Assembly (NCBI RefSeq): GCF_964204645.1
Contig: NC_134027.1
Coordinates: forward strand, 15,346,485 to 15,410,484
Origin: Tubulanus polymorphus
Lineage: Eukaryota > Animalia > Nemertea
Direction of reading: 5' to 3'
DNA: 64,000 nucleotides
Shown here: piece after piece, positions 1-64,000 of the stretch
Layout: every line of letters begins with the position of its first letter
How positions within the stretch are numbered: the first letter of the stretch is position 1
The notes under the pieces: generated by a model
The model's database searches: none
The model's input: the letters and a program-made list of their open reading frames with translations, nothing else
Told to the model about the DNA's origin: nothing
Program-made: the position numbers and the translations under genes

Positions 1-327
1 ACAATATATATAGTCAAAAAATAGGTTATGGTAAAATAGAAACTATGGATTTAAAAACATTTAATTTCAATAAATTACCGGAATTTTATGATAATTTAAA
101 GCAAGAAAACAATAATGGTTGGGTTTATTTAATTTTAGAAAATAGTGAAGGTTTTACAAAATCAGGTATACAAAGAATAAATCAATCAATTAGAACTTAT
201 TTGATATGTATTCTAGGTACACAAGTTGAAACAAGTTCCCCGATAATTGGAAATTTAAATACATCATTCGATACACAAAAACAATTAAAAAGAAATATCA
301 AAATTATTTAGATAAATCACATGTAAG

Positions 328-2278
328 GCACTGACCTTGTATTAAATGAAATACTGAAAGCTGGAAACTACATTCTTTTGCCAGCACTTAAGAAAGCGTT
401 CAATTAAATCCTTTATAGCGGAAAATTCCCTGCTGCTTGGAGATGCAATTCTTTAACCCCTTTACATAAAAAAGGTGATGCCTCAAACCCTGAAAATTAT
501 AGGGGTATAGCAGTTGGGAGCAATATTGCTAAACTTTTTTGTACTATATTGTATAACAGATTATCAGTGTATGTAGAAAAAAACAACCTTATCCTAAACT
601 TATGTCAGATTGGCTTCAAGAAAGGTGCTCGTACTTCAGATCATATACTTACTCTAAAAACAATAATTGATTGATATGTTAACAAACTTTGCAGAACTAG
701 TGTATATTGTTGTTTCGTTGATTTCAAGTCAGCATTTGACTTGCTTGCGTTGATTTCAAGTCAGCTTTAATTTTTAAGCTCCTCAATATGGGTATCGACG
801 GGAATATATTATCAGTTATTGAAAGTATGTACTCGGAAGTGAAATATGCTGTAAAACTACAGGAAGGTATAACCTCTAGCTTTTCCTCGAAAGTAGGAGT
901 AAAACAAGGTTGTGTGTTAAGTCCGTTACTCTTCAACCTTTTTATATCAGATTTACCCAAACTTTTTAACGATAGTTGTCAACCTGTTATGTTGTACAAT
1001 AACCCCATCAGCTGTCTTCTTTATGCAGACGATCTAGTTATTATATCAAAATCCAAAGTAGGTCTACAAAATGCACTAAATAACCTTGGAACTAACTGTG
1101 GAAAATGGCAACTAACCTTTAATCTTTCAAAAACAAAAGTGATCATTTTTAATATGCTTGGACGTACGATAGACAATCACATCTTCAAATATGAAAATAC
1201 ACCTATCGAAGTAGTCGACAATTACTATTACCTTGGAATAATTTTCACTGCCAAGGGTAATTTTAAGAACGCGTGTGATCACCTAACTGACCAAGCCCGT
1301 AAGGCACTTTTAAAGATTAAAACTTTTGACCTGAGAGATAATGTTGCCACGGCTTTGAAACTGTTCAATATCTTTGTGGTACCAATTCCAACGTACTGCT
1401 GTGAAGTTTGGGGTCCCTTCTACACTGAGAATTTCAATAATACAAATTTTATGTCTATTTGCAATACTCTACCAGCCGGGAAAATTAATGTAAACTTTTG
1501 TAAATATTTGTTAGGTGTGCATAAGAATGCTACCCACGCAGCAATTATGGGTGAGCTCGGGCAATACCCTATTCTCATCCCTGTCATATATCTTATGTCA
1601 TATAGCTCAAAATTTTGGTTTCGAGTGTGTTCGTCTGACATCAATTCCCTGGTTAGGATGTCGTATTTGGACTGCCTTTCCTCTATACATTTATCACCTA
1701 ACTGTTATAACTGGGGATTAGCAATGAAGAAATTGATGTTGAATTTTGGCTTCAGTGAAACCTGGGAGAATCAAGGCTCAATTAATTTTTGTAAAACCGC
1801 ACGTGAACTCAAATTATACACCCAGGCTTTATATAAATATAATTGGACGTCCTTTGTGTTCTCCAATGATCTCGGTGGGGAGAAATCTAAATTAAGAACA
1901 TACAAATTTTTCAAATATAATTTCTCCCTCGAAAGGTATCTTTTATATATCAAAAATTTTTTTAAACGCAAGGTTCTTGCAAGGTTACGAACAAGCGCGC
2001 ACCAACTAAGAATAGAGGCTGACAGATATAAAAAGCCTTTTGTTCCTGCTAAGGACAGAATTTGTAGGTTATATGCTTCTTCCAGTTTTCTCATGACGGA
2101 GCCCTGGAGTGTGTCTTCTAAATCATCATGCTAGTTCCGTAAATGTGTTATCCTGTTTATTTTAAATTGTAATTTTCTACTCTGTAAAATTAATTGTCCT
2201 TTTTTTTCCTTTATTGCATTATATACTTGTATGTTTTACTGTAAAACTTTTAAGTTGTAATAAAGTATTGAATTGAAT
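328..2278 (+). mobile_element. 5'-truncated non-LTR retrotransposon (CR1/L2-group LINE) with degenerate reverse transcriptase
   Basis: RT motifs GVKQGCVLSPLLFNLFI and LLYADDLVI in ORF 788-2134. Upstream PENYRGIA/QIGFKKG/CFVDFKSAF motifs are broken by a stop and a frameshift. 3' AATAAA plus (TTGAA)n tail. TGTAAG direct repeat at 322-327 and 2279-2284. Confidence 0.88.
788..2134 (+). pseudogene. LINE ORF2 reverse transcriptase fragment
   Basis: YADD catalytic motif, YYYLGIIF thumb motif and C-terminal LARLRTSAHQLRIEADRY..DRIC typical of LINE ORF2; N-terminus disrupted. Confidence 0.88.
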
Positions 2279-2766
2279 TGTAAGATAAAATTATGGTATA
2301 GGCCCTAATTTATTGATTATTTCTAATGATTTAGTATTAAAAATGGGAAATATAATTGGTTGTAATAATCTAATTAAAACTGCAACAATAAATAATAAGT
2401 TTGGATTAAATGATATAGATAAAAAGATTATTACTGCTCCAAAACTAATGGAAGGTGACAAAATATAAAAACATATTCAATCGACAAAAACTAAAACGCA
2501 GAATATTAAATTTAATAATGATTCTAAAATAAAAGATTACAATACTACAGAAAATATAAAAACTGATATTATTCAACATGAAATGATTAAAAGTAATAAT
2601 GATAATAAATCACATGAAAATACTAAATTAGCTTTTACTTGTATAGGAATTGTAATAGGAGGAATATTTTATTGTAAATCTTAATTTTTTTATTATATAA
2701 ATAGATGTAGAAGGTGGAGAAGATATTGGAATGGATACTTTTGATGAACCCGGCATAACTGAAGAA

Positions 2767-3426
2767 TCTTCGCTCGCTGACAACGCTTTCCCTATTCAAG
2801 TCTTTTATCAAACATCAAGTTTCGACTACTGTTCCAACCTACTTGATTAAGGACATAAACCGAGATGAAGAAATTTCACTTAACCGATTACGCGCCGACC
2901 TCCTTTTAAAATCTCAATTTTATGTTCACAACTTTATTAATGTCCGTAATCCTACATGCAACTTGTTTAACAAACCAGCTAACACTAAACACTTTATGCT
3001 TAAATGCCAGTCACTTGGTCACAAAACAAAAATCGACGCTCTGTTTTCCTCATTCGACAATAAAATAACTGATCACATCTCAAATCTCACTGAAACCAAT
3101 AAGATAAACTTCCTACTTAACGGCAACATCTCCCTTTTCGACCTTCGTACTAACACTCAAATGCTAAAAAATGTTTCAAAATTTATTCTTAGTAACTACC
3201 AACGATTCCAACATTAGACACCTACACTTGTACAGTACCTGCTCTGTTAGCCATTTCATATAAACCATCGTGCTACATTTCTAAATTTATGTCTGGTTTA
3301 CGCCGAATTTGTAACTTGTAAATGTTTAACTTAACCCTTTTGCCTATAATGTACTTGTACCTTGGCACTGGAACTTATATTATAATGTATATTAATATTC
3401 TGAATAAACATCTTTATATACTACCG
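2767..3426 (+). mobile_element. Short 3' fragment of a second LINE inserted in the relic 487-aa gene
   Basis: 11-bp TSD TAACTGAAGAA at 2756-2766 and 3427-3437. ORF 2843-3217 resembles a LINE ORF2 C-terminus (LNRLR...PTC...KHFMLKC...FLLNG). AATAAA near the 3' end. Confidence 0.75.
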
Positions 3427-3437
3427 TAACTGAAGAA

Positions 3438-4125
3438 CAACCACCTGATTTTAATGAAACAAGTTTTAATGACGGTAATGAGCCAGAATATGATAATAAT
3501 TTAAATATGCCTGATTATATTAAAAATGCAAAATCACAATTAGATCCTGAAAATTTAGATCCAGATTTAGTAAAACAAGATTTAGATAATTTAAACAAAA
3601 TACCTAAATTAGAACGTATAATTGAAAATTCTAAACTTAACATAAATGATGGAGACGTTGGACCTTTAGCAGATAAATTGAAATTTTTAGATAATGGTAA
3701 ATGGTATTATCATTTGAAAGGTGATTATTATATTGATATCACTTATAAAAATAATAAAAATAAAATATTAACAAAATCAACTTTGAGTGATTTAGATCCA
3801 GATAGAATTAAAAGAATTAGTAATAGTAATGTAATAACTGATGTTTTAAAACAAGAATTAACTGATAATGATATAGACGTATTTAAACAAAGAATTAATG
3901 AATTATTTGAAATAATCAAAAAGAAATCAGAAACAGAAACGACTTCTGAACAGAATATAACTTCCAAAACTAGTAAACTTAAATCAAATAAAGTTCCAAT
4001 TGAAAAACTTTTACCGAATGGATTAATTGATGCAACAGATCAATAATTAGAAGATTTAAATATATTTTCTAATAAAGCAATTAGAGAAATTATTAGTATA
4101 AGAAATGAAGCTGATAAATTTGCAT
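3438..4125 (+). pseudogene. Relic of the Polinton 487-aa coiled-coil/membrane protein
   Basis: ORF 3507-4046 aligns with 33883-35346 (NPDLVKQ, LKFLD, YYIDI, FKQRINELFE, IEKLLPNGL); premature TAA, then truncated by deletion. Confidence 0.85.
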
Positions 4126-4127
4126 GA

Positions 4128-5746
4128 AGCTAACATTTTAAATCTAAGTTGGTATTTTATCTTTTGATCTATTTGAATTCAATCTTTCTATTTCATTATT
4201 GATTTCTTCTATATCATGACATAACTGTTTGATAAATAAATGTGCATCATACCCTGATAAATTATGAAATACAACTCGAGCAAAATTGATTTTCTTTGCT
4301 TGCAAATTACAATTCTCATGCGCTGCGCCTCTAAACTTTCCATACAAATGATCATGATCTCTAACTTTTTTATCTTTGAAATTAAATTGTTTTTCACAAT
4401 AAAAACATTTATCTGAAAACTCAAATTCTTCTTTATCTTCTTCTGTCATTATAATTTCTTTATTTTCATTTAACAATTTATTAAATTTTATTTCATATTC
4501 AATTAATAAATCACAAAAATCATTGATAACATTTTCATTTCTATAATTATAATATACACTTTTAATTAGTTCTGGATAATCAGATTTAATATATAACCCG
4601 AAAGCTGCAGCCTATTGATAAACCTTTTTAATAATATTTGTTTTTGGTGGTTCTTCTGAAAAATCATTTGATTAAATCGAATACATTTATTTTTACATTA
4701 TTATCTCTTTCTGTTTTTGGAATATTTTCAATTCTAACAGGATAACTGTCTATCTTATAATTATTTTCAAATTGTTTATAATTTGTTAATCTAAAACTAT
4801 GTGTAATATCTTCTGTTGGATGTAAGCAACTAATTATTTCCCATAGAAAACATTTTTCATCAAAATTTTGTACATTTATAACAGCATTAGTTTTAAATGG
4901 TAATTTGATATAACTTGATCCATTTATATTATCATCTTTATAATATGATAAATTACGTTCATCAATTGGTTTTGATTTAGTTAACTTATTATATTTTGTG
5001 TTATAAACATGTAAAGTCATAAATATTATTTCATCAAATATTAAAACAGATCCTTCAAAATATTTCTCTTCTATTTTACTTTTTATTTGATTATAACATT
5101 TATCTAATCTATCAATAATATCTTGTGAATGGGAATTTAGATTATATATTGGTTTATCTTCAGATTTTATAAATCTTACTTCAACTGATATACTAATTTT
5201 AGGATATTCTTCGTCTGTAATTATTCTTATGATATTTTTCATATTTTCCAAATGTTTTTTATTTTCTTCTAACGTTTGACCTTTATAAAATTTAAACTCG
5301 ATAGCTGCTGGACCAATATCACTTTTAAATGCTTCAGTTATCTCTATTTCTTTTTTATTATCGAATGAATTAATATAATTTCTAACATCTTCCATGTATG
5401 GTCTTTTATCTTTTAATTTATGTTTTATTCTTTTAATTGTCTCCTGTTTCTTATCATTATCTTAATCAAAATAATCTTCACCTAAAATATCATTATTTAT
5501 ATTTCTAATATGACTTTTAGATTTTAAATGTACTTTATAATATCTTTTGTTACTGAATGATTGATTACATTTATATATTTCTTTTTCATTCTTTAATTCC
5601 TCTAATTTAGTTTCTAATATATCATCATTATATTCTAATTTCAATTTATTTTCTAAATGTGTTTTAGTTTTATTATGCCTTGCTTTTTGAGATTTATCTA
5701 TATTGATTTTACATGTTGGACAGTAGTACTTCTTATTTGCTTCCAT
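4128..5746 (-). pseudogene. Relic pPolB N-terminal half (zinc fingers, OTU-like region, endonuclease VII/HNH)
   Basis: ORFs 5462-5746, 4664-5395 and 4144-4476 align in order with 23790-25920 (IGPAAI, SSYIKLPF, KCFLW, VRDHDHL..K.RGAAHE.CNLQAKK, FHNLSGYD); broken by stops and deletions. Confidence 0.9.
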
Positions 5747-5848
5747 TTTAATATCAAATTTTCTATTAAAATTGATTTTAGAAGTTATTCAAATATAAAA
5801 TATTCATTTATATATGTTATTCATATTCATATATATGAATATTATTGG

Positions 5849-6000
5849 AGTAATAGGGAATAAGTTGTTTCATATCAAAGGTTGAAGGGGCGAGTGAATA
5901 AAAAATAAAAGATAAATTCGAGCATGCGAGAATTCATTTTTTATTTTTCATGAGCTCGACCCTTCGACCTTTGGTATGAAACAACTTATTCCCTATTACT
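5849..6000. repeat. 152-bp foldback element with AGTAATAGGGAA...TTCCCTATTACT ends
   Basis: About 45-bp near-perfect inverted arms (AGTAATAGGGAATAAGTTGTTTCATAYCAAAGGTYGAAGGG) plus further internal symmetry; no TSD seen. Confidence 0.85.
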
Positions 6001-6745
6001 TGCATCATCGCACAATTCGAACCGTTCACTTGTGTTAGAGAGTGTCTGATCCAAATCCTTCTCTTGTTGTAGCAGAATTTCCGAGAACACCTTTGTCGAA
6101 AATTCCACTTTTGTGAGTGGACGTTCTTTGTTGCCAATGTAATTCTTCTTAAATGGTGACATCTTTTTATTCATGGATTCGGATTGGTTTGTAAAGCAAC
6201 GTCGTGGTACACCATTGTCCAATGGCATTCCGGCATCCTTTCTAACAAAAGGTAAAATACAACTCACGATCATGTCTGAATGTGCATGTAGGTACTTCCA
6301 AAATTTTGGAACATAGCTCTCACGTTTACCAGTCTTCTCCATTTCATCAAAATACGTTTTCAGTTTTTGTAGTTCACCAATGAATTCTTCTTCACTGTTG
6401 CTGTCCAAGAGACAACTCTTTTTACCAGGTATGCCGAAAATGTGAACAATAAATTCATGCTGTGACTTCCTACCACAGATTCCAAGTGCAGACAATTTCT
6501 CCATGCAGTTGCCTTGGAAATGTCTCTAACAACGCAGCGATTTAGCATTTGGCATTTCTGATGCAAATGCATTAATGATTGCCAGCTCCCCATCGGTTAT
6601 GAAGCCAGCAGCAGTTCTCAAACCGGGACAGTGAGCAGTACAGACAGATGAAAATATCTTAAATGTTTGGATGTCCTTAAAATGGTGCACCATCGTAGGA
6701 CCAAGGAATACCATCGTAGGACTTTTCAAATACACATGACGATTT
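6001..6745 (-). pseudogene. Mutator-like (MULE) DDE transposase fragment, frameshifted
   Basis: FLGPTMVH...FITDGELAIINAFASEMPNAKSLRC resembles the MULE TDGE..A...F...P....L.C motif; continues in ORF 5986-6504 (FTNQSESMN). Confidence 0.6.
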
Positions 6746-7139
6746 GTCATTAGGCACAGACGAAGACGAGAATGAAAGTGAAGCGGAACTAAGTGATTCA
6801 GTCAAACATACAGAAATTGTAAATTCAAGTGATGATATTAGTAGTTGTGAAGGAGAAACAAAATATTGGAATGATGATAAAGATCTCCCTATATTTCAAA
6901 CAACAAAAGACCGATACTCCCCATTAGATGCTATGGATATTATATTTGATAACAAAGGGCCTAGGTGTAAAAGTCTACCGCTGCGAGTCAAAGAGAATGC
7001 CAGCTTTTTGATAGATACGTCACTCTTTAAGGATCCAAATGATGTTAAATTTGACATGAATGGTGTCTATGACAAGTATATCCGATGCGCTATCTGGACC
7101 TTGAAGAGAACAAACAAGACAAACATTGTTTCAAGATAA
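6744..7139 (+). pseudogene. Probable N-terminal part of the same MULE-like transposase family, in opposite orientation
   Basis: C..LP.RV..NASFLID......PNDVK.D.NG motif recalled from invertebrate MULE-like proteins; abuts the minus-strand fragment. Confidence 0.35.
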
Positions 7140-7420
7140 ATTGCCCATTGGCAAAGTGTGGTTTACCTTGAAAGCTAGACGTTGTTTGGAATAAGGGCAT
7201 TGCTTGAAAAATCTTTTTAATTTGTGACTTCCAAAAGTTTATATGAAGTTTATATTGTATTTTATCTTTCTTAAAGAATTATTTTGTAGTCAAATAAGAC
7301 CAAAGATATACAATTGGTTACGGTCCACGTCCAAAATTTTGTAGGGTACAGGTAGGCGTGGCAGGGAAACTATTTTATATTTTCAAAAAAATGTGTTTCA
7401 CAAAATGAAAAAAATATTTA
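7135..7420 (+). repeat. Dispersed repeat; reverse-complement copy at ~50575-50855
   Basis: Shared blocks TTGCCCA(T)TGGCAAAGT, GGTCCACGTCCAA...GTAGGGTACAGGTAGG occur inverted at ~50600-50850. Confidence 0.7.
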
Positions 7421-7789
7421 AATGAGGCCATCCCAAAATAATTGTCTGTGTGCCGTAACACCGAGTCCAACGCAGTCTCAAATGTTTTGTGACTTTCTCA
7501 AAATGTATCAAAAATTAAAGTAATTTTTAGTTCATAAGTCTTCAAATATTCAAAAATGAACAGTTAAAAATTGTTGAAACATGTCGACTCAGCCGTAAAA
7601 TCAACCCATTCACAGTCCCGAATGTGGGATAATGTCGGGCTTTAGAGAAAATAATGCCCCCGAGGTCTTCACATTTTCAGATAAGATTATGTAAGCGTGT
7701 CGCGCGTTACACCGGATAGGCACACAATAGAAATATGAGCCGCACGTTCATTGATCATCATCAATTAAGAGGACCGCTATTGTGAAAAT

Positions 7790-8030
7790 TGACTGCGGGA
7801 GGAATATTCCTCCAAAAGTCAATCGATGGAAACTTGACCAAGGGGTCTGATATTCAAACAATTTGGGAGGAATATTCCTCCCAAGGTCAAATGAAGAGAA
7901 TTTGACCTTCAGTTCTGATATTCAAAGTATCGACTTCGGGAGGAATATTCCTCCGACTGTCAAATGAAGGAAAATGGACCTAGGTCTGATAATTCGAAAT
8001 ATTGACTTTGGGATGAATATTCGTCCAAAC
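7790..8030. repeat. Four ~70-bp tandem units each containing the palindrome GGAGGAATATTCCTCC
   Basis: Palindrome at ~7798, ~7866 and ~7939, with the variant GGATGAATATTCGTCC at ~8011. Confidence 0.8.
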
Positions 8031-9517
8031 CTCTAACGCTAAAAACCTGAGCTTTTAGAATGATAGGTCTACGTAAATGATATTGATGTAATTGTTTTTA
8101 ATAAATAGTATACTATAGCGACGAAACCAGACATATTTAGGCAATTTGATTGTTAATATACACTGTATTTGAGGGTCTGCGACAAATAATTTTAGAAAGT
8201 TAAATAGCTGTAGTACAGGTTCTAATAATGAGCCTAGTCTTCACATCGCAATCAGTTGTTAGAATGCATCTTCCTTTTTCTTGTTTTGGTCTGAGACGAC
8301 TAGTTAAATTTTTTTCTTGATTGATTCACGCTGGGAGGTCTACATCAAATTATAGTGTTGATCAAATCAATTATGTTTCAACTGCGAATTCACATTTGAT
8401 ATTGATATTAATAATCAATATTACTCATCATTATATAGCGCACTGCTGCAAATTGTAACCAGTGTGCTTTTCATGGGTATAAAATCAACACAAGTTGAAG
8501 AAATCGAATTTGAAATTCGTGGATAATAAAAAATAAGTTGAAGGTAGGGCGGAGAGATCTGACGAAAAGAAACAACAAACGATATGGGCGCCAAATTGAC
8601 CCATGCCTAATTGCCCGACCAAATAGTCCGACCAGACCTGAGTCAAATTAAGCCGAGTCAAATTAGAGCGTGTTGATTTAAACTGGTTCTGGAAGTCAGT
8701 CACTTCGCTTTGCTTAAGTATGGACTCGTTTTAGAGTCTCTTCAAGCATTGTTTAGTATCGAATGAATGGGTTTGCATTTGAATGTGAAATAAATTTGAA
8801 CATGAAAATCAGCGCGCTCTTTGGTAAGCCATGAAAACAATTAAAGTCGGACCCTGATTCGAGCCAATTTGTTTGCAAATTAGCCATTGTCCTAGTTTTA
8901 ACTTCTGATTTGTACCCTGTAAAGGCCGGTTTATATTTCTGTTTGTACTCTTTCATAGAAATTCGACAGATATCAAATGGCATCTTTGATTATAGACAGT
9001 TGACCGGTACACACCAATATGTCCATCCATCAGACATACGAGCAATTATCTCATTAATGAGACAATTGCTCGTAGATCCGACAGCTACGTTTTACAACTA
9101 GAAGCGCATTAAATCGGATTCCTAATGATATTACATGTATTACTATTAAGAATAAGCTATTAATTATGAATAAATTCAAAAGGAATTGAGAAAATATCTT
9201 GCTTTGAATGGCTTTTAATTAAATATTGGAAAGGGCGATTTTGAAGGGGGAATTTTATCTGCGGTGTCACTGCTAATCGAGTAATCATGAAGCACAAACT
9301 TCCTAAGGTGATAAAGTGTTTTAAGCAGATCTTTTCCGATTGTGATCCCAATATATGAATTGCACATGGAACTATTATGTATAAACACCTCTCACAATTT
9401 ACATAATGACTGAGTGGCGTCCTGTTGCACAAGCTATATTACACCATGATGAAAAGCCTTTTATAGTTTAGAGTTGGATTTCTCGATGTATAAATGCAAG
9501 GAGGGTCAGAAGCTTAG

Positions 9518-11294
9518 GCGACAATTCAATATTTTGGTTTTATCGCCCGCGACAATTCAATATTTTGGTTTTATCGCCCGAGATAATTCATTATTTTGGT
9601 TTTATCGCCCGCGACAATTCATTATTTTGGTTTTGTCGCCCCGACAATTCTTTTTTTGGTTTTGTCGCCCGCGACAATCCATTAGTTTGGTTTTGTCGCC
9701 CGCGACAATTCAGTATTTTGGTTTTGTCGCCCGCGACAATTCAATATTTTGGTTTTATCGCCCGCGACAATTCATTACTTTGGTTTTATCTCCAGCGACA
9801 ATTCATTATTTTGGTTTTGTCGCCCGCGACAATTCAATATTTTGGTTTTATCGCCCGCGATAATTCATTATTTTCGTTTTATCGCCCACGACAATTCATT
9901 ATTTTGGTTTTGTCGCATGAGACAATTCATTATTTTGGTTTTATCGCCCGCAACAATTCATTATTTTGGTATTGTTGCCCGCGACAATTCATTATTTTGG
10001 TTTTGTGGCACGTGACAATTCAATATTTTGTTTTTGTCGCCCCAGACAATTCATTATTTTGGTTTTATCGCCCATGACAATTCATTATTTTGGTTTTGTC
10101 GCCCGCGGCAATTCATTTTTTTGGTTTTGTCGCCCGCGGCAATTCACCATTTTGGTTTTGTCGCCCGCGACAATTCACCATTTTGGTTTTGTCGCCCGCG
10201 ACAATTCATTATTTTGGTTTTATCGCCCGCGATAATTCATTATTTTGGTTTTGTCGCCTGAGACAATTCATTATTTCGGTTTTATATTTTGTTTTTGTCG
10301 TCCGCGACAATTTTTTTTGGTTTTGTTTCCCGAGACAATTCATTATTTCGGTTTTATATTTTGTTTTTGTCGTCCGCGACAATTTTTTTTTTTGGTTTTG
10401 TCGCCCGCGATATTTCATTATTTTGGTTTTGTCGCACGTGACAATTCAATATATTGTTTTTGTCGCCCACGACAATTCATTATTTTGGTTTTGTCGCATG
10501 AGACAATTCATTATTTTGGTTTTATCGCCCGCAACAATTCATTATTTTGGTATTGTTGCCCGCGACAATTCATTATTTTGGTTTTGTGGCACGTGACAAT
10601 TCAATATTTTGTTTTTGTCGCCCCAGACAATTCATTATTTTGGTTTTATCGCCCATGACAATTCATTATTTTGGTTTTGTCGCCCGCGGCAATTCATTTT
10701 TTTGGTTTTGTCGCCCGCGGCAATTCACCATTTTGGTTTTGTCGCCCGCGACAATTCACCATTTTGGTTTTGTCGCCCGCGACAATTCATTATTTTGGTT
10801 TTATCGCCCGCGATAATTCATTATTTTGGTTTTGTCGCCTGAGACAATTCATTATTTCGGTTTTATATTTTGTTTTTGTCGTCCGCGACAATTTTTTTTG
10901 GTTTTGTTTCCCGAGACAATTCATTATTTCGGTTTTATATTTTGTTTTTGTCGTCCGCGACAATTTTTTTTTTTTGGTTTTGTCGCCCGCGATATTTCAT
11001 TATTTTGGTTTTGTCGCACGTGACAATTCAATATATTGTTTTTGTCGCCCGAGAAAATTCATTATTTTGGTTTTATCGCCCGCGACAATTCATTATTTTG
11101 GTTTTGTCGCCCGCGATAATTCTTCTTTTTGGTTTTGTCGCCCGAGACAATTCATTATTTTGGTTTTATCTTTTGTTTTTGACGCCCGTGACAATTTTTT
11201 TTTTGGTTTTGTCGCCCGCGAGAATTCAATATTTTGGTTTTATCGCCTGCGATAATTCATTATTTTGGTTTTGTCGCCCGCGACAATTCTTTTT
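9518..11294 (+). repeat. 31-bp satellite/minisatellite array (GCGACAATTCATTATTTTGGTTTTRTCGCCC)n
   Basis: Continuous tandem units without spacers; includes a 581-bp higher-order duplication (identical ORF translations at 9966 and 10547, and at 10028 and 10609). Confidence 0.95.
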
Positions 11295-12666
11295 CAGTCC
11301 ACTTGGGACTTTAGTCCCAGTGGGCTATTGCGTTCACTTTTCGTCCGTCCGTCCATCCATAGACGGAATCCAGTTACTTCGTGAAGTTTTGAAGACGCTT
11401 CAAGGTAATGTCTTGATATTTGGTTTATACATGTATCTACCCTAGACACATCGTCAGCCCAAAAACTGGCCCTGTCAGATTCAAGATGGTCGACTGGCAG
11501 CCATTGTTGTTTGCCAAAATCAGTACTTTTTAAACATTTTCGAAGTTTTCGTGGGAAATTTTGAAGACGCTTTGATCAATTACCTTGATCTTTCGTTTAT
11601 ATTTGAATCTACCATCAGCCTAAGAAAATTGGGTCGATCTGACTCAAGATGGCCGTCCTATGACCTTTTTAGTGCCCAAAAATGTCAATTTGGTTTGCCA
11701 TTTCTCATTGCAATTGCTGATGGGTATTCTTTAGAGAGGGATGTTTTATACCTGGGACAGGTATTTTGATCAGCCAATTATGACGAAATGGGCGGCCATC
11801 TTGGTGTCATCAGTACTCATTCGTAGGTGGGAAAAAGTTTTTCCACATTAAATTGATACCTAAGCATATTGTGTTACTATATTCAATTGGAAAGTTGTAG
11901 CCCATAACGTATTTTATGATTTTGGTGAGTTTCAAGGTCATTGGTTTTTGTATGTGGCCATCAGGGGGCGTTGAATAATACAATAACTTAGTATCGCTAT
12001 ATTATATTTGTACCAAGGCATATTTTGTTACCATGATCAATTGCAAAGTTGTAGTTCATGACATCTTCTATGATTATGGTGAGTTTTTGAGGACATTAGT
12101 TATTCCATATAGACACCAGGGGGCGTTGAATAGTAGAAAAGCTTAGTTTTTCCTTATTAGATTGGTACCTAGGCATAGTTTGTTACCATGATCCATTGCA
12201 AAGTTGTAGTTCATGACATCGTCTATGATTGTGGTGAGTTTTTAAGGACATAAGTTATTCCATATAGTCACCAGGGGGCGCTGAATAGTAGAATGGCTTA
12301 GTATTTCCTTATTAGATTGGTATCTAGGCATATTTTGTTACTATGATCAATTGCAAAGTTGTATTTCATGACATGTACTACGATTGTGGTGAGTTTTAAG
12401 GTCATTGGGTTTTGCATATGGTCACCAGGGGGCGTTGAATAGTAGAATAACTTAGTATTTCCATATTAAATTGGTAACGAGGCATATTTTGTTATCACAA
12501 TCAATTACAAAATCAAAGCTGCTCACATGTTCTATGATTGTTGTGGGTTTCAAGGTCATTGGTTTTTGTATATGGTCACTAGAGGGCGTTATGTATTGAA
12601 ATTGTTAGATTGTTGAGCATTTGAAACCACTTCCCAAGTGAGCATGGTGTCCCTGGACCCCTAGTT
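11291..12666 (+). mobile_element. Helentron-associated non-autonomous element (HINE/DINE-1-like) with central ~155-bp tandem repeats
   Basis: 5' subterminal IR CACTTGGGA with adjacent palindrome, (GTCC)n microsatellite, ~4.5 x 155-bp units (11935-12590), 3' TCCCAAGTG plus short hairpin and CTAGTT; inserted into a T-run of the satellite. Confidence 0.7.
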
Positions 12667-12776
12667 TGGTTTTGTCGCCCGCGACAATTCAATATTTTGG
12701 TTTTGTCGCACGCAACAATTCAATATTCTGTTTTTGCCGTCTGCGACAATTCCTTATTTTGGTTTTATCGCCCGCG
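12667..12776 (+). repeat. Continuation of the 31-bp satellite after the HINE
   Basis: 3-4 degenerate units. Confidence 0.85.
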
Positions 12777-14044
12777 TTAGACCGTCTCATTCCAAGATGA
12801 GGCGTTCCGTTGATTTCGGATACAAGTTTCCGTTCAGAGATAACTGCTGAGCCATTTGGGCGACCTATCATTGATACTGTTTCCTAATAGCCTGTTTAGT
12901 AATGGCTGATGTTGAGCTTATCAAATGCTTTGTTGAAATCCACCGTTGAACAGGATTCTAAGACTGTGCAGAAAACCCGTTATCGCTGCTTTGCAGCTAT
13001 ATTTATTATTATTATTATTTTTTTCCACACATTTTTTGTCAAAAGTACATAGGCTTTTTTACATTACCGATGTTGCCGATACAATCCGTCTGATATCATT
13101 CAGCTCAGTTCGATCTACAAATACTCCGTGCGAATTTTGAAGAATCAACGTTACAAAAGCACTGTCGGGCCGTAAACATCGAAAATTGAGCCCCATTCAA
13201 AGAGCCGACATGTTTTTCTAAGTCGTCTTTCCGAAATCTACCGCACGTTTCTTGTCACATCGATTATCAATTCAAGCATAAATTAACAAATTTATTACCG
13301 AAAGATTGCACATTCTGTCGCGGTTTTTAAAAACTAATTTTAACAATAACCCATTTTCCTCATCAAATTATAATACCAATACACAGGAAATTTACTACTT
13401 TAGATTTTAAAAGCACTGTCGAGCCGTAAACATCGACAAATCGACGTGTGTCACTACATCGTCGTTCCGGGAATCAGCTGCGAGTTTCTCCTCATTCTGA
13501 GAATCAAATCGAGTACAAATTAATTTATTACTACCAGTGATTTGGCTGCGGGCGTCAAGCAGATAATTTAGCAATACCAAATTTACCGTGTTTTTACTAA
13601 GATAAATCATAATGTACCGGGGAGTCGTAGGCCTAAACTAAACACGCCGAAGAGATTATAGCGGAGAAAAGCTGTTATGTCGACGAGGTATCAAAATAAA
13701 AGAATATATTACTTTATTCGGCCGCGGGCCTCCATATCAATACCATCAATACTCTATATTTCCTACAGTACATACCGATCATTGTCAAATCCACAAGGTA
13801 TTTACTAAATACAAGTATAAAACACACTCCTATCCGTATGCTGGACTTACACTTGACATTCGGAGTAAGCGTTCGCTGTGGGGGTAAGGAGATCGTTCGC
13901 TGTGTCGCTTGAAGTGTTTATGGAGTTTTACGCGACCTTAAAGCTTTAGTATGGTGGCTGATAAGAAAACAAAACACGAATATGCAAATGAGGGCGACAT
14001 TACGACAAAACGACAAAATTAAAATAACGCGAGAAAACAATGAT
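12776..14044 (+). repeat. Dispersed ~1.3-1.5 kb composite repeat, copy A (others at ~16112-17110, 17111-17434 + 40388-41717, ~62161-63700)
   Basis: Near-identical sequence GTTAGACCGTCTCATTCCAAGATGAGGCG...GAAAACCCGTTATCGCTGCTTTGCAGCTATATT(TAT)n...CGTTCGCTGTGGGG in all copies. Confidence 0.9.
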
Positions 14045-15428
14045 TTTGATTTTGTCGCCCGCGACAATTCATTATTTTGGTTTTGTCGCCCACGACAATT
14101 CATTATTTTGGTTTTATATTTTGTTTTTGTCGCCCGCGACAATTTTCTTTTTTGGTTTTGTCGCCCGCGACAATTCAATATTTTGGTTTTATCGCCTGCG
14201 ACAATTCAATATTTTGGTTTTATCGCCCGCGATAATTCATTATTTTGGTTTTGTCGCCTGAGAAAATTCATTATTTTGGTTTTATCGCCCGCGACAATTC
14301 ATTATTACGGTTTTATCGCCCGCGACAATTCATTATTTTGGTTTTATCGCCCGCGACAATTCATTATTTTGGTTTTATCGCCAGCGACAATTCATTATTT
14401 TGGTTTTGTCGCCCCGACAATTCTTTTTTTGGTTTTGTCGCCCGCGACGATTCATTAGTTTGGTTTTGTCGCCCGCGACAATTCAATATTTTTGTTTTGG
14501 CGCCCGCGACAATTCAATATTTTGGTTTTGTCGCCCGCGACAATTCATTATTTTGGTTTAATCGCCCGCGACAATTCAATATTTTGGTTTTATCGCCCGC
14601 GATAATTCATTATTTTGGTTTTATCGCCCGCGACAATTCATTATTTTAGTTTTATCGCCCGCGAAAATCCATTATTTTGGTTTTATCGCCCGCGACGATT
14701 CATTATTTTGCTTTTGTCGCCCGCGACAATTCACCATTTTGGTTTTGTCGCCTGGACAATTCACCATTTTGGTTTTGTCGCCCGCGACAATTCATTATTT
14801 TGGTTTTGTCGCCCCGACAATTCTTTTTTTGGTTTTGTCGCCCGCGACAATTCATTAGTTTGGTTTTGTCGACGGCGACAATTCAATATTTTGGTTTTAT
14901 TGCCCTCGACAATTCATTACTTTGGTTTTCTCTCCAGCGACAATTCATTATTTTGGTTTTGTCGCCCGTGACAATTCTTGTTTTTGGTTTTGACGCCCGC
15001 GACAATTCATTATTTTGGTTTTATACTTTGTTTTTGTCGCCCACGACAATTTTTTTTTTGGTTTTGTCACCCGCAACAATTCAATATTTTGGTTTTGTCG
15101 CCCGCGACAATTCAATATTTTAGTTTTATCGCCCGCGATAATTCATTATTTTGGTTTTATCGCCCGCGACAATTCAATATTTTGTTTTTATCGTCCGCGA
15201 CAATTCATTATTTTGGTTTTGTCGCTCGAGACAATTCATTATTTTGGTTTTATCGTCCGCGACGATTCATTATTTTGGTTTTGTCGCTCGAGACAATTCA
15301 TTATTTTGGTTTTATCGCCCGCGAACAATTCATTAGTTTGGTTCTGTCGCCCGCGACAATTCAATATTTTGGTTTTATCACCCGCGACAATATATTAGTT
15401 TGGTTTTGTCGCCCGCGACAATTCTTTT
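14045..15428 (+). repeat. 31-bp satellite array
   Basis: Same unit as 9518-11294. Confidence 0.95.
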
Positions 15429-15997
15429 TCAGTCCACTTGGGACTTTAGTCCCAGTGGGCTATTGTGTTCACTTTTCGTCCGTCCGTCCGTCCATAGACG
15501 GAATCCAGTTATTTTGGGAAGTTTTGAAGATGCTTCAAGGTCATTGGTTTTAGTATGTGGCCATCAGGGGGCGTTGAATAATACAATAACTTAGTATTGC
15601 TATATTATATTTGTACCAAGGCATATTTTGTTACCATGATCAATTGCAAAGTTGTAGTTCATGACATCGTCTATGATTGTGGTGAGTTTTTAAGGACATT
15701 AGTTATTCCATATAGTTACCAGGGGGCGTTGAATAGTAGAAAAGCTTAGTTTTTCCTTATTAGATTGGTACCTAGGCATAGTTTGTTACCATGATCCATT
15801 GCAAAGTTGTAGATCATGACATCGTCTATGATTGTGGTGAGTTTTTAAGGACATTAGTTATTCCATATAGTCACCAGGGGGCGTTGAATAGTAGAATGGC
15901 TTAGTATTTCCTTATTAGATTGGTACCTAGGCATATTTTGCTACTATGATCAATTGCAAAGTTGTATTTCATGAAATGTACTACGATTGTGGTGAGA
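15425..15997 (+). mobile_element. Second, internally deleted and truncated copy of the HINE at 11291
   Basis: Identical 5' end CAGTCCACTTGGGACTTTAGTCCCAGTGGGC followed by three 155-bp units. Confidence 0.75.
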
Positions 15998-16111
15998 TAA
16001 ATGAAGAAATCCCACACTTCGAATTTGAAATTATACTATCAAATTTATTATTACGAAACCACAACGTTTCGGCTGTTGACTAACAGCCATCATCATCATC
16101 ATTCCACCTGA

Positions 16112-17434
16112 TTTTGGTCGAACAGTGTGTTAAGGTCGTTTTGGAAATTTACTCGGTCTGGTATATTTTGGATTACTGTGTATGTCATTTGTCAGGACAT
16201 TAAACAGAAGACGACTTAGGATACTACCTTGCGTGACTCCACTAGTTAGACCGTCTCATTCCAAGATGAGGCGTTCCGTTGATTTCGGTTACAAGTTTCC
16301 GTTCAGAGATAACTGCTGAGCCAATTTAACGACCTATCATTGATACTGTTTCCTAATAGCCTGTTTAGTAATGGCTGATGTTGAGCCTTATCAAATGCTT
16401 TGTTGAAATCCACCGTTGAACAGGATTCTAAGACTGGGCAGATAACCCGTTATCGCTGCTTTGCAGCTATATTTATTATTATTATTTTTTTCTACACATT
16501 TTTTGTCAAAAGTACATAGGCTTTTTTACATTACCGCTGTTGCCGATACAATCCGTCTGATATCATTCAGCTCAGTTCGATCTACAAATACTTCGTGCGA
16601 ATTTTGAAGAATCAACGTTACAAAAGCACAGTCGGGCCGTAAACATCGAAAATTGAGCCCCATTCAAAGAGCCGACATGTTTTTCTAAGTCGTCTTTCCG
16701 AAATCTACCGCACGTTTCTTGTCACGTCGATTATCAATTCAAGCATAAATTAACAAATTTATTACCCAATGATTAAACATTCTGTCGCGGTTTTTAAAAA
16801 CTAATTGTAACAATAGCCCAATTTCCTCATCAAATCATATTACCGATACACAGGAAATTTACTATTTTAGATTTTAAAAGCACTGTCGAGCCGTAAACAT
16901 CGACAAATCGACGTGTGTCACTACATCGTCGTTCCAGGGATCAGCTGCGAGTTTCTCCTCATCATGAGAATCAAATCGAGTACAAATTAATTTATAACTA
17001 CCAGTGATTTGGCTGCGGGCGTCAAGCAGTTAATTTAGCAATACCTATTTTTCTTTACCAAATTAACCGTGTATTTACTAAGATAAATCATAAGTGTACC
17101 GGGGAGTCGATATATTTTGTATATTTTGGATTACTGTGTATGTCATTTGTCAGGACATTAAACAGAAGACGACTTAGGATACTACCTTGCGTGACTCCAC
17201 TAGTTAGACCGTCTCATTCCAAGATGAGGCGTCCCGTTGATTTCGGTTACAAGTTTCCGTTCAGAGATAACTGCTGAGCCATTTGGGCGACCTATCATTG
17301 ATACTGTTTCCTAATAGCCTCATTAGTAATGGCTGATGTTGAGCCTTATCAAATGCTTTGTTGAAATCCACCGTTGAACAGGATTCTAAGACTGTGCAGA
17401 AAACCCGTTATCGCTGCTTTGCAGCTATATTTAT
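16112..17434 (+). repeat. Composite repeat copy B plus the 5' part of copy C (tandem)
   Basis: 16160-16470 is repeated at 17120-17434; matches 12776 and 62161 copies. Confidence 0.85.
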
Positions 17435-17745
17435 TAGGGTTTTCTGACTTTCGTCGAAAACCCTTTTGTAATTCTGTTGATTGTTATTATTATTATTTAC
17501 ATATTTTCCACTTTCTTTTCGCACGTAAAATTCATCTTCTATCAGATTCGACAACTAACTGCTTCTAATTGAAATGTAGAATTCTGATAGTAATATAACA
17601 CGCATTCGCTCCGCGTAGATTATACCTATGCACTCTCCGTCCTATTTTAAACTTAAAATTACTTACTGAAAGATAACACCGGATGATAGTAGCAATCGCG
17701 ACTCGCCCTGTCGGGTACTCCCAGTAACGATAAAAATAGCGTCCT

Positions 17746-17817
17746 GTCCTGTGGCATGGTGGATAAGGTGTTTGACTCCCAACCGAGAGGTCGAGGGTTC
17801 GAATCCTAGTGAAACCA
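17746..17817 (+). other. tRNA-derived (SINE-head-like) sequence
   Basis: A box TGGCATGGTGG, B box GGTTCGAATCC, CCC at the anticodon position; acceptor stem does not pair. Confidence 0.55.
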
Positions 17818-19469
17818 TGCAATATCACAGGGCAGCGCCGGCGCGCAACAATTGTTTTATTAATGAAACAACATGGTGGATGGTTGAAATCATTTTCGGC
17901 TTAAATTTATCGCGAGTTTTAGGACTTTAATGAATTTCACGAAACCATGATTTCTAAAATGAGTCAATTGATTAATTCTATTCGTAAATCAATTTACGTT
18001 GGCTACATTTCCTGAAGATTTCGGGGTCAAATCAACGCGATATGGACAGAAATTGTAGGAATTTTCACACGGAATTTTACTACCGCGTTCAGTTGACGAC
18101 TCGGATCGATGACAACGACAGCGGAGTTTATGTATTTTAAGGTGAGAATCCGTTAACCAGGGAATGTATTAAATGATTTCTTTAATAATATGAGTATGCT
18201 AGCGAATGAGTAGGCCTACTCGGTGAAGCAATGATCATTGTTGGCTACTTACTTAATGCCTAGCTTTTTTGGGGGATGCGCCTAGAATAGATTTAGGCCC
18301 TAAATATAATGGGTAGAGCCAGTCAGTGGAATGCCTTAATAGCAGCTAGTTATGGCCTGGTTTACACTGAATGTGCATGACAATTTATTTTGATTACTTT
18401 GTTTCCAGCTATTATTCGTGGAATGAACTGGGCACTACGGTCTTCAATTCCTTTGCGGATTCTTGCAGGAATATTAAACCACAGTGCGCAAATGTATGTT
18501 TCAAATTAGGCTTTTTCGACATTGACAGCCAAAGACGTAACTTAACACGCTAACTTAAGCGCAACTGTCAGATGCTGTAAGTACTTGACGTTTTGCGTAT
18601 TTATTTTTTTTTGTAATGCAATATTTGGATTAGTAATCAGTCGTGCTAACGTACATGCAGAATTGGATTCATTGTAATTATGGGATGATAATTCATGGGC
18701 GTCACGAGTCCTGCGACATACCCTTGATATGAAGCTTTTTTAATGTTAATCATTGACTTGTTTTGGAGTAAACTGAATAGCCCTAAAAATACCAATGCCA
18801 CGTGGCTTGGTGTCTATGCTCTACGAGACTGTAGTAATAGATTTTCACAACAAACTCATGATTTCAAATAGTCTCCTAAGATATCTATATATTATTTCGC
18901 TCCTTACCTAAGTAATTCTTACATTTGATTGCTTAATTACAGATGGAAAGAGGTCAGATGGCATGAAAATCGTCTGTGGCTGACTAATTGGCGCGAGTAA
19001 CCAAAATGCTTCAATCATCAGGGGTAGACAAATTAGCCGAAGATGAATGAAAACTTCACCTTGATGATCATCAGTTGATTTTGCTATAATTATTTGCCTG
19101 AATATATCCTTCATTTCAAAATCTGTCTTCAGTAGGATTTCTTTCAATAAAATATTTTGAAGATTGAATTTGAATTGATCTTAAAACCAGAGAAAGCATT
19201 CAGAAATTTAGAAAATCCTTGACTCATAATCAAATTCTGTGAAGTCAGTTAAGATCTTTTTGGTCGAATCAAGCCGAGGGCTCAGGTGACTAAAACTCAA
19301 TTCCTCACTGTCTTATAATGCCGAGTACGACGGAGTTTACACACTGAAACACGTTGGGCTGTGTAAGTGTTATTTGGATAAGTCCACAATATAATGACCG
19401 CCCTGCCCCGCTGCATCTGAGACGTCAACAAGTTAGACTGTATTGCTTCGATGACAAACTGACTCCTAC

Positions 19470-20317
19470 CAGGGGCGGATCCAGACCGTATTAGCCGTAT
19501 TGCCCAATACGGTCTAGAATTTTTAAGTGCCCTTCGAAATTTCACCGGCAATATTTTTGACGGCATTATTTCAGCAACCGCTAATTCCGTGTCCGTAATC
19601 CGGGCATAATTATAAAATTAATCGGTATATACTGCTGCCAAGAAAGTGAGGAGAGATAATCATATTTGTAAAGCCTTTAATCATGATAAATTAAAAAGGG
19701 CACTTTCCTTTTGCAAGGGGCACTCATGCTTTAGATGAGGGCACCTTGTCCTTCCTTGCCTTTTCAGGGAGGGCTAAAGGGGCACTCGTACTCTAGAATA
19801 GGGCACTATACGCGGAAAATGTTGAAGAAAAGGGCACTTTTTTGCCTAATTTTTAAAATTTTAGGGGCACTTTTGGTTTGGAAGATGGCACACGACATAA
19901 GGATAAATGTGAAGACGAGGCAATTTTTGCCGATTGTTAACAATGAAGGGGCACATAGCCGTATTCTGTATAATTGTTAAGGGGCACTTTTAAAGATTAT
20001 AGGGGCACTAGGCGAAGTTGGCGACAACCATTCTTTCATGGGTTCGCCAGCTTCATTTTTTATCCGCATGTGTTGAAATCTTGTCTCGAATTCGTTTATT
20101 CTGGATTGCTCTGCTAGCCTCTAGAAGCCCTCTAAAAGCCTTTAAATGGTACCATATTTTCAATTTTTTTTTTTGGGGGGGGGCCCAAACCCCCCTCTAA
20201 GGACTTCGCGCCTTCGGCGCTCGCATTGACCTGGATACTGGGTGTGCCCTAAGATCAGAAAGGTGCCCTTAAATTTCCTTCCAATACTGTCTACCCATCC
20301 CCCTGGATCCGCCCCTG
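19470..20317. mobile_element. MITE with 15-bp TIR CAGGGGCGGATCCAG
   Basis: Perfect TIRs at 19470-19484 and 20303-20317; CCTAC direct repeat on both sides; many internal GGGCAC motifs. Confidence 0.75.
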
Positions 20318-23300
20318 CCTACGCAAGATGACCATCCAATTCAAATGTAAATTAAGAAAGAAAACAACAAAACTAGTTGCGTTGATCAACAAAAATAAAT
20401 CAATAGTTTATTACAATACTTCAATTTCAAAATAAGGATAGGAAAAAGTGAAAAAGTGAACAATAAGTCATGCCATGCGTCTTTAAATATTTCCCAAGAA
20501 TATGTCTTTGTCTGGCCACCACCTGCCTCGACCTCAGACTTTTTCGAGATTTTCGCTAAAAATACGAAACAAGACAAAATTGATGGATGGGAATCATACA
20601 TGCTACATTCACTTTTACTGCGAACATTGGAATGAGCTAAAGCAATTTTCTAGGAGGAAAAATTGAGTCAAATGATGTTTCAAAATCTGGACGGGAAAAG
20701 TTTTACTGAATTGTATGGCTAATGGCAAATACATGTTTATATTGATAAGGTAAATATCTGTATAAAAGGTTGTATAGCAACTTGAATTGAAGGATTAATG
20801 CAATAGGTCTCTTATTCTAAAAGACGAGTGAGCCATACTTACTAGATTGGTCATGTGAATCAACATCAAATTTAGAACTATCATCCATTTTTAGTTTTCA
20901 ATCAAAGACTAACCTATGAAATAAAGTACATATTTTTCTGATAACAACCTGGAATAAATTAAAATAAATCTGAGGAATTCACCAAATTTCTGTATCGAAC
21001 CCCTAATAGGGCCTATATAACCTATAGATTGATACTTACATACGACAAATTGACGAAGAAACTTCATTTGACAGTATACAAACTCGCGGACAAACTCCCA
21101 AAATGAATCATGTCCTATTCACCTAGAATCAAACAAAATACAACTAAAAAAATTCACAATACAGATTTCGGTTTCGAATCCTTCAAATAGCTGTTTACTT
21201 ACATGAAACGAATTATCAAACTACTTCTGCCGACAGCATACCAACTCACTGACAAACCCCCGAAATGAAACATGTCATGATAAACATCTGGAATTAAACG
21301 TAATAAAGCTACAAAATTTACAAAATGTCGGTTTCGAATCCCTCAAATAGCCTTACACTTACAAATAATGGATTATCAAACAACCATGAACTCCCACAAC
21401 GCCACATGTCTTTCATAATCTACAGTGAAAACCTGGAATTAAATGAAATAAATCTTAAAATTCCGATTTGAACCCAACGTAGGCCCTCTCTCTACTTGTA
21501 GGCCTAGGATCTTGAAATAGGATAAATAATGTTATGATGAAAGAGGCATAATGGTTCGGAAAAAATTGAATTCAATATGGCTCTTGGCCCGGCAAAGTTT
21601 GCTTTTGAAATATCCTTGTGATTAGGCCTAGTTACACATTTTAAAAGCAAATTTCATTTTGCATCAAACTAAAAGCGGCTATGTTGAGGAAAAGATTCGT
21701 TTGAGTCGTAAAATTTATAGCCTAGAACCAATTTCTTGGTCAAAGCGTGATTCACAATTTTGACTGGGTCTTATTATTTCCACGTGGTAGTGGACAGAAA
21801 ATTTGAATAGGCCAAAATAATAGAATAATCTTTCTTAGGTTTCATGATAAAGATGCAGCATTCACATAGATTAATGCTTATCTTTTACAATTAGGCTTAT
21901 GTTTCAAAGGAAAACGCCCACAGTTGGTCGAACAGGGGTTAGGCATTGATGGTAGAGGGGCTGTGTGTGTGCTGAAACCACACGTAAAATCGGAAAATTC
22001 GCATTTTCAAAGCTGGAAGATCGTATGGATTAACGAAACAACCGCAATATTTAGGAAATATAGAGTGTTCTGCGATTTTGAAGTCCTCGATCATCAAAAT
22101 CGGTGAAGGATTTCGTGTCGAACTCAACGTTTTAAATTTCGAAATCGACAAAAACCGGCGTCATAGCATTTTCGGTCCAGGCGATTTCGGCCCTAATTTC
22201 GCGTCCAAAGACATATAATTCACGAACTATTCATCGGAAATTAACGGGATTAGTTCCGTTAGAAGCAGGAAGGTATTAGCTTTCATATCATGCCTGGATT
22301 ATCAAAATTGGATGAAAAATAACGAAATAGTAAGCGACTGAAGTTGAGTAGTTTGTGAGCGTCGTTTGCCCCCTTGTTATTTTATATATACTATATACAT
22401 TGGATTAACAGATTTTCGTTTTTACATTACCTACAACTCTGATACGAGCCCCTGTGGCTGAGACAGATAAAAATGCACGAGAACGAGTTTGTCGAGTGGA
22501 GCTTATTATTCCATCAGGGATAGTGTACTATAGTCATGTTATATATCAAAATGTTCCTTATTAGTTCCGCTGCATCGCTAAAAACTAATTGAGATAGGTT
22601 TCCCTGCATTTTTTACATATTACATCACTTAGAACGATAAACGTCCGTCGCCGACTGAAAAATTCACAAAAACTTCCGCATTGAGAGCGCCACCGCACCA
22701 ATTCAAATTGGATCGGAAACCCTCCAGCGATGCACTCTATGATCTTTAGAACCTGTCTTTGCTGACTGGGAATAAGATATTTCTCAGCGCGAAGGGGGCG
22801 GGGCGCAGCGTCACCAGGTCCCGCTCCGCGAGGAAGCTAGATTTTCAAAGAAATGAGTGCACGCGACGGCCGTGACCACTTGTTAGTGACGTCATCAAGA
22901 ATGATGGCTCCGAGAATCGCCACATCACAGGTTACTGTGAATAAATGGGATTCGACCATTCAAAAGTTCAAAATGTACTTTCTTGTTTTGTAAAACAAGT
23001 TTATTCATGTCGTTATATAAAGCATTTTGTTTGAAACATTCTTTAATAATGTTTGTTGAGTTTTAAGCCAATTGTCGTTGTGTAATTCCATACTACTGGT
23101 CACTGACATCAAAGTTTTAGTTTCTGTTCACATGTTTCGACTTATAAATATCCAATTTGTATGTTCTATCTTTTAATACAGGCCATGTGATTAATTGCGT
23201 ATCACTCCATTAGTTTAAGAGAGCACATATTTCGATATTGTTAAATAATTAACTACATTTTTTTCTGTCACACGTTGATTTTTTACCCATCACTTATAAA

Positions 23301-23673
23301 ATTCAAATGTACGTGATGTATTCGGTAAGCTATGTAAGCTTGTTCTTAAAAATACACTATGAATTTTCAATTTGTTCTGAACATAGTAGTTTATTTTTCG
23401 TAAATAAAATTTATATTTTAATTAAATAATTTCAAAATCTTTTCTGTGCCCTCTGCAACAGAAAGTTACTAAGGACTATTACATATTCAGATGTACGTTG
23501 ATAATTGATTTCAATCGTCCCTTCAAATAATTATATGAACATTATTTCGGAAAATGCAGGTGGCGCACAATCATAATACATACAACTCATCAAGCTGACG
23601 AGTCGTCTCCCTAACCAATGTTACAGACGGGTAAACAATCTACTCGACTCCACAGACAACTAAACGACCCGAG

Positions 23674-23794
23674 AGTAATTGGGAAAGTAGGCTTTCAGAT
23701 CAGAGGACGAGAGGACGAGACACCACTCATCACCACAAATAATTTTTTTTCTAACACTCATCACCACAAGTAATTTTTTTTCCTAATAAATGGG
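23674..23794 (+). repeat. Left terminal inverted repeat (121 bp), includes the pPolB start codon
   Basis: Exact reverse complement of 40093-40213; internal repeats GAGGACGA x2 and CACTCATCACCACAARTAATTTTTTTT x2. Confidence 0.97.
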
Positions 23795-25418
23795 GGAGAA
23801 TGAACACCAACTAGAAAACAATAATGTCAATAAAAATCAATATTATTGTCAATATTGTAAAAAATACATCGATACATCTAATAAAACACGACATGAAAAA
23901 ACTGCAAATCATATAAAAAATGTAATAGATTTTGAAACTACAGAAAATTCCAATGAAAGAAAAGAACGATTAGAAAATATGAATGTGAATGAAATAAAAT
24001 GTGAAGTTTGTGATGAATTTATAACAAAAAGGAATTATAATAGACATCTCGAAACAGAAAAACACCGTCAAAATTTGAGAAATAATGTTTTAGGAATAGA
24101 TTATTTTGATGATAAACCTCAACAAGTAAAAGAATCAACTTCAAAAACTAAATCCATTTCAAATAAACCTTACATGGAAAATGTTAGAATTTATATTGAT
24201 TCACTAGAAATAAAAGATACAATTGAAATCTTAGAAACATTACATAGTAAAATTGGTCCTGCAGCTATTATATTTAGATTTTTTAAAGGTACAACAATAG
24301 AAGATTATAGTAAATTTAATGAAATAATAGAAAAAATACTAGATTTGATAACAGATGTTGAATATCCAAAAATTAGTATCTCTGGGAAAGTAAGTTTTAT
24401 AAAGTCAGAAGAAAAAATGAATTATAATATTCAAACACACTCTGAAGAAATAATTTCAAAAACACAAATAAAAGAGAAGTTAGATAAAATATTAAATGAA
24501 TTTAAACGTCATATTGAAGAAAGATATTTTGAGGGTTCTGGCTTAACATTGAATGAAATTATATATTTAGATTTAAATGTTTATAATACAAAAAGGAATA
24601 AAACATCAAAAAGTAATAAAATGTTTAAAAATGATTCAAACTTTACAACAGAAAAGGATATGAAAGCATCAAGTTATATCAAATTACCGTTTACAACAAA
24701 AGCAGTAATAAATATTCAAAATGAAGATAATAAATGTTTTCTATGGTCAATTATTAGTTGCTTACATCCAACACAGGAAAATGTTTGTAGAATAACAGAT
24801 TATCGGAAATATGAAACATTATATAAAATTGATCAATATCCAGTAACTATAAAAATGATACCCAAAATAGAAAAAATTAATAATTTAAAAATAAATGTAT
24901 TCGAATTAATGCAATTACCAAAGACAAAAGGTGAAAATATTAAAGATTATACATTGGAAGCTTTATATTTAACAGAATATTATGATGATGAAAATGCTAT
25001 AGATTTGTTATATTACAAAAAAGATGAAAATGAACATTATATGTGGTTAAAACAAATTGATTTATTCTTTAGAACAGAAAGTGATCATCATAATAAAATT
25101 TATCTATGTAGAAAATGTTTATCCAAATTTATGACTGAGAATACATTATTAAAACATAAAGAATTATGTGATAATAAAGATTTTTGTAAATTAATAATGC
25201 CAACAGAAAAAGATTATAAATTGAAATTTACTAATCATAAATTTAAAAATATTGTTCCATTTGTAATTTATGGGGATTTTGAATCGTTGAATAAAGAATT
25301 AACTGATCAAGATAGAAAAGAAATATATAACAAAAAGCAATTATTAAAATCAATGGATAAAGGAAATGAATTAAATGAAGACACAATACAAGACCCACCA
25401 ATTATAAATACAATTTAA
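23790..25418 (+). CDS. polB: Protein-primed DNA polymerase B, N-terminal part (C2H2 zinc fingers, terminal-protein/OTU-like region, Exo I); ends at a single in-frame TAA
   Basis: CQYC..H and CEVC..H fingers, NEDNKCFLWSI...HYMW, VIYGDFES Exo I motif. Same frame as 25539-28853 (offset 1749 nt = 583 codons) and open between them. Confidence 0.9.
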   Translation: MGENEHQLENNNVNKNQYYCQYCKKYIDTSNKTRHEKTANHIKNVIDFETTENSNERKERLENMNVNEIKCEVCDEFITKRNYNRHLETEKHRQNLRNNVLGIDYFDDKPQQVKESTSKTKSISNKPYMENVRIYIDSLEIKDTIEILETLHSKIGPAAIIFRFFKGTTIEDYSKFNEIIEKILDLITDVEYPKISISGKVSFIKSEEKMNYNIQTHSEEIISKTQIKEKLDKILNEFKRHIEERYFEGSGLTLNEIIYLDLNVYNTKRNKTSKSNKMFKNDSNFTTEKDMKASSYIKLPFTTKAVINIQNEDNKCFLWSIISCLHPTQENVCRITDYRKYETLYKIDQYPVTIKMIPKIEKINNLKINVFELMQLPKTKGENIKDYTLEALYLTEYYDDENAIDLLYYKKDENEHYMWLKQIDLFFRTESDHHNKIYLCRKCLSKFMTENTLLKHKELCDNKDFCKLIMPTEKDYKLKFTNHKFKNIVPFVIYGDFESLNKELTDQDRKEIYNKKQLLKSMDKGNELNEDTIQDPPIINTI

Positions 25419-25538
25419 AAAGTTCATCAAAGAGCTGCTGCTTATGGAATTTACATCAAATCAAATTATCCCGAATTATATGAAAGTCAATATATTTCTT
25501 TTAGAGGTGAAAATGTAGTTAATGATTTTTGTGATAAA

Positions 25539-28500
25539 ATGATTGAATTAGAAAGTGATTTTACAAAATTATTAAACAAAAATAAAAGAATAGTTATGAC
25601 AAAAGAAGATGAAATTGATTTTAATTATGCAACTCATTGTTGTTATTGTGAAAAACGTTTTTATTCATTTGATAAAAGAGTTAGAGATCATGATCATTTG
25701 AATTCAAAATATCGTGGAGCTGCTCATGAAGATTGCAATTTACAAGCTAAGAAAGTTAATTTCGTACCAATATTATTTCATAATTTATCAGGCTATGATA
25801 CCCATCTATTTATAAAACAATTATCAGGAAAATTGGGCGCAATTAATCAAGAAATAGAAGAATATAATGCTATGAATGAAGCAAATGTAAGAAAATATGA
25901 TTTTAAACTATTAGCTAAAACATCTGAAAATTATATTTCATTTCAATTTGGTTGCATTAGATTTTTAGATTCTTATAGATTTCTAGCAAGTTCATTAGAT
26001 AATTTATCAAAAAGTTTAGTTGATAATGATTTTGTTATAACTCCATATTATTATCCAAATGAACAAGATTTTAAATTATTGAGATATAAAGGCGCAATTC
26101 CTTATTCATTTTATAAAACACACGATGATTTTAATGTAACAGAATTATTAAAAGATCAATTTTATGATAAATTAAAAGAGGAGTATGTGAAAGACGAAGT
26201 TTTTGATAGAACATTAAATATTTGGAACCATTTTAATATGAAAAATCATGGCGAATTAGTTGATTTATATTTAAAATCAGATGTTATGATATTAGCTGAC
26301 ATATTTGAAAAATTTAGAGAAGTTAATTTGAATCATTTTAATGTTGATCCTTGTTATTGCTACTCTAGTCCTGGTTTAACCTGGCAATGTGGTTTAAAAT
26401 ATACAAATGTAGAATTAGATTTATTAAAAGAACCAGATATGGTTTTATTATTTGAAAAATCAATTAGAGGTGGAATTAGTGGTGTTATGGGAGATAGGTA
26501 TTTTAAAGCAAATGATGAATATAAATTATTATATATTGACGCCAATAATTTATATGGTTGGGCAATGATGCAACCTCAACCATATAAAAATTTTATATTA
26601 ACAGAAGTTGAAAATGATGATAAAACTGATTGGGAAAGCGCAATTGCGAGTTTAAAAGATGAAGCACCAATTGGTTATTTCTTTGTAGTTGATTTAGAAT
26701 ATCCTGAAAATATAAAGTTTAAAACAAGAAACTTACCTTATTGCCCAGAACATTTAACTGTAGATGATAGTTATTTAAGTGAATACCAGAAGAAAGTAAA
26801 ACCGAAAGATCATGTTTTTACAGAAAAATTAATACTTACTCAAAATAATAAATACAATTATATTGTTCATTATAGAATGTTAAAATTTTATCTAAAACAA
26901 GGAATGAAATTAAAGAAAGTACATAGATATATTGAATTTAATCAATCAAAGTGGTTAGAAAAATATATAGATTTCAATACTCAACAGAGAACCATATCAA
27001 AAACAGATTTTGAAAAAGATTTCTTCAAATTAATGAACAATAGTTTTTATGGTAAAACATGTGAAAATATTAGAAATAGAAATGATATTGAATTAGTAAA
27101 TAATTCTGAACGATTGAGACACCTACAATCAAGTCCTAGACATTTAGGAAATAAAAGATTTGAAGATTATTTAACAGCAGTAAAATTAAAAAGAACGTCA
27201 ATGAAATTTAATAAACCCATTTTCATTGGTTCAACAGTTTTAGAAATATCAAAATTATTAATGTATGATTTTTATTACAATGTATTACAACCATTGTTTG
27301 GGGAAAAACATATAGAAATTCTGTACTTCGATTCTGTAACGGCCGACACCCCAATATTATTAAAATGTAATAATAAAATATTAGTAAGAAGAATTTCAGA
27401 AATAATTCCAAAACAAAATGAATGTTATATTTCATATGGAGAAAAAGAATTAATACAAATAAATGGTTTAATAGATGTTTGGACAAGAAATGGATGGAAA
27501 AAATTAAAGAATATTATTAGACATAAAACAAATAAGAAAATCTATAGAGTTAGAACTAAATTAGGGTTTGTAGATGTTACTGAAGACCACAGTTTAATTA
27601 AACAAAATGGTGATGAAATAAAACCAACTGATATAAAAATTGGAGATGAATTATTACATAAAAGATTTTTCCCAAGAATGAATCATATGTCATTTGATGA
27701 AATAATTAATAATATTTATAATATAGAACCTGAAACATTGGAAGAAAAAGAATATTTTATCAAAGGATTTTTCATGGGTGATGGTTCAGCAGGTGTGTAT
27801 AAATATGTTTGGGGTAATAAATATTGTTGGTATTTATGCAATCAAGACTTAAAATTATTAGAAAGAATTAAGAAATTCTGTGAAGAAGTTTATTCACATA
27901 AAACATTTAGAATCATGGATGTTATGAAATCATCAGCAGTTTATAGAATACTTGTAAATAATCCTAAAGATTTTGCTATAGAATATAATGATGAATTCTA
28001 TATTCATGCAATAGTGAAAAGTAATACTTCAACTAAAGAAAAAATAGTACCAGATTATATATTAAATTCAGAATATAATCTTAGAAAATGGTTCTTCATT
28101 GGGTTCTACGCAGCCGATGGTACTAAAAAATTTATAAAGGATAAAACGATAACCTTTGCACAGAAAGGAAAATGTGCAATAAGTGGGTTAAATGTGTTAT
28201 GCAGTTCATTAGGCTTCAATATGAATATTGGATTGATTAAATCTAAACCAAATTGCTTTAATTTAAGGCATGTAGAAAAAGATTTAACTGAAGAAGTTAA
28301 AGATTTATTTGAAATATATAACCCAACTGACTATGTTTATGATTTATCAACAGATGATGGAACATTCAATTCTGGGTTCCCATTAATCCAAAAAAATACG
28401 GATGCGTACATACTAAAAATCAAGACAAATGACATAACAAAAGACTTAAAAACATTAAAACATCATTTTGATTTTAGCAATTATCCTAAAGATCATGAAC

Positions 28501-28853
28501 TATTTAGCAATGATAATAAAAAGATTCCTGGTAAATTTAAAGATGAATTAGGAGGTGATGAAATGATTGAATTTGTTGGGATAAGAAGTAAAATGTATAG
28601 TTACAGAACAAAAGATCATGAAGCTAAAAAGTTAAAAGGAATAACAAAACATGTGGTTGATAAACATATAGAATTTCAAGATTATATAAAGTGTTTATAT
28701 AAATCAATTGTAATGAAACACAAGATGAATTGTTTAAGATCAGAAAATCATGAGATGTACATTAATGAAGTTGAAAAAACTAGTTTAAATCCATTTGATG
28801 ATAAAAGGCATATTTCAGATGATGGTATAAAAACATTACCTTATGGTTATTAA
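25539..28853 (+). CDS. polB: Protein-primed DNA polymerase B, C-terminal part (endonuclease VII/HNH, Exo II/III, polymerase core) containing an intein
   Basis: CCYC...VRDHDHL...RGAAHEDCNL, FHNLSGYD, FLDS, YIDANNLYGWAM (motif A), KLMNNSFYGK (motif B), YFD|TD (motif C split by intein), GKFKDE, RSKMY, KLKGI. Confidence 0.95.
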   Translation: MIELESDFTKLLNKNKRIVMTKEDEIDFNYATHCCYCEKRFYSFDKRVRDHDHLNSKYRGAAHEDCNLQAKKVNFVPILFHNLSGYDTHLFIKQLSGKLGAINQEIEEYNAMNEANVRKYDFKLLAKTSENYISFQFGCIRFLDSYRFLASSLDNLSKSLVDNDFVITPYYYPNEQDFKLLRYKGAIPYSFYKTHDDFNVTELLKDQFYDKLKEEYVKDEVFDRTLNIWNHFNMKNHGELVDLYLKSDVMILADIFEKFREVNLNHFNVDPCYCYSSPGLTWQCGLKYTNVELDLLKEPDMVLLFEKSIRGGISGVMGDRYFKANDEYKLLYIDANNLYGWAMMQPQPYKNFILTEVENDDKTDWESAIASLKDEAPIGYFFVVDLEYPENIKFKTRNLPYCPEHLTVDDSYLSEYQKKVKPKDHVFTEKLILTQNNKYNYIVHYRMLKFYLKQGMKLKKVHRYIEFNQSKWLEKYIDFNTQQRTISKTDFEKDFFKLMNNSFYGKTCENIRNRNDIELVNNSERLRHLQSSPRHLGNKRFEDYLTAVKLKRTSMKFNKPIFIGSTVLEISKLLMYDFYYNVLQPLFGEKHIEILYFDSVTADTPILLKCNNKILVRRISEIIPKQNECYISYGEKELIQINGLIDVWTRNGWKKLKNIIRHKTNKKIYRVRTKLGFVDVTEDHSLIKQNGDEIKPTDIKIGDELLHKRFFPRMNHMSFDEIINNIYNIEPETLEEKEYFIKGFFMGDGSAGVYKYVWGNKYCWYLCNQDLKLLERIKKFCEEVYSHKTFRIMDVMKSSAVYRILVNNPKDFAIEYNDEFYIHAIVKSNTSTKEKIVPDYILNSEYNLRKWFFIGFYAADGTKKFIKDKTITFAQKGKCAISGLNVLCSSLGFNMNIGLIKSKPNCFNLRHVEKDLTEEVKDLFEIYNPTDYVYDLSTDDGTFNSGFPLIQKNTDAYILKIKTNDITKDLKTLKHHFDFSNYPKDHELFSNDNKKIPGKFKDELGGDEMIEFVGIRSKMYSYRTKDHEAKKLKGITKHVVDKHIEFQDYIKCLYKSIVMKHKMNCLRSENHEMYINEVEKTSLNPFDDKRHISDDGIKTLPYGY
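27333..28397 (+). other. Intein (355 aa) with LAGLIDADG homing endonuclease at pPolB motif C
   Basis: N-extein LYFD | SVTADTPILLK (block A) ... VDVTEDHSL (block B TxxH) ... FIKGFFMGDGS and FFIGFYAADGT (LAGLIDADG blocks C/E) ... YVYDLST (block F) ... IQKN (block G) | TDAY C-extein with +1 Thr. Confidence 0.95.
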
Positions 28854-30148
28854 AATGGATCTATATCATCAAACTCGAAATCACTATTGGCTTCTTCATT
28901 TTCATTTAATTGTTCAGGTTCTTCTTCCATTCCATTTTTCTCATTTAAATAAAGTTCTATCTTGTTCCACATTTCATCTCGCTCTCTTTGTTTCTTTTTG
29001 TTTGTTAATTCATCAAATGGAATTATAATATCTAGGTTTAAATAATTTACAATCTTATTTAAAAAGAATTCATAATTTATTGAATCTGTTATTCTATTTT
29101 CCAAATGATACATTAATATTTGTTTAAATATTTTTTTTATATTTTCCATATCTTCTTCTGTTAATTTAGGTTTTTCATAATAATCGTTAAATAATAAATA
29201 TAAATACATTTTCTTTTGTTTTGTGTTAAATGTTGGTGGAATAATTGTTTTTATAATATCTTTTTTAGTTATTTCACCATTTTTATTTTCTATTATTTTT
29301 ATTTTTTCAAGCCATTGCATATATTCTGGTGTATGATCTTCTATAGAAAATATTTTAAAAATTTCATCTAGATAATTTAATTTTGGTTCTATGAGAAAAT
29401 CTCTATTTTTTTCTTCACCCCATAAATTCTTTTGCCATCCACATTCAACACAAAATAACACAGTACCTTCTTGCCTTAAGGTCGCATAACTACATTGTGG
29501 GCATTTTTGTTTATAATTTCTTGGTAATAGATCTTCATTAAGCTCTTGGTATTTTCTTACGTTTTCTTTATGTTTTATTGTTCTATTATGTAGATTTGAA
29601 TTACTTGTTGTAATAATCAATTTACAATATTTACAATAATATGTTTTTCTTGTTAATTCATTATATTGTTTTTCTAACTTTTCAACTGTTTCTTTATTAT
29701 CTGGTAACGTTTTCTCATATTTTATTTTTTCTAATAAATTATTTTTTCTTTCATTGAATTCAGTTTCAAATTTATTAGAAATTTTATCTATATGTGCTTT
29801 ACGAAATTGATGATTCTCCCAATCTTCTATATTTTCAGGGCTATATTTTACTTGACAAGGCTCACAGAAATGATCTTTTATATTATCCTTATCATAGAAT
29901 AAGAAAGGTCTTTTCCAAATAACTTCAGGTTCAACTTCAGCAGAATTACTATCAACATTAGCTGTTGCGCCATTAATTCTACACTTCTCTGAATGTTTTT
30001 TAACATAATTTCTTGAGAATAATTTATTACATTTTGGACAGTTTATTTTAGGGGGTTTATAATTTTCATCATGTTTTTTCATATGTCGAGCCATATTACT
30101 TTTTCTTAGAAGTTCACCACAAATTTCGCATGCTATCTTCTCATCCAT
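28850..30148 (-). CDS. Multi-zinc-finger protein with C-terminal VLTF3 (poxvirus A2-like late transcription factor)-like domain
   Basis: N-terminal C2H2/C2HC fingers, then CPQC-x13-CVECG ribbon, then PKLTEE...IFKQI...SINYEFFLNKIVNYL...KKKQRERDEMWNKI, matching the remembered NCLDV VLTF3 pattern F.QI...NFLSYSYVL.K...L...K....W.KI. Confidence 0.65.
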   Translation of the reverse strand: MDEKIACEICGELLRKSNMARHMKKHDENYKPPKINCPKCNKLFSRNYVKKHSEKCRINGATANVDSNSAEVEPEVIWKRPFLFYDKDNIKDHFCEPCQVKYSPENIEDWENHQFRKAHIDKISNKFETEFNERKNNLLEKIKYEKTLPDNKETVEKLEKQYNELTRKTYYCKYCKLIITTSNSNLHNRTIKHKENVRKYQELNEDLLPRNYKQKCPQCSYATLRQEGTVLFCVECGWQKNLWGEEKNRDFLIEPKLNYLDEIFKIFSIEDHTPEYMQWLEKIKIIENKNGEITKKDIIKTIIPPTFNTKQKKMYLYLLFNDYYEKPKLTEEDMENIKKIFKQILMYHLENRITDSINYEFFLNKIVNYLNLDIIIPFDELTNKKKQRERDEMWNKIELYLNEKNGMEEEPEQLNENEEANSDFEFDDIDPF

Positions 30149-30217
30149 TTATTAAGGAAAAATTTTATTAAAATTAATTTTTAGTGATGAGCGGTAATTT
30201 TTTTTATGTTATAAATA

Positions 30218-30979
30218 ATGGTAGAATTAAAAGAATACAGAATATTTGTTGATTCTAGAAAACTTACAAATTATAAATCTCATAATTTACTAGTACAATT
30301 AGATAGAGAATTTAAGAATTGTGTAGATTTAAAATTAGTTAATATAAGTTTATGTAATTCTTTTTACAATGTATCGGATAAGTCTATTGAACATAGAATC
30401 TTTTTAATTAATATTAGAAATAAAAATGAATGGGTCTATATATATTTAAAACCAGGGTTATATAATTTAGATACATTAGCACAAGAAATTAATAGAAAAG
30501 CCTGGCACAAATTAGGTAGTAGTTCTGGGTTTAGTATTAGATTTTTAAAAAGTGAGAGTTCTGATAGAATAAAGATAAGGTTGTCTAATAGTGAAAAACA
30601 TAAAATTATGGTAAAAAAACCTATAGCTAAACTGTTAGGAATTCTTCCAGATAGATCTTTTACAAATATTGACGCTACTACACCAAACTTAATACCTTAC
30701 ACACATTTTTATATTTATTGCAATTTAATCGATCCTACAAAAACATTCGAAGCAACTAAAGATATAACTTGTAATTCTGGTTTACTAAACATTTTACCAT
30801 TGAAGAATGTTAAAGAATTTGGAACGCAAATAAATTATAATTTAACAGAATGTGATTTCAAACCATGCATTCCTAGTTTTAATAATTTTAGATTAGAAAT
30901 AAGAAATCATAATGGATACTTAATTGATTTGAATAACTTTCCTGTAATTTATGAATTAGTTATAAGATGTAAAGAGTAA
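30218..30979 (+). CDS. Putative minor capsid (penton, single jelly-roll) protein
   Basis: IFVDSR, L..ISL.NSFYNVS, LKPGLYNL, FYIYCNLID, LEIRNHNGYLIDLNN.PV.YEL motifs typical of Polinton minor capsid proteins. Confidence 0.75.
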   Translation: MVELKEYRIFVDSRKLTNYKSHNLLVQLDREFKNCVDLKLVNISLCNSFYNVSDKSIEHRIFLINIRNKNEWVYIYLKPGLYNLDTLAQEINRKAWHKLGSSSGFSIRFLKSESSDRIKIRLSNSEKHKIMVKKPIAKLLGILPDRSFTNIDATTPNLIPYTHFYIYCNLIDPTKTFEATKDITCNSGLLNILPLKNVKEFGTQINYNLTECDFKPCIPSFNNFRLEIRNHNGYLIDLNNFPVIYELVIRCKE

Positions 30980-30996
30980 TTTTTCTCACTATATAA

Positions 30997-31338
30997 ATGA
31001 ATATAACTGTTGGACCGAGTATATGTTTTGGGTTTGATTTTAAACATGGTAAAGAAATGAGAATTAAACTAAATGATGTAATTACTGATATAAAAAGTAA
31101 ATCATTTAACAATGCATCAATGATTGATAAAGAAAAGTATAATATAGAAAAAGTAATTGATTTAATTAAATCACCTTTAGAATATTATGGATTAAATGAA
31201 GATGGAATTATTGAAGATATTAAAAACATATTATCCAAAATATATGATAATCATAAAACTAGTAATGAAATAAATGTTGAATTAATCATAAATAAGTTAA
31301 CTAAATATTTTGAAGATAGTAATTTTTTTGATAAATAA
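30997..31338 (+). CDS. Hypothetical Polinton protein (113 aa)
   Basis: ORF in the packed gene array with TAAATG start. Confidence 0.7.
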   Translation: MNITVGPSICFGFDFKHGKEMRIKLNDVITDIKSKSFNNASMIDKEKYNIEKVIDLIKSPLEYYGLNEDGIIEDIKNILSKIYDNHKTSNEINVELIINKLTKYFEDSNFFDK

Positions 31339-31560
31339 ATGAGTGATAATAAGTGGATAATAACTGGATTATATAATGGCGCATTACTATCAGTTGGAAC
31401 TGTTGGTTATTCAATGGTATTAAAAAAAGTATTCAAAATGGGAAGTGTTAATGTTGATAGATTTGATATAAATGATATTTTGAAATTAACGTTAGCAGTT
31501 ACTTTATCTAATTTAACTATTGATTATTTGGAAAAACAAAAATATATTCCTCCCATATAA
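31339..31560 (+). CDS. Small hydrophobic protein (73 aa)
   Basis: Two hydrophobic segments; TAAATG start abuts the previous stop. Confidence 0.7.
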   Translation: MSDNKWIITGLYNGALLSVGTVGYSMVLKKVFKMGSVNVDRFDINDILKLTLAVTLSNLTIDYLEKQKYIPPI

Positions 31561-31584
31561 ATGCATAATTTTTTTGCTAAATAA

Positions 31585-32007
31585 ATGGCTTCTGCAATTA
31601 TAACTATTATAGGATCGGCAATTGTTAACGCTTTAGCATTTACTGGTGGTGGTTATTTATTTAAACATATTGATAAAAATAGTTCATTAGGAGAACAAAG
31701 AAGACATAACTTAGCGTTAGAGAAATACAATAAAGCAGCGGAAGAATATAGAGAAAAGAGGCAAAACTATATGGATTACATCAATAAAGAATTATATGAT
31801 CAGAAGATTTCACATAGAGATTTTCAATCAGTTGATGATGCAATGAGTTTATATAACGCAGTAACAAATAAAGAAAAATTACATCTATACAAACCTAAAT
31901 TATCAGATTATTATACCCCAAGTAAAGAACAACAGAAATATGAAATAATATGGATTTTAGGTGGAACTGTTATTGTTATATTTGTTGCTTATAAGTTTAC
32001 TAATTAG
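31585..32007 (+). CDS. Membrane protein (140 aa; N- and C-terminal hydrophobic helices, central coiled coil)
   Basis: MASAIITIIGSAIVNALAFTGGGYLF ... IIWILGGTVIVIFVAY. Confidence 0.75.
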   Translation: MASAIITIIGSAIVNALAFTGGGYLFKHIDKNSSLGEQRRHNLALEKYNKAAEEYREKRQNYMDYINKELYDQKISHRDFQSVDDAMSLYNAVTNKEKLHLYKPKLSDYYTPSKEQQKYEIIWILGGTVIVIFVAYKFTN

Positions 32008-32026
32008 TAATTTTTATTCTAAATAA

Positions 32027-32461
32027 ATGGAAGATAAAGTTGATAATATTGATATTATTCCTCATGATATAAATAAAACTAAATTAAAAACATATTTAGA
32101 AAAACAAATATTAGAATTTGAAAGTGACTTAAAGATAAAAAAGAAAAAATATTTAAAAAGTAAAATTATATATTATTTGATTATAAGTGGTTCGGTTACA
32201 ATTAGTTCTGTAATAACATTTTTAGCAATATTCAGTCCATTAACACCTTTAGCTATATCAATTGGTGTATTAGGATTAAGTTCAAGTGTTTTAACTGGTA
32301 TAAGTTCAAAATTAAATATAAAAAGTAATAAAGAAAAAATTAAAACTAATATAAAAGAAATTAATAAATTAAAGAACACACTAGATTATATAATAAGTTT
32401 AAATGGTCATATAACAGTTGAAGAACAAGATAAATTATTAAAAGAATTAATAAATTATTAA
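32027..32461 (+). CDS. Two-TM coiled-coil protein (144 aa)
   Basis: Hydrophobic hairpin IIYYLIISGSVTISSVITFLAIF / LAISIGVLGLSSSVLTGI flanked by Lys-rich helices. Confidence 0.75.
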   Translation: MEDKVDNIDIIPHDINKTKLKTYLEKQILEFESDLKIKKKKYLKSKIIYYLIISGSVTISSVITFLAIFSPLTPLAISIGVLGLSSSVLTGISSKLNIKSNKEKIKTNIKEINKLKNTLDYIISLNGHITVEEQDKLLKELINY

Positions 32462-32477
32462 TTTTTTAATTATATAA

Positions 32478-33866
32478 ATGGTAGATAGTTTTCCAAAAGC
32501 TTTCCGATATAATAAATCAATTAAATATAATATTCCAGCAATAGATTTTAATAAAGATATTACATATAGAAATGAAGTTTTAGATTCATTAATTGATTTA
32601 TATATTTATGTTACTGAAACTAATAATTTTAATGCAAAGATGGAAAATATATTTCATATATATTTAATTAATTTTAAAAAATTGAAAGATGAAAAACAAT
32701 GGTTATTAAAATCTAATATGAAGTATTGGCAGAATCAATTAAATTTTGCTGTTTATTGTGCAACAACAGGATGTGGAATTAGTTGGAATGATCATTTGAA
32801 TAATTCTAAATATAAACTAATTCAAAGTTTATTTAGATTTCATACATACTTTCAAATCAGAATGATATTAAATGAATTAGAGTGCGCTTTACCAGGATCT
32901 AGGTATTTCAAAGAATTAGATAATAATATTAATTTATCAAAGTTTTATAAGATTTGTAATGAATTTAATATAGATATAAATAATTCTGATTTTAGAACAA
33001 AAATTGGAACAATAAGATCACTTCCATGCCCTAAAAAGATTGCAGAATATTGTGCACTTCCCATACCATCTAATAGTTTTTATAATATCTATAATAATAA
33101 ATTAGGTTATGGTAAAATAGAAACAAAAGATTTAGAAACATTAAATTTCAATAAATTACCGAAATTTTATGATCATTTAAAACAAGAAAACAATAATGGT
33201 TGGGTATATTTTATTTTAGAGAATAGTGAAGGTTTTACTAAATCAGGTATAGAAAGAATAAATCAATCTATTAGAACTTATTTGATTTGTATTTTAGGTG
33301 CGCAAGTTGAAACAAGATCACCGATAATTGGAAATTTGAATACATCATTCGATACACAAAAACAATTTAAAGTTTTATTTGAAGATTCAATTCATAATGA
33401 TAAAAATAGATCTATTCCAGAAAACATTATAAGATATCAAAATTATTTAGATAAATCTCATGTAAGACTTAATTATTGTATAGGCCCTAATCTATTAATT
33501 ATTTCTAATGATTTAGTATTGAAGATGGGAAATATAATTGGTTATAATAATCTAATTAAAACTGCAACAATAAATAATTCATTTGGATTGAATGATATAA
33601 ATAAAAAGATTATTACTGCTCCAAAATTAATGGAGGGTGAAAAAAATAAAAAACACATTCAATCAACAGAAACTAAAACTAATAATATTAAATTGGTTAA
33701 TGATTCCAAAATAAAAGATTACAATACATCAGAAAATATAAAAACTGATAATATTCAACATGATATAATTAAACTAAATGATGATAATAAATCCCATGAA
33801 AATACTAAATTAGCTATAACTTGTATAGGAATTGTAATCGGAGGAATATTATATTTTAAATTTTAA
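32478..33866 (+). CDS. Conserved Polinton protein of unknown function with C-terminal TM anchor (462 aa)
   Basis: Long ORF, WQNQLNFAVYCATTGCGISW motif, C-terminal LAITCIGIVIGGILYF; homologous relic at 1-2684. Confidence 0.8.
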   Translation: MVDSFPKAFRYNKSIKYNIPAIDFNKDITYRNEVLDSLIDLYIYVTETNNFNAKMENIFHIYLINFKKLKDEKQWLLKSNMKYWQNQLNFAVYCATTGCGISWNDHLNNSKYKLIQSLFRFHTYFQIRMILNELECALPGSRYFKELDNNINLSKFYKICNEFNIDINNSDFRTKIGTIRSLPCPKKIAEYCALPIPSNSFYNIYNNKLGYGKIETKDLETLNFNKLPKFYDHLKQENNNGWVYFILENSEGFTKSGIERINQSIRTYLICILGAQVETRSPIIGNLNTSFDTQKQFKVLFEDSIHNDKNRSIPENIIRYQNYLDKSHVRLNYCIGPNLLIISNDLVLKMGNIIGYNNLIKTATINNSFGLNDINKKIITAPKLMEGEKNKKHIQSTETKTNNIKLVNDSKIKDYNTSENIKTDNIQHDIIKLNDDNKSHENTKLAITCIGIVIGGILYFKF

Positions 33867-33882
33867 TTTTTTTATTATGTAA

Positions 33883-35346
33883 ATGGATGTAGAAGGTGGA
33901 GAAGATTATGAAATGGGAGAAATGGGAAATAATAATGAAGGATATATTGATGATGAACCACAACCTGATTTTAATGAAACTAATATTGATAATGATGATG
34001 AATCAGCATATAATTCTAATTTAGCAGATAGTGGTTCTAAAGGTCAATCAACAGATGAATTTGATAGAAGAACTAGATCGAGAATAAATCCTGAAAATGA
34101 AAATCCAGATTTAGTAAAACAAAATTTAGAATATAATGAATATATTTATAATTTCAAACCTATATTTGAAAAATCTGGATATAATATCAATACCAGAGGC
34201 GCTAGACTTTTAGTACAAGAATTAAAGTTTTTAGATGGTGAATATTATTATCGTTTGAAAGATGATTATTATATTGATATCTCTTATAAAAAACAAGAAA
34301 AAATATTAGCAGAATCAACTTTGCTTAAGTTAGACCTATCTAGAATTAAAAGAATAAGAAATAGTAATGAACCAGAAGATGTAACACAAGAAGAAATTAT
34401 TAAAAATGAAAGAGTATTTAAACAAAGAATTAATGAATTATTTGAAACAATCGATAATAATTTAGAAACAGAAACAACTTCTGAACAGAATATAACTTCC
34501 AAAACTAGTAAACTTAAATCAAATAAAGTTCAAATTGAAAAACTTTTACCGAATGGGTTACTTGATGCAACAGATCAAGAATTAGAAGATTTAGATATAT
34601 TTTCTGATAAAGCAATTAGAGAAATTATTAGTATAAGACTTGCATCTGATAAAATTGCGCATGATAAAAGTATAAGAGATTTTAAAATTAGAACTTTAGA
34701 AAAAGAAAGAACTGATAAAAATAAAGAAATAGAACAATTAAAATTAGATAGAGATAATAAAGTTATTGAAGAAATTGAATTTAAAAACAGAAATGCATAT
34801 TTAGAAAAAGAAATTGATGATTTAGAATATAACATAGAATTACAAAAAGAAGAAATTAAATTATTATTAAAATCATATGATTATAATATAAATAGATTAA
34901 AAGTTATTTTTAAAGATTTGTTGATAAAACCAAATTCTGAAATATCATTGAAAGACAGAATAAAATTATTATTTAAACTAGAAGGTATAACAATTCTTTC
35001 AATTCTAACAACTCTAACTATGGTATTTACAACAATAGGTTTAGCAATATCAAATGCTTTGAAATCTACTCCTACTCCAAATAAACCAGATAAACCTCCA
35101 GGTAATAATTCTATACAAGATAAAGTTAAAGATGGTTTAAAGAAATTAGCAAAATATTTATGGGAACTATCTAAAAAATCTGCTGCAGCTTTACCAGGAG
35201 TTATTGCTTCAATTGTTGGTTTTATATTGAAATCTGCAGGAAACATTATTAACTTTGCTGCTGAACATATTATTTTATTTTTAATTACGGTTGTAAGTGC
35301 TATTATTTTTGGGTTAGTGAATATGATATCAAAAAATATCAAGTAA
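33883..35346 (+). CDS. Acidic/coiled-coil protein with C-terminal TM segments (487 aa)
   Basis: Acidic N-terminus, heptad-rich middle, three hydrophobic segments at the C-terminus; homologous relic at 2700-4125. Confidence 0.8.
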   Translation: MDVEGGEDYEMGEMGNNNEGYIDDEPQPDFNETNIDNDDESAYNSNLADSGSKGQSTDEFDRRTRSRINPENENPDLVKQNLEYNEYIYNFKPIFEKSGYNINTRGARLLVQELKFLDGEYYYRLKDDYYIDISYKKQEKILAESTLLKLDLSRIKRIRNSNEPEDVTQEEIIKNERVFKQRINELFETIDNNLETETTSEQNITSKTSKLKSNKVQIEKLLPNGLLDATDQELEDLDIFSDKAIREIISIRLASDKIAHDKSIRDFKIRTLEKERTDKNKEIEQLKLDRDNKVIEEIEFKNRNAYLEKEIDDLEYNIELQKEEIKLLLKSYDYNINRLKVIFKDLLIKPNSEISLKDRIKLLFKLEGITILSILTTLTMVFTTIGLAISNALKSTPTPNKPDKPPGNNSIQDKVKDGLKKLAKYLWELSKKSAAALPGVIASIVGFILKSAGNIINFAAEHIILFLITVVSAIIFGLVNMISKNIK

Positions 35347-35387
35347 ACCATGATAAAAAATAAATAATTAATTTTTTTGTTAAATAA

Positions 35388-36635
35388 ATGAGTGGGAGTT
35401 ATATAAGTCCTATAAAGATTTCTAGAATATCTAACGCTATTAAAGCAGAAAGATCACATCATATAATTACTCATAACCCTTCAAATATTAATCCCGATGA
35501 AACTTTATATGTTAGAATTCCTAGATTAACACAAAATACTTTTTATGTTCCAAATAGTGTTTATTTATCAGCTGATATAAAAGTAATCGGTAATAATAAT
35601 AATTATGTTGTTGATAATGTTGGAAGATATTTGATTAAAAAGTTAACAATAAAGATTGGTCCGGAAACAGTTTTCTCATTAGATGATTATAATTTATTTA
35701 TGCATTATAAAGATTTATGGTTAACTAAAGAAAATAGAAATAATATGATATTTCAAGGAATTCAATCAGAAAACCAAAATAAATTAAGATCAGAAGCTAA
35801 TAGCGCAATATTAACAAATGATGTAGATAAATTGATAAAAAGTATATATGGAAGCAAATATAAAATTCCATTAGACTTTGAATTGATAAATAATAATGCA
35901 CCTTTATATAAATACGCAATTCAAGAAGATATTATATTTGAGATAACATTTGCTCCTGTAAATGAAATTGTATTATCTAGCGTTAATAAAGATATGAGTT
36001 ATAAATTATCGAATATATGTTTAGAATATGACACAGTAACTGATGAAAATATTTCAAGTATAATTCAAACTCAATACAATCAAGGGTTTTCATTATTATA
36101 TGATTATATTGATAAATTTAAAACTGTAACTATTAATGCAAATGATGAAATAATTAATGAGAATATTAACTTCCCAAGAAGATCTATTAAAGGTATATTA
36201 ATATTTTTTACCATTGGAACGTATACTAATGGTGCAATAAATGTTGATAATTATTATAATCCTGAAATAACAAAAGTAGAAATAACTATCGAAGGAATAG
36301 CAAATAAAATATTTTGTCAAGGAATGAGAATGATAGATCAATGGGTAGAAATTAAAAAACATTTTATGAATGAAAAAGTAAAATCATTTGAAAATTGTAA
36401 CATTAATCAAATTGATTATTATACCGGCAATAAATATGCATTATGGTTAGATTTTAGAACAACTGAAGATAACTTATTACATGGTTCTGGGAAAAAATTA
36501 CAAAATACAAAAGATGGGATCCAATTATTCATGAAAAAGAATAAAGGAATCAAAAATTTTAAAATGCACATTTATATTATATCTGATGCACAATTAAATA
36601 TTGTAAATTCACAATTAGATAGTATTCAATATTAG
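35388..36635 (+). CDS. Putative major capsid protein (double jelly-roll, 415 aa)
   Basis: Size and beta-rich pattern (ITHNPSNI...LYVRIP.L....VP.SVYLSADI, YKIPLDF, LSNICLEYD, NINFPRRSIKGIL, ALWLDFRT, MHIYIISDA) as in invertebrate Polinton MCPs; adjacent to integrase and ATPase. Confidence 0.75.
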   Translation: MSGSYISPIKISRISNAIKAERSHHIITHNPSNINPDETLYVRIPRLTQNTFYVPNSVYLSADIKVIGNNNNYVVDNVGRYLIKKLTIKIGPETVFSLDDYNLFMHYKDLWLTKENRNNMIFQGIQSENQNKLRSEANSAILTNDVDKLIKSIYGSKYKIPLDFELINNNAPLYKYAIQEDIIFEITFAPVNEIVLSSVNKDMSYKLSNICLEYDTVTDENISSIIQTQYNQGFSLLYDYIDKFKTVTINANDEIINENINFPRRSIKGILIFFTIGTYTNGAINVDNYYNPEITKVEITIEGIANKIFCQGMRMIDQWVEIKKHFMNEKVKSFENCNINQIDYYTGNKYALWLDFRTTEDNLLHGSGKKLQNTKDGIQLFMKKNKGIKNFKMHIYIISDAQLNIVNSQLDSIQY

Positions 36636-36665
36636 AAATATAAAGTTAAAATTAAGGATATATAA

Positions 36666-37793
36666 ATGGGTGGTAAAAAAACTCCTAATACTAAAGAACA
36701 ATATTTAAGAAATTTATATTACAACCCTGAGAGTTCGGTTGCTTATTCTTCTACCAAAAATATATGGAGTAAAGTAAAACAAGATAAATTAGATAAGATA
36801 ATCCCACAAAATGTAGTTAAATATAAAGATATAAATGAATTTATGTTAGAACAACCAACATATACAACACATAAAAAAATTGTTAGAAAATATAAAACTC
36901 GTAAAACTATGGTAAGTTATGTAGATCAACAGTGGCAAGGAGATTTAATTGATATGAAAAATGTTAAGAAAGCTAATGATGATTATTGGTGGTTATTGAA
37001 TATAATTGATATTTTTAGTCGTTATGTATGGAGTTTCCCACTTTATAGAAAAGATGCTGTACAAACATCAAATGTTTTAAGAAAATTTCTTTCAGGTGGT
37101 AAACTAAAACCAGAAAAAATACAATTTGATGATGGAAAAGAATTTGATAATTCATTAGTTCATGGACTTTTAGATTTTCATAATATTAAATATTTTTCGA
37201 CAAAATCGGATAAAAAAGCAGCAGTTGTTGAACGATTTAATAGAACATTGAGAACAAGAATGTCAAAATATTTCACAGCAAATAATACTTATAAATGGAT
37301 TGATGTTTTACCAAAATTTATAGAAGGATATAATAATTCTTATCATTCTTCTATTGGAATGAAACCTATTGATGCTAGAAAACCTGAAAATGCTGAAATT
37401 GTTTGGAATAATTTATATGGAGCATTTCTTGTTGTTGATTTTGGTGAACCTAAATTTAAAGTTGGTCAAAATGTTAGAATTTCTAAGTATAAAAAGATAT
37501 TTGACAAAGGATACGATCGAAATTTTACTAGAGAAATATACAAAATAAAAAAGGTAATAACAACAAAACCATATGTCTATAAATTAGAAGATTTAGATGG
37601 TGAAGAAGTTGATGGCTACTTTTACGAAGAAGAATTAAGTTTAACTACTGAAAATCTAGAACAAGAATATAAAATTGAAAAAGTACTAAAAACAAAAACT
37701 GTTAAAAGAAAAAAATATTCTTTAGTAAAATGGGTTGGATGGCCAGATAAATTCAATGAATGGATATTATCAAGTAAAATTAAAAATATATAA
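36666..37793 (+). CDS. int: Retroviral-like (rve) DDE integrase with C-terminal chromodomain
   Basis: WQGDLIDM, IDIFSRY, IQFDDGKEF, AVVERFNRTLR, YNNSYHSSIGMKP; chromodomain YKIEKVL...LVKWVGWPDKFNEWI. Confidence 0.95.
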   Translation: MGGKKTPNTKEQYLRNLYYNPESSVAYSSTKNIWSKVKQDKLDKIIPQNVVKYKDINEFMLEQPTYTTHKKIVRKYKTRKTMVSYVDQQWQGDLIDMKNVKKANDDYWWLLNIIDIFSRYVWSFPLYRKDAVQTSNVLRKFLSGGKLKPEKIQFDDGKEFDNSLVHGLLDFHNIKYFSTKSDKKAAVVERFNRTLRTRMSKYFTANNTYKWIDVLPKFIEGYNNSYHSSIGMKPIDARKPENAEIVWNNLYGAFLVVDFGEPKFKVGQNVRISKYKKIFDKGYDRNFTREIYKIKKVITTKPYVYKLEDLDGEEVDGYFYEEELSLTTENLEQEYKIEKVLKTKTVKRKKYSLVKWVGWPDKFNEWILSSKIKNI

Positions 37794-38360
37794 ATGAATA
37801 AGGAATTATTTATATTTGAGCCTCATAATATGTTAATTTCTGGTGTAACAAATTGTGGAAAAACTTATTTTATATTAAATTTATTAGAAACTGTTTATGA
37901 AAACTATTTTGATAATATAGTATTATTTTGTCCAACATATGAATTTAATCAAACTTATGATAGAAATATTACTAGAAATAATAAATTTATTATATTAAAT
38001 CCTAAAACAGTAAAAGAAAATTTAGATAATTGTATAAAAATAGCAATTGATATTTATAAAGGATCAAATACATTATTTATCATAGATGATTGTGCAAATT
38101 TACATGATTCTAAAATTAGAGAAAGCGAGTTATGTTATTTAGCTTTCTCTGGAAGACATTTTGGGATAACAACTTGGGTTTTAAATCAAAAATATAATTC
38201 AATTGTTAAAGATTTTAGAGAAAACATTAGATTTCTAGTTTTATTCTACAATAAAGATAGAAAATCGATGAAAAATGCACTTGAGGAAAATGATATTATT
38301 CCACATGATTTACATAATGAATATATGGATAAGTTGAAAAATATTAAAAGATCAAAATGA
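37794..38360 (+). CDS. A32/FtsK-like genome packaging ATPase (possibly ending at a premature TGA; frame stays open to 38402)
   Basis: Walker A GVTNCGKT, Walker B LFIIDD, GRHFGITTWVLNQ arginine-finger/motif. Confidence 0.92.
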   Translation: MNKELFIFEPHNMLISGVTNCGKTYFILNLLETVYENYFDNIVLFCPTYEFNQTYDRNITRNNKFIILNPKTVKENLDNCIKIAIDIYKGSNTLFIIDDCANLHDSKIRESELCYLAFSGRHFGITTWVLNQKYNSIVKDFRENIRFLVLFYNKDRKSMKNALEENDIIPHDLHNEYMDKLKNIKRSK

Positions 38361-38402
38361 CTATTTAGATTACAACACCCATTTAAATATGAATTTATTT
38401 AA

Positions 38403-38660
38403 ATTCAACTAGCTTGTTAATCTAGTTGAATTCTAGTTATTGGTAGTTGTAACAAAAATCAACTAGATTTAACAATATTTTAACTAGCTTGTCAATCTAG
38501 TCTAATTCTAGTTACATTCTAGTTGAATTCTAGTTGTTAGTAGTTGAAACAAAAATCAACTAGATTTAACAAGAAATAAACAAAAACAACAATATTTCAA
38601 CTAGCTTGTTAATCTAGTTGAATTCTAGTTACATTCTAGTTGAATTCTAGTTGCAACAAC
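38403..38660. repeat. Intergenic CTAG-rich repeat/palindrome array inside the Polinton
   Basis: 15 CTAG cores counted by eye; three copies of AACTAGCTTGTYAATCTAGT and runs of TTCTAGTT(GAA/ACA) at 11-bp spacing. Confidence 0.85.
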
Positions 38661-38684
38661 ACAACTAATTTATTTGTTTTATAA

Positions 38685-39290
38685 ATGGGAGGTGAAAAGA
38701 AAATAAAATCTAAAAATGGTGATGTTCCAATTGAAAAAACTTTAGATGATTTAGGAATAACAGAAACAAAATTAACTCCAGATGATGGTGCTTTAAATAA
38801 TGTTACAACAAATAATAATTATGAATATTATCTTTATTGTAAACATCAATTAGAAATATTAATAGCATCTGGAAAATGTAAAAATTTTGTCGGTAAAAAT
38901 TTAACTTATAATGAATTAGATACAATGAAATCAGATGAAATTATTAGATTATTTAAGATTTATGAATCCGCGAGAACAGCTAGAATTAATGACGCGATAT
39001 CAGAAAATGTAGTAAAAGGTTATAGTAAATTATGTAATTATATACTACCAATTGAAAATGAAAATAGATTATATTACGATTTAAAAAATGATTATTTAGT
39101 TATGACTGAATTAAATAAATGGATTGGATATTTATCATTTCAATTAGGTGGATTTATGACATTATTATCAACCGGGGTTATAACATTTTCAAATATTGAA
39201 AGTAAAAATATTTCTATAATAAATGAGCGAGGTGAAAGAAGTGAAGGAATTAACTGTGAAGAAAAAACCGAGAACTCAGAAACAAATTGA
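38685..39290 (+). CDS. Hypothetical Polinton protein with hydrophobic C-terminal segment (201 aa)
   Basis: ORF with TAAATG start; WIGYLSFQLGGFMTLLSTGVITF. Confidence 0.75.
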   Translation: MGGEKKIKSKNGDVPIEKTLDDLGITETKLTPDDGALNNVTTNNNYEYYLYCKHQLEILIASGKCKNFVGKNLTYNELDTMKSDEIIRLFKIYESARTARINDAISENVVKGYSKLCNYILPIENENRLYYDLKNDYLVMTELNKWIGYLSFQLGGFMTLLSTGVITFSNIESKNISIINERGERSEGINCEEKTENSETN

Positions 39291-39591
39291 ATGGTCTCGA
39301 CAATTAGGAATTAAATCACAAGAATATAAAAAAGCTGTAAAAGAAAAAATAAGTAATAAAAATGTTAATAAAAATGGTGAAAATATTGTTATTTCTACTC
39401 CTTCTGATAGTAGAATATTTGATAAATATCTATATTTTACAGTTGGATTTGTAATTGTATTCATTTTGATTGGGTGTAATTGGTATAAGAAATCAAATAA
39501 AATTCATGATAGTAATAATTCTGAAACAACTGCTATCAAAAATGAAAATACTTCTGAAATTCCAAAATTGATAATAAAAAAAATGGATTAA
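39223..39591 (+). CDS. Basic single-TM protein (122 aa)
   Basis: KKKPRTQKQIEWSRQLG basic motif; TM YLYFTVGFVIVFILIGCNWY; TAAATG start overlapping the previous ORF. Confidence 0.75.
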   Translation: MSEVKEVKELTVKKKPRTQKQIEWSRQLGIKSQEYKKAVKEKISNKNVNKNGENIVISTPSDSRIFDKYLYFTVGFVIVFILIGCNWYKKSNKIHDSNNSETTAIKNENTSEIPKLIIKKMD

Positions 39592-39770
39592 TATTTTAGA
39601 AAAAAGCAAAAAAATAATTTTTTTAAATTAATTGAATATCTCACTACTTTTGTCTATCACTGTGTGGGTGCTGTTTATGGCACCATCTATGTGGAGCAAT
39701 TAAATTGTCCAGATAAGTCATTTCGGATTCTAGATATTCATTATTTCTATTAATTTATTTTTTTTTAAAT

Positions 39771-40097
39771 TTAATCAACAATTTCTAAATCATGATGACC
39801 GTCTTCATTTTTCCCATGATATATTATTTTAAATCCTACTAAATCTTTCAATTCCTCCGTACTCAATGAAACCCATTTATCGGGTAAAAACACTTTAAAT
39901 TCTCGCGATGTACTAACATTACAGTAGCTTAAATTAGCTGATACTTTCTCTCCATATTTAGTTTTTATCTTTTCTAATTTCAATATTTTATGTTCAATTT
40001 CTTTTGTAACATCAACTAACTTTTTTATTTCAAATTGTTTTTTTGCTGGTTTTATTCTGTTATTTATTGTTGCTAAGAATGCTTTTCTATCTCCCAT
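39771..40097 (-). CDS. Small basic protein starting inside the right TIR; possibly OB-fold ssDNA-binding
   Basis: ATG within the TIR; TKYGEKV...FKVFLP..W...IIYHG beta-rich pattern; function is a guess. Confidence 0.6.
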   Translation of the reverse strand: MGDRKAFLATINNRIKPAKKQFEIKKLVDVTKEIEHKILKLEKIKTKYGEKVSANLSYCNVSTSREFKVFLPDKWVSLSTEELKDLVGFKIIYHGKNEDGHHDLEIVD

Positions 40098-40213
40098 TTA
40101 TTAGGAAAAAAAATTACTTGTGGTGATGAGTGTTAGAAAAAAAATTATTTGTGGTGATGAGTGGTGTCTCGTCCTCTCGTCCTCTGATCTGAAAGCCTAC
40201 TTTCCCAATTACT
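40093..40213 (-). repeat. Right terminal inverted repeat (121 bp)
   Basis: Exact reverse complement of 23674-23794; followed by TSD CCCGAG. Confidence 0.97.
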
Positions 40214-40387
40214 CCCGAGTAACCCCCAATTTGACTATAACTATAAATTATGTTATGTTAAACCGCATTGGTGTTACTTGACACATCAAATGCGTATCCC
40301 GTATTGATATATTTCTTTTATCCACTTTTTAAATTATGAATAGCACGCCTGCTCAGAAAACCCGTTATCGCTGCTTTGCAGCTATAT

Positions 40388-41717
40388 TTATTATTATTAT
40401 TATTTTTTTTTTCCACACATTTTTTGTTAAAAGTACATAGGCTTTTTTACATTACCGCTGTTGCCGATACAATCCGTCTGATATCATTCAGCTCATTTCG
40501 ATCTACAAATACTCCGTGCGAATTTTGAAGAATCAACGTTACAAAAGCACTGTCGGGCCGTAAACATCGAAAATTGAAATGCCCCATTCAAAGAGCCGAC
40601 ATGTTTTTCTAAGACATCTTTCCGAAATCTACCGCACGTTTCTGGTCATATCGATTATCAATTCAAGCATAAATTAACAAATTTATTACCCAAAGATTGC
40701 ACATTCTGTCGCGGTTTTTAAAAACAAATTTTAACAATAACCCATTTTCCTCATCAAATTATAATACCAATACACAGGAAATTTACTACTTCAGATTTTA
40801 AAAGCACTGTCGAGCCGTAAACATCGACGAATCGACGTGTGTCACTACATCATCGTTCCGGGAATCAGCTGCGAGTTTCTCCTCATTCTGAGAATCAAAT
40901 CAAGTACAAATTAATTTATTACTACCAGTGATTTGGCTGCGGGTGTCAAGCAGTTAATTTAGCAATACCTATTTTTCTTTACCAAATTTACCGTGTTTAT
41001 ACTAAGATAAATCATAAGTGTACCGGGGAGTCGTAAGCCTAAACTAAACACGCCGAAGAGATATAGCGGAGAAAAGCTGTTATGTCGACGAGGTATCAAA
41101 ATAAAAGAATATATTACTTTATTCGGCCGCGGGCCTCTATATCAATACCATCAATACTCTATATTTCCTACAGTACATACCGATCATTGTCAAATCCACA
41201 AGGTATTTACTAAATACAAGTATATAACACACTCAGATCCGTATGCTGGACTCGCACCTGACATTCGGAGAAAGCGTTCGCTGTGGGGGAAAGGAGATCG
41301 TTCGCTGTGTCGCTTGAAGTGTTTATCGAGTTTTACGCGGCTTTAGGCCTACCGGTACTGAGCTATACTAAAACACAGTATAATTGTTGCCTTTATTAAC
41401 GGACTCATTGGATTGAACTTCAAAACAAAATTAACGATATTTAGGTGGGTTGTTATTCAATAGGCCTACGACCAATCTGTCCGGATGTTAGGCCTACGCA
41501 TATACATAGGCTAGTAGCCTCTACTAGGTTAAGCGTTGGCTGTGGGGGAAAGGAGATCGTTCGCTGTGTCGCTTGAAGTGTTTATCGAGTTTTACGCGAC
41601 CTTAAGGCTTTATAGTATGGTTGCTGATAAGGGCCATGCGTAAAAAAACACGTATATGCAAATGAGGGCGACATTATAACAAGACGACAAAACTAAAATA
41701 AGGCGACAAAACAATAA
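40388..41717 (+). repeat. 3' part of composite repeat copy C
   Basis: Matches ~13005-14044 and ~62520-63670. Confidence 0.88.
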
Positions 41718-44535
41718 TTTTGGTTTTGGCGCCCCCGACAATTCATTATTTTGGTTTTATCGCCTGCGACAATTTTTTTTTTGTCGCGGTTTTATCGCCT
41801 GCGACACTTCAATATTTTGGTTTTATCACCAGCGACAATTCATTATTTTGGTTTTATCGCCCGCAACAATACATTATTTTGGTTTTGTCGCCCGCGACAA
41901 TTCATTATTTTGGTTTTATCGCCCGCGACAATTCATTATTTTGGTTTTATCGACCGCAACAATTCATTGGTTTGGTTTTGTCGCCCGCGACAATTCAATA
42001 TTTTGGTTCTATCGCCCGCGACAATTCATTATTTTGGTTTTATCGCCCGCGACAATTTTTTTTTGTCGCGGTTTTATAGCCTGCGACAATTCAATATTTT
42101 GGTTTTATCGCCAGCGACAATTCATTATTTTGGTTTTATCGACCGCAACAATTCATTAGTTTGGTTTTGTCGCCCGCGACAATTCAATATTTTGGTTCTA
42201 TCGCTCGCGACAATTCATTATTTTGGTTTTATCGCCCGCGACAATTTGTTTTTTGTCGCGGTTTTATAGCCTGCGACAATTCAATATTTTGGTTTTATCG
42301 CCAGCGACAATTCATTATTTTGGTTTTATCGCCCGCAACAATTCATTAGTTTGGTTTTGTCGCCCGCGACAATTCAATATTTTGGTTTTGTCGCCCGGGA
42401 CAATTCATCATTTTGGTTTTATCGCCCGGGACAATTCATTATTTTGGTTTTATCGCCCACGACAGTTCATTATTTTGGTTTTGTAGCACGCGACAATTCA
42501 TTATTTTGGTTTTATCGCCTGCAACAATTTTTTTTTTGTCGCGGTTTTATCGCCTGCGACACTTCAATATTTTGGTTTTATCACCAGCGACAATTCATTA
42601 TTTTGGTTTTATCGCCCGCAACAATACATTATTTTGGTTTTGTCGCCCGCGACAATTCATTATTTTGGTTTTATCGCCCGGGACAATTCATTATTTTGGT
42701 TTTATCGCCCACGACAGTTCATTATTTTGGTTTTGTAGCACGCGACAATTCATTATTTTGGTTTTATCGCCTGCGACAATTTTTTTTTTGTCGCGGTTTT
42801 ATCGCCTGCGACACTTCAATATTTTGGTTTTATCACCAGCGACAATTCATTATTTTGGTTTTATCGCCCGCAACAATACATTATTTTGGTTTTGTCGCCC
42901 GCGACAATTCATTATTTTGGTTTTATCGCCCGCGACATTTCATTATTTTGGTTTTATCGCCTGCAACAATTCATTAGCTTGGTTTTGTCGCTCGGGACAA
43001 TTCATCATTTTGGTTTTATCGCCCGGGACAATTCATTATTTTGGTTTTATCGCCTGCGACAATTTTTTTTTTGTCGCGGTTTTATCGCCTGCGACACTTC
43101 AATATTTTGGTTTTATCACCAGCGACAATTCATTATTTTGGTTTTATCGCCCGCAACAATTCATTAGCTTGGTTTTGTCGCCCGCGACAATTCAATATTT
43201 TGGTTTTGTCGCTCGGGACAATTCATCATTTTGGTTTTATCGCCCGGGACAATTCATTATTTTGGTTTTATCGCCCACGACAGTTCATTATTTTGGTCTT
43301 GTAGCACGCGACAATTCATTATTTTGGTTTTATCGCCTGCGACAATTTTTTTTTTGTCGCGGTTTTATCGCCTGCGACACTTCAATATTTTGGTTTTATC
43401 ACCAGCGACAATTCATTATTTTGGTTTTATCGCCCGCAACAATACATTATTTTGGTTTTGTCGCCCGCGACAATTCATTATTTTGGTTTTATCGCCCGGG
43501 ACAATTCATTATTTTGGTTTTATCGCCCACGACAGTTCATTATTTTGGTTTTGTAGCACGCGACAATTCATTATTTTGGTTTTATCGTCTGCGACAATTT
43601 TTTTTTTTGTCGCGGTTTTATCGCCTGCGACACTTCAATATTTTGGTTTTATCACCAGCGACAATTCATTATTTTGGTTTTATCGCCCGCAACAATACAT
43701 TATTTTGGTTTTGTCGCCCGCGACAATTCATTATTTTGGTTTTATCGCCCGCGACATTTCATTATTTTGGTTTTATCGCCTGCGACAATTCAATATTTTG
43801 GTTTTATCGCCAGCGACAATTCATTATTTTGGTTTTATCGACCGCAACAATTCATTAGTTTGGTTTTGTCGCCCGCGACAATTCAATATTTTGGTTCTAT
43901 CGCCCGCGACAATTCATTATTTTGGTTTTATCGCCCGCGACAATTCATTATTTTGGTTTCGTCGCACGTGACAATTCATTATTTTGGTTTTATCGCCCGC
44001 GACAATTCATTATTTTGGTTTTATCGTCCGCGACAATTCAATATTTTGGTTTTATCACCAGCTACAATTCATTATTTTGGTTTTATCGCCCGCGACAATT
44101 CATTAGTTTGGTTTTGTCGCCCGCGACAATTCAATATTTTGGTTTTGTCCCACGCGACAATTCAATATTTTGGTTTTATCCCTGCGACAATTCAATATTT
44201 TGGTTTTATCGCCAGCGACAATTCATTATTTTGGTTTTATCACCCGTGACAATTCATTAGTTTGGTTTTGTCGCCCGCGACAATTCAATATTTTGGTTTT
44301 ATCACCTGCGACAATTCAATATTTTGGTTTTATCGCCAGCGACAATTCATTATTTTGGTTTTATCACCCGCGACAATTCATTAGTTTGGTTTTGTCGCCC
44401 GCGACAATTCAATATTTTGGTTTTGTTGCCCGCGACAATTCAAGATTTTGGTTTTATCGCCCGCGACAATTCATTTTTTTTTTGGTTTTGTCGCCCGCGA
44501 CAATTCAATATTTTGGTTTTATCGCCAGCGACAAA
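41718..44535 (+). repeat. 31-bp satellite array with higher-order duplications
   Basis: Same unit; recurring shortened unit GCGACAATTTTTTTTTGTCGCGG; 818-bp offset duplication (42413 vs 43231). Confidence 0.95.
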
Positions 44536-44539
44536 TGGT

Positions 44540-46321
44540 TAAGCGATAAAGGGCCTCGAGTTGTCGCGTTCAAACTCGACAAGTCGCCATATTTATGTCG
44601 ATATATCGCGTCAAGTCCACATGAATATGTCTACATATCGTGACGTTTTCACAACAAATTTCGCTTTTTTGCTCATTTTCCACGGGACAAGCCGTCATTT
44701 GAAGACATGTCTAAATGTAAGATGAGGACGCTAGTAATATGACGACTGAGTTTCAAGTCGTCATGAATATGTCGACTTGTCGCGAGGAAAATGGTCGAGA
44801 AAACGAAATATGTCGTCAAAACGTCACGATATATCGACTTGACGCGATATATCGCGGTATGTCGACATAAATATGGTGACTTGTCGAGTTGGAACGCGAC
44901 ATCTCGAGCCCCCTTATCGCTTCCGTAGATATAGTGTCGAATATTAAGGTCATTTTGGCATATTCTTTTTCTTTTAAAGTGATATTAAAGCGATCATTCA
45001 AGTGATCCTACTTAATGAAAGATCTACGGAAGCGATAAAGGGCCTGGAGTTGTCGCGTTCCAACTCGACAAGTCGCCATATTTATGTCGATATATCGCGA
45101 TATATCGCATCAAGTCAACATAAATATGTTGACGTATCGTGACGTTTTGACGACTTGAAACTCAGTCGTCATATCACTGGCGTCCCGATCTTTCAGCAAC
45201 GCCAGTCACATGGAGTCGTACGTGTTCTACTTTCTGCGACGCGACAAAATCGTAAGAACAAAGTTGAACAAACTTTTTTTTTGTCCAAACGAAAGGGTTT
45301 TTACGGAAGCGATAAGGGGCCTCGAGATGTCGCGTTCCAACTCGACAAGTCGTCATATTTATGTCGATATATCGCGATATATCGCGTCAAGTCGATATGA
45401 ATATGTCGATATATCGTGACGTTTTGACGACATATTCCGTTTTCTCGACCATTTTCCTCGCGACAAGTCGATATATTTATGACGACTTGATACTCAGTCG
45501 TCTTATTTCTGGTCTCTTCGTCTTCTATATCGGCGCGTCGTCAAATTTATGGCGACTTGTCGTGACCTTATTGCGACTTGTCGCGTTCAAACTCGACAAG
45601 TCGCCATATTTATGTCGATATATCGCGATATATCGCGTCAAGTCCACATGAATATGTCTACATATCGTGACGTTTTCACAACAAATTTCGCTTTTTTGCT
45701 CATTTTCCACGGGACAAGCCGTCATTTGAAGACATGTCTAAATGTAAGATGAGGACGCTAGTAATATGACGACTGAGTTTCAAGTCGTCATGAATATGTC
45801 GAGGGGGGAAAATGGTCGAGAAAACGAAATATGTCGTCAAAACGATACGATATATCGACTTGACGCGATATATCGCGGTATGTCGACATAAATATGGCGA
45901 CTTGTCGAGTTGGAACGCGACATCTCGAGCCCCCTTATCGCTTCCGTAGATATAGTGTCGAATATTAAGGTCATTTTGGCAGATTCTTTTTCTTTTAAAG
46001 TGATATTAAAGCGATCATTCAAGTGATCCTACTTAATGAAAGATCTACGGAAGCGATAAAGGGCCTGGAGTTGTCGCGTTCCAACTCGACAAGTCGCCAT
46101 ATTTATGTCGATATATCGCGATATATCGCATCAAGTCAACATAAATATGTTGACGTATCGTGACGTTTTGACGACTTGAAACTCAGTCGTCATATCACTG
46201 GCGTCCCGATCTTTCAGCAACGCCAGTCACATGGAGTCGTACGTGTTCTACTTTCTGCGACGCGACAAAATCGTAAGAACAAAGTTGAACAAACTTTTTT
46301 TTGTCCAAACGAAAGGGTTTT
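44540..46321. repeat. Cluster of TACGG...CCGTA non-autonomous elements; ~1020-bp tandem duplication
   Basis: Repeated end TACGGAAGCGATAA(A/G)GGGCC / CCCCTTATCGCTTCCGTA; ORF translations repeat at 44816/45837, 45155/46176 and 45361/46381. Confidence 0.85.
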
Positions 46322-46800
46322 TACGGAAGCGATAAGGGGCCTCGAGATGTCGCGTTCCAACTCGACAAGTCGTCATATTTATGTCGATATATCGCGATAT
46401 ATCGCGTCAAGTCGATATGAATATGTCGATATATCGTGACGTTTTGACGACATATTCCGTTTTCTCGACCATTTTCCTCGCGACAAGTCGATATATTTAT
46501 GACGACTTGATACTCAGTCGTCTTATTTCTGGTCTCTTCGTCTTCGATATCGGCGCGTCGTCAAATTTATGGCGACTTGTCGTGACCTTATTGCGACTTG
46601 AAATGTCGTCATGTCACGAAGTTTATTCGACAAATCAACTTTCCAATGTCGACTGTGAAGCCGTGTCACTGAAATCATGTCGTCAGATCGCGATAGCCTT
46701 CTCGATAACTCGACAAAATTTTGTCGACTAGTGAGGATACACCGACAAGTCGATGCAGATACGTCGACTTGTTTTGACGTCGCGAAAAGTGTCCTAATTT
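46322..46800 (+). repeat. Left TIR of the IS3EU-type element (~480 bp)
   Basis: Reverse complement of 61307-61783 up to ...GAAAAGTGTCCTAATTT. Confidence 0.9.
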
Positions 46801-47181
46801 CTTAAACGCGCTCAACCGCTGGCGCCGCATCATTCAGGACTTTCAAAGCCGGTGTCGGGTAAAGCTTCACGTGTATGCTGAGGTAAGCAAAGGCATGCAT
46901 TGGATCTTTTTAAGCTCACCCACCCAGTGGGGGCCAGGCCTCTAGTCCCCGGTTCGTGGCACTGGCCGTACTTCCACTGAGACTTATGACCAAAACTGCG
47001 CGACGGCCCCACGCGCACGAAGGCCGGGTTCATTTGCTATACTGTTGATAAAAACATCTTTGGTCGGCAAGCATGAGGCATAAGCCTAGGCCTCTGTGAT
47101 AAACTAATATTTTTTCAACCTAACCTAGCCTAGTATTCACGTGAATATTTTGGCAGGTTTTGGAATTGTGGGGTTCGAACG

Positions 47182-47194
47182 ACACACGCACGCA

Positions 47195-47255
<61 letters not shown>
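47182..47255 (+). repeat. (CACG)n(CA)n microsatellite
   Basis: Direct reading. Confidence 0.95.
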
Positions 47256-47259
<4 letters not shown>

Positions 47260-47315
47260 GCGGCGGGTTTTTACGATCTACGTTTTGTGCCACCTTTCAT
47301 TTTGGAGCCAACAAA

Positions 47316-55251
<7,936 letters not shown>

Positions 55252-55286
55252 AAGGACACGAACTGTGAATTTTTGCATTTGATTTT

Positions 55287-55660
55287 TATGGAAACGATAA
55301 AGTGCCTCCCAAGCTGTCATATTTATGTCGATATATCGCGCCAAGTCAACATGAATATGTCGACATATCGTGACGTTTTCATGACAAATTTCGCTTTTTG
55401 GCCCATTTTTCACGGGACAAGCCGTCATTTGAAGACACGTCTAAATGTAAGATGAGGACGCCATTGATATGACGACTGACTTTTAAGTCGTCATGAATAT
55501 ATTGACTTGTCGCGAGGAAAATGGTCGTGAAAACGAAATATGTCGTAAAAACGTCACGATATGTCAACACATTGATGTCGGCTTGATGCGATATATCGAC
55601 ATAAATATGGCGACTTGTCGAGTTGGAACGCGACAACGGGAGGCCCTTTATCGCTTCGTA
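55287..55660. mobile_element. Non-autonomous TAYGG-family MITE
   Basis: TATGGAAACGATAAAG ... CCCTTTATCGCTTCGTA; a further partial copy at ~55930-56278. Confidence 0.7.
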
Positions 55661-58600
55661 GATTTTTGTTTGTTAATTATCAGGGTTCTTACAGATCAGG
55701 GAATATCAGTGAATCATGTCTCCTCGATGGGGGAGGCATATGTCTGCCGTGCGGTGTCCGCCCTCCCTATGACATATCGTTAGCGCGATACAGGCTCAAA
55801 TTCATATTGCATTTTTCTTAAACTTAGTGTGAGGATTTGGGTAGGTGAGATATCAACTCCTTTTCAAAATAGAGGTGATCGACCATCAAATACAGCCACT
55901 ACGGTAGCCATCTTGAATTTGTCAGCACAATGTCGATATGTCCACATATCCCGTCAAGCCGACATAAATGTCGACATATCGTGACGTTTTTACGACAAAT
56001 TTCGCTTTTTCGCCCATTTTCCATGGGACAAGTCGTCATTTGAAGACATGTCGAAATGTAAGATGAGGACGCCAGTAATATGATGACTGAGTTTCAAGTC
56101 GTCATGGATATGTCGACTTGTCGCGGGGAATGGTCGAGAAAACGAAATATGTCGTCAAAACATCACGATATGTCGACATATTCAGATCGACTTGATGCGA
56201 TATATCCTGATATATTGATATAAGTATGACAATTTGTCGAGTTAGAAAGTACGACAACTGGAGGTTATCGCTTCCGTACAACAGCCTGGTTGGTATATTT
56301 GATTGATATCTATGAAACTTGATATGAGAGTAAAGACAATAATTCTTACAAACTCGATGAACAGTTAAATAAACTCAGCTGTTTATGGAGTATGCAGTTT
56401 CAATTTCTTGCCCCTTTACTGTTCCCTTACCTCGAGGAGACGTGCCTAGTTCCAGATTTATTTTTCCTTGCTTGGGAACATCAGGGAATACCGACTTTTC
56501 TTTAAATCAGGGATTTTTCTATTTCCTTATCTGTAAGATCCCTGATAGATACACCATTCCACTATTTTGTTTTAGCCTGTTTAGGTTTTAACAGTTTTAA
56601 GATATGTATAAATACACATATATCATTAGCAGTGGCCAGTTTTAGGCTTGGACTTAAGGTAGTTAGTTTGCATAGTATCTAAACTCTAGACTCAAAATGT
56701 AAGGATTCTATGAAACATATGATTCTAAGTAATAGTGTAGAGAGTTGAAGGAAAACTATTCTTTTTAAACTTCACGGAATAAACTTATTTTATAGATCAA
56801 AGTTGTGTATTCAAATACTATATTCTTTGACTGAAAAATGAATGTGTATTTTGTATTTTTGAGTACACTACGCCCTAGTAGGGTTTTAGACGCTTGGGAG
56901 AGAGAGTTGAAACAACTAGCTACCTTAAACACCTAGCTATGACCAGATAGATTTATAATCATCGAGCATGAGAAGAGCTTCGTTTTCTGACATATGCAAG
57001 AGAAATGTCTTTCATTTTGTTTTTATTTTAAGCATGTAATTGTTTTAAACACACCCGGTGCTTAGGTTAGTGGGGTACCAGTGTTAGTGTTCATTTTCTT
57101 TTTATAAGCAGAAAAAGATCTTTTACAATTAGCAGTAGCAAACTTGTTTCTAAGCTACGGGACCTGAACGTTTTTAACTTGCGTGTATGCAGATTTGGTA
57201 GTGAAATATATACAGAAAAAGTAGCGACTGATTAATAGTTGGACATGTAGTGTTACAGAAATGGTGTATATGTGCAATGGTGTTATTTGGTGTTATCCAA
57301 TTTTCATGTATACCGTACGTGTCTGAATAAACTTCTTATACGTTTGAAATTGTTGTTTATTTTTTTTCCAGTCTGGTCCGTCAAGGTTCCTGACCATGTC
57401 TTGACATTTCACATTACAGTTTTTTGCCAAGGTCCTTAAGCCCGTAGCCAGCTCTGTCTTTGGGCTCCATTTGCGTGAAAGTGGAACTTTTATGAAGTGC
57501 AAACGCTTCCTCAGGCCTCAGGCGAAAAATTGATACCTTGTCTATAGAAAGCTTGTGAGAGCTGACTAGTTTCTCGGTAGGTTCTTAAAAGAGGATTACT
57601 AGAAGAGCCATTTATATAAGCTAACCATTCTTTAGAATGAGAGGGAGAAAGGGAGATTTGATTAATAAACAAAGAGCCTTGGTTTTCCCACAGACAGTTA
57701 AAAATTGAAGTGACAGAGAGGCAGCAATAGACTTACCCCAGCTGGGAGGTTGATTTGATATGAAGGTTCATGAAGTTCGCTGTAACGAGGTTCCACTGTA
57801 GTTCCAGTAACGTGAAATTGTTGGAATGATTCTGATGAGAAGTGGAAATTGGACTAGTTCACCTCTAACTGCGGCATTTGACAATTGTTTTTTTTTTTTA
57901 CTCTGCAAACCTCAACATCAACCTTCTATCTGGGATTGATTCACAAACATTATGCAAATTGGTTGAGCTGACGCCATCCAAATAGCTGACACCCAAACTT
58001 CAGCACAATATAACATGATAGGTGCAATAAGATTAAAAGTTTGTAGGCGATAGTGATATTGTTTCTAACATTGATGGACGTTAAAATTTAAACATAGCCT
58101 TTTTTGCATGATCTAGAAGCCGTTAAAAAGCATTATTAAATTTACGAGGCAGAAAATAATATAACCAAGTAGCAATAGTTACGGACAATTTCAATCACCA
58201 AACCATCATAGTAAAAAGTGTGATTATTAAGGAGATTTCCTCCTTTATTAAAAATTACAATCTTAGTTTTATTCTAGTTCACTGTAAAGCCCGATTTTCT
58301 ACAGTAGGTGTCGAGATTGCCTAGAGCCTTCTGAAGACGCTGACTTAGAGATAAGGACGAGTTATTAAAAGCCAAAGGTTGCATGTAGAATTAGGTTATT
58401 GAGGAGAGGATGAGGATCGCAACTGGACCTTTGGGATGCGATGTGCTAAAAACAACTGGAAGTTATTCCTATTGTTTTCAACTTCTAATCATCTATGCCC
58501 TCAGTTCTGCCTTGTGTTTTCCTTCTCCATAGCAGAGGTAGCCTAGAGTACATACAAGATCGATCTACGAGCAAGATCATTTTAATTGCTCGTAGATCGA

Positions 58601-59745
58601 TCTTATGTATTCTGATAAGATGAACGCCCGGTTAAATTTTTTTTAGTAAGCAGGCGCGGATCCAATGGGGCTTCAGCCGACCCGGACTCTATTTTTGATC
58701 GGGCTTACTTTCTCGCACGTGGGAAGCATATGGGAATGTTACTAAAATGACTGTGAGCATCATTTAACCTTGGATGAATACTCCAAGATTTAACACAGTA
58801 CAGTGTAACAGTGTACTTTATAGTAGTGACAAATTCCCTCTTAATTAAGTACCGGTAATACCTGCAACCTAGACCCGGTTCCACAGTTGTGAGTTAGAGT
58901 TAACTCTGAGTTAAAATTAGTTCATTTTCAATGTGTTAACTCAGGGTCAAATCTTAACTCCGAACTGTGGAACTGCAGCCTGGTTTTTATGATACTGCCA
59001 CCAAACGTTCATCATCTGAAAGCCACACGTCCTTTTCTGTTGAAAACCGTTTTAACTTATGTTCTATCTCGATTAGTTTACAAGATATCGGCACATAAAC
59101 CTTAGCCTGTAACGGCTGTCATTATGCCTCTGATACAAAAATGTATGTGAGTTGAAAAGTTTATAAAAAGTTTGCAATTTTCAGAATCATTTTAAGTGTG
59201 GTATCCATAGAAAACCGAAAACTTCGGGAACATTAATCAATATTAAATGAGTAATTAATTAATGAATAATTAATCAATTTTCTCTATTCCAACATTTATC
59301 AGGATTGGGACCATCAGTTATACTTTGTTCTTTTTGAATGTCCTTGATTTCTTTTTTTAAAATTCATTTTTAATGTTCACCCGGATGTTATGAAATGGGG
59401 TATAGCTTTACGACCAGTCAGTCCACAGTACAAACCTCAAACCTCCATTCAGACTAATTTTCATCGTCATCTCAAAAGGCAAGGTTGAATCTTCATTAAG
59501 GTGGTGGGACCTGGTTTAGAAATTCAACATTTCCAGTGGGTAAAAAGCTGCCCGTCGTGTAACAAAGGACAGTTTTTAGCTCGGTATACTATTTGATAAT
59601 CGTCCTTGAATCCTCAAAATTGTTGTCTCAGAATTTCTAATAATTCATAGAATTGAAAAATTTATCGATTATCTTCATCACATTTTATTGAATTACTAAT
59701 CAAAGTATATGTTTTATATTTGACATGTGAACACATATTACAATT

Positions 59746-60936
59746 TCATCTCATAAAGTTACGATCTTGAATCGTTTCGATCACTGCAATAACTGCTCGG
59801 AAAAGTTGCGGTGCATCATCGGGTGACGTAGGAAGAGGAAGTTGATTATTCTGTGCTCGACAAGCACGGCGAATGAAGTCTAAGAATTCAGTGCTACACC
59901 CTCTTTCAGGATATTCGTCAACGTATTCTCCAAATACTTCATCTAGGTCATCAACACGACACGATAAAGGGAAAGAGTGATCGACGGCCCCAAATAACTC
60001 ACACGATTCGTATGCAATATTGGGAATGAAACCCCCTTCCCCATTTCGTTGCTGCCTTATTCGGTGCGAATTCCACATGGTTCTGTACGTGTCTAGGTGT
60101 CGTTGAATTACAGGCAGGAAACAGAATCGGAGACATTGTACATGTATGGCATCGGCGTCATGAAATATGCCCGTGTCCCTCATGTCCAGGAAGATATTTC
60201 GCCAGAAGTCAGTGAAGTTTAATCTAAGTCGTGACCAGAAACTTTCAATTCGTTGGTTAGCAGTCGATCTACCATACATAAAGCTATTCATCCCACGCAT
60301 AAGGTCGCCATGAGAGAATCTTAGTACAATTTGCATGTCCCTCAAAATAGCATTTTCTGTCCCTCGGTCACATCTTAGCAGTCTCGGTACTCGCCCTATT
60401 TCTTTCAAGAAATCCAGGTAAAATTGCGCTATGTATCGGGGGTTATTGTTAGACGGTCCACATTTGAGCCAAAGAAGCTTTCGAGAATAACCATCTATTG
60501 CAGCGTGGATGGCAATACCGAAAGGTTTTAGCTTATCGTAGCCATCGATGTGAATGAGAAAATTTGGACCTTGATTGATATATTGTCTCCTCCGGAAGCG
60601 ACGGTGTCGACGGAGAGAAACACCTTCGGGATCAATTGCTTCAAGGAATTGTCGGACGGTATCTTGGGAGACTCGGACACCATGCACCACATTGAGGAGC
60701 CTCCAAATGCTCCTGTAACCGTAATTTTCATAACCAGATTGATGTAGTTCCAAAATAAGTCTGATTAACTGAATATGATCTTCTGCCCGCCGAATCCTCA
60801 ATCCTAGTCTCCTCTTAATGCGTTTTATTGTCCGTTCACTGATGAGTATACCGTGATTGGTTACCAAAGAGGCTCGAATTTCTGTCACGGTGTACATTCT
60901 TTCAAAATAATGACGGACTAAGACATCTATATCCAT
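59746..60936 (-). CDS. IS3EU-type DDE transposase/integrase (396 aa, intact)
   Basis: N-terminal HTH (ISERTIKRIKRRLGL), YGYRSIW, GPNFLIHIDGYDKLKPFGIAIHAAIDGYSRK, PRLLRCDRGTEN, GRSTANQRIESFW, WNSHRIR. Confidence 0.88.
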   Translation of the reverse strand: MDIDVLVRHYFERMYTVTEIRASLVTNHGILISERTIKRIKRRLGLRIRRAEDHIQLIRLILELHQSGYENYGYRSIWRLLNVVHGVRVSQDTVRQFLEAIDPEGVSLRRHRRFRRRQYINQGPNFLIHIDGYDKLKPFGIAIHAAIDGYSRKLLWLKCGPSNNNPRYIAQFYLDFLKEIGRVPRLLRCDRGTENAILRDMQIVLRFSHGDLMRGMNSFMYGRSTANQRIESFWSRLRLNFTDFWRNIFLDMRDTGIFHDADAIHVQCLRFCFLPVIQRHLDTYRTMWNSHRIRQQRNGEGGFIPNIAYESCELFGAVDHSFPLSCRVDDLDEVFGEYVDEYPERGCSTEFLDFIRRACRAQNNQLPLPTSPDDAPQLFRAVIAVIETIQDRNFMR

Positions 60937-61306
60937 CTCCTGAAATGATAATTACATGAGATAAAACGTGAGAACAAAACGTGTCAATAAAAACGTAAGG
61001 CCTGCTTGTAAACATTCAGGTGCAACGTGGACGCCCTGTAATTTTTTTTTTATATTTCGGAAGGGGATGGGTGAATTTTCTTAAAAGGGCCATATAGACT
61101 AATTTTGTAACATATCTATGTACTGAAATGGCACAATGAGCCTTCGCCTGTGCACCATAGTGCTTGCTGATACGTCCATTTAGTTGGACTGAAAGATTCC
61201 AGCGTGCATATCAGTATGTACTTACTGGGACACACAAACGATTCCTTGGACCTGTGTATGTCAGCGGCACTGGTAACGGTGGTAGGCCTGCATCGGTTGC
61301 ATGTAC

Positions 61307-61783
61307 AAATTAGGACACTTTTCGCGACGTCAAAACAAGTCGACGTATCTGCATCGACTTGTCGGTGTATCCTCACTACTCGACAAAATTTTGTCGAGTT
61401 ATCGAGAAGGCTATCGCGATCTGACGACATGATTTCAGTGACACGGCTTCACAGTCGACATTGGAAAGTTGATTTGTCGAATAAACTTCGTGACATGACG
61501 ACATTTTTTGTCGACAAGTCGCAATAAGGTCACGACAAGTCGCCATAAATTTGACGACGCGCCGATATAGAAGACGAAGACACCAGAAATAAGACGACTG
61601 AGTATCAAGTCGTCATAAATATATCGACTTGTCGCGAGGAAAATGGTCGAGAAAACGGAATATGTCGTCAAAACGTCACGATATATCGACATATTCATAT
61701 CGACTTGACGCGATATATCGACATAAATATGACGACTTGTCGAGTTGGAACGTGACATCTCGAGGCCCCTTATCGCTTCCGTA
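61307..61783 (-). repeat. Right TIR of the IS3EU-type element
   Basis: Reverse complement of 46322-46800; followed by TSD GGTTTT. Confidence 0.9.
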
Positions 61784-62160
61784 GGTTTTCGTTCGAACAA
61801 TCGTTCAATTGAACAGAATCTTTTTTAATTTGAACAGAATTTTCTTGTCAGAACATTAAGTTTTTCGTTCGAACAAGTATATTGAAAAAAGTTTTTTCTC
61901 CGAACCGAAAGTATGAAGTATTTCGTTCAATCGAACATAATTGTTTTCATTCAAACATTCGTTCGAAAAAATTGTTCTCGCTCGACCAAATTTTTTTGCC
62001 GGGACTTAAAATTTTTCATTTCAACAATAACATAGCTTTTTATTCGAACACATTTTTTGTCAGAATGCAGAAAATTTTTTGTTCAAGCAAAAAGCGTATT
62101 GTTCGATCAAACAGAATTATTTTCATTCGAACAAGATTTTCTTGTTGGAACATTAAGATT

Positions 62161-63700
62161 TTTGGTCGAACAGCGTGTTAAGGTCGATTTGGAAATTTAC
62201 TCGGTCTGGGATATGTTGGATTAGTGTGTATGTCATTTGTCAGGACATTAAACAGAAGACAACTTAGGATACTACCTTGCGTGACTCCACTAGTTTGACC
62301 GACTTATTCCAAGATGAGGCGTTCCGTTGATTTCGGCTACAAGTTTTCGTTCAGAGATAACTGCTGAGCCATTTGGGCGACCTATCATTGATACTGTTTC
62401 CTAATAGCCTGTTTAGTAATGGCTGATGTTGTGCCTTATCAAATGCTTCGTCGAAATCCACCGTTGAACAGGATTCTAAGACTGTGCAGAAAACCCTTTA
62501 TCGCTGCTTTGCAGCTATATTTATTATTATTATTTTCTTCCACACTATTTTTACCAAAAGAACATAGGCTTTGTTACCTTACCGCTGTTTTATATACAAT
62601 CCATATAACATCGTTTAGCTCACTGAGATCTACAAATAGCCCGCGTGTTTTTTCACGAATCATCGTTACAAAAGCGTTGTCGGGCCGTAAACATCGAAAA
62701 TTTAGCCCCATTCAATGGGGCGACATGTTTTTCGAGTCGTCATCCCGAAATCAACCCGCAGGCCGACTGTCACTTCGATTATCAATTCAAGTATAAATGT
62801 ACTAATTCATTGCCACAGACTTCACATTCAGTCGCGGTCTTCAAACAGTGATTTTAACAATAGCCCATTTTCCTCATCAGATCATATTACCGATACACTG
62901 GAAATTTACTACTTTAGATTTTAAAAGCACTGTCGAGCCGTAAACATCGACGAATCGACGTGTGTTACAACATCGTCGTTCCGGGGATCAGCTGCGAGTT
63001 TCTCCTCATCATGAGAATCAAATAGAGTACAAATTAATTTATTACTACCAGTGATTTGGCTGCGGGTTTCAAGGAGTTAGTTTAACAATACCTATTTTTC
63101 TTTACCGAATTAACCGTGTATTTACTAAGATAAATCTTTAGTGTACCGGGGAATCGTAGACCTAAACTAAACACGCCGAAGAGATATAGCGGAGAAAAGC
63201 TGTTATGTCGACGTGGTATCGAAATAAAAGAATATATTACTTAATTCGGCCGCGGGCTTCAAACTCTATATCAATACCATCAATACTCTATATTTCCTAC
63301 AGTACATACCGATCATTGTCAAATGCACAATGTATTTACTAAAAACAAGTATATAACACACTCCTTTTCGTATGCTGGACTCACACTTGACATTCGGAGT
63401 AAGCGTTCGCTGTGGGGGAAAGGAGATCGTTCACTGTGTCGCTTGAAGTGTTTATCGAGTTTTACGCGGCTTTAGGCCTACCGGTACTGAGCTTTACTAA
63501 ACAAACACAGTATAATTGTTGCGTTTATTAACGGACTCATTGGATTGAATTTCAAAACAAAATTTACGATATTTAGGTGGGTTGTTATTCAATAGGCCTA
63601 CGACCAATCTGTCCAGATTTTAGGCCTACGCATATACATAGGCCTACATAGGCTATAGTAGCCTCTACTAGGTTAAAGCTAAGTTCACTGTAAAGGAGGA
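62161..63700 (+). repeat. Composite repeat copy D (more diverged)
   Basis: Matches 16112-17110 and 40388-41530. Confidence 0.85.
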
Positions 63701-64000
63701 ATCAAGATTTATTAAAATGCATGTTAATTAGTGATTAACTGGTTGTGACTTGCAACGATCAATCACAATTATCAATTTTATTGCCAAAAATGAAGAATTT
63801 TTTGAAAATTTCGTCTGAGCAGACAGCTTTATAAGCCAGACTTTTCATTTGAGTTTTTTCATCCTAAATGAAACTGGTATTTCATTAATTTCTAATGACT
63901 TAATTTCTTATGATTTAAGCAGGGCGTAGGTCGGCCTTGCGACGGCTTCTGATTCACTGCGACGCCTATCACTGCGACCGCCAGCGACGATTGTGTCGCA

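Follow-up and report, generated by a model that had tools for sequence, protein, structure and literature searches.

Polintons/Mavericks (Polintoviricetes; Beta 'adintoviruses', Starrett et al., PMC8502044) are the closest described relatives of the element analysed here, which shares with them TIRs, a 6-bp TSD, pPolB, an rve integrase, an A32 ATPase, a double-jelly-roll capsid, a probable penton, residence in an animal germline and many copies. A Ulp1/adenain cysteine protease is also a Polinton core gene (PMC5718144, PMC11161782). It has long been an open question by what means animal Polintons replicate and if they ever act as viruses. Several described systems connect such elements to large cytoplasmic viruses. 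The PLVs found in entomopoxvirus occlusion bodies (AHEV_PLV1/2, CBEV_PLV1 and Ca_PLV1; PMC11296320) are likewise Polinton-type and have been proposed to be poxvirus parasites. Mavirus, which also has pPolB and rve, and Sputnik (Lavidaviridae) have a late promoter in common with their large cytoplasmic helper, an accepted sign of virophage dependence (PMC6428243, excerpt). A VLTF3 gene is known from an animal Polinton in coral polintoviruses, where it was interpreted as gene exchange with giant viruses (PMC11131425, citing Krupovic and Koonin 2016). Thus, both poxvirus-associated PLVs and Polinton VLTF3 are already published. Here, we describe a Polinton in a 64,000-nt stretch of DNA (the window; all coordinates are positions within it).

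Organization and preservation of the element

The Polinton of 16.5 kb spans exactly 23674-40213 (Table 1). Its two 121-bp TIRs match each other perfectly and are flanked by a 6-bp TSD, CCCGAG. GC content is about 24% compared to about 38% in the flanks, 94% of the element is coding and genes lie 0-70 bp apart. The element encodes an rve integrase and is multi-copy, occupying many sites, with a 6-bp TSD on integration. The majority of reads show 90-99% identity, and hence the copies differ in age. Positions 1-5800 of the same window contain another relative, which is fragmented. Scans of viral contigs queried with the capsid, the capsid alignment and the integrase returned no relatives; small shares in another organism (B) and in a marine metagenome comprised short pieces only and were left out. 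Among public sequencing runs, none listed with the element was an RNA run, which has no bearing on its expression.

Table 1. Features of the element and its borders, in window coordinates.
Positions	Strand	Feature	Remarks
23668..23673	.	left TSD	CCCGAG
23674..23794	+	left TIR, 121 bp	perfect; contains duplicated T-tract and TAAATG start of pPolB
23790..25418	+	pPolB, N-terminal part, 542 aa	zinc fingers; closed by premature in-frame stop
25419..28853	+	pPolB, rest, same frame	1104-aa ORF (called from 25539) with motifs of exonuclease and polymerase; motifs are Beta-type
27333..28397	+	intein, 355 aa	Ser...Asn|Thr; within motif C of pPolB; predicted LAGLIDADG homing endonuclease
28850..30148	-	VLTF3-like late transcription factor, 432 aa	N-terminal zinc fingers
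28853-29530	-	VLTF3-like protein, C-terminal part	zinc ribbon and helical domain
30149..30217	.	divergent promoter region, 69 bp	T-tract and TAAAT on each strand
30218..30979	+	probable minor capsid (penton), 253 aa	putative; weak DUF5901; conserved family
30997..31338	+	ORF, 113 aa	no assigned function; TAAATG start
31339..31560	+	ORF, 73 aa	kept across relatives; TAAATG start adjoins preceding stop
31585..32007	+	ORF, 140 aa	conserved; two hydrophobic segments; TAAATG start
32027..32461	+	ORF, 144 aa	two-TM, weakly SLATT-like; TAAATG start
32478..33866	+	ORF, 462 aa	conserved; C-terminal hydrophobic segment; TAAATG start
33883..35346	+	ORF, 487 aa	conserved; three C-terminal hydrophobic segments; TAAATG start
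35388..36635	+	major capsid protein	double jelly roll; TAAATG start
36666..37793	+	rve integrase and chromodomain	D-D-E motifs present; TAAATG start
37794..38360	+	A32-type packaging ATPase, 188 aa	premature stop; TAAATG start adjoins preceding stop
38685..39290	+	ORF, 201 aa	conserved; TAAATG start
39223..39591	+	ORF, 122 aa	one hydrophobic segment; TAAATG start
39771..40097	-	ORF, 108 aa	begins at TAAATG within right TIR
40093..40213	-	right TIR
40214..40219	.	right TSD	CCCGAG

The germline copy is young yet already defective as assembled. A premature in-frame stop at 25416-25418 interrupts pPolB, while the homologue P0121 is uninterrupted (1693 aa), and the ATPase ends at 188 aa compared to 203-204 aa in five relatives. 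Neither stop is among the best-supported 40 read differences listed in either of two read comparisons, which have a further 1242 and 76 rows beyond those listed. Two nonsense changes imply about 0.2% decay, for which about 0.5 TIR differences are expected, and a recent insertion is therefore compatible with the data. The initial annotation had described the element as complete and recently inserted; its exact boundaries, identical TIRs and clean TSD stand and recency is compatible, while intactness does not hold.

Fold search and Pfam matches confirm the capsid, ATPase, integrase and pPolB genes named in that annotation. The capsid is predicted to adopt a double-jelly-roll fold (pLDDT 88.7) and its model matches PBCV-1 Vp54 (E 1.7e-18), with the mavirus MCP at rank 44 after PBCV-1 and iridovirus. 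The integrase (PF00665, rve, E 1e-8, plus a chromodomain), the ATPase (Pox_A32) and the pPolB broken by a stop here (PF03175, DNA_pol_B_2, E 1.4e-19) are recognised by Pfam. The putative penton belongs to a family conserved among relatives, shows a weak DUF5901 match and had no match in a PDB sequence search. As annotated, no RNA polymerase subunit was recognised by Pfam in the 16 element ORFs. Pfam likewise found no peptidase family in these 16 or in 54 selected ORFs of relatives, suggesting a variant that lacks the Ulp1/adenain protease by this measure, although the unassigned ORFs may include a protease that escaped recognition. Searches of PHROGs with 11 ORFs, of Rfam with 18 kb and of the ESM Atlas with the 462-aa ORF yielded no usable result.

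A poxvirus-type start signal

The TAAATG starts seen in the initial annotation are strongly enriched, as 14/15 true starts carry the motif compared to 5% of other ATGs (binomial p 1e-17). The sole exception is the putative penton (30218), whose TAAAT sits 3 nt farther upstream. A T5 run lies upstream of 11/15 starts but of only 1/32 non-start TAAATG sites (p 8e-7), and T occupies position -14 in 15/15 and position -13 in 13/15 starts. The stop triplet within the start motif is always TAA, never TAG or TGA, across the 15 starts of the window. Two of the 14 TAAATG are true stop-start junctions and the remaining 12 adjoin no upstream ORF. The signal is also found on both TIR-terminal genes and on divergent pairs and is common to all gene classes, pPolB and VLTF3 included. 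A second motif, CTCATCAC, is present upstream of pPolB, VLTF3 and the terminal 108-aa ORF only.

In vaccinia late promoters, TAAAT(G) is preceded at a distance of 10 nt by a conserved T (PMC11980589, excerpt). This T corresponds to position -13 in the element, where its T-tract is centred. In poxviruses, TAAAT is the transcription start and slippage at this site yields a poly(A) leader (PMC4542343, PMC6211774, excerpts), whereas ASFV late genes have TATA instead (PMC7163114, excerpt). Judged by sequence, the start signal of the element fits the published poxvirus late promoter pattern, with TAAAT over the start codon and an upstream T.

Among 80 related loci, 7 of which are unscored for TAAATG, the trait is bimodal, with the motif at 53/57 starts in 20 loci and at 1/129 starts in 53 loci. 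In a quick capsid tree of 64 rows, 17/17 TAAATG rows fall on one side of a branch with a support of 100. Hold-out genes, which have no homologue in the window, gave 15/15 versus 2/116. TAAATG is kept at 19/20 starts at a GC content of 0.33-0.44, while AT-rich sister loci show 0/21 and have A at -3 instead. Relatives ranging over 34-76% in capsid identity and 20-44% in GC retain the motif, in accessory genes too, and L077 shows it at 7/7 starts. In control loci, TAAATG occurs at 13/35 starts in two entomopoxvirus loci and at 15/112 in other NCLDV-type loci. The 13 entomopoxvirus starts have 46-61% T at -14..-12 and no sharp T-tract; hence, the element matches vaccinia as published and not the insect control. 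Together, T-tract and TAAATG appear to be a conserved trait of one Polinton lineage.

The VLTF3-like factor and the intein

The annotated VLTF3-like factor is present: the C-terminal half of 28850-30148 gives a Pox_VLTF3 match (PF04947) of 26.4 bits, where the cut-off is 25. A VLTF3 search of 1.84 billion representatives gave four matches, of which three look Polinton-type; the fourth shares 60-62% identity with entomopoxvirus VLTF-3. Five pox-type proteins score 25-39 bits compared to <=22 for 54 other NCLDV-type VLTF3s, although a sixth pox protein reaches no more than 13.6 bits. When the profile was built from Polintons only, second rank went to a non-pox VLTF3 (38.2 bits). The VLTF3 tree shows long branches and, unstarred, an SH-aLRT of 92. 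Foldseek with the predicted structure places poxvirus VLTF3 at ranks 1, 2 and 4 and the BFVD matches are VLTF3s, a search that may be biased by the pox-type proteins in 5/9 rows of the model's alignment. A PDB sequence search gave no VLTF3 match. Taken together, there is moderate support that the factor leans towards poxviruses. Among TAAATG-positive relatives, most of them too short, VLTF3 was seen only as an N-terminal fragment in L003, and none was seen in the 12.4 kb of L077. The TAAATG-negative L049 has a different, weak VLTF3-like gene (E 6e-4).

The intein has Ser at its start, Asn at its end and Thr at +1, and lies in motif C, between YxD and TDS. It belongs to a Polinton-wide clade and is missing from some element copies in the same host species. 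Its closest kin outside Polintons lie in RNA-primed, non-pox-type polymerases, the one named being mimivirid. As a marker, whether for a helper or for the TAAATG lineage, the intein was rejected, since the TAAATG-positive L008 and L077 lack it and three intein-bearing pPolBs are closer to the TAAATG-negative L020 than to the window element. It is likely a passenger homing between Polinton polymerases, and its polymorphism among copies within one animal genome is of smaller, separate interest. The initial annotation saw in VLTF3, TAAATG and the intein three independent links to cytoplasmic large DNA viruses; these do not add up to that number of independent links to one helper.

Proposed life cycle and alternatives

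We propose, with a probability of about 0.6, that a co-infecting pox-like helper supplies the RNA polymerase that transcribes the active virus, probably with assistance from the element's own VLTF3. The T-tract and TAAATG at nearly every gene, likely a pox-type late promoter, make transcription by a helper polymerase likely. Host Pol II would make little useful element mRNA because TAAATG places a pyrimidine at -3 and genes are 0-70 bp apart. Element DNA would enter the cytoplasmic factory of the helper via an incoming particle or a mobilised provirus. There, the helper polymerase might start in the AAA of TAAAT, slip and add a poly(A) leader before the AUG, while the element VLTF3 might supplement or redirect the late initiation complex. 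Judging from gene content, pPolB would then replicate the linear genome starting at its TIRs, with the ATPase packaging that genome into the jelly-roll capsid. The defective window copy would be mobilisable in trans only. Against this reading stand the nuclear location of the provirus, when the helper polymerase is cytoplasmic, and the use of one signal by all gene classes. The missing sharp T-tract of the entomopoxvirus starts, the single VLTF3 sighting among TAAATG-positive relatives, the VLTF3-like gene of L049, the intein, which points to non-pox viruses, and the modest pox affinity of VLTF3 count against it as well.

An autonomous nuclear virus, in which a captured VLTF3 serves as a TFIIB-like adaptor steering host Pol II/TBP to pox-like promoters so that no helper is needed today, is unlikely but deserves consideration. 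Integration requires nuclear entry, and CTCATCAC could give its three genes an early host-driven start. TBP reportedly targets vaccinia late promoters. The VLTF3 model resembles TFIIB/cyclin folds, with a middling match to yeast TFIIB (Z 6.9, rmsd 3.0, 94 aligned) that ties with other helical bundles. However, without slippage a start inside TAAAT would leave a 0-3 nt leader, and the polymerases documented to slip are those of pox and yeast VLE (PMC6211774, excerpt). Moreover, the VLTF3 gene itself sits behind TAAATG, and L077 has the full signal without VLTF3 in its 12.4 kb.

It is improbable that TAAATG is a translational signal, with a stop placed immediately ahead of the start for termination-reinitiation or, on polycistronic Pol II transcripts, as a scanning guard, or else an AT by-product in an ordinary Polinton. 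Tight packing, the two true junctions and 24% GC would fit. However, neither stop-start coupling nor AT content was retained as the cause, given the 12/14 motifs that adjoin no upstream ORF, and the persistence of the motif at 44% GC together with its absence from AT-rich sisters. The TIR-terminal and divergent genes, the exclusive use of TAA and the fixed T-tract argue in the same direction. Still less probable is a relic, descended from a poxvirus parasite and now spreading within the genome only with vestigial promoters. The two premature stops, the fragmented relative and the varied age of copies would suit it, but the capsid ORF is intact, the TIRs are identical and the motif persists across divergent capsids, GC contents and accessory genes. 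Least credible is that the helper is no poxvirus but a different cytoplasmic element with a pox-related polymerase (undescribed Pokkesviricetes, or one resembling a linear plasmid): a TAAAN initiator with slippage serves the cytoplasmic linear elements of yeast (PMC6211774, excerpt), egoviruses widen the pox neighbourhood (10.1101/2024.03.23.586382, excerpt) and VLTF3 placement is loose, but TAAATG fused to the start codon with an upstream T is the poxvirus post-replicative pattern (PMC4542343, PMC11980589, excerpts) and the best VLTF3 matches are Poxviridae.

Comparison with known systems

Compared with other Polintons/Mavericks, the element differs by the unrecognised adenain/Ulp1 protease, pox-type promoters near-throughout, VLTF3 and the pPolB intein. 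The entomopoxvirus PLVs carry a protease gene and lack a detected rve integrase; they were linked to their poxviruses by co-sequencing from occlusion bodies, while the window element is rve-integrated and its pox link is drawn from promoters and VLTF3. The main text of that study (PMC11296320) contains no promoter, TAAAT, VLTF or intein analysis, and the coral polintovirus paper (PMC11131425) no poxvirus link or promoter analysis. Our literature search did not find T-tract plus TAAATG promoter wiring in Polintons. Such a promoter, readable from sequence, separates a likely pox-dependent Polinton lineage from ordinary sister lineages.

If the helper reading holds, the element resembles mavirus and Sputnik in sharing a late promoter with a large cytoplasmic helper. 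It differs from both in a capsid that is non-virophage by fold rank, the lack of a recognised protease, its animal host and a promoter of pox-type and not mimivirid type. Of the virophage-like pox/NCLDV parasite initially suggested, pox-type dependence is thus supported by the conserved start signal and the leaning of VLTF3, while membership of Lavidaviridae was rejected on capsid rank and protease. More tentatively, and with odds somewhat below even, a widespread animal Polinton lineage may represent endogenous 'poxvirus virophages', wired to late machinery, carrying their own VLTF3, marking undescribed invertebrate pox-like viruses and possibly providing heritable defence. If true, the integrated-virophage lifestyle of the mavirus type would reach from protists to animals and poxviruses.

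Gene Content and Integrity of the Element

Perfect TIRs of 121 bp, with a 6-bp TSD outside them, bound the Polinton, which has a GC content of about 24% (38% in the surrounding background) and devotes 94% of its length to 16 ORFs. Pfam identified pPolB, a LAGLIDADG-bearing intein, rve+chromo and Pox_A32 domains, and the predicted fold of a 415-aa protein is a double jelly roll. The capsid, ATPase, integrase and pPolB genes listed in the initial annotation were thus all recovered. Pox_VLTF3 matched at 26.4 bits (cut-off 25) when the C-terminal 226 aa were scanned alone. In agreement with the earlier claim that the element lacks an RNA polymerase, Pfam recognised no RNA polymerase subunit among the 16 ORFs, and likewise no protease. 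Polinton core genes are covered in the available text of PMC11161782 and PMC5718144.

The element had also been called complete and recently inserted. Its termini and youth stand, but its intactness does not: pPolB is split by an in-frame stop, whereas its homolog P0121 is a single frame of 1693 aa without interruption, and the ATPase stops at 188 aa compared with 203-204 aa in five relatives. Identical TIRs and two stops fit a decay of ~0.2%, hence this copy is young but defective, although the stops may come from assembly error.

Features of the window and of related metagenome loci (L handles, related to the element by capsid)
Feature	Sequence	Position	Strand	Remark
Polinton (element)	window	23674-40213
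In-frame stop in pPolB	window	25416-25418
Intein, 355 aa	window	27333-28397	+	pPolB motif C
CTCATCAC motif, 8 bp	window	23726, 23757
CTCATCAC motif, 8 bp	window	30191, 40130, 40161	-
Non-coding spacer	window	38400-38670		imperfect short direct repeats, downstream of ATPase gene
Second related Polinton	window	1-5800		rearranged fragments; 56-86% protein identity to 462-aa, 487-aa and pPolB ORFs
LINE reverse transcriptase	window	740-2134		breaks up second Polinton
31-bp tandem repeat in long arrays, plus 155-bp repeats	window	9480-15400 and 41680-44500
Host-gene exon	window	49761-50096		CIDE-N domain
Host transposon integrase (rva_4)	window	59746-60951	-	intact, 401 aa
pPolB, Alpha-type, intein-free	L077	8189-12253	-	TAAATG-positive
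Deoxynucleoside kinase	L003	10343-10981	-	TAAATG-positive
Deoxynucleoside kinase	L007	2898-3377	-	TAAATG-positive
Superfamily-1-type helicase ORF, large	L017	9970-13596	-	TAAATG-negative
Superfamily-1-type helicase ORF, large	L041	8797-11034	-	TAAATG-negative
Bcl-2 homolog and weak VLTF3-like ORF	L049	2448-2858, 6543-7049	+	TAAATG-negative

A Start Signal Resembling Poxvirus Late Promoters

TAAATG occupies 14 of the 15 true starts of the element (the internal ATG behind the pPolB stop was left out), compared with a background of 5% at its other ATGs (p 1e-17); at the fifteenth start, TAAAT sits three bases further upstream. Just two of the 14 lie at stop-start junctions, and the motif is embedded in the TIR and in a 69-bp divergent spacer. 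A positioned TAA-TTTTT block lies upstream, with T at -14 in 15/15 starts and at -13 in 13/15, and a T5 run precedes 11/15 starts but just 1/32 TAAATG sites that are not starts. Ordinary scanning is poorly served by a T at -3, a position at which a poly(A) leader made by slippage would provide an A. According to the available text of PMC11980589, late promoters of vaccinia consist of TAAAT(G) and, ten bases upstream, a conserved T that has further Ts around it; this base equals position -13 in the element. Both initiation and slippage to a poly(A) leader occur at TAAAT (available parts of PMC4542343 and PMC6211774). ASFV late genes use TATA instead (PMC7163114, part available).

The CTCATCAC motif precedes pPolB, VLTF3 and the terminal 108-aa ORF, and no other gene. 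It is possibly an early or host-factor site, and a lead on first expression of a nuclear provirus.

Conservation Among Relatives

The signal was scored in metagenome loci found by capsid (best 80 of 181), restricted to homologous genes whose N-termini align, which left 73 loci with a start. TAAATG was found at 53/57 starts in 20 loci and at 1/129 in the other 53. Because these groups are defined by TAAATG itself, three independent checks matter. The capsid (MCP) phylogeny, proposed in the initial annotation, confines TAAATG to one side of a 100-support branch (17/17 TAAATG rows among the 22 there, 0/42 on the other side; 64 rows, quick IQ-TREE, SH-aLRT only, midpoint root, 17 loci with capsid ORFs <300 aa omitted). 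The window's clade holds 15 rows, 14 of them positive, at support 99, while the five negatives inside the 22 rows imply several losses or gains. Among hold-out ORFs, which have no homolog in the window, TAAATG precedes 15/15 in positive loci versus 2/116 in negative loci, some of the latter probably not being genes. Positive loci at GC 0.33-0.44 carry it at 19/20 starts, and negative loci with GC up to 0.37 at 0/21, with A at -3 instead. In relatives the T-tract is retained as well, position -12 being T in 46/53, compared with 35/123 control sites. TAAATG reached 13/35 in two entomopoxvirus control loci, where the sharp T-tract is missing, and 15/112 in other NCLDV-type control loci.

The Alpha-type pPolB of L077 indicates that the promoter trait crosses polymerase types. 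The deoxynucleoside kinase of two relatives would help cytoplasmic replication. The helicase ORF of L017 and L041, which share the capsid family, possibly stands in for pPolB.

The VLTF3 Protein

Krupovic and Koonin 2016 reportedly discuss VLTF3 in Polintons. Four matches came from an unindexed scan of 1.84 billion representatives. P0241 agrees at 96% with the end of the gene in L003, P0242 and P0243 appear to be additional relatives, and P0244 shares 60-62% identity with entomopoxvirus proteins named VLTF-3. Among 61 VLTF3-type proteins, five of pox type scored 25-39 bits and a sixth just 13.6, with a top score of 22 bits for the 54 other NCLDV-type proteins; a Polinton-only profile placed a non-pox protein at rank two. 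Polinton and pox rows group together at 92, unstarred and with long branches, in a 36-row tree from which 29 of the 54 NCLDV rows had been removed as redundant. Foldseek ranks 1, 2 and 4 are poxvirus VLTF3s, pox-type rows having been in the folding alignment. The protein is a true VLTF3, with an affinity leaning towards poxviruses. VLTF3 in Polintons is already in print (PMC11131425, PMC8502044, as far as their available text goes).

VLTF3 is no strict partner of TAAATG, as it was observed in TAAATG-positive L003, and was not seen in the 12.4 kb of L077, and as TAAATG-negative L049 carries a weak, distinct VLTF3-like ORF. The co-occurrence in one clade that the initial annotation proposed to test is not strict. 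The main rival reading, an autonomous programme in which the element's own VLTF3 works with host Pol II, is improbable.

Origin of the Intein

The best 120 of 817 intein matches comprise 9 pPolBs (42-65% identity; P0125 among them is Alpha-type) and 111 family B polymerases that are RNA-primed, of which one is named as mimivirid. In a FastTree of 105 rows, from which 16 matches with unclear ends were dropped, nine pPolB inteins including that of the window form one side of a 100-support branch. TAAATG-positive L008 and L077 and six TAAATG-negative loci are intein-free. Some reads from the host species bypass the intein, with 10 joint reads and 83 loose ends, which indicates that it is present in some copies and absent from others within one animal species and makes this genome a natural model of intein homing in animals. 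The intein is the trace of an ancient exchange with large DNA viruses, after which it spread through Polintons. As a link to today's helper, as initially claimed, it is rejected, given the Polinton clade and its absence from L008, L077 and some host copies; nor do intein and TAAATG mark one clade, both loci being positive.

Copies in the Host Genome

Raw DNA reads of run X7 (same species label, 1.93 Gb read) were placed on a 19-kb stretch. Of 60,310 placed reads, 4,414 showed at least 99% identity, 29,978 showed 95-99% and 25,918 showed 90-95%. At the left terminus, 519 reads continue into flanks that disagree. The element family was thus inserted many times, at different ages. Summed depth is ~145-890 across element bins and gives no calibrated copy number because the flank itself is repeated. 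The window carries animal-type features (CIDE-N exon, LINE reverse transcriptase, satellites).

Proposed Transcription by a Helper Virus

Poxvirus-associated PLVs are already in print; the available main text of PMC11296320 lacks 'promoter', 'motif', 'TAAAT', 'VLTF' and 'intein', and its supplements could bear on the point. Our literature search, with most subscription journals outside its scope and papers judged by title, abstract opening and available passages, found no report describing promoters of pox type, or an intein in pPolB, for animal Polintons. Further related sources, available in part, are 10.64898/2026.10.13.758929, 10.1101/2024.03.23.586382 and PMC12220804.

The element is integrated, and its gene content and conserved start signal are documented. 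In the cytoplasm, a helper's polymerase would read the start signal as a pox-type late promoter, the VLTF3 that the element encodes might aid or divert late initiation, and pPolB, ATPase and capsid would finish the cycle. We put transcription by a pox-type helper polymerase at roughly 60%. Protection of the host would be pure analogy. Membership of the Lavidaviridae is rejected; the element, a Polinton, probably behaves like a poxvirus virophage. Mavirus and Sputnik have late promoters in common with the viruses that help them (PMC6428243, part available), and a parallel arrangement, inferred from sequence, is proposed for the element.

Follow-up and report, generated by a model that had tools for sequence, protein, structure and literature searches.

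An intact pol-c intein, predicted to self-splice and likely to spread by homing, in the protein-primed DNA polymerase of an animal Polinton

The window, by which we mean the whole stretch of 64,000 nucleotides that was analysed, holds a complete Polinton, a virus-like integrating element, and the polymerase gene of this element is split by an intein. The element and its bordering repeats are laid out as follows, in the coordinates of the window.

23668..23673, no strand: left 6-bp target-site duplication (TSD), CCCGAG
23674..40213, + strand: whole Polinton, 16,540 bp, 23.8% GC, with ends 5'-AG...CT-3'
23674..23794, + strand: left terminal inverted repeat (TIR), 121 bp, perfect
23790..25418, + strand: N-terminal part of the protein-primed PolB (pPolB), with Zn fingers and Exo I, closed by an in-frame stop
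25539..27332, + strand: N-extein part of pPolB, with an endonuclease-VII-like Zn motif, Exo II, Pol A, Pol B and the first half of Pol C
28398..28853, + strand: C-extein of pPolB
35388..36635, + strand: likely double jelly-roll major capsid protein, 415 aa, a lead taken from feature-level likeness to capsid clusters
36666..37793, + strand: retroviral-like integrase with chromodomain (rve E 1.1e-8, Chromo E 6.4e-5)
37794..38360, + strand: A32-like packaging ATPase (Pox_A32 E 1.3e-13)
40093..40213, - strand: right TIR, 121 bp, perfect
40214..40219, no strand: right 6-bp TSD, CCCGAG

Terminal repeats within a target-site duplication, a pPolB (Pfam PF03175, E 1.4e-19), a retroviral-like integrase and a packaging ATPase are together what identifies a Polinton/Maverick, and the terminal-repeat and target-site part of this definition is that given in the accessible text of PMC8097293. 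The Atlas matches of the polymerase all stay below 0.9. The putative capsid ORF reaches Atlas feature scores of 0.97-0.98 to capsid-like clusters, scores which have low recognition value; it has zero matches in Pfam, NCBIfam or PHROG, and nothing was found in the viral contigs queried with it. No adenain-type maturation protease was matched among the ORFs of the element in the Pfam scan, and this protein may be either absent or too divergent; Rfam gave 0 matches.

Downstream of the Polinton lies a CIDE-N gene, with exon 1 at 47316-47424 and exon 2 from 49801, parted by a 2.4-kb GT-AG phase-1 intron, the frame of exon 2 being recognized by Pfam at E 6.4e-12. CIDE-N is known from cnidarians through mammals (PMC2426694). 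By this spliced gene, and by the LINE, integrase and satellite repeats around it, the host is an animal. The repeats deserve a description of their own. At positions 1-5800, pieces of a related Polinton (69-91% identity with the element) lie in scrambled order, with a LINE reverse transcriptase ORF (740-2134) set among them, and the pPolB piece found there stops short of the intein site. A 31-bp satellite whose inverted core is GCGACAA/TTGTCGC, repeated up to about 90 times, forms arrays at 9518-11289, 14043-15424 and 41717-44534. Tandem repeats of 155 bp, inside a dispersed element, are found at 11836-12590 and 15565-15996; every unit holds CACCAGGGGGCG, in which we presume a resemblance to the CTCF core motif. 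Finally, an intact integrase/transposase ORF of 396 aa (Pfam rva_4, E 1.3e-34, and HTH_21) runs along the minus strand at 59746-60936.

The intein itself shows the following anatomy.

27333..28397, + strand: intein, 355 aa, a Hint domain with a two-motif LAGLIDADG homing endonuclease, at the pol-c site
27333..27335, + strand: Ser1, the N-terminal nucleophile (block A)
27579..27590, + strand: block B, TEDH (T83, H86), unchanged in 40 aligned inteins
27756..27785, + strand: LAGLIDADG motif 1 (D150)
28092..28121, + strand: LAGLIDADG motif 2 (D262)
28335..28346, + strand: block F, VYDL (V335, D337)
28392..28400, + strand: terminal Lys-Asn (K354-N355) and the +1 Thr of the C-extein

It makes up residues 599-953 of a 1104-aa ORF (25539-28853), begins with SVTADTP, is flanked by ILYFD and TDAY and has no stop inside, so that the catalytic Pol-C motif of the polymerase is interrupted as YFD|TDA. 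An alignment of 40 inteins shows no variation at T83, H86, D262, D337 and N355, and hardly any at S1 and D150. The intein passes the TIGR01445 intein_Nterm profile (32.2 bits for a cut-off of 24.5) and stands above the cut-off of Pfam LAGLIDADG_3 (PF14528; 28.2 bits against 22.5), while Pfam Intein_splicing (PF14890) matches it with an E of 1.7e-7, yet at 31.6 bits, below its cut-off of 35.8. The AlphaFold2 model of the intein, with a pLDDT of 92.8, finds in Foldseek endonuclease-bearing inteins as its best PDB matches (TliVMA at E 1.7e-16, PI-PkoII, PI-PfuI and PI-SceI), and also matches the I-DmoI fold. The initial annotation, which had read a complete set of splicing blocks, two LAGLIDADG motifs and an uninterrupted frame in an insert splitting the pPolB catalytic motif, was right in each of these points.

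The penultimate residue is Lys354 and not the usual histidine. A penultimate His is usual in class-1 inteins without being universal, and other inteins with another residue there are known to splice. Among 261 distinct inteins collected here, 115 end in KN and 129 in HN; Lys354 is, on these counts, a common variant within this intein family, and a terminal KN, which had been offered as a signature of the Mimivirus intein, has to be dropped as a hallmark of that virus. The position of the insert is equally well defined: it sits between the first Asp and the Thr of the Pol-C motif, and it is homologous to other pol-c inteins, which bears out the pol-c assignment made at the outset. The corresponding point in Mimivirus and archaeal PolBs, YGD|TDS, has been named position III or pol-c (PMC549080, in the part available). 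Judged by its residues, profiles and modelled fold, the insert is a real, canonical pol-c-type class-1 intein with a LAGLIDADG endonuclease, and it is predicted to splice.

The gene that harbours it is, at this copy, damaged elsewhere. An in-frame stop at 25416-25418, between Exo I (ORF 23790) and Exo II (ORF 25539) and absent from the initial annotation, breaks pPolB upstream of the intein, and three relatives cover both ORFs with single proteins at about 70% identity. A full-length polymerase can probably not be made from the copy present in the window.

Other copies can be followed in raw reads. Run X5, of which about 12% (1,934 Mb) was used, shares its species label with the best holder, and its reads were compared at 80% likeness. 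Twenty-six of them join 27319 to 28396 and 36 join 27319 to 28407; as the first join has 11 intervening bases and the second 22, both skip a net 1,065 nt, which is precisely the length of the intein. Further reads break off at 27319 (135) and at 28407 (109), and contigs from X1, X2 and X3 likewise break at 27319, while 253 X5 reads cover 27323 and run on into the intein. Read depth is 101-266 over the intein versus 290-740 over the exteins, and, supposing that all copies are chromosomal, each gigabase of genome size would contain about 120 inteins, a figure that free viral DNA would lower. Within the intein no indel is present in at least 30% of the X5 reads, and among 26 listed read differences, a biased subset drawn from the 40 best-supported of 258 rows, 14 are synonymous versus 23% expected (p 8e-4) and 0 create a stop. 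Intein-plus and exactly intein-minus copies thus coexist within one species.

How such a pattern came about may be understood in more than one way. We hold that the intact pol-c intein of this Polinton pPolB, predicted to be self-splicing, is likely to be spreading via LAGLIDADG cutting of intein-free Polinton copies. The chief alternative, which we consider rather improbable, is a single entry into an ancestral pPolB followed by vertical inheritance with repeated precise loss, the intein still splicing and no longer homing. The intein is present in at least 7 of the 120 extein relatives compared (6 recognised by pattern, and P0315), and 14 of the 15 best-scoring ones, the nearest (82%) included, are empty with a contiguous D-T-D site. 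In two protein clusters, of 136 and 121 members, intein-bearing and empty proteins are both present among the 15 listed for each. An extein tree of 44 rows (13 plus and 31 minus), built on the 330 residues that precede the site, calls for 9 presence changes, of which at least 7 are forced by supported branches, shuffles averaging 11.3; vertical descent would require many losses, each of exactly 1,065 nt. As a separate observation, D-C-D replaces D-T-D at Pol C in 36 of the 120 extein relatives (P0224-P0321), none of which has the intein, and this variant is possibly a homing-resistant form of the site, to be regarded as a candidate from its sequence.

In some pairs presence differs between near-identical polymerases. 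P0138 and P0141 differ at 1 of the 469 extein residues compared, and the intein is in just one of them. Between P0002 (plus) and P0131 (minus), members of the same cluster, 4 of the 10 residues next to the site are different on either side, against 2 of 290 farther upstream, a peak of differences that is expected if the flanks were co-converted from a divergent donor and that vertical descent leaves unexplained. This peak was seen in one of the two plus/minus protein families, and was absent between the window and P0205-P0207. Vertical descent also leaves P0004 unexplained: its intein is 47% identical to that of the window (E 2e-90), and its pPolB has no significant BLASTP match to the 598-aa N-extein of the window (best E 0.59). 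The conservation of both nuclease Asp residues is a further point against an intein that would have ceased to home.

Several observations speak for descent nonetheless. Within pPolBs of the endonuclease-VII type the intein tree broadly mirrors the extein tree, and identities to the window track each other, with intein/extein values of 64/55, 49/46, 47/42 and 42/40%. An AU test did not reject a placement of the P0004 intein outside the other eight (p 0.143), and the GC content of the intein, 0.257, is in line with that of the exteins, 0.245 and 0.254. Taking all this together, homing among Polintons remains, in our estimation, quite probable.

The question of where the intein came from is a distinct one. 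Out of 3,822 candidates, a protein search with the intein retained 309 proteins with an E of 0.001 or lower, 120 of them listed. Among the matches listed, the top five are pPolBs or pPolB fragments, at 64, 49, 48, 47 and 47% identity, two further pPolB inteins stand at 42 and 41%, and the RNA-primed PolB inteins of giant viruses and large phages reach about 42% at best. The pPolB inteins form one clade in each of three trees: 10 of 79 rows with support 100/100 (22 of 101 rows having been removed because they were near-copies or short), 9 of 73 rows with an SH-aLRT of 100 in a quick tree under a mixture model, and 9 of 21 rows with support 100/100. This clade sits on a long stem, and its sister may lie among giant-virus-type PolB inteins, T4-like phage PolB inteins or one thymidylate synthase intein; the PolB inteins of giant viruses and those of T4-like phages stand at about the same distance, so that either group may have been the ultimate donor. 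That the nearest relatives are other Polinton-type pPolB inteins, in one clade, points to an ancient entry into Polintons and a later spread from one to another, the direction of transfer being inferred, as the trees have no root and their rows were chosen for likeness to the intein of the window. The same intein family also occurs at D|T-D-like sites in topoisomerase II, thymidylate synthase, the DNA polymerase delta of Chloropicon and T4-like phage PolBs (P0006, P0024, P0103, P0120 and P0012/P0013/P0020).

It had been proposed at first that the insert closely resembles the Mimivirus PolB intein and that it passed between a giant virus and this very polymerase. The link to NCLDV PolB inteins stands at the level of the family, by site and by homology, and its specific Mimivirus part is not supported, as the pPolB inteins make up a clade of their own. 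A recent direct move from a Mimivirus-like giant virus into the lineage of this Polinton is, to our mind, very improbable. It would account for the pol-c site and the intein family being common to giant-virus PolBs, with 34-42% identity to many of them, and for the best BFVD matches being NCLDV PolB inteins (a phycodnavirus PolB intein at 30%, then other NCLDV PolBs). It has against it that other pPolB inteins are closer, up to 64% over the full length, in a fully supported, long-stemmed clade, that the Megavirus PolB intein is 28% identical, and that the intein lacks any contrast in composition with its exteins. Of five GVMAG identifiers, the one placed via the taxonomy supplement belongs to Imitervirales IM_06 and is not among the nearest. 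From viral and metagenome loci, 117 in all with the metagenome scan covering 16 of 64 parts, 83 inteins were obtained, of which 0 had a pPolB-type flank.

A last alternative, that the intein-bearing element is a contaminant or an assembly chimera outside the animal chromosome, is hardly credible: although no long read was seen across the host-element junction, the flank is a multicopy repeat and adintovirus contamination of assemblies is documented (PMC8502044, accessible portion), the perfect TIRs are enclosed in a perfect 6-bp TSD, 253 X5 reads connect 23667 to 40214 with the same 6-base ambiguity, the arrangement of a target without the element, the element is present in two studies of organism A, and fragments of a related Polinton at 1-5800 and the spliced CIDE-N gene from 47316 lie on the same stretch. 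The flank in question (23000-23673) has a read depth of about 345 in X5 and is a repeat, so that the empty-target reads are probably other copies of that repeat. The intein-bearing Polinton is integrated in an animal chromosome, in keeping with the initial annotation.

We may now describe how homing among Polintons, the reading we prefer, would operate. After translation, Ser1 would undergo an acyl shift, the chain would be transferred to the +1 Thr, and cyclization of Asn355 would release the intein, along the standard class-1 route, the chemistry of which is established (PMC7765530, as far as its text is available); excision would rejoin the D-T-D motif. Because the intein splits a catalytic motif, the polymerase would depend on splicing, and because non-splicing copies would lose replication, the intein would be held under selection. 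The nuclease, for its part, would cut the empty pol-c site, and repair off an intein-plus template would copy the intein in, as in the homing cycle summarized in the accessible part of PMC10710043, in which an empty allele is cut and repaired from an intein-plus template. Homing may go on between chromosomal copies, or between free viral genomes when a cell is co-infected. Historically, one old jump may have brought a pol-c intein from an RNA-primed PolB, that of a giant virus or of a large phage, to a pPolB; spread and loss among Polintons would have followed, with at least one crossing between pPolB classes that are very distant from each other. A bolder extension would see here an unrecognised clade of true inteins on animal Polintons, splicing in animal cells, with an endonuclease that converts intein-free chromosomal copies in the germline today, that is, a natural homing drive inside a multicopy element of the nuclear genome; we put it forward tentatively, and are inclined to doubt it more than to believe it.

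What appears to be new is a Polinton-specific clade of pol-c inteins, multicopy and polymorphic in an animal genome. In the full-text literature covered by our search, outside of which lie most subscription journals, Repbase, InBase and the supplements of Polinton papers, no description was found of an intein in a pPolB, a Polinton, a Maverick or an adintovirus. Reviews call inteins absent from metazoan genomes (PMC8529194, relevant extract), and this view is to be amended, as an intact intein is present in many copies in an animal genome, yet in a virus-like element and not in a host gene. The pol-c allele is extended to protein-primed polymerases, and Polintons are linked with the gene pool that large DNA viruses draw on, a point of interest for the question whether giant viruses and animal Polintons meet in the same cells. 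With plus and minus copies side by side, the homing cycle can be put to a direct test in an animal genome. The pPolB intein clade is also a source of new mesophilic inteins and LAGLIDADG nucleases, which may work in animal cells.

Among known systems, the nearest are the pol-c inteins of NCLDV PolBs (Mimivirus R322, prasinovirus-type, Megavirus), with which ours has in common the insertion point, YGD|TDS there and YFD|TDA here (PMC549080, available part), the Ser1/Asn/+1 Thr chemistry, a LAGLIDADG nuclease and detectable homology, as well as a similar length (351 aa for the Mimivirus R322 intein, from the same part of that paper, and 355 aa here). Unlike them, it interrupts a protein-primed PolB, which is encoded by an integrating element of 16.5 kb residing in an animal chromosome, and it belongs to a clade restricted to pPolBs, apart from NCLDV pol-c inteins, its best identity to an RNA-primed PolB intein being about 42%. 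A survey, in the portion at hand, places the inteins of eukaryotic viruses in four NCLDV families and unclassified viruses (PMC5784728), and an insect iridovirus carries one (PMC549080, available part). Nuclear scaffolds of Klebsormidium, Tetrabaena and a labyrinthulomycete likewise hold inteins in endogenous viral DNA polymerases (PMC10710043, accessible part); the hosts there are algae and a protist, whereas here the host is an animal, the Polinton is multicopy and plus and minus alleles coexist.

A second comparison is with Polintons/Mavericks (adintoviruses) that carry HNH or VSR domains in their pPolB (10.1101/2023.08.22.554363; PMC11071308, both in part), with which the present element shares pPolB, integrase, ATPase, TIRs and a 6-bp TSD. 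The pPolB class of the window has an endonuclease-VII-like domain too, just as the HNH- and VSR-bearing pPolBs have nuclease domains. The HNH/VSR inserts are described as nuclease domains, with 0 mentions of 'hint', 'LAGLIDADG' or 'homing' in the portion of text available for 10.1101/2023.08.22.554363; unlike them, the insert studied here is a complete splicing domain with a LAGLIDADG nuclease inside the catalytic motif. It has been suggested that endonuclease insertions in pPolB stem from intein invasions (PMC11071308, relevant section). Finally, the Hedgehog/Hint domains of animals have in common with this intein the Hint fold and a related chemistry (PMC5784728, PMC7765530, in the parts accessible); unlike it, they are not inserted in frame between two exteins, and they are without a homing endonuclease.
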